Assembly: GCA_016714535.1 (NCBI GenBank)
Contig: JADKDR010000006.1
Coordinates: 264,514-328,513 of the forward strand
Length of the DNA stretch: 64,000 nucleotides
Source of the DNA: Bacteroidota bacterium
GTDB taxonomy: Bacteria > Bacteroidota > Bacteroidia > AKYH767-A > OLB10
Reading direction: 5' to 3'
Numbering within the stretch: position 1 is the first letter of the stretch; the number at the start of each line of letters is the position of its first letter. Both the position numbers and the translations under genes were made by a program. Shown here in pieces: positions 1 to 64,000 of the stretch. The notes under the pieces were generated by a model that was given only the letters and a program-made list of their open reading frames with translations, ran no database searches and was not told the DNA's origin.

Positions 1-1239
1 GCAGGGGGATCATCGTTTATAGTAGCCGCTATTGATTTTATAACCTCATCGCAAGCAGGCATATTTTGAGCCAGTTGTTGCAACGCTTCATTATCTGCTT
101 GCAGGCAAAAGTGTTTCAATGGCAGTGTAGCTTCCAGGGAGCGTTTTAATTGCATCATTTCGCGAGGCGAAATTTTTCGCAATGCCGCTTTCGATATCAA
201 CCGCTCAAGGTCGCCCACCTGCTTAAGTTGCGTGGCTATCACATTTGACTCTTCAAACCGGTTTACAAAATAGCTAACCGCATCCTGACGTTGCTGTATA
301 GACTGTATATCTTTTAATGGGAGGAGCAACCATCTGCGCAATAAACGCGCACCCATTGGGGTGAGCGTCTTATCAATCACATCTATCAAACTCCTTCCAC
401 GTTCGAAGGGAGTGCTTACCAATTCCAAATTTCGTATGCTGAATTTATCGAGCCATACAAATTGCGACTCTTCGATTCGCGATATAGAGGTAATGTGGCC
501 AAGGGTACGCTGTTGGGTTTCGTTTAAATAATAGAGTGCGGCACCTGCAGCAATAATAGCAAGCGGCATATCATCTATACCAAAGCCTTTGAGTGAGGCA
601 CTTTGAAATTGTTTAGTTAATAGCTCATGGCAATAGGTTGATTGAAAAACCCACTCATCTACCTGATAGGTAAAATATTTTTTCCCAAACTGATCGAGCA
701 ATTCTTTTTGTGTACGCTTTTGGAAAATAATTTCTCCCGGACTAAAGTTCTGAATTAGCTTATCAACGGTTTCCCAGGTGCCTTCACCTGCCAGAAACTC
801 ACCTGTACTTGCATCTACAAATGCGATTCCGAAACGGCCGTTATCATGATGTATGGCACATAAGAAATTATTACTGCGGTGATCCAATATCTTATCGTTA
901 ATAGCAACCCCCGGTGTTACCAATTCGGTAACGCCACGTTTCACAATGGTCTTTGTTAATTTGGGATCTTCGAGTTGGTCGCAGATAGCTACACGCATGC
1001 CTGCACGCACCAGCTTTGGCAAATAGGTATCTAGTGCATGATATGGGAAACCGGCAAGTTCCATTTCGCTGGCAGCACCATTGCTTCGTTTGGTTAGTAC
1101 AATGCCAAGCACTTTGCTACAGCGCACGGCATCATCATTAAATGTTTCGTAAAAATCGCCTACACGAAATAGCAACAACGCATCCGGGTATTTCGCCTTA
1201 ATGCTGTTGTATTGTTTCATTAATGGAGTTTCCTTCGTT
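1..1239 (-). CDS. mutS: DNA mismatch repair protein MutS, N-terminal ~413 aa; the gene continues beyond the window start
   Basis: Minus-strand translation from the ATG at 1237-1239 gives MSTKETPLMKQYNSIKAKYPDALLLFRVGDFYETFNDDA...GFPYHALDTYLPKLVRAGMRVAICDQLEDPK. This is the canonical MutS domain I N-terminus. There is no stop before position 1. Confidence 0.9.
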
Positions 1240-1304
1240 GACATTTAATTGAATATGGTGCTAAGTTTTCTAAAGTTTATCTTCGCGCAAATGTAATTTT
1301 TTGC

Positions 1305-1829
1305 TTGGTGGAAAAAATAAAAAACGAAGATTTAGGAAGGCTATCAGTAGCAGCATTTAAACAGGCTGCAAAATTGCCAATTATTATCGTACTTGATAAT
1401 GTGCGCAGTGCCCTCAATGTGGGCAACATCTTTCGCACTTGCGATGCCTTTCGTGTTGAAAAAATATTGCTTTGTGGAATAACGGCTGTTCCTCCCAATA
1501 AGGACATTTACAAATCGGCACTTGGGGCCACCGAAACGGTTGCCTGGGAATATTTTGAAAACACAATGGATGCTATTGAACATCTTAAAGAAAACAACTA
1601 TGTATGTGTTGCTGTAGAGCAGGTGCAAAACAGCATACGGTTAAATAAGCTTAACTGGAATGGTGAAAAAACCGCCTTAATATTTGGACATGAGGTTGAT
1701 GGTGTTTCACAAGCGGTGGTAGATCAGAGTGATTATAGCCTGGAAATTCCCCAAGTTGGCACCAAACATTCATTGAATATTTCTGTTTGTCATGGCGTAG
1801 TGATGTGGAAGTTTTTTGAATCGATATGA
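1305..1829 (+). CDS. SpoU/TrmH-family RNA 2'-O-methyltransferase
   Basis: 174-aa ORF with IIVLDNVRSALNVGNIFRTCDAF and EIPQVGTKHSLNISV, the motifs of SPOUT-class (SpoU) methyltransferases. Confidence 0.8.
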   Translation: MVEKIKNEDLGRLSVAAFKQAAKLPIIIVLDNVRSALNVGNIFRTCDAFRVEKILLCGITAVPPNKDIYKSALGATETVAWEYFENTMDAIEHLKENNYVCVAVEQVQNSIRLNKLNWNGEKTALIFGHEVDGVSQAVVDQSDYSLEIPQVGTKHSLNISVCHGVVMWKFFESI

Positions 1830-1837
1830 TTTAAAAA

Positions 1838-4567
1838 TTATCGCACCATCAAATTCCCTTTCAATTTTAAGTCCCTGCTAGATGCCCCAATCATTATCCT
1901 AAATTCTCCCGGTTCAATTACGCGTTGTATTTTATCATCAATCATGCTTAACATTTCTGGCGTGATGTTAAATGATAGTTTCTTTGATTCGCCAGCTTTT
2001 AAGGGAACGCGCATAAATCCTTTTAATGCAATTACCGGTTGCGAAATAGATGACAGCATATCGCGTATGTATAGTTGCACCACTTCTTCCCCATCTTTGG
2101 TGCCTGTATTTTTTACAGTGAAAAATACTTGTGTGGTATCAACCGTAGTAGTTTCATTTTTGGAAAAATTTAAATCGCTGTATTCAAAACTTGTATAGCT
2201 CAATCCAAATCCAAAAGGAAATAAAGGCAATCCGCTCAGGTTATAGTAGTCATCGCCACGGCCGGTGGGCTTGTGAAAATAAGATAGCGGCAATTGCCCC
2301 TCATGTTGCGGAAATGTAATGGGCAAGCGCCCTGCCGGATTGTAATCGCCAAATAAGACATCGGCCAGTGCGTTTCCTGTTTGTTCACCATTGTACCAGT
2401 TCATCACAACTGCATCTACCTTATCAATCCAGCTGCTCATGGTGATAGCGCTACCACCACTTAGCACAACAACGATGGGCTTGCCATTGGCAGCAAGTTT
2501 AATAATCATCTCCTCCTGATTGCCTGGAAGTGATAACAAGGCTCTATCACGAAACTCGCCTTCTTCAATTCCTGCAACAACAATTACTGCATCGGCTTGC
2601 ATGGCTGCCTGTATTGCAGCGTTTATTTTTTCATCTTCATTCTCAGCAACACCATAATTCCAGATTAATTTAATATGGGCATTACCCACTGTTTCCTTAA
2701 ATTCAATTTTTATTTCATAAATTTTATCTTTGATAAATTCGTAATCTTCAAGCACTACACTATAAGACTGTTTTAACCATTTATCAATTACTAATTTCTT
2801 ATTGATATATAATTTAAAGCCATCATTCCCTTCTAATCCAATTTTTAGCTTAGCCGAAACGGGAACTTTTAAGTTGCCTGTCCATCGCACACTATAAAAA
2901 TCTAAAGGCAATATAGGATCGGGAGGATAGAGGGTCCAATGAAAATTTATTTGCCCATCCATTCTTTCAAACGCAGGTTTGCCTGCCAAATCAGGATTTG
3001 CAAAATACATTCCCCGCAAGCCGTTAGCTTTTCCTTCTGCTGTTAACCCTGAAAAATATTTAGTATCTATTACCGTATATGTTTCATAAATACGATTAAC
3101 TCCTTTCGAATACATAATCTTTGTATTGGCTCCAACCTTATTGCTAATTCCATCCAATGCAGAAACACCATGCATGCTCACAGCACTATATCCTCCCATT
3201 CTTAACTCTGCTGCATCACTGCCAATCACTGCAATAGTCCCAAGATTTTTTCTTAGTGGAAGGGCTTTATTTTCATTTTTAAGCAACACCATCGACTTAA
3301 GCGCTGCTGCTTTAGCAGCAGCAATATGCCTGGCATTGTGATAATACTTTATTACTTCGCTGGTGTCAATATAAGGTTGTTCAAACAACCCTAACTCAAA
3401 CTTAGCGCGCAACACTCTTCGCACTGCATTATCAATTATGTCCTGTTTGATGCTCCCATCCAAAAAAGGCGGACTAAACAGTTTGTAATGATCGAAGTGC
3501 GTTTGTAAAATAACATCCAACCCATTGGTAATGGCTTTTGCCGTGGCATCGGAATAATCACGTGCTGTATAATGCAATACATTGGCACCACCTGTAGCAC
3601 CGGCATCGCTAATCACAAAACCGGTAAAATTCCAATCGCCCTTGAGTTTTTTATTTAGCAACCAATTGTTGGCAGTGCATGGAGCACCATCAAGCGAATT
3701 GTAGGAGGTCATGACCGACCGTGCTTTTGCCTTTTCGAATGCAGATTGAAAAGGAACAAAATCAGTTTGCATTAAATACAATTCACTAAAGTGAATTGGA
3801 TAACTATCGCGGCCACCCTCGCCAACATTCGCAACAAAATGTTTTGGAGTAGTAATTATATTTTTTGTTTCAAATGCCTGAATAAAAGCATTGCCCATAA
3901 CGGCACTTAAAAATGGGTCTTCGCCATAGGTTTCTTCAACACGTCCCCAGCGAACATCGCTTGCTAAATTTATTACCGGACTTAGCACCTGTCTTATTCC
4001 ATACACTTTAGTCTCGGTTGAAATAGCATCAAATACTTGCCGTGCAACTGTTGTATCGAAGGTGCTTGCTATGGCTATGGATTGCGGAAAAACCGTTGCA
4101 TTATATTGTAATAGTCCATGTAATGCTTCCTCAAAAAAAATTGCCGGAATACCCAACCTTGATCGCTCTATCAAATAGCGCTGTATGGCATTACACTTTC
4201 TTGCGTAGGCCAATGGACTGCCAAGTGTATCGTGCGCCATCATTTGTTGTGTTGCCTCCCTATTGCCTAGATCTTCTCTAAACTGCAAACCGAAAATTCC
4301 GCTTTTATATTTTTCCTCCTCGCCTGATTTTATTTCATCATGAATCATAAAAAGTTGCCAGAACTTTTCTTCGGGTGTCATGCGTTGTAATAAATCTTCT
4401 ATCCGTAGCGCAGCGGGTTGATTTGGGTTCTTGTAAAGAGGAATACTTTGTGCGTTGCAAATTTTGACACCTCCAAGAGCTACCAAAAAAGTGAAAAATA
4501 GTGGGAGCGCAAGTATGGCGGGCGCGCTACGCGCGCCCGCACTATGTTTTATTTTATTTCTATTCAT
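1838..4567 (-). CDS. Secreted glycoside hydrolase family 3 beta-glucosidase (BglX-like) with an inserted PA14 domain
   Basis: Signal peptide follows MNRNKIKH. GH3 N-domain (SYNSLDGAPCTANNWLLNKKLKGDWNFTGFVISDAGAT), PA14-like insert (YSVRWTGNLK...GFKLYINKKLVID) and GH3 C-terminal GRLPITFP. The start was moved to the internal Met just ahead of the signal peptide. Confidence 0.9.
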   Translation of the reverse strand: MNRNKIKHSAGARSAPAILALPLFFTFLVALGGVKICNAQSIPLYKNPNQPAALRIEDLLQRMTPEEKFWQLFMIHDEIKSGEEEKYKSGIFGLQFREDLGNREATQQMMAHDTLGSPLAYARKCNAIQRYLIERSRLGIPAIFFEEALHGLLQYNATVFPQSIAIASTFDTTVARQVFDAISTETKVYGIRQVLSPVINLASDVRWGRVEETYGEDPFLSAVMGNAFIQAFETKNIITTPKHFVANVGEGGRDSYPIHFSELYLMQTDFVPFQSAFEKAKARSVMTSYNSLDGAPCTANNWLLNKKLKGDWNFTGFVISDAGATGGANVLHYTARDYSDATAKAITNGLDVILQTHFDHYKLFSPPFLDGSIKQDIIDNAVRRVLRAKFELGLFEQPYIDTSEVIKYYHNARHIAAAKAAALKSMVLLKNENKALPLRKNLGTIAVIGSDAAELRMGGYSAVSMHGVSALDGISNKVGANTKIMYSKGVNRIYETYTVIDTKYFSGLTAEGKANGLRGMYFANPDLAGKPAFERMDGQINFHWTLYPPDPILPLDFYSVRWTGNLKVPVSAKLKIGLEGNDGFKLYINKKLVIDKWLKQSYSVVLEDYEFIKDKIYEIKIEFKETVGNAHIKLIWNYGVAENEDEKINAAIQAAMQADAVIVVAGIEEGEFRDRALLSLPGNQEEMIIKLAANGKPIVVVLSGGSAITMSSWIDKVDAVVMNWYNGEQTGNALADVLFGDYNPAGRLPITFPQHEGQLPLSYFHKPTGRGDDYYNLSGLPLFPFGFGLSYTSFEYSDLNFSKNETTTVDTTQVFFTVKNTGTKDGEEVVQLYIRDMLSSISQPVIALKGFMRVPLKAGESKKLSFNITPEMLSMIDDKIQRVIEPGEFRIMIGASSRDLKLKGNLMVR

Positions 4568-4681
4568 ATGCCCGCATTCCATTTTTTAATCTAAAATAGA
4601 AATAACATTTTTTCTAACCTTTTTTTGTACCATCTGTACAATTTATTTTAATGTGACACGATGTTTTTACTGCACATGCGT

Positions 4682-6184
4682 TTACTTAACAACTAATTTA
4701 AAAACCAGTGCATCGCTAGGGTCAGTTGTTTTGGTATTGTCAATTTTTATTTTTCCATTAGAATTGGTCCACTTAACAGAACCGCTTTTCATGGCAGAAA
4801 TATTTTTTACCTGCCAACCATTATTACTAAACTCTATTGTGGGTGGCACTTTTTCATTTTCTTCTGCTAGGTAAATCGCATAGATGGTATTTCCCTTTCG
4901 CGTAAACACAAATTTTCCTTCCTGATATGGAAGTACCGGTTTTGTTCCATAAATACAATCCTGATTCACACGCATCCAATTACCTATTTGCTGCAAACGT
5001 ATATAGGCATCGTTATCCCAATCTCCTTGTGCCGAAGGCGCAATGTTGAGTAAGAGATTTCCTCCACGCGACACAATCTTACATAACAAATGAATAAGCT
5101 GATTGGTTGATTTGAATTTATCGCCAGGCACGTAACTCCACGAAGTGGCCATGGTCATGCAGGTCTCCCAGGGATACGACAAAACGGTATCAGGAACCTG
5201 TTGCTCTGGAGTAAGATAGTTTTGATAATATCCATACACTGAACGATCTACAATTAATATTCCCGGTTGTTGCTTGCGTGCCATAGCAGCCAACCGATGC
5301 ATGTCTATCTCATTGCGCCATGGTGTTTTTATCCACGATTCTTCTTCCTTGGTAATGGTACTGTCAGGGCGCACCCAGCCTCCATCAAGCCAAAGTAAAT
5401 CTACCTTACCGTAATTAGTGCACAATTCCTGCAACTGATTAAACGTATAATCATCAAAGTTTTTCCATCGGTCAGGATATTTGGCAGGATCGTAATTGCT
5501 CATGCGATTAGGGGTTGCAAAATAACTCCACCAGTAGTATTCACTATGCCAATCGGGCTTACTGAAATATGCACCTGTCATAAAATTATATTTTCTAAAT
5601 GCATTAAATATTTCAGCGGTCACATCTGCTTTGGGATTATTATGAAAAGGCGTTTTTTGAGAAGTAATTTTGTAATCGGTTTGTTTGGTATCGAACATAC
5701 AAAACCCATCGTGGTGCTTTGTGGTAAACACAACATACTTCATGCCTGCTTCAGAGGCAGCTTTAGCCCATTTATCGGGATTGAAATTAACAGGGTTAAA
5801 GGTGGTTTGCAATTTTTCGTATTCCTTTTTATAGGTGTTGTAATCATGTGCATAAGGCCCTCTGCGTTGACACCAGCCCTCGTCCTCGTTGCACAAACTC
5901 CAACTTTCAACAATACCCCACTGCGAATACGTCCCCCAGTGCATTAGCAAACCGAACTTACAGTCTTGCCAATAGGCAAGTTTCATTGCAACGAGCGAAT
6001 CTTGTGGGGGATAATATTTATGAATAGTATGCTGTGCATTTACTGTTTTAATAATTACACCGGATAACAGTGCAATAAACAGCACACACGTGATGACCCT
6101 TTTGCAGGAAATAAATAATTCTACCCGGCTTGCACTATTTCTAATTTTAACCACCTCAAACCGGGATAAACTTCTTCTTTGCAT
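4682..6184 (-). CDS. Glycoside hydrolase family 29 alpha-L-fucosidase
   Basis: MHWGTYSQWG...VVFTTKHHDGFCMFDTKQTDY is the conserved GH29 HHDGF region. An N-terminal signal/anchor is present. Confidence 0.85.
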   Translation of the reverse strand: MQRRSLSRFEVVKIRNSASRVELFISCKRVITCVLFIALLSGVIIKTVNAQHTIHKYYPPQDSLVAMKLAYWQDCKFGLLMHWGTYSQWGIVESWSLCNEDEGWCQRRGPYAHDYNTYKKEYEKLQTTFNPVNFNPDKWAKAASEAGMKYVVFTTKHHDGFCMFDTKQTDYKITSQKTPFHNNPKADVTAEIFNAFRKYNFMTGAYFSKPDWHSEYYWWSYFATPNRMSNYDPAKYPDRWKNFDDYTFNQLQELCTNYGKVDLLWLDGGWVRPDSTITKEEESWIKTPWRNEIDMHRLAAMARKQQPGILIVDRSVYGYYQNYLTPEQQVPDTVLSYPWETCMTMATSWSYVPGDKFKSTNQLIHLLCKIVSRGGNLLLNIAPSAQGDWDNDAYIRLQQIGNWMRVNQDCIYGTKPVLPYQEGKFVFTRKGNTIYAIYLAEENEKVPPTIEFSNNGWQVKNISAMKSGSVKWTNSNGKIKIDNTKTTDPSDALVFKLVVK

Positions 6185-6452
6185 CTTTATTACTTTTACT
6201 ATTCAGATTTTTTTTGGAATCCGTTATCCTAACATCCATCCCAATTTCTATTGAAAATAAAAATTGCAAATTGCAACTATAACTATATATGTTGACCAAT
6301 GCTATTCCTAACTCCGAAAGACTTTTATTTGGAACGAAAGTAAATTAATTTTCTAATAGCAATAATCCTTTTTTGTAGAATTTGAAAAACCACCATTCAC
6401 ACTAAATTGCCATATACCCTGACTTTGCCCGATGGCCCCAGCCAAAATTTTC

Positions 6453-7694
6453 TCAGTTCCTAATGACAATAAAATTAAACACCCATTGATAAATAAATAA
6501 AAGGGCAAGGTAAATTGTTCCAAGGGTTTCATAGGCTAATCCTGCTGCACAGGCAACTATGGTAAGCACTCCCATTAGCGCCATAATTCCAGCGTATATG
6601 GTAAGCGTTATTTTACCTTTTCGTATGGCCTTATTAAAAATAGAAGCGCATGGCAACATCATTGTAACAAAAAATATTCCGGCAATCAAAAACGTTTCTA
6701 TCTGCGAGGGAATATAAATGAGTAATGAAATTACTCCGGCAGCAAACAGAAGTGAAGTAAGCAATGCCCCTTTGCGTTCTTGATCACTTAAAATAAACTT
6801 ACCTTGAGGATGCCAGAATAGCAGCATGTTAAACAATGGTTGTATAATCCATGTGCTGAAAGCAAAGAGCGAGTACAAAATCAACAACGGATAAATAAAA
6901 ATAGCCATGGATGGATTTTTATCAGCCAAATTATTTAAATACCTCATCCCAAACCATAATCCAAAAATAAGGGCCGCTTGCATCCCCGGTTTCATATTAC
7001 CAATCCAAAACATGTACTTTAAAAAAACACGATACAGCCAATAGCGTGCTTTGAGAGCTTCTATCATGCCATGTTTGGCCCATTCATTGTTTGGATTAAA
7101 ACGCAGTGCTTCACTAAAGTGATGTATGGCCTTACGATGGTCTCCTCGCTCCAGAATACTCCAGGCTGTATTGGCATGGGTGTTACTGTTTTCGGGATCC
7201 TCATACAGGGCTTCGTTAATAGTGGCAAACGCTTCTTCCTTTTTATTTAACTTTATTAACGCAGTAGCACGGTGATTAAGCGCATCCACATTACCCGGGT
7301 CAATTGCCAGTGCCTCATCAGCGCTTTGCAATGCGAGTTCATAATCCTTTTGCAATAAAAATAATTGTGCACGCCAGGCAAAATATTCATCTCGATATGG
7401 TTCCATAGCGATGGCCTCATTTATTTTGACCATAGCATCTTTTGATTTTTCTTTAGCAAGAAAAATTCGCGAGTACATATAGAAAGTAAACGAATCAGAA
7501 GGGTCGAGCCTGATAGCCTCGTTAATAGACGCTTCGGCCTCAGTAATTTGATCAGCATTGAGGTGGCAAATAGCTAAGTACACATGTGCCTGCGCATCAT
7601 CAGGAAACGAACTTAGGTGTTGCCTAAATTCGGCAACAGCCTCCTTAAAACGATGTTGTTGTAGTAATAGTTTCCCGCGTTCCAAATGATACAT
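6453..7694 (-). CDS. TPR-repeat protein with a C-terminal polytopic membrane domain (unknown function)
   Basis: About 215 aa of TPR-like repeats, then roughly 6 predicted TM helices (FIYPLLILYSLFAFSTWIIQPLF..., GIMALMGVLTIVACAAGLAY...). It lies 4 bp downstream of the TPR-AAA gene. Confidence 0.6.
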   Translation of the reverse strand: MYHLERGKLLLQQHRFKEAVAEFRQHLSSFPDDAQAHVYLAICHLNADQITEAEASINEAIRLDPSDSFTFYMYSRIFLAKEKSKDAMVKINEAIAMEPYRDEYFAWRAQLFLLQKDYELALQSADEALAIDPGNVDALNHRATALIKLNKKEEAFATINEALYEDPENSNTHANTAWSILERGDHRKAIHHFSEALRFNPNNEWAKHGMIEALKARYWLYRVFLKYMFWIGNMKPGMQAALIFGLWFGMRYLNNLADKNPSMAIFIYPLLILYSLFAFSTWIIQPLFNMLLFWHPQGKFILSDQERKGALLTSLLFAAGVISLLIYIPSQIETFLIAGIFFVTMMLPCASIFNKAIRKGKITLTIYAGIMALMGVLTIVACAAGLAYETLGTIYLALLFIYQWVFNFIVIRN

Positions 7695-7697
7695 ACC

Positions 7698-9011
7698 TTA
7701 CTTTTTTATGCCGAGGTAAGTGAGTATATCGTTGTACAAACCGCTTTCATTAGCATATAATGCGTAGTTGCGCGCACTAACAAACCATTCTTTAGTGCTT
7801 GGCAATACTTGCTTCATTGCCTGCAATAGCGATGCAGTATTTAATGGCGAAGGCATTCCCTTCAACATAGACTCGCGCAGTTTCTCTTCGATGGCAATAT
7901 CGATAATTGCTTTAAGGTCGGCACCTGAATAGTCTTTAGTTTTTTTAGCCAATGCTTGATAGTCAATTTCAGAAACGGGTTTCCCTTTCAGCAACACTTT
8001 AAATATTTCTTCACGAGCTGTATCATCAGGAGGTGGAACAAATATGATGCGATCAAATCTGCCAGGCCTGCGAAAAGCGGCATCTAAATGCCAGGGCGCA
8101 TTGGTTGCCCCAAGTATTAAAATTCCATCGTTGCCATTTTGTGCCCCATCCAGCTCATTTAAAAACTGGTTTATCAAATGCCTTCCTGCCGAATGGCGCA
8201 TATCTGAGCGGCTGGCACCAAGGGCATCTACCTCGTCAAAAAAAAGTACACAGGGTTTTTGCTGACGAGCCATTTCAAATATAGCATGCAATCGTTGCTC
8301 ACTGGCACCTATGTACATATCCAACACATCGTTTATACCTACCGTTACAAAGTTGGCCTTCACCTGCCCCGCTGTAGCGCGGGCAAGCATGGTTTTGCCA
8401 CAACCCGGAGGTCCATATAACAATATACCTCCGCCTATGGCTTTGCCATAGGCCGCATACAACTCAGGGTGTTGCATGGGAAGTATGATTTTCATTTTGA
8501 TCTCCTCTTTCACTACATTCATTCCTCCTACATCATCAAAATTTATTTTGGGGCGCTCCATATTTGCAGGCAGTGCTTCAAATTCATCATCCATTACGCT
8601 CTCTCCGGATGTATTTTTTACTTTAAGCGCATCTTCCATCTCATCATCCTTAAGCGATGCATCAAGCATAAGTGCCTTTTTATACTCTTCGCTTGCCTTA
8701 AATAGTTGATTGTCTTTTAATAAAAGTTTTGCATGCAGCAGAAAGGTAGCAGGTGGTGGTGTGCCTCTTGCTATTAACTCATCCACTATTACATTCGCTA
8801 TCGAATATTTTTGCTGCATGTAACATGACTTTGCCAGCCCCAGCTTAATCTTATCATCGCTTTGTATTTCAAGGGCGCTTTTATAAATAGTTTCGGCCTC
8901 ATCGTACCGGGCGGTGTTCATCAATGCCTCGGCCAGCATCATGTGTAAGGGGATATTATCGGGCGAAACTTGTAGCGCTAGTTTCAAATTCTCAATAGCT
9001 TCGTTGTTCAT
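7698..9011 (-). CDS. TPR-repeat N-domain fused to a classic AAA+ ATPase (CDC48/FtsH-type) module
   Basis: Walker A ILLYGPPGCGKTMLA, Walker B VLFFDEVDALG, second region of homology and arginine finger GATNAPWHLDAAFRRPGRFDR. The N-terminal ~150 aa are TPR-like. Confidence 0.8.
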   Translation of the reverse strand: MNNEAIENLKLALQVSPDNIPLHMMLAEALMNTARYDEAETIYKSALEIQSDDKIKLGLAKSCYMQQKYSIANVIVDELIARGTPPPATFLLHAKLLLKDNQLFKASEEYKKALMLDASLKDDEMEDALKVKNTSGESVMDDEFEALPANMERPKINFDDVGGMNVVKEEIKMKIILPMQHPELYAAYGKAIGGGILLYGPPGCGKTMLARATAGQVKANFVTVGINDVLDMYIGASEQRLHAIFEMARQQKPCVLFFDEVDALGASRSDMRHSAGRHLINQFLNELDGAQNGNDGILILGATNAPWHLDAAFRRPGRFDRIIFVPPPDDTAREEIFKVLLKGKPVSEIDYQALAKKTKDYSGADLKAIIDIAIEEKLRESMLKGMPSPLNTASLLQAMKQVLPSTKEWFVSARNYALYANESGLYNDILTYLGIKK

Positions 9012-9208
9012 TGCGTATTATTTGATGGTGCAAGTTTAGGGAAAATATTCTTGATTTTAGTTACATAGTTCTTCCTTGTTTGAATTGGTTCGCAATTGGG
9101 AGGCGGAGCGTTCTCTGTAGCAATGTTCAATCCTGAACTTAAAACTTTTATGCAACTAAGGTAATAACGGTGATAATATATGTTCTGCCTTGTTCAGGCT
9201 TATGAACG

Positions 9209-9228
9209 AAACGTGTCAGTGACACGTT
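9209..9228. promoter_or_regulatory. Palindrome AACGTGTCA-g-TGACACGTT in the upstream region of the TPR-AAA operon
   Basis: Seen directly: 9-bp inverted arms around a single central base, ~200 bp upstream of the operon start at 9011. Candidate operator; function unknown. Confidence 0.3.
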
Positions 9229-9470
9229 GTTCTCGCTACGGTTGGTTAGAATTTCCATTATTGAAACTCGGCTTTTTATTTGGGATTAATTCTTATGGAA
9301 TAATAATGAGTAGCTGAAGCTACGTTAAGTGGGGGGCAGATATACGTTAACAACTTTATATTGCTCCATTTACAAATTGTAAAAAAACTTTTCTATATCT
9401 TTACAATTACAAATTTTAAAATCAAATAGCAATGGAAAATTTAAGTAACTTAGTAGTTGCTCCAATTGAG

Positions 9471-9494
9471 CAACAAGCAACAAGCAACAAGCAA
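9471..9494. repeat. Short tandem repeat (CAACAAG/CAAGCAA)n, about 3.5 units
   Basis: caacaagcaacaagcaacaagcaa seen directly in a ~1 kb non-coding AT-rich stretch. Confidence 0.6.
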
Positions 9495-10002
9495 CAAGCA
9501 AAAGGCATTTAGCACATTTAATTTTACTCCTATTAATAATGTTAATGCATAATCAAATGAGAGCACAGGCATGGACACAGTTGGGGCCGGGTGCCGGAGG
9601 GCAGGAAAGAGCAGTATATTTACATCAAAATTCAAAATAATATTCAAACCCGTTTTTTTAAATAATAAAGTAGTTGTCCAAAAATACAATCTCAAATCTA
9701 TTTTCAGAATAGGGTTGTTAATCTATTGAAACAAAAGATACAGATTCGGAAATCACTCTGTACTGGCCTTGTAATCCAATAATATAAGCAAGTTTGGCTT
9801 TTTGTCCAGTTCATTTGTGCCTCCAAAAAGAATGAATTTAAATTCCACAGAACGTCACCTATGCAATTGTTAGCAATGTGCAATAGATATATTTACACGG
9901 AACCAATTGTCAAAAAGCCAATAATTTTTTATTTCTAAAAAGTTGAATCGCCAATGAATTCCCGTACAAAAAAACCGGAGCAAAAATCTAACCCTACTTT
10001 TC

Positions 10003-11703
10003 TCATTCAACAATTACTTTTTTGGAAATAAGCTGAACGCCATTATAAATGACAATAAAATACATTCCTTTTGCAAGATTATCAAAATGAAGTTCGTTGC
10101 TATTTTTTAAATTTGAATTTTGCGTAGAAAAAATTAATACTCCCATCTCATTATATATGCTTATGTCCGCATTGAATTCGCTATCAAAATTGAATACAAC
10201 TTCAAAGTCGCCATCATTGGGATTGGGAATTATTTCTACTTGTTCATCAATATTATTTAATCCTATTCTTGCAGGAGGCATGGTTATAAATTTGCTTTTG
10301 CTACATCCCACCGAGTCAGTAACTATAACCTTATACGTTTTGCCGGGTAAAAGTCCGGTAGCCGTGGCAGTGGTTTGTGGCGGAATGGTATTCCATAAAA
10401 AAGTGTGAGGCAACACACCACCAGTAACTGTAGCTGAAGCTTCTGAGCTGTTAATAGCTGTTACTGTAACAACCATCAATGGGTTTTCGATTACCGTTGA
10501 AGTATTTACTTTAATACAACCAACTGCATCTGTAATAGTGCAAGTGTAAATGCCGGCACATAATCCCGATAAAGTTGAAGTCGTGGCTCCGGTATTCCAA
10601 AGTAATGTGTATGGTGGCACCCCACCACTTACGGTGAGTTTTATATTTGCATTGCATTTACCACCACAATTTATTTTAGATACTGTTTTTGCAATTGTTA
10701 CACTTGTTGCCGGTTGTGTTATCGTGTAGGTTGCAGCAGTAATGCATCCTTTACTGTCGGTAACGGTAACTAAAAAAGTGCCCGGGTATAGCCCTGTAAT
10801 AGTTGAAGTTTTTTTTCCGTTACTCCACAAATAAGTATAAGGAGGAGAGCCGCCTGAAACGTTTAGCATAATAGAACCATCGTGTGCCGAACGGCATTTT
10901 ATATTTTGTACTGTACCACTGATTGTAATTGGTACTGGAGGAGGCAAAAATATCGTCCTCATTTTCATTACTCCGAGAATATCTGTAACTATAACCGTAT
11001 ACGCACCAGCCGGCAACCCGGCAATCGTTTGTGTAGTGGCACCATTGCTCCATACAAAAGCATAGGGTGGTGTGCCGAAATTGGGCAATGCATTTATACT
11101 ACCATCAGGTGTGCCGGGACATGAAGGCTGATTGTATCCATACAAAACCGTTCCCGTATCAGTCAATTCTGTGTAACAATTTTCGTTGTGACCATACATA
11201 AGCAAATCAACATCGCAAGAGTCGTTGCCAAATAATCCTGTGGTGTCGAGGTTATAATGAAATGTGATATTGCTTTTCATATAAAACTGAAATGGAACCA
11301 AGGTGCCGGGAAAAGGCAAAGGAACAGTATTGAATACCCCCGTCTTTAGGGATTGAATAACCACACCATTTTTTACCAGTAAAAAAATATTTCCTTGTTT
11401 AGAAGTAAAGGGCGAAGGAAAATACACTTCGAATGATGCAGAGTCCGATTCGATTCGCACAGTGTCATTTCGCCAATAATTGTTGTATGTGATTGTATCA
11501 TCTTCTGTTTCGAAACGCATGAGAATTTTTAACAATACACCCATAGTATCCATGCCTGTATTGTAATCATGAACCTTAAATACAACGGGATCGCTTGTTC
11601 CTGCTTTTTGCCGAATGCTTTTTGCTTTGCCCTTCGATGTAGAACCAAAATCGGGAACCCATTCCAATGTTCCATTCATTAAGCTTACGATAATCACGCA
11701 CAT
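10003..11703 (-). CDS. T9SS-secreted surface protein (C-terminal part) with 3-4 SprB-type repeats and a type-A CTD
   Basis: Repeats ...GGSPPYTYLWSNGKKTSTITGLYPGTFLVTVTDSKGC..., and a CTD ending GMYFIVIYNGVQLISKKVIVE. It overlaps the upstream ORF in another frame, so it is probably one gene broken by a frameshift. Confidence 0.7.
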   Translation of the reverse strand: MCVIIVSLMNGTLEWVPDFGSTSKGKAKSIRQKAGTSDPVVFKVHDYNTGMDTMGVLLKILMRFETEDDTITYNNYWRNDTVRIESDSASFEVYFPSPFTSKQGNIFLLVKNGVVIQSLKTGVFNTVPLPFPGTLVPFQFYMKSNITFHYNLDTTGLFGNDSCDVDLLMYGHNENCYTELTDTGTVLYGYNQPSCPGTPDGSINALPNFGTPPYAFVWSNGATTQTIAGLPAGAYTVIVTDILGVMKMRTIFLPPPVPITISGTVQNIKCRSAHDGSIMLNVSGGSPPYTYLWSNGKKTSTITGLYPGTFLVTVTDSKGCITAATYTITQPATSVTIAKTVSKINCGGKCNANIKLTVSGGVPPYTLLWNTGATTSTLSGLCAGIYTCTITDAVGCIKVNTSTVIENPLMVVTVTAINSSEASATVTGGVLPHTFLWNTIPPQTTATATGLLPGKTYKVIVTDSVGCSKSKFITMPPARIGLNNIDEQVEIIPNPNDGDFEVVFNFDSEFNADISIYNEMGVLIFSTQNSNLKNSNELHFDNLAKGMYFIVIYNGVQLISKKVIVE

Positions 11704-12319
11704 CTACCCCACTCCAACTAAATGCTGATGTGGCAGTATTTAAATCGTTATTAATAGACTGAGTTAATCCAAAAGATTGTATCGTTCCTTTCACCGAAGG
11801 CTTTCCTAAAGAATCGACCTTGATACATGTGTAAGATTTTGCCGGAGAATTGCATGCCAGTGCGCATGCCGAATCGAGATACAAAGCGCCAATCAAAGGT
11901 ACTGTTCTTACCAAAGTATCCACTTTAGTTTTATTTCCATAAAAACAATTTAGTGGCAAATCTTTATCAATAGTATCGGTACAAAATGCTTCGAAAGTAG
12001 AGGGCTGCCCGGTTGGTTTTACTTTAAAGTTTTCGCATGCAATTATTGGCTCACGAACAAATGCATGATTATAACTTATAGCGAAAGTTTTGGCAGTGAT
12101 TGGCGAATCGGGCCAAAGAGTAAAACTGTGTTTTATTTGGTAAGTGAGGACCTTGTCACTTTGAGCAGGAGTGATTGTTTTTAAAAGTGTGAGCGGATTT
12201 ATGGCGCATTGGCTTTTTAACAACAATGGCATCAAAACAAAAAACAAACTTACATAGCTAAATATTTTTGAAGGTTTCATTTTGTTATTTTTTATGGAGA
12301 TTAATAATTCAAATGGCAT
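11576..12319 (-). CDS. N-terminal, signal-peptide-bearing part of the same cargo gene, frameshifted relative to 10003..11703
   Basis: MKPSKIFSYVSLFFVLMPLLLKS signal. The ORF ends in a non-native basic tail (…SKKHSAKSRNKRSRCI) that overlaps the start of the downstream ORF in a different frame. Confidence 0.55.
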   Translation of the reverse strand: MPFELLISIKNNKMKPSKIFSYVSLFFVLMPLLLKSQCAINPLTLLKTITPAQSDKVLTYQIKHSFTLWPDSPITAKTFAISYNHAFVREPIIACENFKVKPTGQPSTFEAFCTDTIDKDLPLNCFYGNKTKVDTLVRTVPLIGALYLDSACALACNSPAKSYTCIKVDSLGKPSVKGTIQSFGLTQSINNDLNTATSAFSWSGVDVRDYRKLNEWNIGMGSRFWFYIEGQSKKHSAKSRNKRSRCI

Positions 12320-12466
12320 CTCAAATATAAAAATTTTTTTGATTGTGGTGATGAATTTTAAAAATAAATCAAATATTATTTCGAAGTAAAAAACAATCCC
12401 GCGAGATTAAATTCCCGCGGGATGTTCCGGCATCATCGATTCCGTATTTAGTGTGACACAATCCCC

Positions 12467-15400
12467 TTAATTATGTACACTTAATTTCATTCTGTGTGTT
12501 TGCCCTTGCAACTGTAATTCTAATGTATAAATACCGTTTGAAAGGTGCATTACATTTAGTACAATATCAGTGCCATTATTAAGTAAATTTTTCTGACTAA
12601 GCACTTTATTGCCCAATGCATCAAACAAATTAATATGAACACTTTCATTTGCAAAACCATCGATATGTAGTATAACAAAATTCTTGGCCGGATTTGGATA
12701 TAAGGTCAAACCTATTTCGGTTGATGAAAAGTCTGTATTACCCAACTTCATCTGCGGCATTATGAATGTCTGCATTTGCATGCAACCTGAATTATCCATT
12801 ACCTGTAACTGTAAAATTTGCCCGGGGAACAAACCTGTAGCCAAAGGTCCGGTTTGTGGTGGCATTGTATTCCAGAATATTTGATAAGGAGGCAAACCAC
12901 CAAGCACATTTGCAAATGCCTGACTTGGAGGCATTGGCTGCACATTAATCTGCATTGGTGGCGGACTGCTAATGTTGATTGTACTATTGGCCAAACATCC
13001 CTTAGCATCTGTTACAACTACATTATAAGTTCCTGCTGTGAGGTTTGTTACTGCTGCCGTTGTCATGCCATTGGTCCATAAAAATGTATATGGTTTTGTT
13101 CCTCCTGTTCCAACTATTGATGCACTACCGTTACTACCTCCAAAGCAAGTTACACTTGTCAATGTTGGAACTATTTGCAGTGGAAGAGGTTGTTTTACCT
13201 GATAACTGCTAACTACGCTGCATCCATTAGCATCGCTAACTGTAGCAGTATACGTACCAGCTTTTAGACCAGTTCTTGCTTGATTAGTATTGCCATTATT
13301 CCATTTGTAGAGGTAAGGAAATGTTCCACCCGATGGAATAAGCGTAATGCTGCCGCTAAAATCATTATTGCAATTTAATTTTTTAACATTGGCTGTTACT
13401 GATAACAGAGAAGGCTCAGTTAAATTGACAGTTCCAGTCCATGAAAAACCACTTGCATTGGTTACATTTACCGTAAGGTTGCCGGCAGAAAGATTATTGA
13501 TAATAGCAGTAGTAGCACCGTTGCTCCATATGTAATTTAATGGTAGCATATTGTCTTTTACATTGTCCATTACCATAGCGAACCCATTGAGACTTCCACT
13601 GCACCAAGGTCCGGCCGATACTAATGTCAGTTCGGGATTTGGAATTGCAACCGATGGGCTCACAGGCACTTCAAATACTTTCGTCATGCATCCAGGTGAA
13701 TCCGATACTATAACTGTATACGTTCCGGAAGAAAGATTAGATATATCTTCGGTAGTACTTCCATTCGACCATAAGAACGATGGAAGAAGCATGTCGCCTG
13801 TTAAAGTAAAATCTATACTACCATTGAATTCAGTAAGCGAACTTGCGGGAGTAATGGTTGCAGTACCATCGTAAGAAATAGTAGTGCCGGGTACAGAAAC
13901 ATTCACTGTAGTATAAGGAAATGTATCGGTAGAATTGTATGGCAATAATGCATTGATATGAAAACTAAACTGTACAGGTGCTCCCGGTAAAATTGGAGAA
14001 TAGAAATTTAACGTGCCCGTTGGGAAATCAAAATAGGATGGCAATTTGCTCGATGCCGCATCTACAATAATTCCAGGGTGGGGCGAATTAAATACTAACT
14101 GAGAAATAGGTGAGCACGACTCGTTAATGGCAACCAAACTTCCACTACGGCTGGTCAAACCAAAAGCACTGTTATCATTATTTAAATAAAATTTCATAGT
14201 ACCACCTGTGCATGCCAACTGATAAATAGTATCATCTGAATCGTCAGTAATTTCTATAGTATAACCATCTATCTTTTTACTGCAATAAACTGTAACCACC
14301 ATTTTATTGCCGGGTAAAATACCTCCACCATTGGGTGCGTATACATGTACAGTATCGTTCTTTTTGCCGGGAGGTTTTGTATCCCATTTTACACCGTTCA
14401 CTAAAACCGAATCAATACTTTCTTTCGCAATGATTTCCAAATCACAAATAGTATCTCTTGTGTCATTTTTTAAAACAGTTGACGATTTGCTGCTGCTGAA
14501 TGTACTGCCCGGAGTAGAACCGCTAAACTTTATCTGACGGGTTGCTTTATTTCCCGGATTAATATTTTGTATGCCACAACTAATGTCGGCATTCAGGCTA
14601 TCGGTAGGAGTGTATACATACGTAGTACAAGCTTTATTAAATTTTACAGAAATGGAATAGGGTGCTCCATCGGCAATACACGGAAAAAATACATGCACCT
14701 CATTTTTTTGAGTTGGGCGTGCTGTAATTTTTTTGCCATCGGTTCCATATATGCTGTCCACTTTCTTATCATTTACCCAAACTTCATCTATTGTTACTCC
14801 TGTTGGCGCTTTAATGCGCATATCGCATACATCTGTGCCTGTTGCATTACTATTGGACAAACGTGGAAAACTACTTGGTTCAAAAGTAGGCGATTGTTGC
14901 CCTCCGGTAGTATTTGTTTTGCGAGCCCGCTTTCCCTGTTCTACTGCACCGTTATTCGGCAGACTCCTGTTTGCCATAACATCTGCGTTAAGGCTATCTG
15001 TAGGTGTTATTTTGTAGGTTGTTATTTCGCTTTGTGCTGCTACTGAAACTTTGAAACTATCACCGTCCTTTATGCACTTGAAATATACATGCACTACCTT
15101 TGAATTTGCCGAAGTACCGTTGGGAACTTTAGTGCTACCAACTTTTATACTATCTACTTTTTTATTATTTACAAACACAGAGTCGATTTTTTGAGGACTC
15201 TCTATTCGCAAATCGCAAATGTCGGTGCCTGTAAGATTGGTATAGCCGAGTGAAGGGAATTTACTGGAAGCAAAAGTTGGTGACTGTGAGCCACCAGGCA
15301 CTGTGGTTTTTTCTATTTTTTTATTTACTGTTGTTGCATTGGGATTTACTGCATCATTCACCACCAAATCGGAATGCATGCTATCCGTAGGAATTAAATA

Positions 15401-15871
15401 AAGCAATGATATATTTCCTTCAAACTCTGCTTGAATGGTAATTTGTTTTGTATTGTTTACGCAAGGGTTAAATACTACATGTTGTTTGCCATTTGCTTTT
15501 GCTGTCAAAGCAACAGCTACGCCATTTACTGTTACCGATTTTGCCTTCACAGCACCGGTCCACAATAACCAAAAATCGCAAAGGTCTTCACCTACCATAT
15601 TTACGGTTTGCAGTTTTACTTTTGCCAAAGGACCCGAATCAACGAGCAACTTCCCTCCTTTGATAATTTTGTCGTCATCGGCTTTTGCGCAATGTAGTGT
15701 GGTAAAAAACAAAACAAATACAATTGCGATTTTTTTGAAAACGTGAACTAAATGTTGTTTACGTAAATGGCTTAAAAAATGAAATAAATTGTAGAAGCCT
15801 TGTTCGGTAACACTGGTGATGCTTGCTTTAACCAGCGATTGTTGTGAAACAATGTGTGTAGAATTTTTCAT
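12467..15871 (-). CDS. Large T9SS cargo protein: four tandem ~125-aa repeats of an unrecognised module, then 4-5 SprB-type repeats and a type-A CTD
   Basis: Repeated blocks such as TDICDLRIESPQKIDSVFVNNKKVDSI...YKITPTDSLNADV and TDVCDMRIKAPTGVTIDEVWVNDKKVDSI...YVYTPTDSLNADI. C-terminal SprB repeats (GGTKPYTFLWTNGMTTAAVTNLTAGTYNVVVTDAKGC). CTD ends GIYTLELQLQGQTHRMKLSVHN. The N-terminal ~45 aa before the signal-like segment are unusual, so the true start is uncertain. Confidence 0.75.
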   Translation of the reverse strand: MKNSTHIVSQQSLVKASITSVTEQGFYNLFHFLSHLRKQHLVHVFKKIAIVFVLFFTTLHCAKADDDKIIKGGKLLVDSGPLAKVKLQTVNMVGEDLCDFWLLWTGAVKAKSVTVNGVAVALTAKANGKQHVVFNPCVNNTKQITIQAEFEGNISLLYLIPTDSMHSDLVVNDAVNPNATTVNKKIEKTTVPGGSQSPTFASSKFPSLGYTNLTGTDICDLRIESPQKIDSVFVNNKKVDSIKVGSTKVPNGTSANSKVVHVYFKCIKDGDSFKVSVAAQSEITTYKITPTDSLNADVMANRSLPNNGAVEQGKRARKTNTTGGQQSPTFEPSSFPRLSNSNATGTDVCDMRIKAPTGVTIDEVWVNDKKVDSIYGTDGKKITARPTQKNEVHVFFPCIADGAPYSISVKFNKACTTYVYTPTDSLNADISCGIQNINPGNKATRQIKFSGSTPGSTFSSSKSSTVLKNDTRDTICDLEIIAKESIDSVLVNGVKWDTKPPGKKNDTVHVYAPNGGGILPGNKMVVTVYCSKKIDGYTIEITDDSDDTIYQLACTGGTMKFYLNNDNSAFGLTSRSGSLVAINESCSPISQLVFNSPHPGIIVDAASSKLPSYFDFPTGTLNFYSPILPGAPVQFSFHINALLPYNSTDTFPYTTVNVSVPGTTISYDGTATITPASSLTEFNGSIDFTLTGDMLLPSFLWSNGSTTEDISNLSSGTYTVIVSDSPGCMTKVFEVPVSPSVAIPNPELTLVSAGPWCSGSLNGFAMVMDNVKDNMLPLNYIWSNGATTAIINNLSAGNLTVNVTNASGFSWTGTVNLTEPSLLSVTANVKKLNCNNDFSGSITLIPSGGTFPYLYKWNNGNTNQARTGLKAGTYTATVSDANGCSVVSSYQVKQPLPLQIVPTLTSVTCFGGSNGSASIVGTGGTKPYTFLWTNGMTTAAVTNLTAGTYNVVVTDAKGCLANSTINISSPPPMQINVQPMPPSQAFANVLGGLPPYQIFWNTMPPQTGPLATGLFPGQILQLQVMDNSGCMQMQTFIMPQMKLGNTDFSSTEIGLTLYPNPAKNFVILHIDGFANESVHINLFDALGNKVLSQKNLLNNGTDIVLNVMHLSNGIYTLELQLQGQTHRMKLSVHN

Positions 15872-15937
15872 CTTTTGTTTGATTTTAAAATTTACGTTTA
15901 GTACTTTTTATTGATATTTGAATCAAACATACAGTGT

Positions 15938-15966
15938 GATATAACCCTTGGAAAGGGGTTTTTTGA
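15938..15966 (+). terminator. Plus-strand hairpin plus T-run with no plus-strand gene upstream
   Basis: aacccttggaaaggggttttttg, an imperfect stem followed by T6. It sits in the divergent promoter region of the 12467..15871 gene. Possible small-RNA terminator or attenuator. Confidence 0.25.
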
Positions 15967-16154
15967 ATTTGACGGTTCTAAGTTTGAATTTGAAGGGTTT
16001 GAGGTTGATGATAAAAACCAAAGGCAAAGTAATACTGGCTTCGCAGCATTTATATGCTAATAAAAAATAAAATATGCATGTACTAAATTCAAAGGGAAAG
16101 CTTTGGATTATGCAGAATAAAATGTAATACTATTATTAAGGCAAGCTAATAAAA

Positions 16155-16901
16155 TCAGACCTCACCAAGCTTTTGTAAAAATAAATCCTTACGTGTTCGC
16201 GATACATCAAGTGTGGCACCATTCGACATTATCACTTGCCCGCCTTCGCCACGAATATATTTTTTTACTTTGTGTAAGTTTATCAGGTAACTATTGTGAA
16301 TACGAAAAAATGCATAATTGCTTAACTCCTTTTCATAATCCTTTATGGACTTTGATGTAACAATTTCAGTTTTATTATCGAAGTAAAAAGTAGTGTAAAC
16401 GTTTTCCGATTTACAGTAAACTATTGCATCAATTTCAAAAAATTCTATTCCACTTTTATCACTAAGGCCAATTTTTTTTTTCGTTGTGCCCTCATTTATA
16501 TTGTGCAATAAATTTTCGATTTGCTTTGTGGATTGGTTTTGTAAATTTTTTTGCCGATACCGTTCTATCACATCGCATAAGTCATCATGGCCATAAGGTT
16601 TCAATAAAAAATCGAAAGCCGAAAAACGTATAGCATCTATGGCATAAGAATCGAAAGAGGTTGTAAACACTACTTCGTAATTTCTGTTTACTACAGCTTT
16701 CAACAAATCGAAGCCTGTGTGTGGTGGCATTTGTACATCTAAAAACAATATATCAAAATCCGAACTATCCACCAGTTTAATACCTTCAACTACGGATGCT
16801 GATTCGCCAATAATTTCTACACCTGGCAAATTTACTGCAATGGCATCTCGCAAGAAATCGCGGTGTTGTTTTTCGTCATCTATCACAATACATTTTATCA
16901 T
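16155..16901 (-). CDS. LytTR-family two-component response regulator
   Basis: Receiver domain (IVIDDE...DILFLDVQMP) plus C-terminal LytTR DNA-binding domain. The start overlaps the upstream kinase gene by 4 bp. Confidence 0.85.
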   Translation of the reverse strand: MIKCIVIDDEKQHRDFLRDAIAVNLPGVEIIGESASVVEGIKLVDSSDFDILFLDVQMPPHTGFDLLKAVVNRNYEVVFTTSFDSYAIDAIRFSAFDFLLKPYGHDDLCDVIERYRQKNLQNQSTKQIENLLHNINEGTTKKKIGLSDKSGIEFFEIDAIVYCKSENVYTTFYFDNKTEIVTSKSIKDYEKELSNYAFFRIHNSYLINLHKVKKYIRGEGGQVIMSNGATLDVSRTRKDLFLQKLGEV

Positions 16902-18751
16902 GCAGCTAAATTAGTAAAAGGAAGCAACAATGTAACTTTGGTGCCTGTCACATTTCCATTAACATCAACAATATTTTCGGCTGTATAATCCGATTTCGAA
17001 TTACTTAGTGCCTGCATACAATCAAGCCGTTCTTTCGTGAGGGCTATACCATAGGACTTTCGTGCCGATATATTTTCCTGAGTTTTGCGACCACCACCAT
17101 CATCAGTTATTTCGATACGTATTTTATTCAACATGCGCGAAATATGTATTGCAATTGTTCCCGAACCACCTTGCGATTTTATGCCATGAACAATTGCATT
17201 CTCGACTATGGGCTGCAACAATAAAGGTGGAAGAAATGTTTCTGTTGTATCAATTTCATGGTCGACCGTTACATTAAAAATCAAGGTGCCTTGGAGCCTG
17301 TTTTTTTCCAGTGCAACATAATCATTTAAGGTTTCCAGTTCATCTTCGAGTGTTACTTGCTTACTCATGCTGTGGTCAAGTACCTTTCGTATTAGTTTGG
17401 CAAAGCGCAATAAGGTTACACTGGCATTTTGCAAATCCTTTTTTGCAATTAACGTTTGTATCGATTGCATGCAGTTGAAAATAAAATGTGGATTCATCTG
17501 CGCATTGATAGCACGCATATTCAGGTCAGCCAATTGATGTTTCATTTGTGCTTCGCGTTTGCGCCTGTAAAAAATAAATGCAAATACTGCAAACGAGAAA
17601 ATAAGGATGGCCGAATATATAATTGTATTGCGCAATGTTTTTTGCTTTTGCAATTCCTTGTTTGCAAGTTCATTCTTTTGTTGTTGTTGTAACTTTAAAA
17701 TGGCTTCGCGCTTTTCGAAATCATATTGCAGTTGCTTCTTCATCAATTGATTGCGGGTGTCATCGTTGCGAATGCTATCGGTAAGATTTTTAAACAATAC
17801 CTGCATATGAAAAGCTTTTTCGAAACGTCCTGTTGCCGAGTATAATCTGCTTAGCCAATCGGTGGCACCCAACATGCCCGAAGTATATTTCAAAGCAACC
17901 GATTGCTGCCATGCATCGGTAAAATTTTTTTCCGCCTCGCTCCACTTTTTCTGCTTCATCTGTATGTTACCAAAATTTATTTTCGATAAACATAAACCTA
18001 TATCATCTCCAATACTTTTTTGTATATCGTAACTGGCTCTATAATATTCAATGGCTTTTTCATTATCATTCAACTTATCGTACACACCACCAATGTTGCT
18101 TAGCACAAGGCCCTGATTTTCGATGTCTTCGGTTTGCTTGTGCAATGCTAAACTTTGTTCCAAATAATTTAATGCTTCCTTATGAAGGCCATGATTGTTG
18201 TAAATAGTACCAAGGTTATTCAATGCAACCGCCATTCCTGTTTTGTCTTTTAATTCTGTCATTATCGAAAGACATTGTTTAATATTTACAAGAGCCTGTT
18301 GCCAATCTCCCTGTTCGTCATATACTGTTCCTATATTTCCGAGTGTATTTGCAATGCCATATTTATCGTTGCTCGCCTCGTAATATTTCAATCCTTCGAG
18401 GTAGAAATTTAATGCCTGTGGCATGTCGCCATTTTGCTGGTGCACAAAACCTATATTGTTACAATATGCTGCATAATGAATGGTGCCAATGCGATTTATC
18501 GCGCCATTGTTTTGTTTCATCATCCGTTGTGCTATCATTCCCATTTCATCGTTAAGCGGTTGCCATATAGTATCCTCTTCAATTAAATCAATCAAAGTAT
18601 TAATCAACACAACCCGCTGCGAATCAATGTTTGTAGATGGCAGCAATGCAAGCAATGAATCTTTATTTGTTTGTGAAAAAGATATGGAACTAAAAAAGAA
18701 TAAAATCAAAAAGCACAGTAAATATTTATTTTTCATTTTTAGCATTTTCAC
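16898..18751 (-). CDS. Sensor histidine kinase (LytS/His_kinase PF06580 type) with a periplasmic TPR-repeat sensor region
   Basis: Signal peptide, ~350 aa of TPR repeats, one TM, then MNPHFIFNCMQSIQ (the His_kinase H-box) and an HATPase domain. Confidence 0.8.
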   Translation of the reverse strand: MKMLKMKNKYLLCFLILFFFSSISFSQTNKDSLLALLPSTNIDSQRVVLINTLIDLIEEDTIWQPLNDEMGMIAQRMMKQNNGAINRIGTIHYAAYCNNIGFVHQQNGDMPQALNFYLEGLKYYEASNDKYGIANTLGNIGTVYDEQGDWQQALVNIKQCLSIMTELKDKTGMAVALNNLGTIYNNHGLHKEALNYLEQSLALHKQTEDIENQGLVLSNIGGVYDKLNDNEKAIEYYRASYDIQKSIGDDIGLCLSKINFGNIQMKQKKWSEAEKNFTDAWQQSVALKYTSGMLGATDWLSRLYSATGRFEKAFHMQVLFKNLTDSIRNDDTRNQLMKKQLQYDFEKREAILKLQQQQKNELANKELQKQKTLRNTIIYSAILIFSFAVFAFIFYRRKREAQMKHQLADLNMRAINAQMNPHFIFNCMQSIQTLIAKKDLQNASVTLLRFAKLIRKVLDHSMSKQVTLEDELETLNDYVALEKNRLQGTLIFNVTVDHEIDTTETFLPPLLLQPIVENAIVHGIKSQGGSGTIAIHISRMLNKIRIEITDDGGGRKTQENISARKSYGIALTKERLDCMQALSNSKSDYTAENIVDVNGNVTGTKVTLLLPFTNLAA

Positions 18752-19024
18752 AATATCATTTAAAAAAGATAGATGGTTATTCTATTGTCAAAGATTAATT
18801 TGGCTATACAAATTTAATAAAAAAGGTTAATCGCCACCATGCTTTATAAGGAAGCTTTCAACAATTTCCTTTGCCAATCTTTTCGCATTGGCGTTTACAA
18901 ATACTCAGAACCTATAAATTGAAACCAGCATTGAAAAAGTCAAACAGGAAAGAAGCAAAGAAATATTTCAACAAATATTTTAATTTCGCGCTATAAATAA
19001 TTCTAAAATTTATTTTAATCAAAC

Positions 19025-21850
19025 ATGAAAAAACTAATCATCGCATCAATCTTATTCTTAAACATTTGTAATGCCGTTACACAAACAGGAACATGCTCTG
19101 CAACAAGCACGGCATCGGTTACACTTGTAAGCCATACAGGCCCCAGCAATTTAGCTTTAGGATTTAAAAAAGCTACATGCAGTGGCACCGCCAATGGCGA
19201 AATATCATGTACCGTAACAGGAGGAACACCCACCTACCAATACCGATGGAGCAACTCCAATGCTGCTTCGGCACCTAACCAAACATCGCCCATATTAAGC
19301 AACTTGCCGGTAGCAACATATACCGTTACCGTTACAGATGTAAATGGCTGCACCAAAACCAACACACTTACTATGCAACAATGCGCATTACTTACCACTA
19401 CCTCAGGTATAGTAAGTACTCCAAAAAGATGGGATGTAGATAATATTACCGTTATGGCCAGTAGTACCTTAACGCTAAATAACCTTGACCTATATTTCCT
19501 AAATCCTACATCCAATATAACTGTGCCACCCTTATGTACACTGCTTTTAAATAATTGTACACTACATGGGTGCGAAGAAATGTATCAAGGCATTATTAAT
19601 ACCGGAGGTATGGTTACCATAATTGATTGTGCTATAGAAGGTGCTACAGCAGCCATAAGTGTAACCAATAATGGTAAATTTACTATTACAGGAACTATTT
19701 TTAATAACAATGCATTAAGCCTTTCTGCGAGTAACACCGACTTATCAACCTGCACATTAAGCAATTGTACCTTCGATTATGATAATGCTCCCTCCTTTAG
19801 CGAGCAATTGCCTTTTTATCATATTTATCTTGACAATGTGACTAATGCAAACATAGGCTCATGGGTACCCAACAAAAAAAATATCTATAAACATGCTTGG
19901 ATGGGAATTTATTCTAAAAATAGTGATTTAACAGTATTTAATTCTGAGTTCAGAGATATTGGTTACTACAATTTTGAACAACCTAATTTGATAATTAAAT
20001 ATGGCGATGGTATTTATGCATATAATACTTCCGCTGCACAAAAGTCCATCACTGTTGACCAAAATGGCACTCCGGATGCTTGCTCTTTTATTAATATTAC
20101 CAATGGCGTAACCGTAAAAGGATTCCATGAAACAACCATTGAAAATAATCATTTTGATTTATGTAAAAGCGGGGTATTTATGTATAACCACCAGATTGCC
20201 AATGTAAACATTAATGCAAATAGATTTGATAATTGCTACGATGGAATTTTTATTAGCCGTATTAATGATGCTATTTATCAAATAAATGATAATTTGTTTA
20301 ACATGACAAATACTACTACTCCAAAAGCTTACAATGCTATTAATTTTGGTAATAGAGCCATATCGCTATTGCAAGTGAAAGGCAATGCTAAAGCAACTAT
20401 AAGAGGTAATAAAATGAACAATACGCGCGAAGGGATTTATTGTATTAATATAAAGGGTGCCACATTGGGGGAAGTGAATATAGGCGAGCTAAATGCTGAC
20501 CCCAATATTTTTAGTAACGAATATTACAATAGCATACCCCAAGCCGACTTGCATACTATTGGTGTGTGTTATGGATACAATTTTTTAAATTGTGATAATG
20601 TAAACCTATTTGGCAATCGTGCTATATGGATGGATAATAAACCGACCGTAGCCGAACAAGACCTACTGCGTGGCATATCTCTTATGGATAGCAAACAAAT
20701 GATTTTAATACAAAACAAAACCGAAAAATTAGGCACCGGTATTAGATATTGGGGCGATTGTACAATGGGGCAATTGAAATGCAATACCATGACAAGTTGC
20801 TACCAAAGTGTGTACCTTGACCCAGTGGGAGGAAACACAAAAATTTCGGACCAAGGTGATTTAACAGGTACAATAAAAAGCTGGGGCAATAAGTGGGTAA
20901 ATGTACAACATACGAGTGGGTTTAGGGTAGATGGTGACAAAGCACCTTTCACACCAATTGTTTGGACATACAATACCAATGACCCGCCAGAACAATGGTT
21001 GCTTAGTAGTCAGGTAAAACCATTTTTAATTTCAACACAATCTTGCACCGCAACCATTACAGATTGTGTACCGCCAAACATTGCCCCCGATGACGATGCC
21101 TTGCGTGCACAATTGTATGGTGCTGCAGTTGGCGATTCAAGTATATATAACAACATAGATGCTGAATTTTTATATCAAGATAAAACCGCATATTTTGTAT
21201 CGGCATTAAATGATAGCGGAATATTATATCAAGGAAATAACAACGATGCCATGTTTATTGCGGAATTTGATTCATTGAAAAACGAAAATATTGGTAAGGT
21301 ACAAATAGCAAAAAAAGCATTAGCAAATAATGATTACACATTAATGCAAACAAAATTAGCTGCCTTAGTAAATCCGAATGCAATTGATTTCAATTTAAAA
21401 TCGACAATAAATTACTACGCAAATTATGTTGCCAAAGATAGTATTGCCGATAGTACCACAATAGAAAATAATAGGAGCATAGCATACTTGCATCCATTTT
21501 TGGGTGGCGAAGGAGTATATTATTCGCGAGCAATTTTTGATATAGAACACGAAGACCAAATGCCGCAATTGAGGAAATGGAAACCTAATAATAACACAGC
21601 AATTGTTAAACACAACATTGAAATATATCCTAATCCATCTGATGGAAACTTTACAATTGTTTTGAAAGGATATAATAATCCTCAGATTAATATTTTTGAT
21701 TGTTATGGTAAACTCACAATTAAACAAACATTAAAAGAAAACGAAAGCATGGTGGAGCTAAATGATTATAGTAGTGGATTATATTATGTGCAAGTTATGG
21801 AAAATGGAGTTCAAGTATATTCAAGTAAATTAATAATCACCAAAAAATAA
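19025..21850 (+). CDS. T9SS cargo protein with one SprB-like repeat, a long parallel beta-helix-like region and a type-A CTD
   Basis: Signal peptide. N-terminal CSGTANGEISCTVTGGTPTYQYRWSNSNAA...TYTVTVTDVNGCT. Repetitive N/G-rich segments typical of pectate-lyase-like beta-helices. CTD ends GLYYVQVMENGVQVYSSKLIITKK. Confidence 0.75.
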   Translation: MKKLIIASILFLNICNAVTQTGTCSATSTASVTLVSHTGPSNLALGFKKATCSGTANGEISCTVTGGTPTYQYRWSNSNAASAPNQTSPILSNLPVATYTVTVTDVNGCTKTNTLTMQQCALLTTTSGIVSTPKRWDVDNITVMASSTLTLNNLDLYFLNPTSNITVPPLCTLLLNNCTLHGCEEMYQGIINTGGMVTIIDCAIEGATAAISVTNNGKFTITGTIFNNNALSLSASNTDLSTCTLSNCTFDYDNAPSFSEQLPFYHIYLDNVTNANIGSWVPNKKNIYKHAWMGIYSKNSDLTVFNSEFRDIGYYNFEQPNLIIKYGDGIYAYNTSAAQKSITVDQNGTPDACSFINITNGVTVKGFHETTIENNHFDLCKSGVFMYNHQIANVNINANRFDNCYDGIFISRINDAIYQINDNLFNMTNTTTPKAYNAINFGNRAISLLQVKGNAKATIRGNKMNNTREGIYCINIKGATLGEVNIGELNADPNIFSNEYYNSIPQADLHTIGVCYGYNFLNCDNVNLFGNRAIWMDNKPTVAEQDLLRGISLMDSKQMILIQNKTEKLGTGIRYWGDCTMGQLKCNTMTSCYQSVYLDPVGGNTKISDQGDLTGTIKSWGNKWVNVQHTSGFRVDGDKAPFTPIVWTYNTNDPPEQWLLSSQVKPFLISTQSCTATITDCVPPNIAPDDDALRAQLYGAAVGDSSIYNNIDAEFLYQDKTAYFVSALNDSGILYQGNNNDAMFIAEFDSLKNENIGKVQIAKKALANNDYTLMQTKLAALVNPNAIDFNLKSTINYYANYVAKDSIADSTTIENNRSIAYLHPFLGGEGVYYSRAIFDIEHEDQMPQLRKWKPNNNTAIVKHNIEIYPNPSDGNFTIVLKGYNNPQINIFDCYGKLTIKQTLKENESMVELNDYSSGLYYVQVMENGVQVYSSKLIITKK

Positions 21851-21857
21851 AGCACTT

Positions 21858-21883
21858 GGGGAGTAATATAAAAGTTACTCCCC
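21858..21883 (+). terminator. Rho-independent terminator after the 19025..21850 gene
   Basis: GGGGAGTAA-tataaaag-TTACTCCCC, a perfect 9-bp stem, followed by attttattt. Confidence 0.7.
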
Positions 21884-21895
21884 ATTTTATTTACT

Positions 21896-22918
21896 ATGAA
21901 AACAATTTATTTAATAATAGCTCTTTTTGTTTGCAATAAAGTTGTTGCCCAAAATAAAAATAGCGTGTGGGTGTTTGGCGATAGTGCTGGTATAGATTTT
22001 AGTAATGTAAATGTACCAATGCCTATTGGGACTTCAATAGATGGCAGAGGTAGTTGTGTTTCAATTTCAGATAGCATTGGCAATTTAGCTTTGTATGCAG
22101 CAACTTTTTCAAATGGTGGCTATAGCACTAAAATTTTTAATGGAAATCACCAACAAATACAAGGTGGTGATTCTATTGCAGGTTCTGCTTGGTATAACGA
22201 ATTAGTATTAATACCAAACCCTAATAACTACAGTCAATATTATATTTTCAGTGTTGGGGTGGATGGTTTTATAAATGGCTTATATTATACCCTTATAGAT
22301 ATTTCTTTGAATAATGGTATTGGTGGTGTATTAAGTAGAAATGTACAATTGGATACCGTAAATAATGGCGATCGTATTAGCGCAGTAAAACATGGCAATG
22401 GCCGCGATTGGTGGATAATAAGTAAATATGCCGATGTTAGCTTAACTAAACATAACCGCTTTTACATTCATAAAGTTGATACAGGTGGTATTACATACAT
22501 AGCTACCCAAGATTTTTATAACGCAACAGATGCTGGTTTTCAAAAAATTATTTGGCATCCGAGCGGTAGTAAATTTATGAATTTAAATATTGCTGGTTAT
22601 TTGGAGGAACTTAACTTTGATAGATGTAGTGGCTTTATTGCAGTATACAGAACTATGTATACTGAAATACCTGCACCTTATTGTTGCCGCTATTTTTGGG
22701 AAGGAGCATATTCAAAAAGTGGTAATGTTTTTTATGCAAGCACTACTGGTATTAATAGCCAATTTTCGCAAGGGTATTTGTTGCAATATAATTTATTGGA
22801 TAGCAACCCAACCTTAACAGTAGATACATTGGATACGTTTGATACACCCATAGGTACTGGAGTGCTGCGCCTTGCACCGGATAATAAAATTTATTTTTCG
22901 CGTGCTTATGAGTCCTAA
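21896..22918 (+). CDS. Secreted hypothetical protein; may continue into ORF 22872..23168 after a frameshift
   Basis: Signal peptide MKTIYLIIALFVCNKVVAQ. The overlapping downstream 98-aa ORF lies in another frame and is followed by a strong terminator at 23162..23181. Confidence 0.55.
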   Translation: MKTIYLIIALFVCNKVVAQNKNSVWVFGDSAGIDFSNVNVPMPIGTSIDGRGSCVSISDSIGNLALYAATFSNGGYSTKIFNGNHQQIQGGDSIAGSAWYNELVLIPNPNNYSQYYIFSVGVDGFINGLYYTLIDISLNNGIGGVLSRNVQLDTVNNGDRISAVKHGNGRDWWIISKYADVSLTKHNRFYIHKVDTGGITYIATQDFYNATDAGFQKIIWHPSGSKFMNLNIAGYLEELNFDRCSGFIAVYRTMYTEIPAPYCCRYFWEGAYSKSGNVFYASTTGINSQFSQGYLLQYNLLDSNPTLTVDTLDTFDTPIGTGVLRLAPDNKIYFSRAYES

Positions 22919-23161
22919 TACTTGGAGTTACCCTTATCAAGATAGTATGCGCAACTACATAAACGAAAACCTAAGTGTAATAAATGAGCCTGATAGCCTT
23001 GGTGCAAAATGCGATTATCAACCTTTTAGTTTTTACCTCGGTGGCAAGCGTACATATTATGGTTTGCCTAATAATCCAAATTATGAGTTGGGGCCGTTGT
23101 TGGGGAGTGCTTGTGATACGCTTTCGGCCTCAATGCAATACACCCCTAAATCCGCCATCTC

Positions 23162-23181
23162 CGCGTAGCTTTAGCTACGCG
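23162..23181 (+). terminator. Palindromic hairpin CGCGTAGCT-tt-AGCTACGCG followed by a T-rich tract
   Basis: Seen directly, immediately after the stop of ORF 22872..23168. Confidence 0.5.
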
Positions 23182-23374
23182 TTATATCCTTTTAGATTTT
23201 ATCTAATATTATCTAATTGTGCATTTTAATTGAGATTAATATTCAACCGAAGGAATGACTATTTATCACTAACCCTGATTGGAGCGGAAATCCTTTTTTT
23301 CAATTATCGAATACCTTAAAAAAGATTGCAGTGCAAAGCAGGACTAAACGTATATTAGCACCGTTACGTTCGCT

Positions 23375-23394
23375 GTTTCAAATGCATTTGAAAC
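23375..23394. promoter_or_regulatory. Perfect 20-bp palindrome GTTTCAAATGCATTTGAAAC
   Basis: Seen directly, ~75 bp downstream of the 23470..24303 gene. No flanking T/A run, so it looks more like a protein-binding site than a terminator. Confidence 0.3.
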
Positions 23395-23469
23395 CTGTGC
23401 CTGGGCTTGTGGTGTAACTGAGTATTATGTTATGCAGCTAATTATTATATAAACATCCAATTGGTTACG

Positions 23470-24303
23470 TTACTCCAACTCCTTCAACCATCCTTCTACC
23501 TGTTGTTGAAGTTCCTTGTTCCTATTATTGGCTAAGAATAATTTGAAACTCTCCTTTGCCTGCATGGTATCATTTAATGCTAAATAGGCCTGAGCATTGT
23601 AAATATATGTTTCTATACGGCCGGGGTTTATAGTTAATACGGTTTTAAAGCGATCGATGGCCTTTACAAACTGATTTGATTTCATGCTTAGCAAACCGAG
23701 ATTCATTTGTGCATTCTCATGTAAGGAATCTTTTTTTACCACTTCACGCAGCATCATGATACCTTTCATAGGGTCGTTGGTACCTTCGGCATATAATATG
23801 CCAAGGTCGCACTGCGCATTTAAATTAGCCGGATTTAGTTTTAGTACTGTTGTATAATTACGTATAGATGCCTGCACCATGGCGGCACGCTCAGCCTCCG
23901 ACTCTGCTACTTTATAGGCATCAAAGTATCGGTAGGCTGCATCTATATAATTCTTTTCGTTTGGCTCCATCTTCGCCTTTTCCTCTTTATACCAAGCTGC
24001 CAGGCCAAATTGTTCCTTAGCATCCCATTGTACGGCAAGGCTATCGGCCGCAGCTACACTTGGTGTTTTTTTAAATTCATTTTCCAGCTTTACAATTTCT
24101 TCAACTTGTAAGGGGAGGTATTTGGCTTTTACCTGCTCTGCATACTTACTCCAGTTTAGTGTATCGGTAACCGTATTAGTTGTCTTTGTGCTATCGCTAT
24201 CGGTTTTTGCTTTGCCTGTATTTGCTATTGGCAGTTGGTAAATAATATACGTTAGGCAAGCAGCTGCACCTAGTAGCAGTATCAGTTGTATTTTTTTTTG
24301 CAT
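23470..24303 (-). CDS. TPR-repeat protein with an N-terminal signal/anchor
   Basis: MQKKIQLILLLGAAACLTYIIY signal/anchor, then TPR-like repeats (AQAYLALNDTMQAKESFKLFL...). Confidence 0.6.
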   Translation of the reverse strand: MQKKIQLILLLGAAACLTYIIYQLPIANTGKAKTDSDSTKTTNTVTDTLNWSKYAEQVKAKYLPLQVEEIVKLENEFKKTPSVAAADSLAVQWDAKEQFGLAAWYKEEKAKMEPNEKNYIDAAYRYFDAYKVAESEAERAAMVQASIRNYTTVLKLNPANLNAQCDLGILYAEGTNDPMKGIMMLREVVKKDSLHENAQMNLGLLSMKSNQFVKAIDRFKTVLTINPGRIETYIYNAQAYLALNDTMQAKESFKLFLANNRNKELQQQVEGWLKELE

Positions 24304-24311
24304 GTTAATGA

Positions 24312-25019
24312 TTAGTTTTCGCTTTCTTTTTTTCGGGTATAGTGATATATTATTTTTTCTACTTTTTCGTTCCGCAAGGCTTCCTCATCCATCATTTCAT
24401 TTATCTCTTCCTGCTCCCATTTATAGAGTTGCTTAGGCTCGCGCCCATCGTGTCTGAACAAATATGCTGCTATAATACCTGAAAGCATACCAAATAAATG
24501 TGCTTCGAAACTTACTCGTATCAGCACAGGAAATATTCCCCATATTAAACCGCCATACAAAAACACCATTAACAAGGATATAGCTACCAGTTTTGCCTCC
24601 TTGCGAATAATTCCGCTAACAATAAGAAAAGCTGCAAGCCCATAAACTAATCCACTGGCACCAATATGGTAACTTTCGCGGCCTCCCATCCATAAGCCAA
24701 TGCCTGCAAAAAAAAAGATGGTGGCAAAAACCCGAAACCAAATGCTTCGGTAAAACCACAACAGGCAAGTGCCCAGCACAAACATGGGAAAAGTATTGCT
24801 TAACAGGTGATCTAAATCGCCATGTAAAAATGGAGAAAATAAAATCCCCTTCAGCCCTGACAGATGGCGTGGAAGCACGCCATATATTCCCAAATCGCCA
24901 TGCAGACTTTGATACCCATATACTATCCACATGATAATTACAAAAAAAGCCGGAGGAATAACTCCGGTTACTAGACGTTCAAATATATTTTGGTTTTGCT
25001 GCACTTTTGGCAATGGCAA
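24312..25019 (-). CDS. Rhomboid-family intramembrane serine protease
   Basis: Six predicted TMs. GASGLVYGL (catalytic Ser in the GxSG motif) and a downstream AHLFGMLSG His-bearing helix. Confidence 0.8.
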   Translation of the reverse strand: MPLPKVQQNQNIFERLVTGVIPPAFFVIIMWIVYGYQSLHGDLGIYGVLPRHLSGLKGILFSPFLHGDLDHLLSNTFPMFVLGTCLLWFYRSIWFRVFATIFFFAGIGLWMGGRESYHIGASGLVYGLAAFLIVSGIIRKEAKLVAISLLMVFLYGGLIWGIFPVLIRVSFEAHLFGMLSGIIAAYLFRHDGREPKQLYKWEQEEINEMMDEEALRNEKVEKIIYHYTRKKESEN

Positions 25020-25490
25020 TTATTTTGTTTCGAGAATAGTGTTTGAAGCAACCATGGCAAGTGCCCTTCCTAAAGCATAATTAAATACGCGCAAATATTC
25101 CTTTTCGTTTTCGGTAGCGTTGGCAAGACTTGTATAGTAATTGCGCCAAAGTGGTTCGGGCGCATTTTCTGACGGCACACAATAATAAAGAGGCGCTACA
25201 CGCGGGCGACTATAAATTACCAAGATGGCACAGGGCTTCTTTTCGCCAGTACGATATAATGATTTAAATGAGAATGTGCGCTCGCCTTCGGTTAGGTTGG
25301 TGATGTCTTCCAGTTTGTATCCCCTTTTCATGGGCAACTCCATTTGGAGTTGCAGGCGATATCCGGTTGCGCAATAGTTATACTCCTCTTCGGTAGTTGG
25401 TAATATGGTTTCGTCTTTTACCTGCGCTTGCAAACTACTGCTGACAATCAGCAGCCATAAAGCAATCATCATTTTTCGCATTTGAAACAT
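25020..25490 (-). CDS. Secreted hypothetical protein (156 aa)
   Basis: Signal peptide MMIALWLLIVSSSLQAQ. No recognisable domain. It abuts the rhomboid gene. Confidence 0.5.
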   Translation of the reverse strand: MFQMRKMMIALWLLIVSSSLQAQVKDETILPTTEEEYNYCATGYRLQLQMELPMKRGYKLEDITNLTEGERTFSFKSLYRTGEKKPCAILVIYSRPRVAPLYYCVPSENAPEPLWRNYYTSLANATENEKEYLRVFNYALGRALAMVASNTILETK

Positions 25491-25494
25491 CTCG

Positions 25495-26484
25495 TTATAA
25501 AATTAATGTCACAAAGTAATAGATTGCCCGATTATAAAAATATGAATTTACATAATTTTTACCCGGATAGTATCCGCCTTCGCAGTACGATCTAACCATT
25601 GGATAATAATGCGAAGCATAAAAACGCGATTTTATGCCTGCCAGCAAATACAACAAATTACAGTTTAGTCCGCCTATACAAATTCCGGCCGAGAGCGAAA
25701 ACCAAAATCCGAAAGAGGCCTTCAATCCAATAATCAACACACTTAATCCTATTAGCAGTTTCAAGGCAAGCCCCAATCGGTGAAATTGCTGTGCAGCTTT
25801 GCTGCGTGGAATATAAATGTCGTGCCTGTTATAAATGGTGCTGCTGTATAGTGTGCCATGTGCAACGGTTTCAAACAACAATGGTACACAAACCGGTGGG
25901 CCATCTGCTTTCGCGGTGCGCGTAAAAAAACAAGGCGTCTCTTCTACCATAACCGATACCGACCCGGTTTCATAAGCCTTATTAAAAATCTTGATACTTG
26001 CCTTTCCTATATGAACAATTCCCTTAGCATAAGGCGCAAGTACATACGACAAGCGCGTTCTGCGTTGTTCTATTCCATCTTTAAAAATAAAATCGTGATT
26101 CACATACGGCTTGCTTGCTATTTTAAATCCTTTAAAGTCGGGTCGCCTGAATACGCGCCCTTCGCCCGTATACTCAAACGTAACAATGAGCTCTTCATCA
26201 GCCCGCATTATATTCTTATCGGTGCTTATATCAAAATAATACGTTACCGGCAATAAAGGGTCATAAAAATATCCATGTAACAGGTTACTATCGTACATAG
26301 CCCGCAATTCAGGATCTGACAACGTCTCGTAAGCAGTTTGTATCAAAAGGAACCTGCTGTAAGCTTCCGTATTGGCCGGATTTCTGTCAGGATGATACTG
26401 CATAGCCAGCTTACGGTATGCCTTCTTGACATCGCTGGTGGTGGCTGTACTATTTACTCCTAATATCTGATAGTAATCGGGCAT
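25495..26484 (-). CDS. DnaJ (J-domain) protein with a C-terminal membrane region
   Basis: N-terminal J domain [33 protein letters not shown]. The C-terminal ~90 aa are hydrophobic. Confidence 0.8.
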
Positions 26485-26542
26485 CTTCTTTTACCTTAAC
26501 ATAGTAACTACTTTAAACGAAAATTATTTTCCATTGCTTTGT

Positions 26543-27754
26543 TTAGTTCAATTGTTCAGTTAAGTAATATTTTAAATCACCACCCAGGTCTCTTGTAAAA
26601 AATGCAGTTATAGCTCCTCCATCTTTTAGCATATGTGTCTTTCGCAATTCTTCGGCTGTCAATGGAAAATTGCGTGCTGTGATATTCGCAGTAGTTATTT
26701 CCCGCTCACCTAGTAGCTTATTAAAATTCTTCTTGTTATAGGCACCACTTTTAGTCATTCGAAAAGTACGTCCTATAAAATCCGGAATCAAATACTCCGC
26801 CAAACCAAAGGTGTAATTATTATTCAGCACCTGCATACCATTTGATTCAAAATACTGCTTACTCAACCCCGATTTAATTATTGCATTTCCTGCTTCATAA
26901 AAAAAGTTGTCATTACCCGCAGTCGTATCATATGTTACCGTTCTTTTTTCACTACCACTATAACTCAATACTTTTTCTCTGCTTAATACATCAACCGCAA
27001 TTCTCTGTAGTTTGGTTTTGCTACTAATATCTATTACAACTAGTATCTCCTTCATCTCATTCTTTTCCGAAATACAATAAATCACCGAAGGGTGCATGAC
27101 ATTTTCAAGCCAGGTAACATCCAGCATGGGCGATAATTTTATCGCACATAGCTTCGCTTTAGCTTTAAGCACCGGCAATAAAGCTATTACATTGGGCGAA
27201 TAATCGCTAACTCCTAAATTACGGTTGCCATATTCATCGCGCCTGTCAGGGTCAACAAATATTAAATCAAATTGTTTCGAGTCTGCATTTAGATATGCTT
27301 CACCTTTTATATTATAGGTTTCTAATTCCTTACCAAACTTTAATAATTCAAAATTACTATTCAATATCGTCACATTCATTCTATCGGCATCACATACGGT
27401 CACCATGTCAAAATTCTTTCCCATATAATATGCATCTATTCCTAACCCTGCCGTTAGGTCCAACATTTTTTCTCCCTTAAAAAGTGTAGATTTATATCGT
27501 GCTACATTTTCCGATGTACATTGCTCTATCAACTTCCTTGTCAGTATAGGTTGTTGCGCACTCCATTCGGGCAATTTTTTCCTGATGCGCTGCAGCAAAT
27601 CTATTTGCTGCAAGGCCGTGCGAATATCAAAATCATATTTATGATTTTGCAAAGCATAAGCGCTTGTAACTATGTCTATATGATTTGCAATAAACTTCCT
27701 TAGTTCCGCATTCTGTAACAACTCATCCAATTGTGCCTGCTGCATGCCGATCAC
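26543..27754 (-). CDS. Putative class I SAM-dependent methyltransferase with a THUMP-like C-terminal domain
   Basis: MLDLTAGLGIDAYYMG (motif I-like) and LIFVDPDRR (DPPY-like). The architecture resembles Bacteroidota THUMP-like methyltransferases. Assignment by motif only. Confidence 0.5.
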   Translation of the reverse strand: MIGMQQAQLDELLQNAELRKFIANHIDIVTSAYALQNHKYDFDIRTALQQIDLLQRIRKKLPEWSAQQPILTRKLIEQCTSENVARYKSTLFKGEKMLDLTAGLGIDAYYMGKNFDMVTVCDADRMNVTILNSNFELLKFGKELETYNIKGEAYLNADSKQFDLIFVDPDRRDEYGNRNLGVSDYSPNVIALLPVLKAKAKLCAIKLSPMLDVTWLENVMHPSVIYCISEKNEMKEILVVIDISSKTKLQRIAVDVLSREKVLSYSGSEKRTVTYDTTAGNDNFFYEAGNAIIKSGLSKQYFESNGMQVLNNNYTFGLAEYLIPDFIGRTFRMTKSGAYNKKNFNKLLGEREITTANITARNFPLTAEELRKTHMLKDGGAITAFFTRDLGGDLKYYLTEQLN

Positions 27755-27757
27755 ATT

Positions 27758-29137
27758 TTATCCAAACAACATTTTAAAAACATCTTCCATACTCTTGGTT
27801 GCAATTAATTCTACCGGAGTAGTTTGCTGCAACTCTTTTAACTTAGGATGATATGCTGATAAATAAAATTTTTCGAATCCCAGCTTCTCTGCTTCCTTAA
27901 TTCGTTGCTCTATCTTACTTATGGGTCGCAACTCGCCACTCAAGCCTACCTCGGCAGCATAGCAGGTGTTGGGCAGCAATGCTATATCATCATTACTGCT
28001 AAGTATGGCACACATCACCGCAAGGTCAATAGATGGATCTTCAACTTTAATGCCTCCCGCCAGATTCAAAAAAACATCCTTCATACCCAACTTAAAACCA
28101 CAACGCTTTTCCAGCACTGCCAGTAGCATAGACAATCTGCGTAAGTCAAAGCCTGTAGCACTGCGCTGCGGAGTCCCGTACACTGCACTCGACACCAATG
28201 CCTGCACTTCTATCAACATAGGTCGCATGCCTTCCATCGTGCACGCTATGGCTATTCCACTGTAAGGCTCCTTTCTGTTCGACAACAATACTTCCGATGG
28301 ATTACTTACTTCGCGCAATCCTTCAGTCACCATTTCATAAATTCCCAATTCAGATGATGATCCAAATCTGTTTTTCAATGTTCTTAATATCCGATACAAG
28401 TGGTTTCGGTCGCCTTCAAATTGCAATACCGTATCCACCATATGCTCCAGCACTTTCGGGCCTGCTATCACACCATCTTTGGTAATATGACCTATCAAAA
28501 AAACCGGTGTATTCGACTCCTTGGCAAAGCGCAATAATTCGGCTGCACATCCCCTTATTTGCGACACACTTCCCGGTGCCGACTCTATGCTATTCGAGTA
28601 CAAAGTCTGTATCGAATCTATTACCACAAGGTCAGGCTGCAATGCATTTATGTGTTGGAATATCGCCTCTGTGCCTGTCTCACTAAGTATAAAGCAAGCT
28701 TTGTTTAGAATACCCACGCGTTCTGCTCTCATCTTTATCTGCTGCTCACTCTCTTCGCCCGAAATATAAAGGCACTTGCAACCCTCCATTTTAAGCACCA
28801 GTTGCAACAAGATGGTCGATTTGCCAATACCCGGCTCTCCTCCCAACAATATCAACGACCCCGGCACTATGCCACCACCCAGCACACGTTGCAATTCCTT
28901 GTCTGGCAATTCAAGCCTGTGCTCAGTGCTGCTATGTATTTCACCTATCTGTATCGGTCGCGATTTCCTGCCCGACTTCCCACTTCCATCCGTAATCCAT
29001 GCAGGCACCTTACTGTCCTTGGTAACTATTTCTTCCACATAGGTGTTCCACTCCCCGCACGAGGCGCATTTGCCTATCCATTTAGCCGATTGCGCCCCGC
29101 AATTCTGACAGTAATATACAGTTCTTACTTTACTCAT
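27758..29137 (-). CDS. radA: DNA repair protein RadA/Sms
   Basis: MSKVRTVYYCQNCGAQSAKWIGKCASCGEWNTY zinc finger, Walker A GGEPGIGKST, KNRFG motif and a Lon-like C-domain. The ORF-track N-terminal extension 29138..29401 is rejected; the start was set at the Met of MSKVRTVYY. Confidence 0.9.
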   Translation of the reverse strand: MSKVRTVYYCQNCGAQSAKWIGKCASCGEWNTYVEEIVTKDSKVPAWITDGSGKSGRKSRPIQIGEIHSSTEHRLELPDKELQRVLGGGIVPGSLILLGGEPGIGKSTILLQLVLKMEGCKCLYISGEESEQQIKMRAERVGILNKACFILSETGTEAIFQHINALQPDLVVIDSIQTLYSNSIESAPGSVSQIRGCAAELLRFAKESNTPVFLIGHITKDGVIAGPKVLEHMVDTVLQFEGDRNHLYRILRTLKNRFGSSSELGIYEMVTEGLREVSNPSEVLLSNRKEPYSGIAIACTMEGMRPMLIEVQALVSSAVYGTPQRSATGFDLRRLSMLLAVLEKRCGFKLGMKDVFLNLAGGIKVEDPSIDLAVMCAILSSNDDIALLPNTCYAAEVGLSGELRPISKIEQRIKEAEKLGFEKFYLSAYHPKLKELQQTTPVELIATKSMEDVFKMLFG

Positions 29138-29579
29138 AACCTCGCCAAATATAATCCTATTCCTCCAATTCCATTTTAATTCAACTTGCTTAGGTAGGTA
29201 AATAAAAACCATGAACTGCGGTCTGTATCTTGCTAATAACAGTGTAATCGCGCTATCCGCTATATCTTTTATTTTTCTATTGTGTTTGTAAAAAATCGAA
29301 AAAAAATAAAAGGATGCCGCTACTATCGCGGTTACTGACATCACTTTATACCTTCGTTTTATTAGTTTATTCCAAATATTAATACAAGTGAAATATATCA
29401 TGTTGCATCAATTTAAATTTAACAATCAAGCGCTCGTCAGCATTTGCAATGCGGATGTACCATCGCTGGCGCAAGCTTGCAGCTTGTGACGCCAAATTTT
29501 TTATTACCCACCACTCATCCGCATTGGCAATGCGGAAGTACCATGTTGTATTTTTAAATAATTTTAACCCACATTGCAG

Positions 29580-30395
29580 CTACCCCGATAAAGAAGGCTT
29601 ATAATCTGGGATGGCTGCACTTAAAATTTGGGCTGGGGTGACTACAGATTTTTTTCGGGCAAAAGGCCTTTGCTTATAATTTAAGGCCTGGTAAATTTGT
29701 TGTACTTGCTTATTTGGTTCTGAACATTGACGAATAACAATGGATTGGTTGTATTGGTTTTGCATTGTGGTTGTTACTAGTTTTTGCGTATTCATTGTAC
29801 GTACAATATCGCACCATTGTGTGTTTATGTTGTTTGCTTTTAGTTGATGCCGGATAGTGTTTACAGTCCAGTAAGCGAGTAGCGCCAGGTGTATGTGTGC
29901 CATTGATGCTGCATCGGTTTTGTGATATATAGGGCGCAGGTCTATATCTGCTTTAAGGCAACGGAAGGTAGATTCTATTTCGCGAATGCTGTTGTAGATT
30001 TGCCATAGTGTGGCGTTGTCTTTTTTATTGAGCGAGGTGCGTATAAAATAAGTGCCGTGTGTGTTGGGGTGTTGGTTGACAGTCCAATTTAAATCGATAG
30101 CTATGTTGCCTTTGTATGCAATGTCAATGTTGTAGTGCTTGTGTATGGAAGGATATTTTTGTTTGAGTCGCCCGATGCGTTCGTGTACTTTTTCTTTTTG
30201 CTTTACTCCGCTTTTTTTTGACAGTGCATCTTTTATATTTTGCAAGCCGAGTTCAAATTTTTTAGAGAAGCTCTCGTCCATGCTTTTTTCTTTTTTTTCT
30301 TTAGCACTCGAGTACACTTTTACAACATGGTCGGTGTTGCTTTTTTGCTTTAAGCTTTGTAGGGAGAGTAATTTTTTGTTACTATCAATGAGCAC
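29580..30395 (-). pseudogene. Transposase C-terminal fragment (IS1634-like)
   Basis: …IESTFRCLKADIDLRPIYHKTDAASMAHIHLALLAYWT…, the C-terminal conserved block of IS4-superfamily transposases. It is separated from the N-terminal ORF by a stop and frame change. Confidence 0.65.
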
Positions 30396-30415
30396 TTCTT
30401 GTGGTGTACTATCAT

Positions 30416-31360
30416 CTATCTGATTGTGTTTGTAAGTTTTACACGATACGCATATATATCTGATAGGGTTTCAATAATCTCACCGATACTTTTGCTATCG
30501 CTCATGTTGCCTTCAAATATGTGCGAGTATTTTGGAAAGCCTTGTGTGTTTACAACCAATGCGAGCACTATCAATCGTGCATCGCTGCGCTTCTCTTTGC
30601 TCCTTCCAAATTTGGCAATGTTACTGTTGCGCATCGCCCCTTCGAAGTATGTATTGGTGAGGTCGTACAACAATATTTTATCTTCAAGGTCAAATAGTTC
30701 ATTTGTTTTTCTGCTGAGATATTTTTCGAGTTCATCTTTTTGCTCATACAACCGATGACTAATGGAGTATAATTTATCCTTGGTAATTTTTTGCAACGGG
30801 TAATTTGTAATTTCGCATACACCCGAATTTTGTTTTATCCATTTAGCCGTTTTAAATTCTGATGCAGGATATACAGCGCGCCTGATGATGTGCGTATATG
30901 CTAACCGTATATGCTCATCGCTCCAATTCTTTTGTTGTAAAAAACTTCCTATCCCTAACTGGTCCAATGCTTGCGAGCAGAGCCATTCCGCTCCTACTTC
31001 TACTACATCTTTGTTTTCTATGGACTCAGTATCGATGGCTTGTATTTTATTGTTGGCCGATACATCCAATCGCTTTTTTAATTTTATCTCGTCAAAAAAT
31101 GCGTTCGCTAATTTTTCAATAACATCCGTTTCGGGCGGAAATAATTTGCCCATGCCTGTTCGACTCTCCTGCACCAATTCGCTAATGCGTATGCCAAGTT
31201 TTTTCTTGTCTTCTACATCAGGTAGCGCCTCCAACATTCCTAAATCTAATATCACCTGATGGCGAACACTATCTGCAGTACGATAACTCTCGCACAGTTT
31301 AAAGTACAAACGCTGGTCGCCAGTAAGTGTACGTGATTTTCTATATGGTTTGAGGAACAC
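30416..31360 (-). pseudogene. Transposase N-terminal fragment (IS1634-like)
   Basis: …YDLTNTYFEGAMRNSNIAKFGRSKEKRSDARLIVLALVVNTQGFPKYSHIFEGNMSD…, the catalytic N-terminal region. It ends 20 bp before the C-terminal fragment ORF. Confidence 0.65.
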
Positions 31361-31559
31361 GCGGCAAATCTATGTACAAATTTTTTGTTATAAAAACAAG
31401 TTAGGGGGACTACATTTTACTTTTTAAAAAACATGACAACTCCTTTGTAGTATTAGCAACACTTTGCTTTTTTTACCTCCACCCATTCGCCAAATTGGCA
31501 ATAGTATTTTGCTGTTTTGAGGCGATTTGCCTGCAATGTGGGTTAACTACACAATATTA

Positions 31560-31660
31560 TTAGAACTACTTTTCCAACAACACAGTTTTCGTAAAAACAT
31601 TTTTCGAATCTTTTGCCCTTAATGTATAAATACCATTCGGCAAAAAACTACCACAGTTGA
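31560..31660 (-). pseudogene. Orphan 3' remnant of a T9SS-CTD coding sequence; only ~30 codons are left
   Basis: Minus-strand translation ...PNGIYTLRAKDSKNVFTKTVLLEK*, preceded by an in-frame stop. Nucleotide-level near-identity to 40545..40645, the true 3' end of the 40557..41147 gene. Confidence 0.6.
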
Positions 31661-31719
31661 TACTTCAGATAACATATCATCATTGGCTTCTGAAAAGGAG
31701 GTTTAACAACCCTGGTTTT

Positions 31720-31753
31720 TAAAAAAAGAGGCTGCCCCTTTTGAGACAGCCTA
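31720..31753 (-). terminator. Rho-independent terminator of the 31787..35152 gene
   Basis: Minus strand: GAGGCTG...CAGCCTC stem followed by a T-run (plus-strand A-run 31720-31727). Confidence 0.6.
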
Positions 31754-31786
31754 CTTTATTTTTGTATATCATCAATAGGCGTAGCT

Positions 31787-34231
31787 TTATTCCTTTATCA
31801 GCTTTTGTATCGCGCTATGATTTTCATTGAATACTTTTATATAATAAATGCCTCTTGCTAAATCTGATAAGTCAATGTTGCTTTGATTATGAGTTTTGAT
31901 AACCGTTTCGCCAAGCGTGTTTACAATTTCAATTTCAAAAATTTCATCCCAAGCAATTTCAATATTTAATTCTTCGTTAGCCGGATTAGGGAAAGCCGAA
32001 AAATTAAACACCTCATTTGTTAATGCAAAGGCTCCTTCTTTACATGGAACTGTAATTGCAACCCCTGCCGATGACTTTGTACAACCGTTAATGTTTGTTA
32101 CTTCAACCCTGTATGTGCCCCCTGTTTTTGCTGCATAGTTTTGAAGCGTTGCACCAGCAATATAGTTGGCTCCTTTTTTCCATTTGTAAGTTAAACCTGT
32201 TCCTGCATTTGCCTGTAATATCACGCTATCTCCTGCACAAAAAGATATAGGTCCTAGTGGGGTAATAGTTGCAGTGGGAAGTGCATTAACTGTTACAACG
32301 GTTGCAGTAGAAGTTGCCTTGGAACATCCTGTAATGGTATTAGTAATGATAACTTTATAGCTTCCTCCTGCAGTTGCAGTGTAGGATGGTAAAGTAGCTG
32401 CAGCAATTGGAGCTGATCCTTTTTGCCATTGATAGCTTCTGTTTGCGGCAACCGTTGCATTTAAAACAACACTTCCACCGCTGCAGAATGTGGTAGGTCC
32501 GGCAGGTGTGATGGTGTTTGTTGGCAATGCATTTACAGTAATGCTCAATTCGTTTGAATAATCGATTAATCCGCTTGGGCATGTAACTTTCAATACATAA
32601 TAGTATGTGCCTGTGGTTAACTTGCCAGTTGTATAAGCTGTGGTAGCAGCACCGCTTCCACCCGATACATTACTATAAGGTCCGCCTGAAACTGTTGCAC
32701 GCTGCCATTGATAAGTGATACCGGGATATGATGCATAGCCGGTTGCCGACATTACATAAGTTTGCTGAGCACACACTGTTGCTGCATTGGGTGAAACTGT
32801 TCCCGCTTCAGCCCAGCATCCTGCCCAATAACAACCGATGTCATGCGGTGCTGTTCTTGTTCTGCAATCTAAATCTGTAGTGATGTATGCCGGAGGTGTA
32901 GTTCCAGTTCCATCCAAAGAAGTGGAAGCAGGAGTAGGATGCAAATCAGTTGCATTATTTACAAAATTCGGATTAGCAACCTGCGAATTAGCATCAGTGC
33001 CCGGATTCACAGTCATAGCTGCTTGCCATTGAGCTAGTGTTTTAAAATATGTTGAAGTGGCCCTTGCTATATAGCCATTGGCTGTATCAGCAATATAAAA
33101 ATTATTATTATCTGATAACGAACCGGTATTTCCATATTGTGAAGCAGCATTCGTATAAAAGCAGGTGTGATGGGCTACGCCACTTTGAGGTCCTGTAAAA
33201 TTTGCAAACACATTATTTCTTATCTGCGATGTTTTACTAACACTGTTCATTGAAATACATACAGAACTAGCATTAGGGAAGGTACTTCCATTTAAACTTA
33301 CGCTATTGTTATATATTTCAGTTGTTATTGTACCGGTATTGGATTCAATAAAAATTCCAACTACGGCAGCGGTTGTAGTGGCAACTCCTGTATAAGATGA
33401 TAAAAGATTACTGATACTATTATTAAAAACTTTAAAGCTCATGGTTTGATTGGGCCAATTGATTCTAATACCCGCAATCCAATGGTTCGAAAAAAGCCCT
33501 GTAGCGCTTCGCCTTATGGTACGAATAATGTTGTTGCTTATTTCATTTGTACCATGAGAATTGGTAACCCCAATGCCGCTTGTGCTATACCAACTTGTGG
33601 CTGTTATATTTTGAATGATACAATTGCGAATGATAAAATTATACTGCCCGCTAATTAATATTCCAGAAGGTGAACTACTAATGATATCATCAGGCACATT
33701 CGGGTCTCCTATGTAATTAAAGGTGTTGCAGGAGGAGGTTATAATCTGATTACCAAAGTCAGCCGGACCAGTAGCATTATTTACTCCCACCAAAGCGAAT
33801 CCAAAATTACAGTCTCTTATATTAATATCCCGCCAGGTATTGTTGGAGTTGGTTCCAGGATTACCTCCGGGCGATGTAGTGCTGAAAGAATAAATTCCAT
33901 AAACATCTCCCTTAGTTCTGTCAAGGTCAATTGATATTTTATCATAAAAATTATTTTGGGCCCCCTTGTTGCCAAATAATTCAAATTGTGCCAAACCTAT
34001 TTCAACTGTTTGTGGCGAAGTTCCATGCGTATATAAATTGATATTGCTGATGGTGGTATAAGATGCACATACACCGAGAATTGGTTCTATTTCATCACCT
34101 ACAGCAGTTGTGCTCACACCTGTTCCAAAACTTCCGGCATTGATGTCGGAACCTCTGTAAGCAAATGTTGCAGCGGCACCTGTTTTCGAAATGGTTAAAC
34201 GGTTGGTAGTATCACCATTAGGTGTTGCCAC
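31787..34231 (-). CDS. T9SS cargo protein (3' part): beta-helix-like region, two SprB/Ig-like repeats and a type-A CTD; in frame with 34451..35152 across a single TGA
   Basis: CTD ends GIYYIKVFNENHSAIQKLIKE. It is in the same reading frame as the upstream 233-aa ORF, from which it is separated by one in-frame TGA at 34451-34453. Confidence 0.7.
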   Translation of the reverse strand: MATPNGDTTNRLTISKTGAAATFAYRGSDINAGSFGTGVSTTAVGDEIEPILGVCASYTTISNINLYTHGTSPQTVEIGLAQFELFGNKGAQNNFYDKISIDLDRTKGDVYGIYSFSTTSPGGNPGTNSNNTWRDINIRDCNFGFALVGVNNATGPADFGNQIITSSCNTFNYIGDPNVPDDIISSSPSGILISGQYNFIIRNCIIQNITATSWYSTSGIGVTNSHGTNEISNNIIRTIRRSATGLFSNHWIAGIRINWPNQTMSFKVFNNSISNLLSSYTGVATTTAAVVGIFIESNTGTITTEIYNNSVSLNGSTFPNASSVCISMNSVSKTSQIRNNVFANFTGPQSGVAHHTCFYTNAASQYGNTGSLSDNNNFYIADTANGYIARATSTYFKTLAQWQAAMTVNPGTDANSQVANPNFVNNATDLHPTPASTSLDGTGTTPPAYITTDLDCRTRTAPHDIGCYWAGCWAEAGTVSPNAATVCAQQTYVMSATGYASYPGITYQWQRATVSGGPYSNVSGGSGAATTAYTTGKLTTGTYYYVLKVTCPSGLIDYSNELSITVNALPTNTITPAGPTTFCSGGSVVLNATVAANRSYQWQKGSAPIAAATLPSYTATAGGSYKVIITNTITGCSKATSTATVVTVNALPTATITPLGPISFCAGDSVILQANAGTGLTYKWKKGANYIAGATLQNYAAKTGGTYRVEVTNINGCTKSSAGVAITVPCKEGAFALTNEVFNFSAFPNPANEELNIEIAWDEIFEIEIVNTLGETVIKTHNQSNIDLSDLARGIYYIKVFNENHSAIQKLIKE

Positions 34232-34450
34232 AAAAATCGGAAAAATGTTGCTGCCGTTTGCTGCAGTGGTATCATATTTCGCATCGGTTAAGTTTAATGT
34301 AACCGCACCGGCAATACCTCTGTGATTAACATCGGCAACTGCTTGTGTTATGCTGTTATAAGTTTTACCTACACCAACATTAAATGTACCTGCTGCAATT
34401 TGTGTTGGTATGCCAGGAGTAAAACGAAAATTATATGAAGGCCATCCGCT

Positions 34451-35152
34451 TCATGGACTTAACATTCGGTGACTTACAATTGATGAACCTGTTACAGCAT
34501 CAATAAATTTACCGCTCCCACCGGTGCCCCACTCCATAGCAATCATAGCGCCTCCTGATGTTGTTTGGCTGCCAATAATATTTAACGACCCGTAACGAAA
34601 TTCTATAATGTTAGAAGTTTCATAAAGAATTATCTGGCAATTCATTCTTACGTTACTGCCCGGTATGCCGGTGAATGTTGGATAGTTTGTGTATTGAACA
34701 GTAAATGTTCTGCTCCCGGGTGAACCTTTTGTCTGATATAAAATATCTGATGATGCATCATCAATTAAATTATTAAACCATGGCGCAAGCGCCTGATTGG
34801 GCGCACTGGTGGTTACCATATTAACATTGCCCACTGTAACTGCAGGTGCAATTGCATCAAACCATATCAATCCGTTTGTGCTTAACCCAACATTTGTGAA
34901 TGTGCTGTCAGCATAGCCAAAACTAAAACCGATAGGAATGCCGGTTTGATTGGCATTATCACCTGTGGCGGTTGATGAGGTTGCGCCACCTCCTAATGAA
35001 ATTGGTGCGTAAGTTGAATTGAAAGTTGTACGTGTAAAACGTGTTTGTGCTGTTGCATAAAATTGCATTACAATAAGTGCTGCAATTGTAAATAAGAGTT
35101 TTTGTGCGATGACAACTTGCGACCGCTGGTAAATTGAATTTGCTTTTTGCAT
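34451..35152 (-). CDS. N-terminal signal-peptide-bearing part of the same cargo gene
   Basis: MQKANSIYQRSQVVIAQKLLFTIAALIVMQFYATAQ signal. The ORF ends ...SHRMLSP-TGA, and the frame continues SGWPSYNFRF... straight into MATPNGDTT of 31787..34231. Confidence 0.6.
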   Translation of the reverse strand: MQKANSIYQRSQVVIAQKLLFTIAALIVMQFYATAQTRFTRTTFNSTYAPISLGGGATSSTATGDNANQTGIPIGFSFGYADSTFTNVGLSTNGLIWFDAIAPAVTVGNVNMVTTSAPNQALAPWFNNLIDDASSDILYQTKGSPGSRTFTVQYTNYPTFTGIPGSNVRMNCQIILYETSNIIEFRYGSLNIIGSQTTSGGAMIAMEWGTGGSGKFIDAVTGSSIVSHRMLSP

Positions 35153-35280
35153 GGCTATTAGATTTTAAATGATTAAAAATGTTGCTCATTTATTTTCATC
35201 CCATTGATGAAAATATTCCATGCAAAAATCTGCGAAACAAGCTTTTAAGTCAATCACCAATTATGGTGAATTGTTATCTA

Positions 35281-35313
35281 ACCTCTTATAGAGTTTAAAT
35301 CTCTATAAGAGGT
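35281..35313. other. Perfect 13-bp-stem hairpin ACCTCTTATAGAG-tttaaat-CTCTATAAGAGGT
   Basis: Seen directly. It sits between the cargo-gene start and the LuxR 3' remnant. No flanking T-run. Confidence 0.4.
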
Positions 35314-35337
35314 ATAGTGAAAAGTGGCTTACAGAAT

Positions 35338-35440
35338 TTTTTTCGTATTCGTTTTTGAAACCGCCTCCCCCACAGAATTTACCTTAAGCATTTTATAAAT
35401 TTTTCGAATGTGCGAATGCACAGTTTCGTAGCTGATGTTT
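35338..35440 (-). pseudogene. Remnant copy of the last ~33 codons of the LuxR-type regulator gene
   Basis: ~85% nucleotide identity to 36195..36300. The minus-strand reading ends in a LuxR HTH C-terminus (…ETVHSHIRKIY…VNSVGEAV…). Confidence 0.55.
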
Positions 35441-35505
35441 AATGTTAATTGTTTATTTAAAATTAAAAAAATGATTATCAGAATTATTTTCAGCATTTTT
35501 GCATC

Positions 35506-35796
35506 ATGACAAGTCAGGAAATACTAGAGGTTATAAAATCAAATAAGAAATTGTTTGAACAAAATTATGGTGTTTTGAATATTGGCATTTTTGGTTCCTA
35601 TGCCCGTGGCGAAGCCAATGAAGCAAGTGATATTGATGTTTTGGTAGAACTTCGTGAACCTAAGTATAAATATTTGTATGGGTTGAAATCATTTCTTGAA
35701 AACCGGTTGCATAAAAACGTAGATATTACAAGAAAGGGAAACCATCTCCGTCAGAATTTTTTAAACTCAATTGAAAAGGAAATTTTGTATGCATGA
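35506..35796 (+). CDS. Nucleotidyltransferase-family antitoxin (MNT)
   Basis: GSYARGEANEASDIDVLVE, the minimal nucleotidyltransferase signature. 96 aa. It overlaps the downstream HepT gene by 26 bp. Confidence 0.8.
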   Translation: MTSQEILEVIKSNKKLFEQNYGVLNIGIFGSYARGEANEASDIDVLVELREPKYKYLYGLKSFLENRLHKNVDITRKGNHLRQNFLNSIEKEILYA

Positions 35797-36115
35797 TACC
35801 ATCATCAACGAGCGACTTCATAATATTTTAGAATCCATTTCACTGATTGAGGAACGCATGTTGGATATTACTAATCCATCAGATTTCAGGTCTACAAAGG
35901 AAGGATTAAAAACATTGGATTCTATTGCTATGCGCTTGCAGCATATTGCTGAGAATATAAAAAAGATTGATGGATTACAACCTGACTTTTTTGAAACAAA
36001 AATTATAATGGATCCACAACCGATTATAAATTTCAGAGATTTTATTTCTCATCATTATGAAAGAACTGATGTGGAAATTATCTATGACATTTGTTTGAAT
36101 GATATGCAGGAGTAA
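35771..36115 (+). CDS. HepT/DUF86-family toxin
   Basis: 114 aa with RDFISHHYERTD (the R-x4-HxY motif of HepT RNases), directly downstream of the MNT gene. Confidence 0.75.
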   Translation: MKRKFCMHDTIINERLHNILESISLIEERMLDITNPSDFRSTKEGLKTLDSIAMRLQHIAENIKKIDGLQPDFFETKIIMDPQPIINFRDFISHHYERTDVEIIYDICLNDMQE

Positions 36116-36170
36116 AAAGTGAAAATAAATAATTATTGGAAGTTTTCATAACTCGCACACTATACAAGTC

Positions 36171-36887
36171 CTAAAACAAATAAGTCCTCAGTATATTTTT
36201 CGAAATTGTTTTAGATACCGCTTCACCCACAGAATTCACCTGCAGCTTTTGATAAATTTTTCGAATGTGCGAATGCACGGTTTCGTAGCTGATGTTTAAT
36301 TCATCTGCAATCATTTTATATGATCTGCCTTTCACCAAAAGCTGAAGCACATCCTTCTCGCGACTGCTCAAGTTATAGTTTTCATCGGGTTGCTTAACAG
36401 GTTGAATTTTTGCAAATTGAGTTAATACTTTTCTTGCTATAACGGGTGTCATTGGAGCACCACCATGATATAATTCATTTATGTATTGAATAAGCGATTG
36501 CATATTGGCATTCTTTAAAATATAACCGTTGGCTCCTGCACACAGCGAAGCAAAAACTTTATCGTCATCTTCAAAACCTGTCAACATTAAAACAGGCAAT
36601 GCCTGATATTTAGTACGTAATAATTTTACAGCATCAATGCCGGTAATCAGGGGCATATCAATATCCATTAATACAATATCAGGGTTTATGTTTTCAATAT
36701 CTGCCAGCATATTTTTGCAGGAGTCAAAAGCAGCAACGAGTTGCATGTTATCAGTAGTTGACAATAGCAAACCAATAGATTCGAGCACATTAATGTTATC
36801 ATCAAAAATAATTACCTGAAGTATTTTCTTTTCCTCTGTTATCATGATGCAAAAGTGAGTGTAATTGTTTTCAATACCAATAACCAA
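36171..36887 (-). CDS. NarL/LuxR-family response regulator (REC + LuxR HTH)
   Basis: Receiver domain and C-terminal LSSREKDVLQLLVKGRSYKMIADELNISYETVHSHIRKIYQKL. The true start may be the internal Met at 36845 (MITEEKKILQV...). Confidence 0.8.
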   Translation of the reverse strand: MVIGIENNYTHFCIMITEEKKILQVIIFDDNINVLESIGLLLSTTDNMQLVAAFDSCKNMLADIENINPDIVLMDIDMPLITGIDAVKLLRTKYQALPVLMLTGFEDDDKVFASLCAGANGYILKNANMQSLIQYINELYHGGAPMTPVIARKVLTQFAKIQPVKQPDENYNLSSREKDVLQLLVKGRSYKMIADELNISYETVHSHIRKIYQKLQVNSVGEAVSKTISKNILRTYLF

Positions 36888-36911
36888 TTATGGTGAAGTG
36901 AATAGATGGCT

Positions 36912-39900
36912 TTATACAGTTAATTCAATAATGGTTCCTTTACCCGGAAACGATGTGATTTCTATACTACCCTTTATTTCAGAAGCTCTTGATTTCATGT
37001 TCTTAATGCCGTTGCCATTATATGATTTTAGTTCGTCTGAAATAAAACCACTTCCGTTATCTGAAATTGAAACATACAATTTATCTGCATTTTTCTTTAT
37101 GCTAATGTTTACTTCCGTGCAGTTGGCATATTTAATAATGTTGTGAATGGCTTCTTTGTAAATCAAAAAAATATTTTTCCGTTCCGTCATTTCTAATTTC
37201 ATTTCAGTAATACGTTCATCATATTCAATATTAAATTGAATGCCTGTTGCTCCTAAAATGGAAGCTGAATAACCTTCCATTCTCAATATTAAATTTTGCA
37301 AAGTATCATTTGATGCCTTGGCCGCCCACACCACATCACTGGTTTTATCAATAATTTCTACCGATGAATTTTCTATTTTTTCTAAGATAGATTTTATCTC
37401 TCTTGAGTTTTCTCCAACTAATTTAGCATTGGCAATCTGGCTGTAAAGGTGAATACTTCCTAACGTGCTGCCTATATCATCATGCAAATCGCGGGCAATC
37501 TTATTCCGAACTTCCTGCAATTTTAAAATCTGCTGGATTCGATAACGATACAAAACGTATACAGATGTCGATATTACTATTAAAAGCAAACTATAAAACC
37601 ACCAGGTGAAATAAAATGGCGGTGTAATAATAAACGGCAATTCATAAACATCGCTTTCAATTCCATCGCTGTTCACAGCCTTAACATTAAGTGTAAAATT
37701 TCCATGCGGCAAATTGGTGTAGGTAATCAGTGGATTGGTTTGATTATTTCGCCAGGTATCATCAATGCCATCAAGCATATACAAGCATGTGGTTTGACCG
37801 TTGTCGGAAAAGCTATTTGCAGCAACATTGAATTTCAAAAAGTTTTGATTGTAATTCAATTTCAATTGATCAAACAACAACGAATCAGAAGGCGCATCCA
37901 TAATCCACAATCTTGAAATACTGACAAATGGTTTTTCGTGGTTTGAAATAATCTGAGAAGGATAAAAGGAAATAAAACCACCATCGAAACCAACACTCAT
38001 TTCATCTTGTATTGTTGAATTGTCATTTCGAAAAAAATACCCGCTGATATTTTCAGAAATCCCGCTTTGCATGTCAAACAACTTGTAACGGTTTCCTTTT
38101 ACATTGTAATGCAACAAACCAGTTGAACTAACCATCCAAAGATTATCATTTTTATCTTTTGCCAAACCCTGCAACGACTTAATTTCATTTGCATAAGACA
38201 CAAATGTTACAGAATTATTCTCGGGAAAAAACTTCAGCAGCCCTTGTCCCTGTGTGGTTACCCAGTAAGAGCCGTCAGTGTTTTCTGTCATGTCAAAAAC
38301 ATTGTTCACTGATTTTACATTTTTTGTATCAGGTCTATTCCAGGTCTTTGATTCGGAATGAATCACCCGCACAATACTGTCGGCAAAAGGAAACTCATCG
38401 AATGAAATCCTTTGTGGAATCAAAACCTGATTGATACCATGGGTGGCGCCACAAACCCAGATATTGTTTTTCGAATCACTGAAAATTTTCCGTGATAAAT
38501 TATCCACAAAAGTTCCTTCTACGTTCGTATCCTTTAAATTGATAAATGCGTTTTTATGTTGGGTATCAAATAGCTTGATGTAATTGCCATAAAGCGAAAC
38601 AGCAATAAGCGAATGCTCATGATGCCTTATTTGTGTAATTGAATTTGCACGCGAACCACCCATGAAAAAACTTTGGTGCTTGCTTGCTGCATAACTGACC
38701 TTAGGGAAAACTAATTCAAGTGTTACGGTATCCAATGTAAACACCGAGCGGTTGGTTCCTATATAAATTATGTTTTTTTCATCAAGAAAAATGCTGGTCA
38801 ATTCCTGCCTTTCATCGCGATAATAAAAATCCTTATGCAGATAGTTTTCATCATTTGAATTTCTGTAAAAAAAGCCACACTGAGTTACAATAAATTCTCT
38901 CCCGCTTTTCAAAATAATCCTGTCATTTGCTTTGCATGAAGTAGTTCCGGGCGGAACAGGCAGCTTTGTAATTTCAAACTGATTTTGCAGCGGGTCGTAA
39001 ACATACAATCCCGTTTCGGAGGCAATCCATATTCGATTGCGATTATCGCGATACAGACTATTTATTCTGGATGTAACGGGATTTGAAAATTTAATATCGT
39101 TGGTAAAGGATTTTGTTTTCAAATCAAAAAAACGAATGCCCGAAGATTTTGTACCACACCATAAAACTTTGTTTTCATCTTCTGCAAGGCAAAGTATTTC
39201 ATCGCCTGATAGCTTCAACTTTAAACTTCTATCAAAAAACCAGGTTGCCAATCTTTTTCCATTTAAATCAAACTGATGCAACCCGTTATCCCATGCACCG
39301 CACCACAAATGATTATCGCTTCCAAGAAATATTTTATTAATAGTCATAGCTGTGTCTGAGACCTGCGTTCTGAATTTGCCAATATTCCCCAACCGTTTAA
39401 GCGATTCAATAATTCCTGCAAAATATGGTATGGTATCATTAACAAGTACATCATAATAAGTATTGGTGGAAATCAGCTTTTTATTTTTATCAGTAGCTTT
39501 TGTTTTTAAATCGAATAGCTGCAAGCCGGCATTATTCTGAGCAATCCAAAGACAATTTCTGTTTTTATCAAATGTGATGTCGTTGATGTTATTTACATTC
39601 AATTCTGAATTTGACTTATTATACGTTTTAAACTTACCAGTTCTGAAATCATAACTACACATCCCTGACGAAGCGCTTCCAATCCAAAGCAATGAATCGT
39701 TATCAATTTCAAGGCAAGAAATAATATTACCGCAAAGTGAGTTGATGTCCTTTTCATTGTGTTTAAAAACATAGAAGTCTTGTCCATCATAACGGTTCAA
39801 TCCATCCTTAGTGCCAATCCACATAAAACCCTGTTTGTCGCGAATGGTACACGTAACCTGGTTGTCTGAAAGGCCTTGCTGTGAGGTGATACGTCTTAAA

Positions 39901-39977
39901 GTAATATTCTTTTGCTGACTTGAAGAAGCATTGGAAACCAACATGAAAAGCAATAATGATAAAATCTTCTTTCTCAT
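36912..39977 (-). CDS. Sensor histidine kinase with periplasmic beta-propeller (two-component regulator propeller / Y_Y_Y) repeats and a HisKA_3-type kinase core
   Basis: Signal peptide, ~750 aa of propeller repeats, one TM (WWFYSLLLIVISTSVYVLY), H-box LHDDIGSTLGSIHLYSQIA and an HATPase domain. Confidence 0.8.
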   Translation of the reverse strand: MRKKILSLLLFMLVSNASSSQQKNITLRRITSQQGLSDNQVTCTIRDKQGFMWIGTKDGLNRYDGQDFYVFKHNEKDINSLCGNIISCLEIDNDSLLWIGSASSGMCSYDFRTGKFKTYNKSNSELNVNNINDITFDKNRNCLWIAQNNAGLQLFDLKTKATDKNKKLISTNTYYDVLVNDTIPYFAGIIESLKRLGNIGKFRTQVSDTAMTINKIFLGSDNHLWCGAWDNGLHQFDLNGKRLATWFFDRSLKLKLSGDEILCLAEDENKVLWCGTKSSGIRFFDLKTKSFTNDIKFSNPVTSRINSLYRDNRNRIWIASETGLYVYDPLQNQFEITKLPVPPGTTSCKANDRIILKSGREFIVTQCGFFYRNSNDENYLHKDFYYRDERQELTSIFLDEKNIIYIGTNRSVFTLDTVTLELVFPKVSYAASKHQSFFMGGSRANSITQIRHHEHSLIAVSLYGNYIKLFDTQHKNAFINLKDTNVEGTFVDNLSRKIFSDSKNNIWVCGATHGINQVLIPQRISFDEFPFADSIVRVIHSESKTWNRPDTKNVKSVNNVFDMTENTDGSYWVTTQGQGLLKFFPENNSVTFVSYANEIKSLQGLAKDKNDNLWMVSSTGLLHYNVKGNRYKLFDMQSGISENISGYFFRNDNSTIQDEMSVGFDGGFISFYPSQIISNHEKPFVSISRLWIMDAPSDSLLFDQLKLNYNQNFLKFNVAANSFSDNGQTTCLYMLDGIDDTWRNNQTNPLITYTNLPHGNFTLNVKAVNSDGIESDVYELPFIITPPFYFTWWFYSLLLIVISTSVYVLYRYRIQQILKLQEVRNKIARDLHDDIGSTLGSIHLYSQIANAKLVGENSREIKSILEKIENSSVEIIDKTSDVVWAAKASNDTLQNLILRMEGYSASILGATGIQFNIEYDERITEMKLEMTERKNIFLIYKEAIHNIIKYANCTEVNISIKKNADKLYVSISDNGSGFISDELKSYNGNGIKNMKSRASEIKGSIEITSFPGKGTIIELTV

Positions 39978-40556
39978 TTTATTGTTAGCTTTTTGGTTGA
40001 ATTGTCACAAGCTGTGTTCAACAGATAAGTACAACTCTTACCTTGTTTTGTAAAGGTACTTCATTTGGAGATAAGTAACTAAATTTTCTTATAAGTCTAT
40101 TATCGATTTCGTTTTCAACTCTTTCGACTTCTCTTTTTTTGATTAAAGTGAAGTCTGTTATTTTTGAAATGAATTATCAAAAAACGCATTTCTATTTTTC
40201 CATAGTAGCATTATCTTGCAATGTGAATGGTCCGGTAAAATAAGTTATATTTTAAAGTGCTTCTGCTATTTTTTCTTGATGTGTAAATGCCTGGTCATTG
40301 TCTAATATCATGGTTTTGCTTTGTGTCTTATATTTGTTTTAGTTTGTGCGAGAGATGTAACATAGATTTTTGCACCTAAGCGTCTTTTTGGAAAGTTGCG
40401 CTTGAGTTATCTACATGCAGTGCTCTTGTGCTCACTGAGTGTAATAGAAATCTGTGTTTGTATTTCGCCAGCAATTATATAGGCTTCAATTTTGCACCTC
40501 CTATATTTTTTTATAAAAAAATTTACTCCTTCAGCAAAGAAGGCACATTATTAGAA

Positions 40557-41147
40557 CTACTTTTCCAACAACACAGTTTTCGTAAATACATTTTTCGAAT
40601 CTTTTGCCCTTAAAGTATAAATACCATTTGGCAAATGTGCCAGCGAAATCGAAAAAGTAAAATCGTGCGAAGTGATGTTTGATTGCTCCATTAATACTAC
40701 GCTGCCTTTGCTATCAATAATTTCGAAAGTGGCATTTCCGCTTAACACTGAATTTGAAATTTCTATGCTGATGACATCACTTGTTGGATTTGGTATTACA
40801 AATAATTCGTCACCTGTGTCCGTTACTCCAAACCTTGCAGTGCCAATTACTATAGAAGCATTGCGGCTGCACTTTTTGTTGTCCTTTACTGTTACTACAT
40901 AGGTGCCGGGTACAAGTCCTGTTGCTGTTTGTGTGGTTTTTATTGGCGATGTATTCCATGAATATCTGTAAGGACTAAAACCATTGCTGGGTGTGGCTGT
41001 TGCTGTTCCGTTGTTAAATAGAGGAGAAGTGGCTGGCGTGCCACTCATGGCGATTGCTATTTGAACCGGCTGTGTGAGCGTGTATGTTTGTGTTTTTGTG
41101 CATCCCGCAGCATCGGTTATGGTACATGTATAACTTCCTGCTTTCAA
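40557..41147 (-). pseudogene. Cargo gene 40557..42539, 3' segment: SprB repeats plus type-A CTD, downstream of an in-frame TAG
   Basis: Begins mid-repeat (…KAGSYTCTITDAAGCT…). CTD ends NGIYTLRAKDSKNVFTKTVLLEK. Same frame as 41193..41966. Confidence 0.6.
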
Positions 41148-41192
41148 GTTGGCAATGGAGTCGATAGTGGCACCTGTAGACCAAAGGAAAGA

Positions 41193-41966
41193 CTAGGGCG
41201 AAACACCGTTTGTTGGTGCTGCTTTACACACACCACTTTTTGCACCAAAGCAAGGCAGGTTTTTTTGTGTTGGGTTTGGACTTATGGCCACACTTGGGTT
41301 TATTATGGAGGTGGCAGTTATTGTGCAGCCATTGCCATCATTAACTATAACTGTATACGTGCCGGCAGCCAATGAACTAACATTTGCACTCGTGCTGCCA
41401 TTGTTCCAAAGGTAAGTATAAGGAGGTGTGGCGTTGCTGGCCAAAACATTTGCAGTTCCATTATTGAAGCCACATGTTGTATTCGTATTTGTAGTTGTTG
41501 CACTCAGCAACGTTGGCTGTGCAATATTTACATTACATGTTTTAGAGCATCCTGCATTATCGGTTATGGTAACTGTGTAAACCCCGGCAACCAAACCTGT
41601 TGCTGTGGGGGTGCTGCTGCTATTGGACCATAAATAGGCAAAAGGAGCAATGCCACTGGTTGTGCTTACACTTGCCTGGCCGCTATTGCCACCATTGCAC
41701 AATACGGCAGTTGTGGTTGCATTTGCTGTTACCGAATCTACTGTTACCATTACTGTGTCTTTCGCAATGACACCTGAGCGGGCATGAGTAACCGTAAGTA
41801 TATACGAAGTATTTACTGTTGGAGATGCCTGAGGATTGCTCATAGTACTCGATGATAAACCTCCGGCAGGCGACCAGCTAAAATTCAGATTTGAATTTGT
41901 TGACATACCAATAGCTGCAGTGTTTCCTTTGCAAATAAGTTTATCTGCACCGGCTGAGGCGGCCAC
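41193..41966 (-). pseudogene. Same cargo gene, middle segment with SprB repeats, ending at an in-frame TAG where a repeat Tyr is expected
   Basis: …PTNGVSP-TAG-SFLWSTGAT…; the repeat consensus is …G.SPYSFLW…, so TAC/TAT to TAG. The segment upstream of 41966 carries further frameshifts. Confidence 0.6.
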
Positions 41967-42053
41967 AGTTGCGTTTAAATTTACATTATCAATGTATAAA
42001 TTATTGCCAAAGCGACCACGATTACGAAATGCAATATTTACTCCGTTGCCTAT

Positions 42054-42539
42054 AAAACCATTGCCGGCTAATGAAGGTGATGTATCGTACCATCCCGTTA
42101 ATACTAAATTGCCCGGGCGGGTTACATCAACTATTGTAAATCCATCGCGATAATATGAGCTTACTGCATACTCATCTCTAATATATGTGTTGTGAATGAT
42201 TGATCCTGAAGCCGGATTCTGAGATTGTATTTTGTCAAGTAATTGAACGTTGTTGGGTCCGAAACATTATATGCAGCAAGGTATGAGTTGCTTACTTCGT
42301 CAGTTGTAAAACTACATTCTGTGACCCATTGAGCCAGGTGTTATGACAAAAAGCATTGGGTGTAGTTTGTTTGTTTGCAGCACACTGTAACTACCCTCGC
42401 TAAGGGATCCGCCATTGGTTCGTGTCCACAAGATTGCACCATCAGCATCTAGCCGCACTAAAAAGAAATCTGCAAATCCGTTACCATTGCTTTTGGTATA
42501 ACCGGCTATAATAAACCCTCTATCAGCTGTTGCATTTAT
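42054..42539. repeat. Copy 1 of a ~487-bp near-identical segment shared with 54564..55050
   Basis: Direct comparison of the two stretches: a handful of substitutions and two 1-bp homopolymer-length differences. Homology stops exactly at the IS1380 left end. Confidence 0.8.
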
Positions 42540-42560
42540 CCGCAAATAGACAATCCACAT
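42312..42560 (-). pseudogene. Same cargo gene, N-proximal beta-propeller-repeat fragment, cut off at its 5' side by the IS1380 element
   Basis: …INATADRGFIIAGYTKSNGNGFADFFLVRLDADGAILWTRTNGGSLSEGSY…, an SBBP-like beta-propeller repeat. This Met-initiated ORF runs into the IS left inverted repeat. Confidence 0.5.
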
Positions 42561-43972
42561 GTTAAAAACTTTGCATATTCTTTATTGACAATACACCTAA
42601 GGATTTTGACCTTGTAACCAAAACTTACAAATAATATGTGTTATAAAATTGAATATTCTGATGATAAAGTAAGTGCATGGGGAGGTTTTTCGTTAATGAA
42701 AAAATTCAATGATAAAATTGGTTTGAAAAGCGTTTTGCAAAATCTACACATTCCCGAAAGCAAGAGTAATAACAGGTTTGAGAATGAGGAAATCATTGAA
42801 AGTTTCCTATTGTCAGTATGGTTAGGCTGTTACAAATTTTCACACACACATGTGTTAAGATTAGATGATACGCTAAAAAAAATATTTGGATGGAAACAAA
42901 TACCAAGCGATACAACCTACAAACGATTTTTTCAAAAGTTTAATCAAGGCATAAATAATGAGGTGTTTCCAACATTGCAAGAATGGTTTTTTAATCAATT
43001 GCAGTTTGATAATTACGCATTAGACTTGGACTCTACCGTTATTACTCGGTATGGTGATTTGCAAGAAGGCAATCATAAGGGCTATAATCCAACCAAAAGA
43101 GGTAGAGCCTCTCATCATCCATTATTTGCTTTTTTAGGCAACGAGCGCATGGTTGTAAACAGTTGGCTTAGAAGTGGCGATACCTCAAGCGCACATCAGT
43201 GTAATGAGTTTTTAAACGAAACATTATCCATACTCAAAAACAAAACAATTGGTTTGCTACGTGCCGATTCTGGTTTTGCAAGCGATTTAATTTTTAGACA
43301 TTTAGAGCAAGAACAAATTCCATACGTGATAGCGGGGAGAATGCATTATCCATTACAAGATAAGATAAAGCAACAAAAAACCTGGACAGCTATCGGATTA
43401 GGAATTTGGATTAGCGAAACAAGGTATAAGGCATCAAAATGGGAATCAGAACGTAGGGTTATTGTTATAAGACAAAGCGTTGATTTAAGGCCCAAAGCAA
43501 CAGGTAAAAAACTAAAGCTGTTTGATGATAAGGAATATTATGAGCAATACCGGTATCATACTTTTTATACAAATCAAACGCTACCTGCAACACAAATTTG
43601 GGAACAATACAAAGGAAGGGGCGATTGCGAAAATAGGATTAAAGAACTTAAATATGATTTTGCATTAGAAGGTTTTAATATGAAAGATTTTTTTGCAACA
43701 GAAGCAGCATTGCGTATGGTAAACTTAGCTTACAATATCATAAGTTTGTTCAGACAGGTTAGCTCCGAAAAGCCAAATCATCAACGATTACAGACATTAA
43801 GACTCAACTGCTATGCAGTTGGAGCTTGGATGACAAAAAAAGGAAATAGTAGGATATTGAAATTGGCTGTTCCAATAAAAAAACGAAAATGGATGGATGG
43901 AATTTTTGGCAAAGTGGATAGTTGCTCTTTCCCTTTATCATTAATAACTTAAATCCTACTGTCTATTTGCGG
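42540..43972 (+). mobile_element. IS1380-family insertion sequence (~1.43 kb)
   Basis: Inverted repeats CCGCAAATAGACA (42540-42552) and TGTCTATTTGCGG (43960-43972) bracket one transposase ORF. The flanks are ATTTAT and ATAAAT, inverse of each other rather than direct, so there is no target-site duplication. Confidence 0.7.
42636..43952 (+). CDS. IS1380-family DDE transposase (438 aa)
   Basis: …HKGYNPTKRGRASHHPLFAFLGNERMVVNSWLRSGDTSSAHQ… matches the conserved GYNPKK…FAF…RSGNT region of IS1380/ISEcp1-type transposases. Confidence 0.7.
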   Translation: MCYKIEYSDDKVSAWGGFSLMKKFNDKIGLKSVLQNLHIPESKSNNRFENEEIIESFLLSVWLGCYKFSHTHVLRLDDTLKKIFGWKQIPSDTTYKRFFQKFNQGINNEVFPTLQEWFFNQLQFDNYALDLDSTVITRYGDLQEGNHKGYNPTKRGRASHHPLFAFLGNERMVVNSWLRSGDTSSAHQCNEFLNETLSILKNKTIGLLRADSGFASDLIFRHLEQEQIPYVIAGRMHYPLQDKIKQQKTWTAIGLGIWISETRYKASKWESERRVIVIRQSVDLRPKATGKKLKLFDDKEYYEQYRYHTFYTNQTLPATQIWEQYKGRGDCENRIKELKYDFALEGFNMKDFFATEAALRMVNLAYNIISLFRQVSSEKPNHQRLQTLRLNCYAVGAWMTKKGNSRILKLAVPIKKRKWMDGIFGKVDSCSFPLSLIT

Positions 43973-44133
43973 ATAAATATCTTTTTTAGGGCGGCAACAC
44001 TTTAGAGCCGGTTTCGATAATATTGCTTATTACAATACGACAAGAATTAGTCAATTATTTTAAAAACTAACGGAGATTTAAACCATCGTCATAATATTTT
44101 AAACTAACGTAACTTAAATGGCCTGTTAAATGC

Positions 44134-44162
44134 AAAAAGCCGGAAGAGTAAAACTCTTCCGA
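44134..44162 (-). terminator. Rho-independent terminator of the 44199..47690 gene
   Basis: Minus strand: CGGAAGAG-ttttac-CTCTTCCG followed by a T-run. Confidence 0.6.
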
Positions 44163-44198
44163 CTTTGCTTTGGTTGTAATACTAATTTGTAGGGCAGG

Positions 44199-47100
44199 CT
44201 ATTGCTTTACAAATTTGCTGGCATGAACTTCCTTATCGAGCTGTGTTGCTTTGATGATGTACATGCCAGTTTGAAGGCTGCTCACATCAATTACAACTTC
44301 TTTTGAACCTGTAGCAGAAGTAGTTTGCAACAAGCGACCATCAAGAGCATAGATGCTGAACTGCGTGGTCATGCCTTCGTCAACATCGTTTATAGTCACC
44401 GTTAAGCGACCTTGAGTTACTGGGTTGGGGTGGGTAGTCATAAAATTGGATTTGATTATTTCACCTGTTAATCTCATTGGGCCGCATGGAGTATTAGAAG
44501 AATAGCTATCTCCGGTTCCGCACGAAACCGTTTGATTACATTCTGCTGCCCAGGCAATTCCAATGAAAATATCATCACACGAAAACGTTGGTAGAGTAAT
44601 ATCAAAAACCTGGGAGGTTTGATTTAGGTATAAAGGAGATGGTAATATAATCGTTTGGCTGTAAGGTGCAGCACACATACCACCCTGTAAGTGAAAACTA
44701 CCAACACATGGAAGGAAGGTGTTTTTAACAGCAAATGTAAAATGACGCTCAAATGTAATGGGACCTGTTTGTACACAAGTAATTTGTGGGTTCACAAAAT
44801 CAATACAACCATTTGGACAATCGGGAAGATTAATGCAATGTGAACTTCCGTTTGCACAACTTGTTTGATTGTCACTTGCACCAAGCCCAAGGCAAATATA
44901 TTGACCTCCAAATGCAGGCATCCATTGATTAGTAAATCCACACAGAGGTTGATTAGGAGCCAAGCCAGGTAGCGGTAGTGTGTAGGTTACTATATTACCT
45001 GTTTGACTTACGGTAACACCGGGAGGTAATGAAGGAAAACTTATTAAAGAATTTGTCCCCACATTCATATGAAATAATGTAATATTCGAACTCCTCTTAT
45101 TGACAAGACAAAAAGAATGTGTTGGTGCACCACCTGGACCACAACTGAATGATTCATTGGTTAATTCTACACATTCATTACACCCTGATGGTGTAATGTT
45201 TACAACTGCACTGTTTGAACAAAATACTGAACTATTAGAACCCCCTACCCGATGTGCACGTAGGCAAATATCATTAATGGCAGTAAGTCCATTTGTTGCA
45301 CCTGATGGAACAAGCGCGTCAATAAAAACTTCCATGCTTGCACCCGGTGCAAGTTGATTAGCTCCCGAAGTCATCGACATCGATAGCATGTTTGTAAAAG
45401 TTCCGCTGGCTGCACAAGGTGTACCATTACAAATAATTTGGTTGCAGCCATCTGAGGTATATAAATCAGGTCCGACAAAATCCACACCACTTGCAGCGGT
45501 ATATGCCAAATGCGAAGTGCTGTTGCGCGCTACAGGTATACAACTAGAAGTAATATCTCCCGGACGCGGGCGCGTATTGAACAAGCGTATATCGTCAACT
45601 GTAACATTGCCATTGTTGGTAAGGGTCAATCGGTACTGAACTGGCGATCCGGCTGAGGCATCTGTTGTTGTGCTAAAATTCCCGCCATTGGTGCATCGAA
45701 CTTCGAGCATTGCCGTTAGCAGAAGGCTTTCGTTTACTTCTATATTTACAACATTTGAAACTTTCGGTACAGTATAATTTGTTCCTGTAAAATTAAAAGT
45801 ATTTTGAACGGTAGTGGATGCTGTGAAAGGTCTAACTCTTGCCTGAAACTCAACAATAAATTTATTGGTTAAATCACAAGATGGCAAATTTGCATTGCTT
45901 ATTGTAATTGTTTGTCCATTAATATTTGATGCAACTGGGGAGCTACCTGGAAATGCAAAATTTGGCATAAAGGAGGAAGAGGTGGGACATATCTGATTCC
46001 CGTAATAATATGCTATTGATTGAGGTAGGATATCAAAAATATTACTCACTGCATCGGTTATCAAACCATTAGTTACATTGGCCGAACCGGTATTCCATGC
46101 ATTTAATCTAAACGTAACTATATCATTTGGCAATACCGATTGATAATAACTGCATGAGCCATTGTTTACAATCCATTTTTGAACTTTTACATTTGGTTTA
46201 CATGCAACAGGTTTTTTCGAAATTGTTGATGTCCTGGTTTCATTTGCATTATTTAGTATATAATTTACGGTAGCTGTATTTGAAACATTCACATTGACTT
46301 GCGCTGTACTATTTAAAGAAAAATCGAGACTATTGGTTATGGTTCCAAAGGCTGGGAATGTGGAGTATCTCCATTGTAGTTGCGTTATTCTACAGCCTGG
46401 TAAATTACAATTCATTACATTATTAGACTGAACAAAAATATGAAGCGGAACAGGTGATGGATATTGCACCAAGCCACTATTGGTTGTAGCATACCATAAC
46501 TCCACTGTTGCACCTGCTGGTGGCACAGGTGTCGTAATTTTTCTTACATCAACAGTAGCTGGAATATTATCGCTGATTACCACATTGCTGGTTGGTAAAT
46601 GGGTATTGGAAGCATTAAATTGAATATTGTATTGTGGGTTTTTACCTACTTGCCCTTCTTCATAGCATCCGCCCGGGCAATACTCAGTTCCTTGCAAAAG
46701 TGTTTTGCTTAATGTTGGCTGAGTAATAACCGCATCACAACATATACTAGTAAATTGAAAAGTTCTTTGAGTTGATTGCATGCATTTTCCAGCTTGACAG
46801 CAGTCTGTTCCACTTAGCCTTGCCCTTGTTACATAGTTTGTATTCAACTGAAATAAGCTACATGGAAATTGAACTTTAAAAGTTATCAGATGTGAAATTT
46901 CAGGTTGTAAATAATTTGGTACCGGTATATTGGCTGACCAACGTGTTACACCATTAGGGGCATTACCACAACCCGGACTCGTATTTGAAAAAGCAAGAGG
47001 CACCCCTTTATAAATCACTCCATGTACAATTGCACCTGTAGGCAGGTCAAGGTATATACGGGGATTTCGTAATCGAATTGCTCCCCTGTATGTTTGCGGA

Positions 47101-47690
47101 TGAGTTAGGTTTGTAGTGATATTAAAAATGCCTCCTAAGCACCGGCTTGCTGCCGCTGCAGGAGTACCTACGATCCATTGGTGGTATGCATTTATTTCAC
47201 GCTGTAAATTGTTTGAATTAAATGTGCCGCATCCGCCATTATTTCCAGTGAATGTGACTGATGACGAAAAAGTTATTTGATTTAAACCATAGCCCGGAAG
47301 TGGCCAACCTCCTTCACAAATTTCTCCCCACTTGGTGCGCAGGTTAAATTGAATATTGGCAACACTACCCGGAGTACCTGTAATAACTAATGTTGTAACA
47401 GAATTGTTTTGATTAAAAGATGTGTTTGGTGGAAAAATGCTACTCGTATTTCCTCCTTGAAAAAATGTGCCACCTTCTATTAAAACATTACTCCAATCAA
47501 TACATGAATTATTGCCGGTAAATGACAATGTTGTTTGCACCTGATTACAATTTAAGGGAAAAGTAAATGCCAGATCAACAATAAACGGGTCATCACTTAG
47601 CAATGGATTAGGGCCTTGAAATGTCAAGTTTTGCGTTCGTGATACGAATGAACATACCAAAAGCAGCAGGATTGAAAATAATTTTTTCAT
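44199..47690 (-). CDS. Large T9SS cargo protein (~1,160 aa) with a type-A CTD
   Basis: Signal peptide MKKLFSILLLLVCSFVSRTQN. CTD ends GMYIIKATQLDKEVHASKFVKQ. The start was moved to 47690 because the ORF-track extension 47691..47750 overlaps the conserved non-coding promoter cassette. Confidence 0.75.
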   Translation of the reverse strand: MKKLFSILLLLVCSFVSRTQNLTFQGPNPLLSDDPFIVDLAFTFPLNCNQVQTTLSFTGNNSCIDWSNVLIEGGTFFQGGNTSSIFPPNTSFNQNNSVTTLVITGTPGSVANIQFNLRTKWGEICEGGWPLPGYGLNQITFSSSVTFTGNNGGCGTFNSNNLQREINAYHQWIVGTPAAAASRCLGGIFNITTNLTHPQTYRGAIRLRNPRIYLDLPTGAIVHGVIYKGVPLAFSNTSPGCGNAPNGVTRWSANIPVPNYLQPEISHLITFKVQFPCSLFQLNTNYVTRARLSGTDCCQAGKCMQSTQRTFQFTSICCDAVITQPTLSKTLLQGTEYCPGGCYEEGQVGKNPQYNIQFNASNTHLPTSNVVISDNIPATVDVRKITTPVPPAGATVELWYATTNSGLVQYPSPVPLHIFVQSNNVMNCNLPGCRITQLQWRYSTFPAFGTITNSLDFSLNSTAQVNVNVSNTATVNYILNNANETRTSTISKKPVACKPNVKVQKWIVNNGSCSYYQSVLPNDIVTFRLNAWNTGSANVTNGLITDAVSNIFDILPQSIAYYYGNQICPTSSSFMPNFAFPGSSPVASNINGQTITISNANLPSCDLTNKFIVEFQARVRPFTASTTVQNTFNFTGTNYTVPKVSNVVNIEVNESLLLTAMLEVRCTNGGNFSTTTDASAGSPVQYRLTLTNNGNVTVDDIRLFNTRPRPGDITSSCIPVARNSTSHLAYTAASGVDFVGPDLYTSDGCNQIICNGTPCAASGTFTNMLSMSMTSGANQLAPGASMEVFIDALVPSGATNGLTAINDICLRAHRVGGSNSSVFCSNSAVVNITPSGCNECVELTNESFSCGPGGAPTHSFCLVNKRSSNITLFHMNVGTNSLISFPSLPPGVTVSQTGNIVTYTLPLPGLAPNQPLCGFTNQWMPAFGGQYICLGLGASDNQTSCANGSSHCINLPDCPNGCIDFVNPQITCVQTGPITFERHFTFAVKNTFLPCVGSFHLQGGMCAAPYSQTIILPSPLYLNQTSQVFDITLPTFSCDDIFIGIAWAAECNQTVSCGTGDSYSSNTPCGPMRLTGEIIKSNFMTTHPNPVTQGRLTVTINDVDEGMTTQFSIYALDGRLLQTTSATGSKEVVIDVSSLQTGMYIIKATQLDKEVHASKFVKQ

Positions 47691-47720
47691 AATAATATTG
47701 TTTAATTGATTTGATACCAA

Positions 47721-47806
47721 CAAACGTATATTGCTACCGTCAACCAACAAAGCAATATCATACCTGTGCTAATTTTATTTAAACTAACGTTGGTATTAAA
47801 CAATCG
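47721..47806 (-). promoter_or_regulatory. Copy A of a conserved ~90-bp upstream cassette holding a Bacteroidota sigma-A-type promoter and a CTAACG-containing motif
   Basis: In coding orientation: CGATTGTTTAATACCAACGTTAGTTTAAATAAAATTAGC.CAGGTATGATATTGCTTTG-N19-TACGTTTG, i.e. a -33 TTTG and a -7 TAnnTTTG. About 90% identical to 49764..49859. Confidence 0.55.
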
Positions 47807-47827
47807 ATTTCTAAGATAAATCATCAT

Positions 47828-47860
47828 AAAAAAAAGCCGGAAGAGAAATTTCTCTTCCGG
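47828..47860 (-). terminator. Rho-independent terminator after the orphan CTD fragment
   Basis: A-run followed by the perfect palindrome CCGGAAGAGAAATTTCTCTTCCGG. Confidence 0.6.
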
Positions 47861-47895
47861 TTTATTACTGCTCTTGACATATAGTGTTGAGAAAA

Positions 47896-48141
47896 CTATT
47901 CCTTTACAAATCTACCATTATGCACAACCTGATCCAATTGCATTGCTTTAATAATATACATACCTGCAGGTAATTTGCTAACATCAATGGCCTGTGCTTT
48001 TGTACCGGTTATTGTATTTGTTTGCAACAAGCGGCCATCAAGTGTATATATGCTTTGGTGCGTTACCATATCATCAGCTACATTACTAGTATTAAATTTT
48101 TGTATGCAATGAATGGTTTGGTTGGCTCGAATTTTAATCAT
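47896..48141 (-). pseudogene. Orphan T9SS CTD: an 81-aa fragment with no upstream cargo domain
   Basis: …IYTLDGRLLQTNTITGTKAQAIDVSKLPAGMYIIKAMQLDQVVHNGRFVKE, a close paralogue of the CTD of the 44199..47690 gene. The upstream region is non-coding. Confidence 0.6.
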
Positions 48142-48281
48142 GATTCTATTTATTTCTTAAAATCATTGGAATTTTCTGCAAACTCACCTTTTCCTTTATC
48201 GCTCATTTTAAAATTTCAAAACTCAACTTTTATAATAAGTATAAATAAGCATCTTTCCATTATAAATTTTAATAAAAAAGC

Positions 48282-48308
48282 AAAAAAGGCTGCTATAGAT
48301 GCAGCCTT
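48282..48308 (-). terminator. Rho-independent terminator of the 48332..49732 gene
   Basis: AAGGCTGC-tatagat-GCAGCCTT with a flanking A/T run. Confidence 0.6.
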
Positions 48309-48331
48309 TCCTTATAATAATAAGTAACAAT

Positions 48332-49732
48332 TTAGTTCCTGATAAATTTAGAAGTTTCAATTACAATATTATTTTCAAGTACTTGTATTAAATAAATCCC
48401 CTTTGCAAAACTAGAGACATCAATTTTCTCTTCAGTGTTGCCCGCTACAGTTAATGATTGCAATAAACGACCATCAATTGAAGTAATTTGAACTTCATTC
48501 TTAGCATTTTCATCGCCTGACAAGACCGCAATATTCAAGAAATTTTCTGAAACGGGATTCGGATAAATGCTTAATATACCGGAGGTTGATTCATCTATGC
48601 TTCCTAAGCGAGGGTTGCAAGTGGTAAATGAATTGTAACAAGCTTTAGTTGAAAAACTACTAGTACAAGTTGGATAAATCGCTCTTACTTTCCAGGAAAA
48701 ACATTTATTGAGGAAGAAATTTGTAATTGTCCAATTATTTGTTGACACATTAATCGTATAAGTATTAGCATTGGTTAAAGTAGGGCAACAATCTCCATCA
48801 TTAGTTCTAATTTGAATTTGATAACTTGTAGCACCCTGCATTGCATTCCACGTTAATATTTTATTTCCACCTTGATTTAATCCGCATGTTAAAAAGGTAG
48901 GCGGTGCACATGTTGGTAATACACAATTAGGCAACGGCCCACAAAAGCTACATGGTGCAGCTGCACCGCCACCAGGGTTCTGAAAACATTCTTGTTGTCC
49001 ATAGCATACTTTGCCACAAGCAGACTCCAATACCCGAATTACCAAATAACACTTTCCAACCTGAACAGGAAATAAGAAATCATCAGCATGATTACTGCTA
49101 TCTAAAAATGTATAATAATTATTTATTTGATTATATTCATAAATTATCCAAGTTTGGTGAATTTCCAAATTTCCATATTTATTATGACCACTTGGAAACA
49201 AGTTGTTGACAAAACCATTTCCTACAATAAATAGCGCAAACGCACCATTTAATGAATTACATGGAGTTGAATTCTTAATGCAAACAAGATCAAAAGCCTG
49301 AAAACTCTCTTCATAGGGATCACAGGCATTGGAAACTGCCAATCGTACTTTGTAATTTCTACTATGCGATAATTTATAATTTGGCTGAGTTGCCAATAAA
49401 AATTGTGACAAGTTTATAGAGAAGACTTGTCCATTATTCCATGCAATACTGTTCATATTATATCCATTAATAGTTCCCCATACGAAAGGCGCAAAAGGAC
49501 CGTCAGCATCTTCTCGTTCTTGAATGGCAATTTGAAAGCTCGTCTCGAATTGACTTCCACCACCAATTAAGTATATGTCTTCCCCTAAACAAAACTCAGT
49601 CATTGGTTGCCCATACTGGGAATTGCTCAAATAGAAACTGCTTATCGGTGGATCACATTGGCCAAAGGATTTTTCAAAAATACTAACGCTAATTAGCATT
49701 GAATAAAATAATACATAAAATAATTTTTTCAT
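48332..49732 (-). CDS. Cys-rich T9SS cargo protein (466 aa) with a type-A CTD
   Basis: Signal peptide MKKLFYVLFYSMLISVSIF. CTD ends GIYLIQVLENNIVIETSKFIRN. Confidence 0.75.
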   Translation of the reverse strand: MKKLFYVLFYSMLISVSIFEKSFGQCDPPISSFYLSNSQYGQPMTEFCLGEDIYLIGGGSQFETSFQIAIQEREDADGPFAPFVWGTINGYNMNSIAWNNGQVFSINLSQFLLATQPNYKLSHSRNYKVRLAVSNACDPYEESFQAFDLVCIKNSTPCNSLNGAFALFIVGNGFVNNLFPSGHNKYGNLEIHQTWIIYEYNQINNYYTFLDSSNHADDFLFPVQVGKCYLVIRVLESACGKVCYGQQECFQNPGGGAAAPCSFCGPLPNCVLPTCAPPTFLTCGLNQGGNKILTWNAMQGATSYQIQIRTNDGDCCPTLTNANTYTINVSTNNWTITNFFLNKCFSWKVRAIYPTCTSSFSTKACYNSFTTCNPRLGSIDESTSGILSIYPNPVSENFLNIAVLSGDENAKNEVQITSIDGRLLQSLTVAGNTEEKIDVSSFAKGIYLIQVLENNIVIETSKFIRN

Positions 49733-49763
49733 AATTTAATTTTTTTAATTGTTTAACATGGGA

Positions 49764-49859
49764 CAAACGTATATCCCCACCGTTAATCAGCAAAGCAATA
49801 TCATACCTGCGCTAATTTTATTTAAACTAACGTTGGTATTAAACAATCGTAAAAATTTA
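49764..49859 (-). promoter_or_regulatory. Copy B of the conserved upstream promoter cassette
   Basis: See copy A. It lies immediately upstream of the 48332..49732 start codon, with the same -33/-7 spacing (19 nt). Confidence 0.55.
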
Positions 49860-49862
49860 TTT

Positions 49863-50627
49863 TTAACGCACCTTGCTGAATAGCTCCATGAACTCGGCAC
49901 GCTTGCGAACCGCAAGCGGCACAAGGGTTTGGTCGCGTAGTTGTATTTGATTGTTGTTAGTTAGATTACTAACATAGTCCATGTTTATCATGTGCGATTT
50001 GTGACAAAGAAAAAAACCATGATGCTGCAACGAGGCGGTGTATCTTCCTATATTGTAACTACTTGTTAGTGTGCCTTTCGATTTTGTATGTATGCGCGAG
50101 TAGCGATCCCATCCTTCTATATGTATTATATCTTTTATATCAATCAACTCTGTTTGATTATGATTATATACAGCCAGTTTGTGTTCTCTCACATTGCTTT
50201 TTTCCATGTTGTACAATAGCGCATCGTACAGTTGTTTTTTTTGTTTCAGCTCCAGACGTTCGCGCACAAGTTGCAGCGCAGCCTTTATATCTTCTACAGC
50301 TACCGGCTTTAGCAAGTACGCCAATGCCAGGCAACGTATGGCATCAAGCGCATACTCCTGATGGCTTGTTATAAATACTATTTCAAAATGGATAGTTGAA
50401 AATCGCTTTATTAATTCAAACCCTGTTTCCTGAGGCATTACAATATCCAAGAAAACAACATCTGGATTGGTTTCAATTATTTTTTGATAGGCTTGCTCAA
50501 CACTATTTGCGGTTCCCACAATTTCTACTTCGGGCAGATGTTCGGTCAATATGTATTGCATGGCTTGCAATACTTTATTCTCATCATCTACCAGCAGGCA
50601 TTTTATTTTACTAGTCGAATTTAACAT
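49863..50627 (-). CDS. LytTR-family response regulator
   Basis: REC domain plus LytTR domain. It overlaps the upstream kinase gene by 7 bp. Confidence 0.85.
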   Translation of the reverse strand: MLNSTSKIKCLLVDDENKVLQAMQYILTEHLPEVEIVGTANSVEQAYQKIIETNPDVVFLDIVMPQETGFELIKRFSTIHFEIVFITSHQEYALDAIRCLALAYLLKPVAVEDIKAALQLVRERLELKQKKQLYDALLYNMEKSNVREHKLAVYNHNQTELIDIKDIIHIEGWDRYSRIHTKSKGTLTSSYNIGRYTASLQHHGFFLCHKSHMINMDYVSNLTNNNQIQLRDQTLVPLAVRKRAEFMELFSKVR

Positions 50628-53422
50628 ACGTTACTAAAAATTAGTTTTACTACTGTTCCCTTATATTGAGGCGCATTATCATCCAAATTGGTTATGGTAC
50701 ATTGCAGAGCTCCCGGCTTAATACGATTTACAATTTCCAGTTTTTCCTCAAATATTTCCATGGCGCGTGAGCTTATTATTGAGTTGTTGTGCTGTTTAAA
50801 TTTTTTGGAATTTTCAACGCCAACTCCGTTGTCGGTTATGGTTATGTGCAAGTCAGCTTTTATTTTGGTAAATGTAAGGTCTAAAATTCCGTGGTCAATA
50901 CGGTGAAACAAGCCATGCTGTATTGCATTTTCTACAAATGGTTGCAGCAGCATGGTATTTATTTTTACATGCTCAAGGTCAATGTTCGGGTCAATGCTGA
51001 TGTGATATTCAAACTTGTCTTCGTAGCGTAACTTTTCTAACGTCAAATATCTTGTGAGTAATTCTATTTCATCCTTTAGGTTGATAAATGATTTGCGCGA
51101 GGCTTCAAGATACTGCCTTACCAACTTCGAAAAACTTGTAAGAAAATGCTCAGCCTCGGCTTTCTTATTTGCCTGTATATATGACTGAATGGCCGCCATA
51201 GAGTTGTATATAAAATGAGGATTCATTTGGGATTCGAGTGCATTTAATTTCAACTCCTTCATACTTAACTCCAATGTTTTAATTTTATTTTCCCGTTCGG
51301 CCTTTGCCTGTATCCTATTGCGATATAGCCATATGACAGCGCCTAACACCACAAAATTCACTAATAAGCGAAATAGCAATGTTCCATACCATGGGACTTT
51401 TACAGAAAATTTTTTCTCTAATCTTGCGAGCACATCTCCGGTAAATTTATTTGTTGCTGTAACGGTAATTGTATACTCTCCTGATTTCAACTCCTTTAGT
51501 CGCAAGTAATTGGTTTCAAGCAACGTTGGCTCAGTATTTTCATTAAGTATATAGGAGTATTGTATTTCATCTACATAATCAAAATTAAACAAACTAAAAT
51601 ACATTTCAATATTTTCGAACGTGTTAGGCGCACTGAATAAGGGCAAAGACGTAAACTCAACACTATCGCACATAGCCTTGTATAATAATAGGGCTTTAGG
51701 CTTAGGCGGATTTGGATTAAATGCTATTTGCAGAATTTCATTTCGCATAATTGCGTTAAGCGTATCATTGTTAATATAAAAGTCTATAAGGTCATTACCA
51801 TTAATACCATCCTGCGTAGTATATGCTATACGGGGCGAGAGCGTATCATTTTGCAATCGATAGTAATATATACCTACATCATTTGAAAACACAATGCCCC
51901 CCTTGGCAAACAAAAATTTATTTACCGTCAGGTTGGTTGATACTTTTCTAATTGACCCTGAAGAAATTTTATAAATCCCCTGCCCATCAGTGCCAATAAA
52001 TATATCACCTGTTTGTGGATGTTGATTTACATGAGTTATAGAAAGTGTTTTAAAATAAGGTTCATATGAAATGGTATCGTTACAAATAAAATTCCTGTTT
52101 AAGACATAGATATTGTATTTAGAAAAAAAGTAAATGATGCCATCCTTGTCAATAAATGAAAGCTGGAAACGTTCATTATCAACAAACAGTGGCAGTTCCC
52201 TAATCGAATCATGCACAAGACAAAGTAATGATGCCCGTTGCATTTGCCGGCTTATTAGCAATGTATCCTTATTGTAATAATTAACTCTACTTGGGACAGA
52301 TGGTTCAATACCGGTAAATTTCTCCATATATTTATAAGGAAGCCATTTGCCACTTTTATTTTCAAGCATAATTGGTTTGGAGAGGGTAATTATAAACTCA
52401 TCATTATGAAAAAAGGGAGAAGCAAATCTTACTTTCGGAATAGTGTACTTATAATTAAATGTAAATGATGCAGTGTCAAACGAATAGATATTGTTATCCA
52501 TATCCGCATACAAGTTTGATTTGTTATATGGTATTATTGAACTTAATGGAGATGCAGTGTTTAGATCAAGTCGCTTCAGGCTTCTGTTTTTCTTTTTATA
52601 CAAGTACACCCCCTGTTCGCGCGTAGTTGCCCATATGTTGCCATCATTATCTAAGTAAACTCTATTTAATGCATTTGGCAAGGTGTATTGATACTCCATT
52701 TCTAAACTATCCTGATTAAATAAGTGCATTCCTATGCTGGATGATAAAATCAGTTTCCCATTTTTAAAAACAGGCGATCGATAATGAATATCCTTTGCCG
52801 AATATAATGTATACGTTTTTTTACTCTTCAACAACGTCACCTCTGCTGTATCCCTAAAGGCATTATATTCAATAGTATAATTATTATTGTAATAAAAATT
52901 TGTTTGGGTATTCTGTATTGAAGGCTTACTGACCTTTGAAACGAATTTATAATTATTGTTTTCATACATAAGTACAAAACGAATGGACGTGTCATTGCAA
53001 TAAATATTTCCATTTTGATCAGACTCTAATAAGTTGATCGAATAAGTTCCCGGCAGATCAACCGCCTTTTTTACCTCCTCATTTTCGATATAATATAATG
53101 AACGGTCATACACATGAATCCATATTTTATTTAAAGAATCAATGCTTAAAAACCAAATATCATTGGAGGGCAAGCCATCGTTGATTGAAAAATTTTTGAA
53201 CCTGTGTCCATCATATCTACTTATGCCACGTGTGCTATAAAACCACATAAAGCCTTGGTAGTCTTGCAGGCAACCATATACTGAATTGGAAGCAAGGCCA
53301 TCCCCTTTGGTAAAAACCCGATCAGGCTTTCCCAATCGTTCAATGATATGTTGTCCATTTACACTCCTTAAAGTAACCAAAGCGAGTATGCACGCAACAA
53401 GAAATATGACTAATGGTTTCAA
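50621..53422 (-). CDS. Sensor histidine kinase with a periplasmic beta-propeller / Y_Y_Y sensor and a LytS-type (His_kinase PF06580) core
   Basis: Signal peptide, propeller repeats, one TM (LLFRLLVNFVVLGAVIWLY), MNPHFIYNSMAAIQ and an HATPase domain. Confidence 0.8.
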   Translation of the reverse strand: MKPLVIFLVACILALVTLRSVNGQHIIERLGKPDRVFTKGDGLASNSVYGCLQDYQGFMWFYSTRGISRYDGHRFKNFSINDGLPSNDIWFLSIDSLNKIWIHVYDRSLYYIENEEVKKAVDLPGTYSINLLESDQNGNIYCNDTSIRFVLMYENNNYKFVSKVSKPSIQNTQTNFYYNNNYTIEYNAFRDTAEVTLLKSKKTYTLYSAKDIHYRSPVFKNGKLILSSSIGMHLFNQDSLEMEYQYTLPNALNRVYLDNDGNIWATTREQGVYLYKKKNRSLKRLDLNTASPLSSIIPYNKSNLYADMDNNIYSFDTASFTFNYKYTIPKVRFASPFFHNDEFIITLSKPIMLENKSGKWLPYKYMEKFTGIEPSVPSRVNYYNKDTLLISRQMQRASLLCLVHDSIRELPLFVDNERFQLSFIDKDGIIYFFSKYNIYVLNRNFICNDTISYEPYFKTLSITHVNQHPQTGDIFIGTDGQGIYKISSGSIRKVSTNLTVNKFLFAKGGIVFSNDVGIYYYRLQNDTLSPRIAYTTQDGINGNDLIDFYINNDTLNAIMRNEILQIAFNPNPPKPKALLLYKAMCDSVEFTSLPLFSAPNTFENIEMYFSLFNFDYVDEIQYSYILNENTEPTLLETNYLRLKELKSGEYTITVTATNKFTGDVLARLEKKFSVKVPWYGTLLFRLLVNFVVLGAVIWLYRNRIQAKAERENKIKTLELSMKELKLNALESQMNPHFIYNSMAAIQSYIQANKKAEAEHFLTSFSKLVRQYLEASRKSFINLKDEIELLTRYLTLEKLRYEDKFEYHISIDPNIDLEHVKINTMLLQPFVENAIQHGLFHRIDHGILDLTFTKIKADLHITITDNGVGVENSKKFKQHNNSIISSRAMEIFEEKLEIVNRIKPGALQCTITNLDDNAPQYKGTVVKLIFSNVC

Positions 53423-53489
53423 TTACTATTTGAGGCTAAATTTTTCAGGAGATGAAAGTAATTAATTCTGTTCTATTAAACAGAGGAAC

Positions 53490-53521
53490 AAAAAAAAAAC
53501 GGCACAATTTAAATTGTGCCG
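53490..53521 (-). terminator. Rho-independent terminator of the 53543.. cargo gene
   Basis: A10 followed by CGGCACAATT-taa-ATTGTGCCG, a perfect 10-bp stem. Confidence 0.7.
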
Positions 53522-53542
53522 GTCTATCTAAAGAAAAGAATT

Positions 53543-54265
53543 TTAATTTTTAATAATTCTGGTTTTATAAACTACAGCACCATCATTCACCTCTATCATA
53601 TAAATGCCTGCAGTTAGATTTTGCAGCGAGAGCATCGTAAGATTTTCTCCTTCACTAATGTCAATGTTAGATTGGCTAACAGGCTTTCCAAGCATATCAA
53701 ATACGCGAATGGTGCCGGTAGTCTGCATTTCGCTAGTGAATAACAAGGCAACGTCATTTTCTGATGGATTAGGGAAAACTTGCAAATCACCCTCATCACT
53801 ATATTTATTAAACGCTTCATTTAAAGGCATTGATTTTACAAAGTTTGTACTGCTTACGTCCACACGCAGTTTGTAGCAAACAGTATTATTGAACGCTCCA
53901 TTATATCCATTTACACGTACCTTATAGGTAGCAGCTGTAGTAGCATTACGGATGATAGTTTCATTGGCCGTGCCGTTGTTCTGTGATTTAGCCAACAGCG
54001 CATTGCTGCTGCTATACAGACGTAAATCGTAATCTGCAGGCAAATTCTGAAGCGTAACTTTTAATTTTGTATTGGGTGAAACAGTAGCAAATGTTAACCA
54101 ATCTAAATCGCCAGACACGCCAATCAAGGCAAATATATCAATGCTTACAGGTATTGCTTTGGCAGTACTTGATGAATTGTTGGTTTCATATACATCGGTG
54201 CAAGCTGCACCTACCGGTACCAATGCTACGTTTAAATTTGTTAAGCTACCATTAGTGAGAACCAC
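53543..54265 (-). CDS. C-terminal part of a mosaic T9SS cargo gene: CarboxypepD_reg-like domain plus type-A CTD
   Basis: …VVLTNGSLTNLNVALVPVG… and a CTD ending GIYMIEVNDGAVVYKTRIIKN. The upstream region 54266..55239 encodes LVIVD-like and SBBP-like propeller repeats, but it is broken by an in-frame TGA and two 1-bp indels. Confidence 0.6.
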   Translation of the reverse strand: MVLTNGSLTNLNVALVPVGAACTDVYETNNSSSTAKAIPVSIDIFALIGVSGDLDWLTFATVSPNTKLKVTLQNLPADYDLRLYSSSNALLAKSQNNGTANETIIRNATTAATYKVRVNGYNGAFNNTVCYKLRVDVSSTNFVKSMPLNEAFNKYSDEGDLQVFPNPSENDVALLFTSEMQTTGTIRVFDMLGKPVSQSNIDISEGENLTMLSLQNLTAGIYMIEVNDGAVVYKTRIIKN

Positions 54266-55239
54266 ATCTGAAGTAACTTTAGTGGTATAACCCGTTTTAC
54301 TAACGGTTACTGTATATGTTCCGGAAGTTACCGTTCCTGATTTATACTCACCATTAACTGCCGAAGTTTCGTTTAAGGTGGCTGGTCCGGTGATGCTAAC
54401 AGTAGCACCTGCTATGATTAATCCCGTTTGCTGATCGGTAATAACACCTTCGATATGGCAGGCCCGTGTATACGTAGGTGTTAATACGAATAAACCATTT
54501 TCAATATCACTAACGATTACGTTACCCGATGCAAAATAAGGGTATACACCCCATGCGCCATTAAATCCATTGCCGGCTAATGAAGGTGATGTATCGTACC
54601 ATCCCGTTAATACTAAATTGCCCGGGCGGGTTACATCAACTATTGTAAATCCATCGCGATAATATGAGCATACTGCATACTCATCTCTAATATATGTGTT
54701 GTGAATGATTGATCCTGAAGCCGGATTCTGAGATTGTATTTTGTCAAGTAATTGAACGTTGTTGGGGTCCGAAACATTATATGCAGCAAGGTATGAGTTG
54801 CTTACTTCGTCAGTTGTAAAAACTACATTCTGTGACCCATTGAGCCAGGTGTTATGACAAAAAGCATTGGGTGTAGTTTGTTTGTTTGCAGCACACTGTA
54901 ACTACCCTCGCTAAGGGATCCGCCATTGGTTCGTGTCCACAAGATTGCACCATCAGCATCTAGCCGCACTAAAAAGAAATCTGCAAATCCGTTACCATAG
55001 CTTTTGGTATAACCGGCTATAATAAACCCTCTATCAGCTGTTGCATTTATTCAATAACCTTCATCGTCATATTCCCCACCAATGGTTTTAGTAAATAGGG
55101 TGTCACCATTGATGTCAAATTTACAAACGTATACATCTTTAAATGCATTGTCTACAATAGAGCTGCCACATGCTGCAAATTTCCCATCGGCCAATGCTAC
55201 TTCAGAATTGCCGGTACAATTAAATCCATTATTTATCAT
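54266..55239 (-). pseudogene. Upstream, disrupted part of the same cargo gene (propeller repeats, Met start at 55239)
   Basis: MINNGFNCTGNSEVALADGKFAACGSS…EGY-TGA-INATADRGFIIAGYTKSYGNGFADFFLVRLDADGAILW…, then …NTYIRDEYAVCSYYRDGFTIVDVTRPGNLVLTGWYDTSPSLAGNGFNGAWGVYPYFASGNVIVSDIENGLFVL. The frames shift at runs GGGG (54768) and AAAAA (54831). Confidence 0.5.
54564..55050. repeat. Copy 2 of the ~487-bp near-identical segment (see 42054..42539)
   Basis: Direct comparison. Confidence 0.8.
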
Positions 55240-55642
55240 GATGTTGAAATTGGAATTTTGCGCATTGGTAACATAATAGCTAGCACAAAATACAATTAGG
55301 CAGGATAGTAAATACTTAATTGGCCAACAACTGAATTTAAGTTGCCAGTGTGTGTGTAAGCGAAAATGGTTTGCGATGCAATACTGCTGATACTCTCAAC
55401 TTCGCATACAGTAACCGGTACATTGCCGGATTTGGAGTTTTGATTTTTCATACGTTTGTCTTTTAATTTGTAAATACTGGTAAAAACTCGGAATACAATG
55501 TGCCCATAGGCAAATGATTTTTTTGCAAATACAAACTAACGTGATTTATTTTTACAAAAGCAAAATTAATTTGTAGAAGCCATCTGCTTTTGCACCAGAG
55601 TCAAATAACTATTTTAATTTTTTCAATAACATCCGCATTTTG

Positions 55643-55678
55643 AAAAAAAAAGAGGCTGCCTCTTTCGAAACAGCCTCT
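55643..55678 (-). terminator. Rho-independent terminator of the giant SprB-like gene
   Basis: A-run followed by AGAGGCTG…CAGCCTCT. It has the same core as the terminator at 31720..31753. Confidence 0.6.
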
Positions 55679-55709
55679 CTGGTAATTTGCGTTTATTCTT
55701 TACTTAAAA

Positions 55710-58700
55710 CTACTTCTTAATAAACCTTACAGTTTCAGTCATACCATTCAACTGAACGTTTACTAGATACATTCCGGCTGCAAACTGAGTCATGTTATAC
55801 AAACGTGTGTTATTACCTGCAAAGGCTGCTTCCTCTAAATTAAATACCACTCGGCCAATGTTATCATACACAGTTACGCGTACTGTACCATCTTCAGTCG
55901 CTTCAAAGTTCATATTCACCATTCCTTCTCCTGGATTAGGATAAATAGTTACCATACCGGTAGTGCTTACGATGTCGCTGGTAATCTTTGGAGGTGCAGG
56001 GCAAGTTAACATACTTGAAGTGCTACCTTGTATACCACCGGCCCATGCTCTCAATATATTCCATACCGCTGTACTACACTGCGCAGATGTATAAGGACTT
56101 GAACATGCACCAAGTTTCTTATTAGCTTCGTTTAATACTTGCGTTACAGTCATACCAGCAAATGGCGCTGTACCATATATTAGGTCACCTAATGTTACTG
56201 TTGGCACAGGCGCAAAGTTCGGATCGTATGCATCAAATACCACACTTAGTTTCAAGCTCACTACCAATGCTGCAAACGAACTGTTAAACGAGCCACTTGT
56301 TGGGTTGTTCAGGTTAGAGCTTAACTGTAATGCACCACCTGTTGCAGGTTGACCGGTTAAGAAATTGCGCACTGCCGTAGAGCTGCTTAAGGTAAGAGTC
56401 TTGCTTCCACCGCAACCGCCACCTACAACCAAACTAGCCGGGAATGCGGCCGGGAAATGGTTAGTCAGGTAAGTACCTATGTTATTGCCTGCGGCCGGTG
56501 TTGTCCAACCTACTGCATTTCCATATGTACCAGGATTCGGGAACTCAGTATGGAATGGTGTACCATTGCTACACAAGAAAGGTGGCTGAGTAATCGTTAC
56601 TGTTGCTTGGGTTAAGCATCCACTTGCATCCGTTACCGTTACCTGGAATGTTCCTGCGGTTAATCCGATTACATCTTGAGTGGTCCTTACTGGTATGGTA
56701 TTCCACTGATACGTGTAAGTACCGCCTCCACCGCTTACGCTAATGTATGCTGCTCCATTGTTACCTCCATAGTTGGTTACATTGCTTGTGCTATCAACAA
56801 CTACAACAATTGACGTTGGTGCTGTTATTACACAACTGCTGCTGTTACTGCAACCGTTTGCATCTGTTACCGTTACGGTATACGTACCCGGAGGCAAGTT
56901 GCTAATGCTACTGCTTGTAGCAAAAGTATTCCACACATAAGTGTATGGCGCACTTCCACCTGCTGCGGCTACACTTGATGCACCGTTGCTTCCATTATTG
57001 CAAGTAGTATTAGTACAGCTTTGGCTCAATACGATAGCGTTAGGTTGCGTTAACACTACACATAAGGTGATGGTACATCCATTGGCATCTGTAACCGTTA
57101 CGGTATGTGGTCCTGCTGGCAGGCCAGTGCGGTCTTCGGTAGTAGCTCCGCCTGTCCATATGTAAGTATATGGGGCCGAACCTCCGGTTACGGTAATGTT
57201 AATACTACCATTGCTGCCACCGTTGCAAGCTGGATTTACATGCGTTTCGGTAATGTTAAGTCCGCTTGCCGGAGCTGTAACTTCATAGCTTGCCGTGGCA
57301 GTACATCCGTTCGCGTCTGTTACGGTCACCGTATATATTCCACCCATCAAGCCTGTTGCTGTTTGAGTAGTTTGACCGTTACTCCACATATAACCGTATG
57401 GCATAGTTCCGCCACTTACCGTAGCCGTTGCAGTACCATTGCTATTTCCATTACAACTTGCATTGGTACCACTAGCAGTTACAGCTAATGCTGCAGGCTG
57501 CGTTAAGGTAATACTTACTGTTTGTGTACATGTTCCATTACTTACTGTTACTGTATAGATACCTACTCCAATACCCATCAAGTCTTCAGTTGTTGCTCCG
57601 GTACTCCATGTATACGTGTAAGTGCCTAGTGGATTGGTGGTCAGGTTAATGCTACCATCCAAACCTCCATTACAACGGATGTTATATCCGCCTGCATAGG
57701 TTGGGCTATTCAAACTAGCGGTAAAGCCACCGTTATCTGTAACCTTCACACATACGCTTATTACACATCCGTTGGCATCAGTTACAGTTACAAAGTTATT
57801 ACCTGGACATAAGCCGGTAGCAGTTTGGCCAGTCTGACCGCTGCTCCACAAGTAACTGTATGGCATTGTTCCTCCCGTAACATTTACCGTTCCTTCGCCA
57901 TTGCACAATCCGCAAGTTGAGTTAACGCTCGAAGTGCTTATTGTATCCAGTACTGCCGGTTCTATTATCTCTCCTGATGCGGTTACGGTACATCCATTAG
58001 CATCGGTTACCGTTACGGTATACATTCCTGCTCCGGTATTTACAATATAGCTTAAGCTTGCTCCTGTGTTCCATGCATAACTGTATGGCGCTGTTCCTCC
58101 GGTCACTGCTATGCTTATGCTGCCATCCATCATTCCATTACAACTTACATTTACTGCTGTAGCTGTAGCTTCTAATAAGGCTGGCTGAGTTATCGTTCCG
58201 CTTAAGCTTGCTGTACATCCACTGCTGTCAGTTACAGTTACAGCATAGATTCCTGCACCGGCCGTAATCGAAGTAGTAGTCATACTATTACTCCAAGCAT
58301 AGGTGTAAGGAGCACTGCCACCATTCAGATTAGTGATTGATAACGTTCCATTTCCTCCGTTGCATAATGGATTAACTGCACTCAAGGTAAACTGTATGGA
58401 TGCCGGTTGACCAACAAACGCTGTACAAGAAGTAGTACATCCTTGATTATCGGTAATTAAAACAGTATAAACACCTGCTGTTAAGCCTGTATTAATTGCG
58501 TTGGTTCCTCCATTACTCCATTGGTATACATACGGTGGTGTGCCTCCAAATACATTAACTGTTGCAGTTCCTATTGCCTGTCCGCAAGCAGTAGGCGTGC
58601 AAACTGTGTTGCAATTAAGTGCTGCACTTTGTGACATGATAATGGCAACCTGAACGTTACAACCCATACTATCAGTTACGGTAACATACACTGCCCCTGC

Positions 58701-61700
58701 ACTCAAGCCGCTTGCAGTCTGAGTAGTTTGGCCATTGCTCCATAAGTAAATATATGCATTGCCAATGGTGAATGGCGTACCTCCTACCGGAGTTATGGTT
58801 GCTGTTCCATTGTTTCCACCCTGACACACAGGACCTCCTGTAGTAAAGCTATAAATCAATGGGCTTGGCTCAGTTACTATGACTGTACAAACACTGCTAC
58901 AACCATCACCATCAAATACTGTTACTTGATATGTTCCTGCTCCAAGTCCTGTAGCCGTTAGCGTAGTTTGTGCAGGAGCTGTGTTCCAAATTACATTATA
59001 TACTCCATTTCCGCCTGCGGGTACTACCGTAGCTTGCCCATCATGATAACCACTGCAACTTACATTTTGTGTTACACTGGCTGTACATGTAACTGGTGTT
59101 GGAGCATTAATAACTGCCGTTGCAGTTATTGGTCCGCAACCATTTGCATCATTTATAGTAACCGTATACGTTCCTGCTGCAAGACCGGTGATGGCACTCG
59201 TAGTTGCTCCATTGCTCCAGCTATAGGTATAAGGTGGTGTTCCACCTCCTACTACCGCTACTGCGGTGCCGGTTGGATTGTTACAGGTTACATTTGTATT
59301 GCTGGTGCCTACACTTAATGCCATTGGCTCAACAATAACGATGCTGCAAGTGCTGCTACATCCATTAGCATCTGTCACAGTCACAGTATATGTGCCTGAT
59401 GCTAATCCACTAATGCTGCCAGTAGATGCGCTGTTGCTCCAACTGTAGGTATATGGAGCGGTACCGCCTATTGCATTGGCAGTTGCCGTACCGGTACTTC
59501 CACCGTTACAACTTACTCCTGTACTGCTAATTGCACATTGTACTGCTGCAGGTTGATTTACTACAAAGCAATACGTTACACTACAACCCAAACTATCTGT
59601 TATGGTTACATAATAAACGCCTGCAGGTACCGTAGCCGTATTGGTAGTATTGCCTGGATCCTGACTCCAGCTATAAGTATATGGGCCTGTTCCGCCTGTT
59701 GGGCTCACAAGCAATACACTTGTACCACCGTTACATAAAATAGGTGTCTGCGTTGGGTTTACTACAATACTTGTAGAGTTTAGTATCGTATAGCTCATGG
59801 TGGTAGTACAACCTTTGTAATCCGTTACGGTTACAGTATATGTACCGGCTGTTAAACCGGTAGCGGTTGCACCCATCTGACCATTGCTCCATAGGTAGTT
59901 ATAAGGGGCGGTTCCTCCGCTTATTGCTGCAGTTGCGCTTCCTGTATTGGCTCCGTTACAAGCAATGTCAACCTGACTTGGCGCAATAACCAAAACTGTT
60001 GGTTCGGTTATGGTGACACTTGTTTGGGTAGTACATGCATTTGCATCTGTTACAGTTACCGTGTAAGTACCTGCTGCCAAACCAGTTGCTGATGCATTAG
60101 ATTGACCATTACTCCAACTATAGGTATAGCCCGGTGTTCCTCCAATTACATTTACTGTGGCGCTACCGGTACTTGCACCATTGCAATTTACATTCGTTTG
60201 TGAAGTAGTCGTAATCATTGCACTTGGCTCATCTATTTCAATATCAATCGAAGCTGTACAGCCTGCGTCATCTGTTACCGTTACGGTATATGTTCCTGCT
60301 GCAAGGCCGGTGGCCGTAGCATCAGTTTGTCCATTGCTCCATAAATATGCATAAGGGGATGGACCAACACTTGCTACCACGGTTGCCGTGCCGCTTGTGC
60401 CTCCATTACATAATACATTTGTTCCACTAATATTTAATACCAGACTACCCGGTGCTGTTATGGTTAAACTGGCTGTAGCTGTGCATCCATTAGCGTCTGT
60501 TACTGTTACGATATATCCGCCAGGCACAAGTCCTGTGGCGGTTGCACCTGTTTGTCCGTCACTCCAAAGGTATGTGTAAGCCGGAGTGCCTCCTGCTCCC
60601 TGTGCCGTAGCACTTGCTGTGCCACCACCTGTACAGGTGATTGGTACAACAGTAGGGATACTTGCAGTTACAGGGGTTAGTGGTTCTGTAATTTCTATAC
60701 TTGCCGTATATATACATCCTTGTGCATCAGTAACGGTTACTGTATAGGTCCCAGCCGTTAAGCCCGTGGCGGTCATCGTGCCCTGGCCTGGTACCGTATT
60801 CCAACTGATGCTGTAAGGTGCTGTACCTCCGGTAATGCCGCTAATAGTTGCGCTGCCGTTATTACCTCCATTACATAATACATTTACTCCTGTTAATGGA
60901 TTGGCTGTTATCGTGCTGCCCTGATTAATGATAATTCCTGTAAGTTGTGCGGTACATCCATTGGCATCCGTTACTGTTACACTGTAGGTACCTGCTGGCA
61001 AGTTAACAGCGGTGGCTGTTGTTTGACCATCACTCCACAAATAGCTGTAAGGCATGGTGCCTCCGCTTGCTGTTACTGTGGCGGTGCCTATTCCCGTTTG
61101 ACACGTAGGTTGGGTTGTGGTAAACGCTGCCATTATTCCTGTAGGCTGAGTCACAACCACACTTGCGGTCTTGGTGCATCCATTGGCATCAGTTATGGTT
61201 ACGGTATAAGTACCTGCACTTAATCCTGTAGCTGTTGCTGTAGTTTGGGCAACACTGGTATTCCACAAGTAAGTATATGGGCCGGTGCCTCCTGTTACTC
61301 CTGAAACAGTAGCTGTTCCATCGTTACCTCCATTACAACTTACCGCTGTGATGGTCAATGGATCGCAGGTTATGGCTGCCGGCTGACTTAACGTCACACT
61401 GCAACTGGTTGTACAGTTGTTCTTGTCTTTTACGATCACCGTATACGTGCCTGCTCCTACATTGTTTACTATCGCGGTAGTGGCTACCGGTACGGTATTC
61501 CAGGTATATGTGTAACCTGGCGTGCCGCCTGTTACAGTTACGCCTATCTTGCCAAGACCTCCATTACATGTTATCGTTTGCAATACGTTTGCACTGCAAC
61601 TTAATACTGCTGGCTGTGTTAACGTTACACTCTGTGTCTTGGTACATCCGTTGGCATCAGTTATGGTTACGGTATAGGTTCCTGCCGCTAGGCCAGTAGC

Positions 61701-63299
61701 TGAGGCGGTGGTTTGACCGCTGCTCCATGAATAGCTATATGGTGTTACACCTCCCGAAACGCTTGCCGTTGCCTGTCCGTTTGCCGCTCCATTACATTTT
61801 GGATTCTTTGGTGTGATGCTTACAATCATTGCATTGGCCTGGGTTATTACAACCATCGCATTGCTTATACATCCGCGCTTATCCTTTATGGTCACATTAT
61901 ACATGCCTGCCATTACTCCCGTAATATCCTGTGTCGTGGCTCCTGTGCTCCATAAGTAGGTATAGCCCGGGGTGCCTCCTGTTACGCTTAAGTCGATGGC
62001 GCCATTGCTGCCACCATTACAACTTACATTGGTTACAGTATACAAAGCCAACAAGGCACTTGGTTGGGTAATTACTACGCTCAATGTCTTGGTACATCCT
62101 CCTGCATCTGTTACTGTTACGGTATACGTTCCTGCTGCAAGGCCTATTACAAACTTCGTTGTTTTTCCATTGCTCCATAAGTAACTATATGGTGCTGTTC
62201 CACCTGTTGGTACTACCGTTATGGTTCCGTTGCTACCGCCATGGCAGCTTACATTGGTCTTCTTGCTCGTTACATTCAAGGACGGTGGCGCTGTTAAAGT
62301 CACGCTCGCGGTTGCCGTACATCCGTTGGCATCCGTTATGGTAACTGTATACGTTCCTACGCCTAAGCCGGTTGCGATGGCTGTGGTCTTTACTGGTACC
62401 GTGTTCCAGCTATAGCTGTATGGTGCTGCACCTCCTATGGCGATGGCCGTTGCCGATCCGCTGTTAGCTCCGTTACATGCCGGATTGGTACCGTTAACAA
62501 ACACAAATAATTGTGATGGCTGCGTTACCGTGGCCGTGCCCACTTTGGTACAGCCGTTGGCATCCGTTATGGTTACGGTATACGTTCCTGCTGTTAAATT
62601 GTTGATCGTTTGTGTTAATGCGCCATTGCTCCATACAAATCCATAAGGTGGGGTACCGCCTATGGGTTGTGCTGTTACACTGCCATTGCTGCCACCAAAG
62701 CAGCTTACATTGGTTACACTTGCATTGCAAATGCAACTTAAGGCGCTTGGCTCTATGATGGTGGCACTTGTACTCTGTGTACATCCACTTCCATCTGTTA
62801 CCGTTACTGTATAAATACCGGCTGCCAGATTGATGATGGTGGCCGTACTAGCTCCATTGCTCCAACTATAGCTATATGCTCCACTACCTCCGGTAGCTGT
62901 GGCGGTTATACTGCCATTGCCTCCTCCATTACAACTCACATTGTTGGTTGCAAGGCTGAGGGCTATAGCGGCTGACTGTCCTACGGTGTAGGTCGTATTG
63001 GTGCTTACCGTACATCCATTAGCATCAGTAACAGTTACCGTATAGGTTCCCGCTGATAAACCACTGATGTCTTCGGTTGTGGCTCCGGTGCTCCATAATA
63101 CTGTATAGCCCGCTGTGCCACCTGATATGGTCAGGTTAACAGCTCCGGTGTTGCCTCCGTTACATCCTACATTGGTTACTACGCCACTTAATGCCAGTGG
63201 TGCCGATGGTTGGCTAATTGTTACCGAACCGATTGTCATGCATCCCATGGCATCGGTAATGGTTAACGTCCATGTTCCTGCCGTTAGGCCGGTTTGCAT
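55710..63299 (-). CDS. Giant SprB-repeat cell-surface protein (2,529 aa in this frame) with a non-repeat C-terminal region and a type-A CTD
   Basis: About 30 tandem SprB-type repeats (…CNGGSNG…GGTAPYSYLWSNGQTT…GLAAGTYTVTVTDANGCT…), a ~380-aa non-repeat region, and a CTD ending GMYLVNVQLNGMTETVRFIKK. The apparent Met at 63299 is internal. Confidence 0.85.
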   Translation of the reverse strand: MQTGLTAGTWTLTITDAMGCMTIGSVTISQPSAPLALSGVVTNVGCNGGNTGAVNLTISGGTAGYTVLWSTGATTEDISGLSAGTYTVTVTDANGCTVSTNTTYTVGQSAAIALSLATNNVSCNGGGNGSITATATGGSGAYSYSWSNGASTATIINLAAGIYTVTVTDGSGCTQSTSATIIEPSALSCICNASVTNVSCFGGSNGSVTAQPIGGTPPYGFVWSNGALTQTINNLTAGTYTVTITDANGCTKVGTATVTQPSQLFVFVNGTNPACNGANSGSATAIAIGGAAPYSYSWNTVPVKTTAIATGLGVGTYTVTITDANGCTATASVTLTAPPSLNVTSKKTNVSCHGGSNGTITVVPTGGTAPYSYLWSNGKTTKFVIGLAAGTYTVTVTDAGGCTKTLSVVITQPSALLALYTVTNVSCNGGSNGAIDLSVTGGTPGYTYLWSTGATTQDITGVMAGMYNVTIKDKRGCISNAMVVITQANAMIVSITPKNPKCNGAANGQATASVSGGVTPYSYSWSSGQTTASATGLAAGTYTVTITDANGCTKTQSVTLTQPAVLSCSANVLQTITCNGGLGKIGVTVTGGTPGYTYTWNTVPVATTAIVNNVGAGTYTVIVKDKNNCTTSCSVTLSQPAAITCDPLTITAVSCNGGNDGTATVSGVTGGTGPYTYLWNTSVAQTTATATGLSAGTYTVTITDANGCTKTASVVVTQPTGIMAAFTTTQPTCQTGIGTATVTASGGTMPYSYLWSDGQTTATAVNLPAGTYSVTVTDANGCTAQLTGIIINQGSTITANPLTGVNVLCNGGNNGSATISGITGGTAPYSISWNTVPGQGTMTATGLTAGTYTVTVTDAQGCIYTASIEITEPLTPVTASIPTVVPITCTGGGTASATAQGAGGTPAYTYLWSDGQTGATATGLVPGGYIVTVTDANGCTATASLTITAPGSLVLNISGTNVLCNGGTSGTATVVASVGPSPYAYLWSNGQTDATATGLAAGTYTVTVTDDAGCTASIDIEIDEPSAMITTTSQTNVNCNGASTGSATVNVIGGTPGYTYSWSNGQSNASATGLAAGTYTVTVTDANACTTQTSVTITEPTVLVIAPSQVDIACNGANTGSATAAISGGTAPYNYLWSNGQMGATATGLTAGTYTVTVTDYKGCTTTMSYTILNSTSIVVNPTQTPILCNGGTSVLLVSPTGGTGPYTYSWSQDPGNTTNTATVPAGVYYVTITDSLGCSVTYCFVVNQPAAVQCAISSTGVSCNGGSTGTATANAIGGTAPYTYSWSNSASTGSISGLASGTYTVTVTDANGCSSTCSIVIVEPMALSVGTSNTNVTCNNPTGTAVAVVGGGTPPYTYSWSNGATTSAITGLAAGTYTVTINDANGCGPITATAVINAPTPVTCTASVTQNVSCSGYHDGQATVVPAGGNGVYNVIWNTAPAQTTLTATGLGAGTYQVTVFDGDGCSSVCTVIVTEPSPLIYSFTTGGPVCQGGNNGTATITPVGGTPFTIGNAYIYLWSNGQTTQTASGLSAGAVYVTVTDSMGCNVQVAIIMSQSAALNCNTVCTPTACGQAIGTATVNVFGGTPPYVYQWSNGGTNAINTGLTAGVYTVLITDNQGCTTSCTAFVGQPASIQFTLSAVNPLCNGGNGTLSITNLNGGSAPYTYAWSNSMTTTSITAGAGIYAVTVTDSSGCTASLSGTITQPALLEATATAVNVSCNGMMDGSISIAVTGGTAPYSYAWNTGASLSYIVNTGAGMYTVTVTDANGCTVTASGEIIEPAVLDTISTSSVNSTCGLCNGEGTVNVTGGTMPYSYLWSSGQTGQTATGLCPGNNFVTVTDANGCVISVCVKVTDNGGFTASLNSPTYAGGYNIRCNGGLDGSINLTTNPLGTYTYTWSTGATTEDLMGIGVGIYTVTVSNGTCTQTVSITLTQPAALAVTASGTNASCNGNSNGTATATVSGGTMPYGYMWSNGQTTQTATGLMGGIYTVTVTDANGCTATASYEVTAPASGLNITETHVNPACNGGSNGSINITVTGGSAPYTYIWTGGATTEDRTGLPAGPHTVTVTDANGCTITLCVVLTQPNAIVLSQSCTNTTCNNGSNGASSVAAAGGSAPYTYVWNTFATSSSISNLPPGTYTVTVTDANGCSNSSSCVITAPTSIVVVVDSTSNVTNYGGNNGAAYISVSGGGGTYTYQWNTIPVRTTQDVIGLTAGTFQVTVTDASGCLTQATVTITQPPFLCSNGTPFHTEFPNPGTYGNAVGWTTPAAGNNIGTYLTNHFPAAFPASLVVGGGCGGSKTLTLSSSTAVRNFLTGQPATGGALQLSSNLNNPTSGSFNSSFAALVVSLKLSVVFDAYDPNFAPVPTVTLGDLIYGTAPFAGMTVTQVLNEANKKLGACSSPYTSAQCSTAVWNILRAWAGGIQGSTSSMLTCPAPPKITSDIVSTTGMVTIYPNPGEGMVNMNFEATEDGTVRVTVYDNIGRVVFNLEEAAFAGNNTRLYNMTQFAAGMYLVNVQLNGMTETVRFIKK

Positions 63300-64000
63300 T
63301 GGCGGTAGTCTGTGCTGGAATCGTATTCCACTGGTAGGTATATGGGGCCGTGCCTCCTACTACATTATTTAAACATGCCTTGCCATCATTGCCACCATAA
63401 CATTTGATATTATCGCAAACAACTAAGGTAAAGGTTATGGCAGGTGGCTCTACTATATTATACGTGCAACTCATGGTACATCCATTGGCATCAGTTACCG
63501 TTACTGTATACGCACCTGCCGCTAGGCCTCCTATTGTTTGGGTAGTAGCACCCGTGCTCCAACTGTATGTATAGGGGGCGGTGCCTCCGGTTATGTTGCT
63601 CGTTATCATTCCATCGCTGCCTCCGTTGCACATCGTATTGCTTACGCTGCCACCACAAATAAGTGGTGCCGGAGCTGTGATGGTAAATACAACTGCCAGA
63701 TTACAGCCGTTGCTATCCGTAATTAATACCGTGTGAGTACCTGAGCTTATGCCTGTAAACAAGCCACTGCTTTGAACTGCTCCACCATCAAGGCTATAGT
63801 CGTAGCCTGCTGCGTGTATGCCTGCACCGCTCCATGGCGTGCCGCCAAAGGCTGTGATATTTATGCTACCTGTTTGGCCAGCACATAATGGTTGGGTAAT
63901 CGTGAAATTCTTATCTAACATGTTAGGCTCGAATATGTAGAAGGTCATGATCGTATCGCATCCTAAACTATCTGTTACTGTAAGTGTATATGTGCCTGCA
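63214..64000 (-). CDS. Upstream continuation of the same giant SprB-like gene, offset by a +1 frameshift; it runs off the window end
   Basis: SprB repeats continue (…GGTAPYTYSWSTGATTQTIGGLAAGAYTVTVTDANGCT…). The frame reads through 63948 to position 64000 with no stop. The two frames meet at a TTT run near 63283-63285. Confidence 0.8.
   Translation of the reverse strand, partial: AGTYTLTVTDSLGCDTIMTFYIFEPNMLDKNFTITQPLCAGQTGSINITAFGGTPWSGAGIHAAGYDYSLDGGAVQSSGLFTGISSGTHTVLITDSNGCNLAVVFTITAPAPLICGGSVSNTMCNGGSDGMITSNITGGTAPYTYSWSTGATTQTIGGLAAGAYTVTVTDANGCTMSCTYNIVEPPAITFTLVVCDNIKCYGGNDGKACLNNVVGGTAPYTYQWNTIPAQTTANANRPNGRNMDVNHYRCHGMHDNRFGNN

Follow-up and report, generated by a model that had tools for sequence, protein, structure and literature searches.

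What does a bacterial locus do in which an AAA+ ATPase and a multispanning membrane protein, both carrying TPR repeats, are encoded side by side? Such a pair is found on the minus strand of the window, the whole stretch of 64,000 nucleotides that was analyzed. Gene A (7698–9011, stop codon included; ORF list and Pfam) encodes a TPR-AAA+ ATPase of 437 amino acids, and gene B (6453–7694, stop codon included; ORF and AF2 model) encodes an inner-membrane protein of 413 amino acids with TPR repeats and six transmembrane (TM) helices. The product of gene A is identical to P0001, annotated as "AAA family ATPase [Bacteroidota bacterium]," and that of gene B to P0121, annotated as "tetratricopeptide repeat protein." A preliminary description of this DNA placed the two genes correctly, with the right coordinates; the gap that it gave as 4 bp is 3 nt between the stop codon of A and the ATG of B (TAA-GGT-ATG). 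Adjoining genes for a rhomboid protein, a DnaJ protein, and a 277-aa TPR protein were considered as parts of the module and rejected, as they adjoin the pair in this lineage only.

Domain architecture of protein A

The N-terminal domain of A (aa 1–118; 8658–9011, minus strand) is comprised of approximately three TPR repeats and a cap, with Pfam matches to TPR_19, TPR_8, TPR_2, and TPR_11, those to TPR_19 and TPR_8 falling at residues 3–60. The PDB matches of this domain are genuine multi-repeat TPR proteins, with MIT structures absent among them. The motif SPxNxPL is invariant in an alignment of 34 homologues, as are residues L9, A12, P17, N19, P21, and L22. The TPR domain is followed by an acidic, variable linker of about 30 aa (aa 119–150; 8562–8657, minus strand), which has many gaps in the alignment and is the least conserved segment of the protein, with a mean pairwise identity of 29% over 69 loci. 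A fusion of TPR repeats to an AAA+ module had been described before, with some 150 aa assigned to the repeats; the fusion stands, with a TPR part of about 120 aa and the linker taking up the next 30.

The large AAA subdomain (aa 151–326; 8034–8561), delimited by reading the sequence, has a mean identity of 72% across loci, compared with 61% for A as a whole. It holds, all on the minus strand, Walker A GPPGCGKT (residues 200–207; 8391–8414), pore loop 1 MYIG (232–235; 8307–8318), Walker B FFDEVD (257–262; 8226–8249), and the SRH ATNAPWHLDAAFRRPGRFDR with its Arg fingers (302–321; 8049–8108). The motifs GPPGCGKT, FFDEVD, M-Y/W-I-G, ATN (sensor 1), RRPGRFDR, and SGAD are invariant or nearly so in the 34 homologues, and the classical AAA motif set of Walker A and B, aromatic pore loop 1, sensor 1, SRH arginines, and GxSGAD lid is complete, in agreement with the textbook AAA+ module with Walker A/B, SRH, and RPGRFDR previously noted (Pfam AAA, E = 1.2e-41). 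The lid (aa 327–405; AAA_lid_3) and a conserved C-terminal tail (aa 406–437; alignment) occupy positions 7701–8033 of the minus strand. The tail has the consensus STKEWF..ARNYALYANESGLYDDIL.YL.IKK, and its residues T406, E408, W409, F410, N415, A417, N421, G424, Y426, and L430 are invariant in the 34 homologues. The end of the lid together with the tail (aa 386–437) is 66% conserved, close behind the ATPase core. Taken together, these features show A as a predicted soluble, single-ring classical AAA+ ATPase with all of its catalytic and threading elements intact.

Family placement of protein A

Two Pfam domains of A exceed their gathering thresholds, PF00004 (142.7 bits, cut-off 21.2; E = 1.2e-41) and PF17862, AAA_lid_3 (32.1 bits, cut-off 27.2), and with both of them A falls within the classical AAA clade. 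At the level of curated families, A matched 31, 25 of them listed, and scored below the cut-off of every one. The scores with CDC48 (TIGR01243, 219 bits, cut-off 802), PAN (NF003069, 218 bits, cut-off 500), and FtsH (TIGR01241, 206 bits, cut-off 600) exceed that of CdvC (NF041006, 183 bits, cut-off 650; match spanning residues 130–413) both overall and per residue. IteA (NF042959) gave 123 bits with a cut-off of 510, and EccA (TIGR03922) gave 35 bits with a cut-off of 467. The nearest solved structures to the AAA module are Cdc48/p97 D2 domains (E = 1e-101 to 1e-104), and the lid is nearest to those of Cdc48/p97 D2, AFG2, and FtsH.

Each candidate family was rejected on its score and on at least one further feature, except that the EccA/SpoVK/CbbX type was rejected on the EccA score, with no SpoVK or CbbX model among the 25 families listed of the 31 matched. 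Cdc48/p97/VAT proteins carry two tandem AAA rings behind a double-psi-barrel N-domain, whereas A combines one AAA domain with TPR repeats at its N terminus. PAN/Mpa ATPases would have a coiled-coil/OB N-domain and a C-terminal HbYX motif; membership is contradicted by the C terminus of A, which in the alignment ends in ...YL(G/K)IKK with no penultimate Tyr. An FtsH would carry TM helices at its N terminus and an M41 zinc protease at its C terminus, whereas Pfam gives A only TPR and NTPase-type families, with no protease domain. The partner expected for IetA/IteA is the serine protease IetS, and that of A is instead a TPR-6TM protein. Vps4/CdvC membership was rejected as well, since A lacks MIT and Vps4_C and its operon partner is not Snf7/ESCRT-III. 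The preliminary description had allowed that the ATPase might group with a well-characterized family, and no curated cut-off was reached; its statement that there is no recognizable link to FtsH was too strong, as the AAA modules of A and of FtsH, PAN, and Cdc48 are homologous (E ~1e-61 to 1e-65), and holds for the protease part of FtsH, which is absent.

Structure model of protein B

The AF2 model of B has a pLDDT of 92.5 and shows TPR helices at residues 2–215 followed by six TM helices, which confirms the composition of about 215 aa of TPR repeats and about six TM helices proposed earlier. The solenoid (aa 1–215; 7050–7694, minus strand) contains six repeats and a capping helix (Pfam TPR_2, E = 1.6e-24; model). 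The membrane domain (6459–7040, minus strand) is made up of an amphipathic juxtamembrane helix (aa 219–232) and TM helices at residues 236–259, 261–294, 304–330, 333–352, 361–383, and 389–412. Conservation in B is highest in the last repeats, aa 161–216 (mean identity 59%, versus 39% for aa 1–160), and a further conserved motif, W282..P286..N289..G298..L302 (6780–6851, minus strand), belongs to the cytoplasmic TM2-TM3 region. On inspection of the sequence, no hydrophobic stretch resembling a signal peptide is seen at the N terminus, the positive-inside pattern puts the TPR domain in the cytoplasm, and the periplasmic loops are just 5–10 residues long. The model and the charge pattern together show B as a predicted N-in/C-in six-helix inner-membrane protein whose TPR solenoid and all of whose conserved polar motifs face the cytoplasm. 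The membrane domain has no Pfam relative, and a sequence search against the PDB gave no match. It is nevertheless found in at least 745 representatives of 50%-identity clusters (E ≤ 1e-10), nearly all of which are alike in architecture and about 415 aa long.

Conservation of the gene pair

Among 79 loci orthologous to A, 75 have a B-like gene directly after it; for two of the remaining four the contig stops just past A, which leaves 75 of 77 informative loci. In the other two (L012 and L035) A is present with no adjacent B, a point against the reading favored below, and two Lewinella loci carry two B paralogues in tandem. The spacer between A and B is mostly 2–20 nt; in a Verrucomicrobiales locus the two reading frames share 4 nt, and in an Isosphaeraceae locus one directly adjoins the other. 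Over 69 loci the two proteins diverge together, with a correlation of r = 0.92 between their pairwise identities. The nearest neighbours of A lie within the same class in 39 of 57 cases, mostly congruent with taxonomy, and the pair occupies variable genomic contexts. Gene-family clustering of the flanks of 80 loci revealed no other family that recurs around the pair, and hence no neighbour that hints at a function; clusters 2–5 and 7 were discarded as conserved neighbours, being shadow ORFs on the antisense strand within A and B. Judged from gene order and sequence conservation, A-B is a genuine, tightly linked two-gene operon present in Bacteroidota, Verrucomicrobiota, and Planctomycetota. 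The possibility that the pair is not co-conserved elsewhere, raised at the outset, is removed by the 75 of 77 loci and by its presence in the PVC phyla, which also extends the system beyond the Bacteroidota to which it had been assigned.

The pair, a solid conserved operon though an uncharacterized one, is already recorded in the literature. In a comparative genomics study, Ravi et al. (2024, mSystems, PMC11237479) noted a dyad of a "VPS4-like AAA+ ATPase" followed by a "TPR + 6TM" protein in Bacteroidetes, Verrucomicrobia, and Planctomycetes, with Opitutus terrae Oter_1429 (ACB74714.1) as the example, and inferred a "membrane-proximal complex." The dyad receives one or two sentences there; its ATPase is labeled "MIT+Vps4-AAA-ATPase" and given an archaeal origin, with snf7 displaced by the TPR+6TM gene. 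A-B fits this dyad in gene order, architecture, and phyla. A literature search for a named or studied member of the family returned this paper alone. A sequence search seeded with the Verrucomicrobiales orthologue yielded many Verrucomicrobiota, with none named Opitutus among the best 120.

The region upstream of gene A

Gene A is preceded by an ORF-poor, AT-rich spacer of 991 bp (9012–10002), in which a perfect 9-1-9 palindrome, AACGTGTCAGTGACACGTT (9210–9228), lies about 200 nt upstream of the A ATG. The palindrome occurs once in the window, even with three mismatches allowed, and its perfect symmetry, its distance from A, and the character of the spacer would suit an operator within a leader that regulates A-B. 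We consider such a role very improbable. Positions 9046–23464 constitute a 14.4-kb segment, containing the palindrome, that is missing from the closest relative (L081, A 89% identical), in which A follows a different gene at a distance of 155 nt; the homology with L081 upstream of A is limited to 34 nt (9012–9045). All 87 related loci lack the palindrome, and 76 upstream regions of homologues have no similar or other palindrome or motif in common. A scan of the window for perfect palindromes with arms of at least 9 bp and loops of up to 10 nt gave 35 matches of comparable kind, corresponding to about 22 distinct sites. No RNA family was matched at E ≤ 1 in an Rfam scan of 5900–10300, with no known riboswitch or leader, and neither significant repeats nor a credible ORF were found in the spacer. 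Because the palindrome and the 1-kb spacer are situated inside a lineage-specific segment and are absent upstream of the homologous operons examined, they fall outside the module, and as a conserved element of the A-B operon the palindrome is refuted. Of the 1-kb non-coding leader with a palindrome that had been proposed, what is left is an ORF-poor spacer belonging to the inserted segment rather than to the operon, and a palindrome that is real but not unusual for this window; its suggested recurrence upstream of homologous operons is contradicted by the related loci. The inserted segment also carries the SprB/T9SS cargo genes situated near the pair.

The 14.4-kb segment now lies between the pair and the genes formerly upstream of it, yet A and B are both intact, which suggests that the pair has a promoter of its own. 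A candidate Bacteroidota-type −7 box, TAAACTTG (9031–9038, minus strand), matches TAnnTTTG at 7 of 8 positions and is located 20–27 nt upstream of the A ATG, within the short stretch that aligns with L081, which carries TACAATTG at the equivalent place. Similar boxes are present in some other loci, with no universal motif found among them. A scan for sigma-70 promoters and terminators, which is uninformative for Bacteroidota, gave counts not above those of shuffled sequence.

Proposed function and alternatives

The reading that we favor, with a probability only slightly better than even (about 0.55), is that A-B is an autonomous two-gene operon encoding a membrane-proximal AAA+ protein-remodelling machine. 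The best reading of B is as a membrane anchor, adaptor, or client of A, though with a membrane domain that has no recognizable relative B might also serve as a channel or a sensor. Because both TPR domains would be cytoplasmic by the positive-inside rule and the pore loops of A are intact, the membrane-tethered unfoldase or extractor suggested in the preliminary description remains the most economical interpretation of the sequences. Its other suggestion, a secretion-related system, finds no evidence for secretion or T9SS in our analysis, the T9SS cargo genes being part of the inserted segment. In the proposed mechanism, a juxtamembrane platform of B, formed by the amphipathic helix together with the final TPRs and the loop joining TM2 to TM3, would draw the hexamer of A to the inner membrane on its cytoplasmic side, possibly through the TPR domain of A, its unusually conserved C-terminal tail, or both. 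Powered by ATP, A could then thread a membrane-associated client and in this way unfold it, extract it, or take it apart; the client might be a third protein offered by the more variable N-terminal TPRs of B, or B itself. A bolder and less probable version, which we put forward tentatively, is that A-B is an unstudied machine for membrane-protein extraction or membrane remodelling, common in environmental Bacteroidota and PVC bacteria, in which a Cdc48/Vps4-type unfoldase docks on a dedicated 6-TM receptor of novel fold, as a functional analogue of the eukaryotic Msp1, Pex1/6, or ESCRT-Vps4 systems.

The MIT and Vps4 labels given to the dyad by Ravi et al. (2024, PMC11237479), with snf7 displaced by the TPR+6TM gene, point to a different reading, in which A came by horizontal transfer from an archaeal ATPase of the Vps4/CdvC type and B replaces Snf7/ESCRT-III as the membrane-shaping or oligomerizing substrate that A recycles, in an ESCRT-like system for membrane remodelling. 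The CdvC model does match A over residues 130–413 (183 bits), and an NxPW motif is present in A. This motif also occurs in Vps4 and katanin, and MIT domains are themselves TPR-like three-helix bundles. However, neither MIT (PF04212) nor Vps4_C is detected in A by Pfam at E ≤ 0.01, the structures matched by the N-domain are TPR proteins with multiple repeats and include no MIT domain, and the CDC48, PAN, and FtsH models all outscore CdvC. Vps4, spastin, and katanin are all missing from the best 60 matches of the lid, which include Cdc48 D2, AFG2, and FtsH. As read from the 34-homologue alignment, the pore loop (M-[WY]-I-G) and the sequence RRPGRFDR resemble those of Cdc48 D2, PAN, and FtsH rather than those of the meiotic clade, and nothing found suggests that B polymerizes. 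The lid and pore loop, which appear closest to Cdc48 D2, do not support a specific Vps4 affinity of A, and we regard the ESCRT-like reading as unlikely. Still less probable is an anti-phage or conflict cassette, with A as an infection sensor or regulated ATPase and B as a membrane-disrupting abortive-infection effector. A compact two-gene cassette in variable genomic contexts, adjoining a variable island in this window, would be consistent with such a role, as would weak PADLOC matches to IetA (129 bits) and TRIP13 and some cross-class nearest neighbours that suggest lateral transfer within Bacteroidota. Yet the IteA score is far below its cut-off and the IetS protease partner is absent, no B homologue was found in 72,556 plasmid and 50,697 phage records, and no recurrent family, defence or other, emerged from the flanks of the 80 loci. 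The high conservation of A (mean 61%, AAA core 72%) and its mostly taxonomy-congruent relationships would also be atypical of a fast-evolving defence gene.

The preferred reading, a membrane-proximal remodelling machine, would be of interest for several reasons. Classical-clade AAA+ unfoldases that lack a protease are rare and poorly understood in bacteria, and A adds one with a dedicated membrane partner whose membrane domain has no recognizable relative. The family is large, as judged from the at least 745 clusters at 50% identity that contain the B membrane domain, and members of two superphyla of environmental bacteria carry the pair. Should A-B indeed extract or remodel membrane proteins, bacteria would possess an equivalent of the functions of Cdc48, Msp1, or Vps4 in eukaryotes or archaea, with implications for the archaea-to-bacteria transfer that has been proposed for such ATPases.

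Comparison with known systems

Comparison of A-B with the dyad of Ravi et al. (2024) reveals the same succession of an AAA+ ATPase gene and a TPR + 6 TM gene and leads to the same inference of a membrane-proximal complex; in contrast to that description, the N-domain of A scores as TPR and not MIT, and its AAA module is not specifically Vps4-like. With Vps4/CdvC and ESCRT-III (Snf7/CdvB), the pair shares a single-ring classical AAA+ protein, a helical-repeat N-domain, a proposed action at the cytoplasmic membrane face, and a dedicated operon partner, whereas MIT, the beta-domain/Vps4_C, and the Snf7 partner are lacking and the CdvC score is 183 versus 650 bits. The core, pore loop, and lid of A are matched best, at the sequence level, by the D2 domains of Cdc48/p97/VAT; A differs in having one AAA ring instead of two and no double-psi-barrel N-domain. 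EccA of type VII secretion likewise has an N-terminal TPR domain fused to a single AAA+ module, but its AAA domain is CbbX-like, A scores 35 versus 467 bits with its model, and there is no T7SS context at the locus. FtsH with LapB/YciM is a classical AAA protein with an inner-membrane TPR adaptor, whose cytoplasmic TPR domain directs the ATPase to its clients much as is envisaged for A-B; A differs in lacking the M41 protease (Pfam) and, apparently, TM helices, and B in ending with six TM helices and having no rubredoxin domain. Msp1/ATAD1 and Pex1/6 with Pex15/26 are extraction machines that are brought to the membrane by membrane adaptors. A-B would share this concept, with B, unrelated to any known adaptor, in the place of the adaptor.

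The gene pair and its conservation across genomes

The pair consists of A, a TPR-AAA+ ATPase gene (7698-9011, minus strand, 437-aa ORF), and B, the adjoining gene for a TPR and 6-TM membrane protein (6453-7694, minus strand, 413-aa ORF). Both ORFs lie exactly where the preliminary description had placed them, but the spacer that it gave as 4 bp is 3 nt when read from the sequence (TAA-GGT-ATG). A locus scan with one genome per species yielded 80 loci, 79 of which carry clear A orthologues of 45-70% identity, and a B-like ORF follows A in 75 of these 79, a positive outcome for the neighborhood-conservation check suggested in the preliminary description. In two of the four loci lacking B the contig ends 127-368 nt past A, and A truly stands without an adjoining B only in L012 and L035, MAG loci from Saprospiraceae and Cytophagaceae. 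The A-B spacer measures 2-20 nt in nearly all loci, and the apparent 1.26-kb gap in two Lewinella loci is occupied by two tandem B paralogues, which are diverged and lie 3' of A (L036 4731-7225, L041 7319-9831). Antisense shadows of A and B aside, all-against-all clustering of the flanking ORFs gave no other family that reached more than 10 loci. The dyad was also recovered from a Verrucomicrobiales MAG, with a 4-nt overlap between the genes, and from an Isosphaeraceae (Planctomycetota) MAG.

The pairwise identity of A tracks that of B (r = 0.92, 69 loci), with A much better kept than B (mean identity 61% versus 41%). For 39 of 57 A proteins the nearest neighbor comes from the same Bacteroidota class, which indicates that descent was mostly vertical with some lateral exchange. 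Two contigs binned as Leptospira sp. (L021) and Williamsia sp. (L024) MAGs carry A-B versions 71-86% identical to those of Flavobacteriia/Chitinophagia and are probably mis-binned Bacteroidota DNA rather than a sign that the pair has reached those phyla. Both genes are real and intact, and their co-conservation is strong; A and B are inherited as a unit and probably translated as one.

The upstream region

Between A and the next upstream ORF lies a 991-bp spacer (9012-10002) with no credible ORF and no Rfam match, containing the palindrome AACGTGTCAGTGACACGTT at 9210-9228. Comparison with the closest relative found, locus L081 (A 89% identical), shows common downstream synteny comprising B, a fucosidase, GH3, a SpoU methylase, and MutS. 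Upstream of A, L081 encodes a 277-aa TPR protein, a rhomboid, a 156-aa protein, a DnaJ/BatD protein, a THUMP methyltransferase, and RadA, which map by BLASTN to 23465-29171 of the window, and the BLASTN alignment over the 5' end of A halts at 9045. This gap identifies 9046-23464 (14.4 kb) as lineage-specific sequence, either inserted between the 277-aa TPR gene (23470-24303) and A or lost from the L081 lineage. Within the lineage-specific segment lie genes for three SprB-repeat proteins bearing T9SS C-terminal sorting domains (10003-11703, 12467-15871, and 19025-21850), a LytTR response regulator (16155-16901), and a TPR-histidine kinase (16898-18751), together with two further ORFs without a Pfam match. 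The seven segment ORFs of at least 120 aa that were scanned with Pfam contain neither an integrase nor any other mobility domain.

This segment takes in the palindrome and nearly all of the 1-kb spacer. The palindrome is missing from L081 and from all 87 fetched loci, so that the test for recurrence upstream of homologous operons suggested in the preliminary description gave 0/87, and 76 upstream regions contain neither it nor any palindrome or k-mer in common. A search of the window for perfect palindromes (arms of at least 9 bp, loops of at most 10 nt) gave 35 matches at ~22 distinct sites, ~8 times more than in composition-matched shuffles (mean 4.25); examples lie at 4518-4540, 21857-21884, 47837-47860, and 53500-53521, and many are probably terminators. 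The palindrome is not special within the window, and any conserved role for it is extremely improbable. The palindrome and the ORF-poor spacer exist as described, but they are local to a variable island, unrelated to the gene pair, and not part of the module.

Only 34 nt of upstream sequence are kept with L081. We infer a putative promoter immediately upstream of the A ATG, and a candidate -7 box, TAAACTTG (9031-9038), matching the Bacteroidota TAnnTTTG at 7/8 positions, lies inside this kept stretch. That the pair has remained intact after separation from its former neighbors argues for A-B being a self-contained transcription unit.

Some further features of the region were observed. On the minus strand, the ORF at 11576-12319 (247 aa, no Pfam match, N-terminus resembling a signal peptide) overlaps that at 10003-11703 (566 aa, SprB repeats and Por_Secre_tail) by 128 nt; a frameshift or an assembly error may have split a single T9SS cargo gene here. 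A heptanucleotide tandem repeat, TGCTTGT (~4.5 copies, minus strand, ~9468-9502), is present in the AT-rich spacer upstream of A. The DnaJ/BatD-domain protein, 156-aa protein, rhomboid protease, and 277-aa TPR protein form a co-directional run (window 23470-26484, L081 4831-7845), which in L081 lies directly 5' of A-B and does not recur beside A-B in the 80 clustered genome loci.

Domains of the ATPase and the membrane protein

Pfam detects a full AAA domain in A (PF00004, residues 196-326, E = 1.2e-41), together with AAA_lid_3 and TPR matches (residues 3-60). An alignment of 34 homologues shows no or almost no variation in the following motifs: Walker A GPPGCGKT (200-207), pore loop 1 M-Y/W-I-G (232-235), Walker B FFDEVD (257-262), sensor 1 N304, the second region of homology ATNAPWHLDAAFRRPGRFDR (302-321), and the lid motif SGAD (362-365). 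With this set A has everything needed by a substrate-threading AAA+ ATPase, and it is predicted to be catalytically complete with a TPR N-domain, bearing out the textbook AAA+ module of the preliminary description. The C-terminal segment (residues 386-437) is 66% conserved compared with 72% for the ATPase core. The TPRs of A align in register with the first repeats of B (26% identity, E = 8e-6 in a pairwise alignment of the two), a resemblance that is ordinary TPR similarity.

B has strong Pfam TPR matches at residues 4-215, and its C-terminal half matches no Pfam or NCBIfam family. An AlphaFold2 model built on 45 homologues (pLDDT 92.5) contains twelve TPR helices and a capping helix (2-215), a juxtamembrane helix (219-232), and six long hydrophobic helices (236-259, 261-294, 304-330, 333-352, 361-383, and 389-412), consistent with the proposed fusion of TPR repeats to a ~6-TM domain; the membrane half modeled alone is equally confident (pLDDT 92.6). 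Mean Lys+Arg counts in the 45 homologues are 3.3 before TM1, 3.1 in the TM2-3 loop, 2.7 in the TM4-5 loop, and 1.8 at the C-terminus, versus just 0.6, 0.3, and 0.4 in the other three loops of 5-10 residues. This distribution, and the N-terminal sequence, in which no signal-peptide-like hydrophobic stretch was seen by eye, point to an N-in/C-in orientation. The TPR solenoid and all conserved polar motifs would then be cytoplasmic, and B has essentially no periplasmic domain. Conserved motifs include STW..PLFN..LRLN..GR.ALS after TM2 and DPENS.THAN.GW...E.GDH.KAL..F.EAL..(D/N)P in the last TPRs. B is thus predicted to be a 6-TM inner-membrane protein whose TPR solenoid faces the cytoplasm together with a conserved juxtamembrane surface. 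When the membrane half was searched exhaustively with HMMER, 1,314 cluster representatives (50% identity) matched at E <= 1e-3 and 745 at E <= 1e-10; almost all measure ~415 aa and carry the domain at residues 210-415, indicating a rigid architecture.

Proposed mechanism and family placement of A

In the model that we favor, with a probability of roughly 0.55, B would dock hexameric A on the cytoplasmic side of the inner membrane, where A would unfold, extract, or disassemble a membrane-associated client. This client may be B itself or a third protein, in which case the N-terminal TPRs of B, which are more variable, would hold it. On the side of A, the well-conserved C-terminal tail is the candidate contact surface; on the side of B, the candidates are the last TPRs, the amphipathic helix, and the TM2-3 loop.

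A more specific version, Vps4-like polymer recycling, is doubtful. The best solved structures for A residues 149-390 are Cdc48/p97 D2 rings (E about 1e-101 to 1e-104), with NVL, AFG2, and Rix7 next. The lid and tail alone match Cdc48 D2, AFG2, VAT, and FtsH, with no Vps4, spastin, or katanin among the best 60 of 71 matches (E <= 0.01). The N-domain matches genuine multi-repeat TPR proteins and, among solved structures, no MIT domain. A defence cassette is less probable still, and plasmid and phage collections contained no B homologue. PADLOC gave IetA and TRIP13 matches for A at sub-family level only. No curated NCBIfam model attains its cut-off with A, as shown by the scores in bits (cut-off in parentheses) for CDC48, 219 (802); PAN, 218 (500); FtsH, 206 (600); CdvC, 183 (650); Mpa, 140 (505); IteA, 123 (510); and EccA, 35 (467). 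Together these matches place A as a predicted single-ring classical-clade AAA+ that is a member of no characterized family.

Relation to the published dyad

A full-text literature search returned one account of the dyad, by Ravi et al. (2024, mSystems, PMC11237479; first as bioRxiv preprint 10.1101/2020.09.24.301986), with no further paper on it and no experiment on any member. There, in the main text and again in Supplementary Text 2.2, a 'VPS4-like AAA+-ATPase' is described as having moved from Archaea to Bacteria. A-B very probably belongs to this same family, because architecture and phyla match. The pair in the window adds no unexpected feature beyond the dyad family and is a good candidate for experimental work. 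Whereas Ravi et al. label the ATPase MIT/Vps4-like, these labels are not reproduced for A, and the sub-clade assignment is provisional; the module adds one more case to a dyad that comparative genomics had recorded once before.

Follow-up and report, generated by a model that had tools for sequence, protein, structure and literature searches.

Lesions concentrated in the T9SS cargo genes of an uncultured Bacteroidota are consistent with ordinary gene decay

Introduction

Large surface-protein genes are often pseudogenes in other bacteria (PMC3017865), and where frameshifted genes form large clusters, many of these clusters code for surface or secreted proteins (PMC3711429). The closest described case is that of the MUB protein genes of lactobacilli, in which frameshifts and N- or C-terminal truncations have broken exported proteins that are long and rich in repeats while the core genes are intact, and in which the fragments concatenate into proteins that match full-length homologues (PMC3017865). 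The same question was posed there as here, namely whether such breaks are sequencing errors, true pseudogenes, or slippage. The locus that we describe shares these features. However, export here is by the Bacteroidota T9SS, which acts on a C-terminal sorting domain (CTD), rather than by sortase and LPXTG, the damage affects six of ten cargo genes within 64 kb, and the sequence is that of a population MAG and not of an isolate. The host is an uncultured wastewater (activated-sludge) Bacteroidota.

Contingency loci, as in Haemophilus and Neisseria, and silent-cassette systems such as pilS/pilE and vls also resemble this locus, both in targeting surface or secreted proteins and in having partial copies near full-length paralogues. 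Unlike them, it has no simple-sequence tracts and no expression-site/donor architecture, its cargo fragments share no near-identical sequence with intact cargo genes, and several of its lesions are irreversible.

A third comparison is technical. Residual consensus indels in Nanopore R9.4.1 assemblies are single-base changes that lead to fragmented gene calls (PMC9262707). The presumed pipeline behind our sequence is of this type, and sister long-read MAGs are broken likewise in the same gene family. In contrast to such indels, the changes here lie outside long homopolymers, two of them are insertions, and the non-cargo coding sequence is spared; moreover, nonsense codons and structural scars cannot arise in this way.

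Results and Discussion

The window, by which we mean the whole 64-kb stretch of DNA that was analysed, contains ten T9SS cargo genes. Six of these are broken, as is one transposase, whereas the 18 non-cargo genes are all of full length (6/10 vs 0/18 broken, Fisher p = 5.6e-4). Corrected for gene length, the enrichment gives p = 0.03 for the six first hits and p = 0.009 for the eight point lesions. The concentration of lesions in cargo genes exceeds chance. A first-pass annotation had listed five interrupted cargo genes (A to E below) and an IS1634 transposase, and each of these lesions is present in the sequence, on the minus strand. The list was nevertheless incomplete, because a sixth broken gene (gene F) had been overlooked. 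The accompanying claim that the other genes are intact is borne out by profile coverage, which extends over the full length of all 18 non-cargo genes (for example RadA, 1-448 of 454; GH29, 6-344 of 345; Rhomboid, 7-141 of 143; MutS, domains I-III). The profile PF18962 (Por_Secre_tail) is matched by genes A, B, C, D, and E and by the four intact cargo genes, with E-values of 1e-11 to 1e-15, and most cargo genes also match SprB (Pfam). The intact genes encode an 1134-aa protein with SprB repeats and a CTD (12467-15871, minus strand), a 941-aa protein with a beta-helix and a CTD (19025-21850, plus strand), and proteins of ~1160 aa (44199-47750, minus strand) and 466 aa (48332-49732, minus strand). 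No conspecific sequence or contig was found for comparison.

The lesions are of two kinds: structural scars, in genes C, D, and F, the IS1634 copy, and two gene fragments, and single-base lesions, in genes A, B, and E. About half of the damage is clearly gene wreckage left by recombination and insertion sequences. The remaining damage consists of single-base changes, which could be either recent mutations or long-read consensus errors. The pattern fits ordinary gene decay, with no new mechanism.

Gene D (53546-55320, minus strand) is a chimera. Its N-terminal part, made of DUF5122 beta-propeller repeats, is fused out of frame at a (CAAA)3 sequence (54870-54889) to residues 224-670 of a choice-of-anchor B protein. 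The choice-of-anchor B homologue P0090 aligns to gene D only from residue 224 on, and the DUF5122 repeats upstream are in another frame. What had been counted as a frameshift in gene D, and again in its copy in gene C, is a gene-fusion junction. Gene D also contains an in-frame TGA (55051-55053), and its signal peptide, (M)KYLLSCLIVF..., is present by eye only if the ATT at 55318-55320 stands for ATG; ATT appears to occupy the position of its start codon. Gene C (40560-42539, minus strand) is a composite remnant that has no start codon and no signal peptide. Its 5' end adjoins the perfect inverted repeat of an IS1380-family element, and its first 0.49 kb (42048-42539) is a 99% copy of the gene D fusion junction (54557-55050), from which it differs by two substitutions and two indels. 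The indels are 1-nt deletions relative to the gene D copy (T5 to T4 at ~42308 and C4 to C3 at ~42256). After the junction copy come SprB repeats, with a TAG (41193-41195) on a conserved repeat Tyr (GVSP-stop-SFLWSTG), and then a CTD. Gene D arose when a deletion joined two unrelated cargo genes out of frame, and a 0.49-kb piece carrying the junction was copied beside IS1380 and joined to the 3' part of an SprB-repeat gene, yielding gene C.

The IS1380-family element (42534-43978, plus strand) has perfect 19-nt terminal inverted repeats (42534-42552 and 43960-43978) and an intact 438-aa transposase (NF033539 positions 1-416 of 419, E = 3e-77). The IS1634-family element (29564-31546, minus strand) also has perfect terminal inverted repeats, of 16 nt (29564-29579 and 31531-31546), and its transposase matches NF033559 in two pieces only (33-206 and 275-482, E = 9e-40 and 2e-25). 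Nothing matches profile positions 206-275, the reading frame shifts at 30419-30470, and residues 313-356 of S. copri WP_006848056.1 have no counterpart, with only 47 nt in their place. The frameshift first reported for this gene therefore accompanies an internal deletion of ~90 nt, or ~30 residues, which removes the VVMDAG catalytic-Asp region. Judged from its coding sequence, which holds no complete DDE catalytic core in one frame, this transposase is dead, and, the IS1634 copy being degenerate, at most IS1380 is predicted to be still active. An orphan 89-nt cargo fragment (31556-31644, minus strand) lies 10 nt from the IS1634 end and matches the 3' end of gene C (40547-40635) at 97% identity. 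As in truncations mediated by IS1380- and IS1634-family elements, an intact IS1380 bounds the 5' end of gene C and an IS1634 copy neighbours a cargo fragment, and the flanks do not read as one gene interrupted by a plain insertion, a pattern compatible with deletion or recombination associated with the IS. Unlike in such truncations, no target-site duplication is recognisable at either element, and one of the two is no longer whole.

Could the broken genes be switches or stored cassettes? Phase variation would make the frameshifts reversible, and a silent-cassette reservoir would make the fragments gene-conversion donors that vary the displayed surface or secreted proteins. Such proteins are the usual targets of switching systems (PMC3711429), and the 99% identical segment of genes C and D represents a recent duplication or conversion between cargo loci. 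By our own reading of the sequence, one added unit at the (CAAA)3 junction would restore the frame. With the junction repaired, however, gene D would keep its TGA and still be missing the first 223 choice-of-anchor B residues. Known contingency loci have far more than three tetranucleotide units. Within 50 nt of any frameshift there is no homopolymer of >= 7 nt and no tandem repeat detected by TRF, the longest run being 5 nt (the 50-nt and >= 7-nt tract criterion is that of PMC3711429, and (CAAA)3 falls below the TRF threshold). The window holds no inverted repeats of >= 60 nt to flank an invertible element, homologues have no frameshift at the same sites, and nonsense codons, CTD loss, and a missing signal peptide are irreversible. 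Repeats above 85% identity in the 64-kb window are limited to C-D, C-orphan, LuxR gene-orphan, and two upstream regions, and the near-identical segments pair a pseudogene either with a second pseudogene or with an orphan fragment; no intact cargo gene takes part in any of them. We find no support for the proposed on/off switching and nothing positive for the proposed reservoir; we regard either as very unlikely.

Gene F (21896-23165, plus strand), the overlooked sixth broken gene, encodes a frameshifted member of a cargo-family protein. Its frame changes at 22913-22918 (GAG TCC TAA), by either -2 or +1, at a point that ~150 homologues span in one continuous stretch. Its last ~85 residues, which are the CTD of its ~500-aa homologues, are absent: there is no PF18962 match, no trace of a CTD in 23166-23469, and none detectable for it in the window. 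T9SS export requires a C-terminal sorting domain.

The frame change in gene F coincides with a stop (UCC UAA U) and is superficially prfB-like, and programmed frameshifts are common in transposases. One could therefore suppose that the in-frame stops are read through or reassigned, that the frameshifts are programmed ribosomal or transcriptional slippage, and that full-length proteins are made. But TAA, TGA, and TAG all end ordinary genes in the window (18, 5, and 4 genes), and the stops in genes B and C replace Leu and Tyr, in contexts unlike those of Sec or Pyl. At the lesion sites of A, B, and F the homologues read on without a break, so there is no site conservation; the lesion sites have no A-rich slippery runs; and the frame change in IS1634 is accompanied by loss of catalytic residues. 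Recoding is largely refuted by these observations, and we consider it extremely improbable. The scars in C, D, F, and IS1634 are gene remnants in the assembly, beyond base-calling error. For these the earlier term "graveyard" is apt, given gene fusion, IS truncation, CTD loss, the transposase deletion, and two orphan fragments nearby.

Genes A, B, and E differ in kind. Gene A (10003-12280, minus strand) encodes T9SS cargo with a putative signal peptide, a unique N-terminal domain, SprB repeats, and a CTD. Its frame changes at 11677-11686 (AAG CTT A ATG) through a single +1 nt at ~11680. The homologue P0210, which is 81% identical, is uninterrupted at this point (DYKRLMNGTLEW), and both pieces of gene A are spanned by the homologues P0210-P0214 (39-81% identical). 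Judged by eye only, the N-terminus is signal-like (MKPSKIFSYVSLFFVLMPLLLKSQ), as are those of genes B and F. Gene E (55710-64000, minus strand) encodes a giant SprB-repeat T9SS cargo protein of >2790 codons that extends beyond the window. Its only lesion is a +1 nt at ~63292-63297 (GCA-A-ACC; TTANA/TGLTAGTW), in an SprB-repeat linker, and it contains only two 5-nt runs in 8.3 kb. Its N-terminus falls outside the window.

Gene B (31790-35152, minus strand) is a 1121-codon T9SS cargo gene with one in-frame TGA (34451-34453), located in a conserved MLSP-L-SGWPSYNFRFTPG block; apart from this codon it is collinear with its homologues, the best of which is 77% identical. At the affected position, 35 homologues have Leu (24), Val (5), Ser (4), or Phe (2). 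Because most carry Leu, the ancestral codon was most likely TTA, and not TCA or TGG as first suggested. Gene B belongs, with an intact sensor kinase (HK2) and LuxR-type regulator (36171-39977, minus strand), to a three-gene unit that is kept in at least nine related genomes. "Redundant adhesins", the label originally given to the cargo, is too loose for a gene in such a conserved kinase/regulator/cargo unit. Next to gene B lies the second orphan fragment, a LuxR-type response-regulator C-terminus with half a GerE helix-turn-helix (35332-35523, minus strand), of which 35332-35443 is 87% identical to 36189-36300.

Long-read consensus error is a substantial possibility for these lesions, although we hold it to be less than probable. 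On this account, the scars of C and D, the CTD loss of F, and the IS1634 deletion are real, and the single-base lesions in A, B, E, and F and the two gene C indels are consensus errors of a population assembly. Cargo genes being strain-variable and paralogous, short-read polishing would fail or mis-correct there, and A, B, and E would be functional in the cell. The source looks like an Illumina-polished Nanopore population MAG, an attribution made by accession range and relatives rather than from a direct record: the relatives of MBK8847002.1, the public gene B entry on a 461,694-nt contig, are JADJ-accession "tig" contigs of a Danish Nanopore MAG study. The presumed pipeline is CANU, Racon, medaka, and one Racon round with Illumina reads (presumed data, PRJNA629478). 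The Danish study reports chimeric population bins, platform errors, and a mean of 2% polymorphic sites (PMC8012365). Frameshifts occur in the gene B orthologue at 3 of the 4 other long-read MAG loci vs 1 of 11 short-read or hybrid loci (Fisher p = 0.033), the latter being intact except in UBA6661. In the long-read MAGs, the gene B orthologues and paralogues (L014, L016 twice, and L018) carry 1-nt indels in 2-5-nt runs, while the neighbours of the broken loci (EF-P, S6, FtsX, UPRT, and SDR) are full length. In one short-read MAG, the gene B orthologue falls on two contigs (L011 and L017), a hint that strains or paralogues are hard to tell apart within this gene. Finally, the two gene C indels lie inside the 99% duplicate, where short reads map ambiguously.

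Several observations argue against such errors. Genes A, B, and F have their lesions in unique sequence, outside repeats, so that the earlier idea of errors confined to repetitive DNA does not hold as worded and survives only as error of a long-read population MAG. The errors that remain in nanopore data are for the most part deletions, and they fall in longer runs. A and E, in contrast, are +1 insertions in runs of 1-3 nt, and no frameshift lies in a run of >= 6 nt. All 107 homopolymers of >= 6 nt in the window genes are in frame, 71 of them in non-cargo and 36 in cargo genes; the 24 kb of non-cargo coding sequence thus has twice as many long homopolymers and zero frameshifts. A homopolymer-weighted error model gives p = 0.004-0.013. 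The form expected of homopolymer indels (runs of >= 5 nt, usually a deletion) is not seen in A, E, or F, and only the T5 to T4 and C4 to C3 changes of gene C fit it, loosely. It was fairly argued in the first-pass annotation that the nonsense codons are not homopolymer-type errors, and the argument extends to the frameshifts of A, E, and F, in runs of at most 3-4 nt. Nonsense substitutions are improbable products of an indel-dominated error process. Since few substitutions create stops, three nonsense substitutions, if errors, would mean that substitution errors number in the dozens, all within cargo genes. Lastly, the point lesions gather in genes that are already structurally dead.

We therefore lean, with limited confidence, towards ordinary decay throughout, in a recombination-prone, IS-carrying T9SS cargo cluster that has no switching, recoding, or cassette mechanism. 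Cargo genes are long, paralogous, repeat-rich, and, we suppose, individually dispensable, and could therefore be broken without the cell being purged. Recombination, both illegitimate and homologous, would break them, as would IS activity and point mutations. Besides the events that formed D and C, gene F lost its CTD and IS1634 part of its catalytic core, two orphan fragments were left behind, and the dead genes appear to have gathered more nonsense and 1-nt indel mutations afterwards. Neutral decay predicts that point lesions are denser in genes already dead, as seen: their density in the three structurally dead genes is 8 times that in the other cargo genes (5 of 8 in 17% of cargo bases, p = 0.005), or p = 0.07 without the two indels inside the 99% duplicate. 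The lesions in A (+1), B (TTA to TGA), and E (+1) may be the first step of the same process, as very recent inactivations or as loss-of-function alleles that dominate the sampled population. However, these genes have one lesion each and are otherwise collinear, which fits consensus error equally well, and three of seven structurally intact cargo genes inactivated by a single hit is a high rate for a free-living bacterium. Moreover, gene B lies in a conserved unit, so its loss is not obviously neutral.

A further account, which we judge unlikely, is that the broken cargo genes are real loss-of-function alleles at high population frequency, here and in sister lineages. They would reflect recurrent selection against displaying particular T9SS cargo (e.g. 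phage or predator receptors), and recombination could still use the fragments to repair genes or to form mosaics. If so, long-read MAGs would reveal that T9SS cargo is polymorphic for on/off states at the population level, a signal that is collapsed or fragmented in short-read assemblies.

What does this mean for genome annotation? Cargo-confined breaks recur in other long-read MAGs of related bacteria, caused either by decay or by polishing failure in strain-variable genes. Whatever the cause, the resulting bias matters for inferring secretomes, adhesins, and pseudogene load from long-read metagenomes, and cargo-repertoire counts from such MAGs include remnants and possible artefacts alongside functional genes. 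Should the single-base lesions prove real, this lineage would be losing secreted proteins unusually fast for a free-living bacterium. Our results are mostly a caution on annotation. Only the downstream 814-aa ORF of gene B is publicly annotated (MBK8847002.1), and its name, "T9SS type A sorting domain-containing protein", is that of a normal gene product. Gene F is represented in the public annotation by a piece of 86 aa, likewise entered as a protein.

Interruptions are concentrated in T9SS cargo genes

The genes of this window lie mainly on the minus strand, and its G+C content ranges from 34 to 48%. The T9SS cargo genes end in a C-terminal sorting domain (CTD; Pfam Por_Secre_tail), and most carry SprB repeats. 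The first-pass annotation reported that cargo genes were interrupted while housekeeping genes were not. Every interruption that it listed is present in the sequence, and the concentration holds: 6 of the 10 cargo genes but none of the 18 other genes are broken (Fisher p = 5.6e-4). Each of the 18 is a single ORF, with full-length profile coverage wherever the family is recognisable; they comprise mutS (partial, at the window edge), an RNA methyltransferase, GH3, GH29, an AAA ATPase, TPR proteins, a rhomboid protein, a DnaJ-domain protein, a methyltransferase, radA, three two-component pairs and one hypothetical gene. Because cargo genes are longer, we added a per-base test. With 56% of the coding bases in cargo genes, p is 0.03 for the six first hits and 0.009 for the eight point lesions, namely three nonsense codons (genes B, C and D) and about five short indels (one each in A, E and F, two in C).

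The sixth broken cargo gene, gene F (21896-23165, plus strand), had been overlooked. Its frame shifts at GAG TCC TAA (22913-22918), a break that the best 150 matches in a library of 1.8 billion proteins cross in one stretch. These homologues are about 500 aa long and bear the C-terminal sorting domain; there is no trace of a decayed CTD downstream of gene F in the 300 nt before the next gene.

Structural scars and point lesions

Our main correction to the first reading is that the lesions form two classes, structural scars and point lesions. Gene D (53546-55320, minus strand) is interrupted as reported, but its supposed frameshift is a gene-fusion junction. The alignment with the choice-of-anchor B homologue P0090 (73-77% identical) covers only residue 224 to the end of that protein, the upstream part of gene D consists of DUF5122 beta-propeller repeats in a different frame, and the two parts join on (CAAA)3. 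Gene D thus arose from two unrelated cargo genes that a deletion fused out of frame. It also has a TGA at 55051-55053, where the repeat consensus is Ser, and an ATT appears to stand in place of the ATG that would open a good signal peptide, (M)KYLLSCLIVFCASYYVTNAQ.

A 492-nt stretch containing this junction recurs in gene C (40560-42539, minus strand; 42048-42539 versus 54557-55050), the two copies differing by 2 substitutions and two 1-nt indels. In gene C, an intact IS1380 borders this stretch on the 5' side with its perfect 19-nt inverted repeat, and the 3' side is joined to the last SprB repeats and the sorting domain of another gene. Gene C therefore has neither start codon nor signal peptide and is a remnant of three sources, with a TAG (41193-41195) on an invariant Tyr of an SprB repeat. 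The in-frame TGA of gene D lies directly beside the edge of the segment duplicated in gene C (42539/42540), an edge that coincides in gene C with the end of the inverted repeat of IS1380. The 6-mer at the edge, ATAAAT, recurs inverted at the other end of IS1380, hence the 19 nt of the perfect inverted repeat. This adjacency may be a coincidence, or it may be a clue to the origin of the copy.

IS1634 keeps perfect 16-nt terminal repeats, and its transposase is split over two frames. It has no counterpart of Segatella copri residues 313-356, VVMDAG included, and 47 nt stand there instead. A nucleotide search of IS1634 against plasmids gave no match, whereas a protein-mode search did, and no target-site duplications are recognisable at IS1634 or IS1380. 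An 89-nt copy of the 3' end of gene C lies 10 nt outside IS1634, and the interval between gene B and its regulator contains half of a LuxR helix-turn-helix (35332-35523); a domain search of several intergenic open segments returned only this half GerE motif. Base-calling cannot produce such structural scars, which would be wrong only if the assembly itself were chimeric. The high-identity repeats in the window connect dead pieces only with each other and lend no support to a cassette reservoir.

Three cargo genes with one lesion each

Genes A, B and E, all on the minus strand, have one lesion each and are otherwise undamaged. In gene A (12280 to 10003), the frame shifts at AAG CTT A ATG (11677-11686). 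An 81% identical homologue is uninterrupted through ...DYKRLMNGTLEW..., which makes the lesion an insertion of one base (or a loss of two) in a run no longer than 2 nt. Gene E (55710 to beyond 64000) has one additional base at about 63294, between TTANA and TGLTAGTW of a repeat linker, at a run of two to three A. Its region from 56000 to 64000 has 45-48% G+C, compared with 34-40% in the rest of the window, and scarcely any homopolymers; the amino-acid composition of the repeat or a foreign origin could account for both.

An in-frame TGA interrupts gene B (35152 to 31790) at 34451-34453, well inside a highly conserved block. Since 24 of 35 homologues have Leu at this position, TTA to TGA is the simplest change. 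Outside the stop, its 1121 codons are collinear with homologues of up to 77% identity. Gene B comes third in a unit (31790-39977) with a sensor kinase (Y_Y_Y / HisKA_3) and a LuxR-type response regulator, and the order and orientation of the three are constant in at least nine related MAGs (including loci L002, L003, L006-L008, L010, L012 and L022), while the flanking genes vary. The earlier label of redundant adhesins does not fit a gene so placed; the arrangement suggests that cargo B is specifically regulated by the neighboring two-component system.

Mutation or consensus error

Whether the point lesions are mutations or consensus errors is judged here from indirect, sequence-based arguments. 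Exact look-ups with several window proteins and the source's own ORF found no conspecific, with protein P0001 giving only a 77% relative. A genome scan for the same species found relatives of at most 81% identity, and a metagenome scan found one 1.1-kb contig, 90% identical, that does not include the stop in gene B. The closest relatives lie on JADJAG/JADJMG 'tig...' contigs with isolate names such as AalW_18-Q3-R10-53_BATAC.339. Together with the accession block, they point to the Danish activated-sludge Nanopore MAG study (BioProject PRJNA629478) as the presumed source of the window. That study assembled with CANU and then applied Racon, medaka twice and a single Racon round using Illumina reads (PMC8012365). 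Its authors describe their MAGs as chimeric population bins with a mean of 2% polymorphic sites (PMC8012365).

We lean towards real mutation for the single-base lesions in A, B and E as well. Nonsense substitutions are not the usual residue of nanopore sequencing, and no frameshift lies in a homopolymer of 6 nt or more, although there are 71 such runs in non-cargo genes and 36 in cargo genes, all in frame. Gene E has only two 5-nt runs over 8.3 kb, yet it is frameshifted. With homopolymers weighted in, the five simple indels would all land in cargo genes by chance with a probability of 0.004-0.013. Moreover, point lesions are about 8 times denser in the three structurally dead genes than in the other seven cargo genes (p = 0.005; p = 0.07 without the two indels inside the duplicate), an excess that neutral decay predicts and a polishing artefact does not.

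These observations have to be set against the case that the graveyard is real but the lesions in A, B and E are consensus artefacts, an explanation to which we give perhaps one chance in three. That these genes carry nothing beyond their one lesion fits an artefact, as does the membership of gene B in a conserved unit. Furthermore, orthologues or paralogues of gene B are frameshifted in 3 of 4 other long-read MAG loci (L014 on JADJMG010000009.1; L016, twice, at 10001-12635 of JADJMG010000031.1; L018 at 9971-14753 of CAWFDA010000013.1), always by 1-nt changes in runs of 2-5 nt, while its orthologues are intact in 10 of 11 short-read or hybrid loci (Fisher p = 0.033). Poor polishing of these long-read MAGs in general is contradicted by L016, where overlapping stop-to-stop segments might have been taken for one error-riddled gene. 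Pfam resolves them into separate full-length housekeeping genes (EF-P, S6, FtsX, HAD, UPRT, SDR and others) that flank the broken cargo gene, so that damage in this MAG, too, is restricted to cargo. The contig of L014, 15 kb long, consists largely of fragmentary T9SS cargo genes. Cargo-only breaks in independent long-read MAGs imply a biological tendency shared across the lineage or else a systematic weakness of the population consensus, which would concern strain-variable, paralogous genes. In the short-read MAG JBDTRM01 (L011, L017), the B orthologue is spread over two contigs that end inside the gene, at about residues 286-303; this split fits strain or paralogue ambiguity disrupting short-read assembly in the B family.

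The three nonsense codons (34452, 41193, 55052) each involve a coding-strand substitution to G (TTA or TCA to TGA, TAY to TAG, and TCA to TGA), in local contexts without a common motif. With only three events, this pattern may be meaningless.

Switching and recoding are unlikely

Switching or recoding takes the small share of probability that mutation and artefact leave, and we regard it as unlikely. Slipped-strand phase variation requires a simple-sequence tract (criterion of PMC3711429). The 50 nt around each frameshift contain no run above 5 nt, and no TRF array lies at any site, which speaks against the on/off switching proposed earlier; nor does the window contain inverted repeats of 60 nt or more flanking a possible invertible element. 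All three stop codons are in normal use, ruling out reassignment of the genetic code, and homologues of A, B and F are uninterrupted at the lesion sites, so recoding was rejected. The palindromes AAGCTT, CCGG, GANTC, CATG and CTAG occur at or near several lesion sites. We dropped methylation motifs as a cause because 4-mer palindromes are too frequent and the same motifs occur elsewhere in the window without breaks.

Probable decay of a cargo cluster

Our best reading is that a T9SS cargo cluster is undergoing ordinary decay under relaxed constraint, with recombination among paralogues, insertion-sequence activity and point mutation as the putative drivers. The earlier idea of a graveyard stands for the structural remnants (genes C, D and F, IS1634 and the fragments); for A, B and E it is only as good as the somewhat better than even prospect that their lesions are real. 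The C-terminal domain is the export signal of T9SS cargo (PMC8545088, PMC5445135), so no truncated product would be exportable by the T9SS. The sorting domain is missing from gene F and from the N-terminal pieces of genes A, B and E, and the signal peptide is missing from gene C.

The closest precedent comes from other bacteria, in which genes for large, exported, repeat-rich proteins often become pseudogenes. One such case is that of the mucus-binding protein genes of lactobacilli, where the authors likewise had to weigh error, pseudogene and slippage (PMC3017865). A second precedent is that surface or secreted proteins are the products of many clusters of frameshifted genes (PMC3711429). The phenomenon is of a known kind, and this instance, though new, is unremarkable.

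In practice it serves as a caution when secretomes or pseudogenes are counted in long-read MAGs, because the public annotation lists pieces of genes B and F as ordinary proteins. The part of gene B downstream of the stop (31787-34231) is identical to the 814-aa GenBank protein MBK8847002.1, 'MAG: T9SS type A sorting domain-containing protein [Bacteroidetes bacterium]', and the tail of gene F is the 86-aa protein P0339 (about 22908-23168). Neither carries a pseudogene flag in the names retrieved.

Two further features lie outside the broken genes. Between the AAA ATPase gene and gene A, about 1 kb (9012-10002) has no family-matching ORF and contains a perfect tandem repeat, (AGCAACA)x4.7, at 9469-9501. 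An 87-nt segment occurs in two copies, 92% identical (47720-47806 and 49763-49849), directly upstream of the neighboring intact cargo genes 44199-47750 and 48332-49732 and adjoining a gene pair for a LytTR regulator and a histidine kinase; the two cargo genes may have this segment as a common promoter or operator.

Follow-up and report, generated by a model that had tools for sequence, protein, structure and literature searches.

Two putative T9SS cargo pseudogenes of a Bacteroidota bacterium share a near-identical tract that is probably a relic of IS-associated rearrangement

Introduction

Rearrangements associated with insertion sequences (IS) in bacteria include adjacent deletions, IS-IS recombination and IS-bordered duplications, while microhomology-mediated illegitimate recombination or end joining yields gene fusions and pseudogenes. 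Within the IS1380 family, ISEcp1 mobilises adjacent genes, for example blaCTX-M, by one-ended transposition, and its transposition units mobilise IRR-side DNA (PMC12589106).

The tract described here occurs twice in the 64,000 nucleotides of DNA that were analysed (the window). It resembles known IS-associated rearrangements in that one tract edge is an exact IS terminus, target duplication is lacking, the DNA on the other IS flank is unrelated and the IS is a multi-copy, near-identical element. Unlike the transposase-made edges of such rearrangements, the other tract edge derives from microhomology-mediated illegitimate recombination. Both non-IS junctions lie on 4-6 nt of common sequence with no wider homology, as in microhomology-mediated recombination, and nothing sets them apart from that process except that one junction product was itself copied again. 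The element and ISEcp1 have in common the family, as assigned by transposase HMM, short terminal inverted repeats (IRs) starting with CC and foreign DNA against the IS end; unlike an ISEcp1 unit, the fragment is on the IRL side, the block has no 5-bp duplication and no recognisable alternative IR, and the outer joint is a microhomology. The repeat is probably a genome-rearrangement relic between two seemingly dead cargo genes of type IX secretion (T9SS) in an uncultured member of the Bacteroidota, that is, IS-associated illegitimate-recombination debris.

Results

Pairwise alignment of positions 42054-42539 with 54564-55050 gave 99% column identity, and self-BLAST of the window returned the pair at 98.98% over 489 nt, well ahead of every other dispersed repeat in the 64 kb; a repeat finder also picked it up independently. 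The near-identical segment first noticed in a sequence-only reading of this DNA is therefore real. No third copy was detected within the 64-kb window. Identity breaks off abruptly at both ends, and the copied tract proper comprises 42058-42539 in copy 1, the derived copy (482 nt), and 54567-55050 in copy 2, the source context (484 nt), which form a direct repeat with the coding strand on the minus strand in both cases; bases 42054-42057 belong to the native gene of locus 1 and lie outside the tract. The copies differ by two substitutions (T at 42161 in copy 1 for A at 54670 in copy 2, and T at 42488 for A at 54999) and two one-base homopolymer indels, both 1-nt deletions in copy 1 (GGG at 42255-42257 versus GGGG at 54764-54767, and AAAA at 42308-42311 versus AAAAA at 54818-54822). 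Homopolymer length changes, to which most of the differences had been attributed, account for two of the four and may be long-read assembly or consensus errors. Because the copies diverge at 0.42% of sites, compared with 3.2% between this genome and a related strain, the recent duplication of a gene segment that had been proposed is supported.

Regarding its composition, the tract is a chimera: about 166 nt come from a delta-60/DUF5122-type propeller gene, and the remaining ~320 nt stem from the final third of a choice-of-anchor B gene. Its earlier description as a propeller-repeat region holds for the first third and fails for the other two thirds, which are the C-terminal part of the choice-of-anchor B domain. 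The reading frames of the two halves do not match where they meet, on 4 nt of microhomology within a stretch rich in CAAA, at 42372-42375 in copy 1 (minus strand, overlap AACA on that strand, inside GCAAACAAACAAACT) and at the same junction in copy 2 (54883-54886, minus strand), and DNA homology to the intact homologue L005 begins at 42375 and 54886, respectively. Protein searches returned 694 hits at E <= 1e-5, the best 120 of which were retrieved, and in none of these 120 does genuine homology extend over the internal junction: choice-of-anchor B proteins among them showed 51-76% identity to its right and 26-42%, with many gaps, to its left, and DUF5122 proteins 41-53% to its left and 22-29% to its right. 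The propeller part, in which only about 2.5 repeats are present, scores 19-23 bits against PF17164 (cutoff 27) and 19.9 bits against TIGR02608 (cutoff 76.5); it has 41-55% BLAST identity over ~100 residues to many PF17164-annotated proteins, and by these alignments it appears clearly related to delta-60/DUF5122 repeat proteins.

The stop after ...MGHRM, found in both copies and rightly taken earlier for a shared feature, was inherited with the tract and is the product of the fusion junction, not a point lesion, because the propeller frame meets the choice-of-anchor B frame out of frame. That the stop is a fusion junction had gone unremarked in the sequence-only reading. Since both copies contain the fusion, it is older than the duplication. 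The out-of-frame state depends on assembly accuracy, because a +1 nt homopolymer error in the CAAA-rich junction, identical in both copies, would restore the frame, whereas the domain-level chimerism does not.

Locus 2 (53543-55320, minus strand) is a putative chimeric pseudogene that encodes, in order, a signal-peptide-like N-terminus, delta-60/DUF5122-type repeats, the last third of choice-of-anchor B, CarboxypepD_reg, PPC and Por_Secre_tail (TIGR04183, 49.6 bits against a cutoff of 23; PF18962 likewise matched). This gene appears to be dead because it has no in-frame start codon (ATT at 55318-55320 occupies the start position), an in-frame TGA at 55051-55053 within the propeller repeats and the out-of-frame fusion; the TGA directly adjoins the tract edge, which is treated as a coincidence. 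The conceptual protein matches TIGR04312 over positions 227-363 of 364 only (100.6 bits, cutoff 100). Over its 3' two thirds, locus 2 is 73-76% identical to, and has the same domain order as, the choice-of-anchor B protein P0001 (MBK8845730.1; TIGR04312), which is probably encoded in the same metagenome-assembled genome (MAG), with similarity running from 'NKQTTPNAFCHNTW' to the C-terminal sorting domain; unlike P0001, locus 2 lacks the first ~223 domain residues and has unrelated out-of-frame propeller-repeat sequence instead. Because natural homologues are colinear with locus 2 through both tract edges, protein P0006 aligning at q45-146 over the upstream edge and P0001 gap-free through the downstream edge, locus 2 would be the source context of the tract, although a third identical copy elsewhere in the genome could have been the source instead.

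Locus 1 (40557-42057, minus strand) is the putative 3' remnant of a large T9SS cargo gene, in which the end of an unnamed domain (...NGFIGNGVNIAFRNRGRFGNNLYIDNVNL) is followed by a PKD-like part, by SprB repeats and by Por_Secre_tail (TIGR04183, 48.9 bits against a cutoff of 23; PF18962 likewise matched). As had been observed, the genes diverge downstream of the tract, copy 1 leading into SprB repeats and Por_Secre_tail and copy 2 into CarboxypepD_reg, PPC and Por_Secre_tail. Up to 42063, locus 1 is 96.2% identical to a contig of the related strain (L085), which from there continues into an unrelated native 5' part of roughly 2.7 kb; this part, with its signal peptide and its BNR/sortilin-like and PKD parts, is missing from locus 1. 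Three-way comparison of copy 2, copy 1 and L085 places the switch from copy-2-derived sequence to the native gene at 42058-42063 (junction J1, minus strand), on the 6-nt microhomology CAATGG (minus strand; CCATTG on the plus strand), the only sequence that the tract and native L085 DNA have in common there. The N-terminus of locus 1 is absent, having been cut by an IS, an in-frame TAG at 41193-41195 corresponds to a Tyr codon in L085, and only about 105 residues of the 364-position choice-of-anchor B domain are kept (TIGR04312 positions 227-339, 42 bits). As far as can be judged from sequence, both loci are fragments of choice-of-anchor B family members, not intact members, and both would be pseudogenes with substitution-type lesions (TGA at 55051-55053, TAG at 41193-41195 and ATT for the start codon), from neither of which functional protein expression is to be expected.

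At the upstream edge of copy 1 lies an IS1380-family insertion sequence (42540-43972, plus strand, 1,433 bp), which the sequence-only reading had not mentioned. Its left terminus (42540) adjoins the last base of copy 1 (42539) exactly, and the element, whose length fits the about 1.4-1.7 kb of single-ORF members of the family, is bounded by perfect 13-nt inverted repeats (CCGCAAATAGACA at 42540-42552 and its complement at 43960-43972) and contains a single transposase ORF (42636-43952, plus strand, 438 aa), which matches NF033539 transpos_IS1380 (260.2 bits against a cutoff of 180, E 2.7e-77, positions 1-416 of 419) and PF13701 DDE_Tnp_1_4 (E 4e-47). Four contigs from four samples encode an identical transposase within IS DNA that is 99.8-100% identical and differently flanked in each. 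The IS ends are fixed to the base, because the flanks of these four other copies begin exactly at the IR ends, and the presence of several nearly identical copies suggests recent activity. No direct target-site duplication of 4-5 bp was detected at the IS, its flanks TTTAT and ATAAA being inverted and not direct repeats; in the only other copy with both flanks (L001) these are TTGAA and TTTAA, matching at 4/5 positions. The absent duplication is read as a sign of post-insertion rearrangement and not as evidence against IS1380 membership, an argument that leans on knowledge of the family, since the duplication rule for this IS is not fixed by L001. The DNA to the right of the IS is unrelated, and local alignment gave no significant similarity between it and the DNA upstream of copy 2.

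An ISEcp1-like one-ended transposition, in which the IS would have started from locus 2 and, by means of an alternative end at a distance of 482 nt, carried the adjoining fragment with it as a single transposition unit into the locus 1 gene, would agree with the membership of the element in the family of ISEcp1, with the fragment being flush with the IS terminus and with the 5-mer ATAAA at 42052-42056 and 43973-43977, near both ends of the fragment-plus-IS block. Such a transfer is nevertheless unlikely: the fragment adjoins the IRL end, upstream of the transposase gene, but the DNA that ISEcp1 mobilises is on the IRR side (PMC12589106), the outer junction is a 6-nt microhomology with the native gene and not a transposase-type joint with 5-bp duplication, and ATAAA is separated from the tract by base 42057, which belongs to native locus 1. 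Furthermore, the DNA right of the IS does not carry on the locus 1 gene, inspection by eye revealed no IR-like sequence at the outer end of the tract (best 6/13, 10 nt inside the edge), and neither an IS nor an IS footprint was found in locus 2. On these comparisons, the tested features of the IS and fragment do not fit a transposition unit. That the IS carries IRL-side flanking DNA, or seeds short templated copies of nearby genes, is quite unlikely. In a still weaker variant, the (CAAA)3 at the internal junction would be a slippage site, where the gain of one unit brings propeller and choice-of-anchor B into frame.

Regarding the assembly, it is very unlikely that the second copy or the junctions were created by the metagenome assembler, through contig chimerism or the mixing of strains. 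In favour of an artefact, the genome is a MAG, the closest database relatives come from a CANU Nanopore assembly polished with one Illumina round only, an isolated homopolymer slip breaks an otherwise intact giant SprB gene, and the searches yielded no independently assembled version of either locus with the same ORFs. However, copy 1 has two junctions of its own with a biological signature (the exact IS terminus and the 6-nt microhomology), two substitutions separate the copies and L085, a metagenome contig obtained independently, bears out the sequence of locus 1 as far as the microhomology; a simple misjoin over one true repeat is ruled out because both flanks differ between the copies. The hazard of assembly collapse raised earlier is reasonable for short reads but leaves the structure unexplained, given the two unique junctions of copy 1.

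Gene conversion between old paralogous cargo genes, which had been offered as an alternative to duplication and would have homogenised the 487-bp stretch, is highly improbable and was rejected, being refuted in practice by the shuffle-level flanks and the native L085 sequence. In its favour, very high identity is limited to a short internal stretch in two genes of the same broad class, and natural choice-of-anchor B proteins followed by SprB repeats exist, according to the Pfam annotation of matches. Against it, the flanks past the downstream edge align at shuffle level (of 500 shuffles, 12 scored at least as high as the real 60-nt flanks, 60 as high as the 120-nt flanks and 188 as high as the 300-nt flanks), the upstream edge is an IS terminus, the related strain has a wholly different domain at the native locus 1, and a non-homologous fusion junction lies inside the tract itself.

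Functional module shuffling between adhesin genes, the other interpretation put forward, by which the graft made a new expressed adhesin with propeller/choice-of-anchor B in frame on an SprB stalk with a T9SS sorting domain, is just as improbable although the choice-of-anchor B and SprB-gene frames agree at CAATGG (...AGNGF|IGNGV...) and an ORF starting from an ATG within the IS end (42560) reads into the tract, because that ORF is 82 aa long and stops where the inherited fusion goes out of frame, copy 1 is interrupted by two more frameshifts in addition to the TAG, locus 1 has no signal peptide and its propeller domain is incomplete; the segment was already an out-of-frame chimera when copied, and both loci appear to be pseudogenes.

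Discussion

The preferred reading, rearrangement debris associated with the IS, would involve three steps. The first is displayed by the sequence itself: at locus 2, the 5' end of a propeller cargo gene was fused, with loss of the reading frame, to the final third of a choice-of-anchor B gene, giving a non-functional chimera with a TGA and no start codon. A copy of this chimera spanning the fusion point would then have been placed at locus 1, an outcome that is seen in the two loci and whose mechanism is deduced: the downstream tract end would have been joined at CAATGG to the 3' part of the large T9SS gene by illegitimate recombination, which would have removed the native 5' part, and the upstream tract end would have been cut exactly at the IS1380-family terminus. 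Because the IS has no target-site duplication and unrelated DNA at its other flank, its junctions probably result from IS-associated deletion, or from IS-IS or sister-chromatid exchange, and the 482 nt may be the remainder of a longer duplicated piece. Copy 1 would subsequently have gained the two substitutions and the two one-base homopolymer deletions, the latter maybe consensus errors. As the searches turned up no relative that preserves the ancestral arrangement of locus 2 or of the DNA right of the IS, the order and number of these events are tentative.

The repeat is probably ordinary rearrangement debris and not functional domain shuffling, and it is of use chiefly in annotation and quality control; it moves no open question of biology forward. 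Two ORF clusters resembling mosaic adhesin genes are probably pseudogenes, and the repeat is probably the scar of a rearrangement next to an active IS; loci of this kind should not enter counts of functional T9SS cargo or be used to argue for adaptive domain shuffling. The comparison also illustrates that an 'empty site' in a related strain can resolve a rearrangement junction to the base, and that homopolymer-length differences within repeats of long-read MAGs are unreliable. Were the IS to act as a vehicle for neighbouring DNA after all, domain-sized grafts could pass between very large T9SS cargo/adhesin families in environmental Bacteroidota.

Regarding minor features, the graft at locus 1 has, by chance, kept the frame where choice-of-anchor B passes into the SprB gene. 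Another orphan copy of a gene fragment is present nearby, at 31556-31644, and such debris therefore recurs in this region.

Extent of the repeat and sequence accuracy

Pairwise alignment of the two stretches that the sequence-only reading had described as a near-identical segment of two genes gave 99% column identity, and the repeat is real: at 98.98% over 489 nt it is by far the strongest dispersed repeat of the window (runner-up 89-135 nt). The copies, at 42058-42539 (copy 1) and 54567-55050 (copy 2), are direct repeats 12.5 kb apart with the coding strand minus in both, and in extended alignment identity drops off sharply at both tract ends. They differ by two substitutions (42161 T/54670 A and 42488 T/54999 A) and two one-base homopolymer indels (GGG at 42255-57 versus GGGG at 54764-67, and AAAA at 42308-11 versus AAAAA at 54818-22). 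Neither DNA nor protein comparison detected a third copy of the tract within the window.

Regarding the two indels, these could well be consensus errors. The nearest database relatives are from a CANU Nanopore assembly with one Illumina polishing round (PMC8012365), and the errors that typically remain in Nanopore sequence are homopolymer indels (PMC9262707). Both the window's kinase (MBK8847017.1) and the paralogous database protein P0001 (MBK8845730.1) come from an NCBI MAG, and we infer that the window MAG belongs to the same project as that Nanopore assembly.

Coding content and an internal fusion

The conceptual proteins of locus 1 (40557-42057, minus strand), the 3' remnant of a large T9SS cargo gene joined to copy 1, and of locus 2 (53543-55320, minus strand), a chimeric pseudogene holding copy 2, were frame-corrected and scanned against Pfam and NCBIfam. 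The downstream domains are SprB repeats and a Por_Secre_tail in locus 1 and CarboxypepD_reg, PPC and Por_Secre_tail domains in locus 2, the SprB repeats and CarboxypepD_reg as the first reading had stated. The match to TIGR04312 (choice-of-anchor B) covers only positions 227-363/364 in locus 2 and 227-339 in locus 1.

Comparison of the locus 2 conceptual protein with 5.8 billion proteins gave two non-overlapping classes of match, namely choice-of-anchor B proteins over the C-terminal part (best P0001, 670 aa) and DUF5122/T9SS proteins over residues 37-147 only. In residue-level alignments, true choice-of-anchor B homology begins at NKQTTPNAFCHNTW in one frame, and propeller homology ends at ...YSVLQT in a different frame. 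At this internal junction the identity of choice-of-anchor B proteins rises from 26-42%, with many gaps, on the left to 51-76% on the right, and that of DUF5122 proteins falls from 41-53% on the left to 22-29% on the right; by this one-sided identity, the few HSPs nominally crossing the junction are alignment run-on. At the DNA level, homology to the intact homologue on database contig L005 begins at 54886 in copy 2 and 42375 in copy 1, and the parental sequences share a 4-nt overlap (54883-54886 and 42372-42375) within GCAAACAAACAAACT. Since the two parental homologies lie in different frames and overlap by 4 nt, the stop after ...MGHRM in both copies is reached by reading on across a fusion that joins two unrelated genes out of frame, and because both copies carry this fusion it is older than the duplication. 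A 30-nt fusion-junction pattern had 0 matches in metagenome DNA scans.

The junction sits in (CAAA)3, GCAAACAAACAAACT on the minus strand, at 54870-54890 and 42360-42380, where one extra CAAA unit, or one base, would bring the propeller and choice-of-anchor B halves into frame. The stretch is too short to make a case for phase variation, and an upstream TGA would stay in place.

Locus 2 as the source context

Locus 2 is the source context of the tract. Natural homologues are colinear with it through both tract edges, the database protein P0006 aligning over the upstream edge (q45-146) and P0001 over the downstream edge and on to the C-terminus. No synteny was found with the closest intact homologues on L005 and L006, and the ancestral layout is therefore not inferable from these.

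Locus 2 is itself a dead gene, inactivated by three or more lesions: the N-terminus, which resembles a signal peptide (IKYLLSCLIVFCASYYVTNAQ), starts with ATT and has no in-frame ATG, GTG or TTG; an in-frame TGA lies at 55051-55053; and the out-of-frame fusion has removed the first ~223 residues of the choice-of-anchor B domain. Homologues have Ser at 55051-55053, so that a change from TCA to TGA is likely. This TGA directly adjoins the upstream tract edge, which corresponds to the site of the IS insertion in copy 1; the adjacency is treated as a coincidence.

The edges of copy 1

The locus 1 sequence beyond the repeat retrieved a protein of 95% identity (P0121) on L085, a 5.8-kb contig of a related strain from an independent metagenome, which matches the window from 42063 down to 40233 at 96.2% and then diverges. 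The L085 gene has ~2.7 kb more upstream, encoding a signal peptide, BNR/sortilin-like sequence, a PKD domain and, last, an unnamed domain that closes with ...NGFIGNGVNIAFRNRGRFGNNLYIDNVNL; this part is absent from the window, and Pfam has no match to the domain that the locus 1 junction cuts. The junction bases on the minus strand read GCCGGCAATGGATTTAATGGC in copy 2, GCCGGCAATGGTTTTATAGGC in copy 1 and CGCTCAATGGTTTTATTGGC in L085, and the switch from copy-2-like to native sequence in copy 1 falls inside a common CAATGG (42058-42063), past which the similarity of the two loci is at shuffle level. At 41193-95, where locus 1 has an in-frame TAG, L085 has a Tyr codon. Compared with the window, the L085 copy of the gene shows separate frameshifts at contig positions 4530-4560 and ~5410 (1-nt and 4-nt indels outside long homopolymers); these may reflect an independent decay of the locus 1 gene in that lineage as well, or errors in the short-read contig.

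Regarding the upstream edge, the last shared tract base, 42539, directly precedes an insertion sequence. Its 438-aa ORF (42636-43952, plus strand) is an IS1380-family transposase (NF033539, 260 bits versus a cutoff of 180; also PF13701) flanked by a perfect inverted repeat. An identical transposase occurs on four contigs from other samples with IS DNA 99.8-100% identical, and the flanking sequences differ from exactly CCGCAAATAGACA... and ...TGTCTATTTGCGG outward, which places the element at 42540-43972. The left end of the IS had 0 matches in metagenome DNA scans. The flanks, TTTAT and ATAAA, hold no direct duplication; restoration of an interrupted ORF in contig L001 was tried as a guide to target-duplication length but gave none, as the end of that ORF is close to the insertion in any case. 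To the right of the IS lies DNA that bears no relation to that upstream of copy 2 and consists of a short intergenic stretch and a terminator-like hairpin belonging to the next gene.

The 5-mer ATAAA also occurs at 42052-42056 and 43973-43977, so that the fragment-plus-IS block has one close beyond each of its ends. The left one is displaced by one native base and the locus 1 gene is not continued in the right flank; given this offset and discontinuity, the pair was judged a chance match in AT-rich DNA, not a target duplication.

Direction, timing and mechanism

Copying went to locus 1, with locus 2 or an identical copy of it as the donor. The copies differ at 2/476 sites (0.42%), compared with 58/1831 (3.2%) between the window and L085, and the event is therefore later than the split from the L085 strain, which retains the intact 5' part of the locus 1 gene.

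The two-copy structure is unlikely to be an assembly artefact, as copy 1 has two junctions of its own, both with biological signatures, and one of them is independently supported by L085. Transposition as an ISEcp1-like unit does not fit the IS1380-family element here, which differs from that type in side, target duplication and junction type; nor could an alternative IR be recognised. A functional graft is contradicted by the truncation, frameshifts and stops. Gene conversion between the two loci, which the sequence-only reading had offered as an option, is rejected, since the flanks align no better than shuffles and L085 has an empty site.

An IS-associated deletion or exchange probably made the arrangement, as the IS lacks a target duplication and its right flank is unrelated. 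One junction of copy 1 is of transposase type and the other a product of illegitimate recombination at microhomology. An adjacent deletion is one candidate route, and others are unequal IS-IS recombination and transposition between sister chromatids with subsequent end joining; on this reading the event would have trimmed a duplicated piece that was longer at first. The repeat is real and recent yet ordinary: a T9SS-cargo pseudogene fragment was duplicated beside an IS1380-family element that is active, and its fusion partner is what remains of a second T9SS-cargo pseudogene. It is no evidence of module shuffling between adhesin genes in the adaptive sense.

Other repeats and genes of the window

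An orphan 89-nt copy of 40547-40635 lies at 31556-31644 (96.6% identical, direct orientation), intergenic below an 814-aa T9SS gene; it repeats the end of the locus 1 gene, namely its last 23 codons with the stop codon and a few further bases (...LPNGIYTLRAKDSKNVFTKTVLLEK*), and is a second short gene-fragment duplicate of the region. The 1183-aa and 466-aa T9SS cargo genes have ~135 nt in common at their 5' ends (47675-47806 and 49717-49849; 87% identity, with a core of 87 nt at 92%), which could be a shared promoter, leader or signal-peptide module of paralogues.

No identical protein was on record for P0001, for a further database protein (P0128), for the LytTR regulator, the 1021-aa kinase or the 466-aa protein, or for the 82-, 240- and 257-aa ORF fragments.

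The giant SprB gene (55710 to beyond 63999, minus strand; >2,700 aa), otherwise intact, is broken at ~63250-63300 by a single 1-nt slip in a short A run (between ...QTTANA and TGLTAGTW...), because of which the 2,529-aa ORF starts mid-repeat; the slip is a frameshift of very recent date or else an error of the long-read consensus. At 10003-12319 (minus strand), a 247-aa ORF without a Pfam match overlaps a 566-aa SprB/Por_Secre_tail ORF by 125 nt in another frame, and may with it be another frameshifted T9SS cargo gene. The window is unusually rich in T9SS cargo genes with SprB repeats and/or Por_Secre_tail (for example 10003-11703, 12467-15871, 19025-21850, 31787-34231, 44199-47750, 48332-49732 and 55710-63999), which alternate with sensor kinases and LytTR regulators. 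Its GC content is 38.9%, and it holds an additional 112-nt direct repeat at 35332-35443 and 36189-36300 (87% identity).
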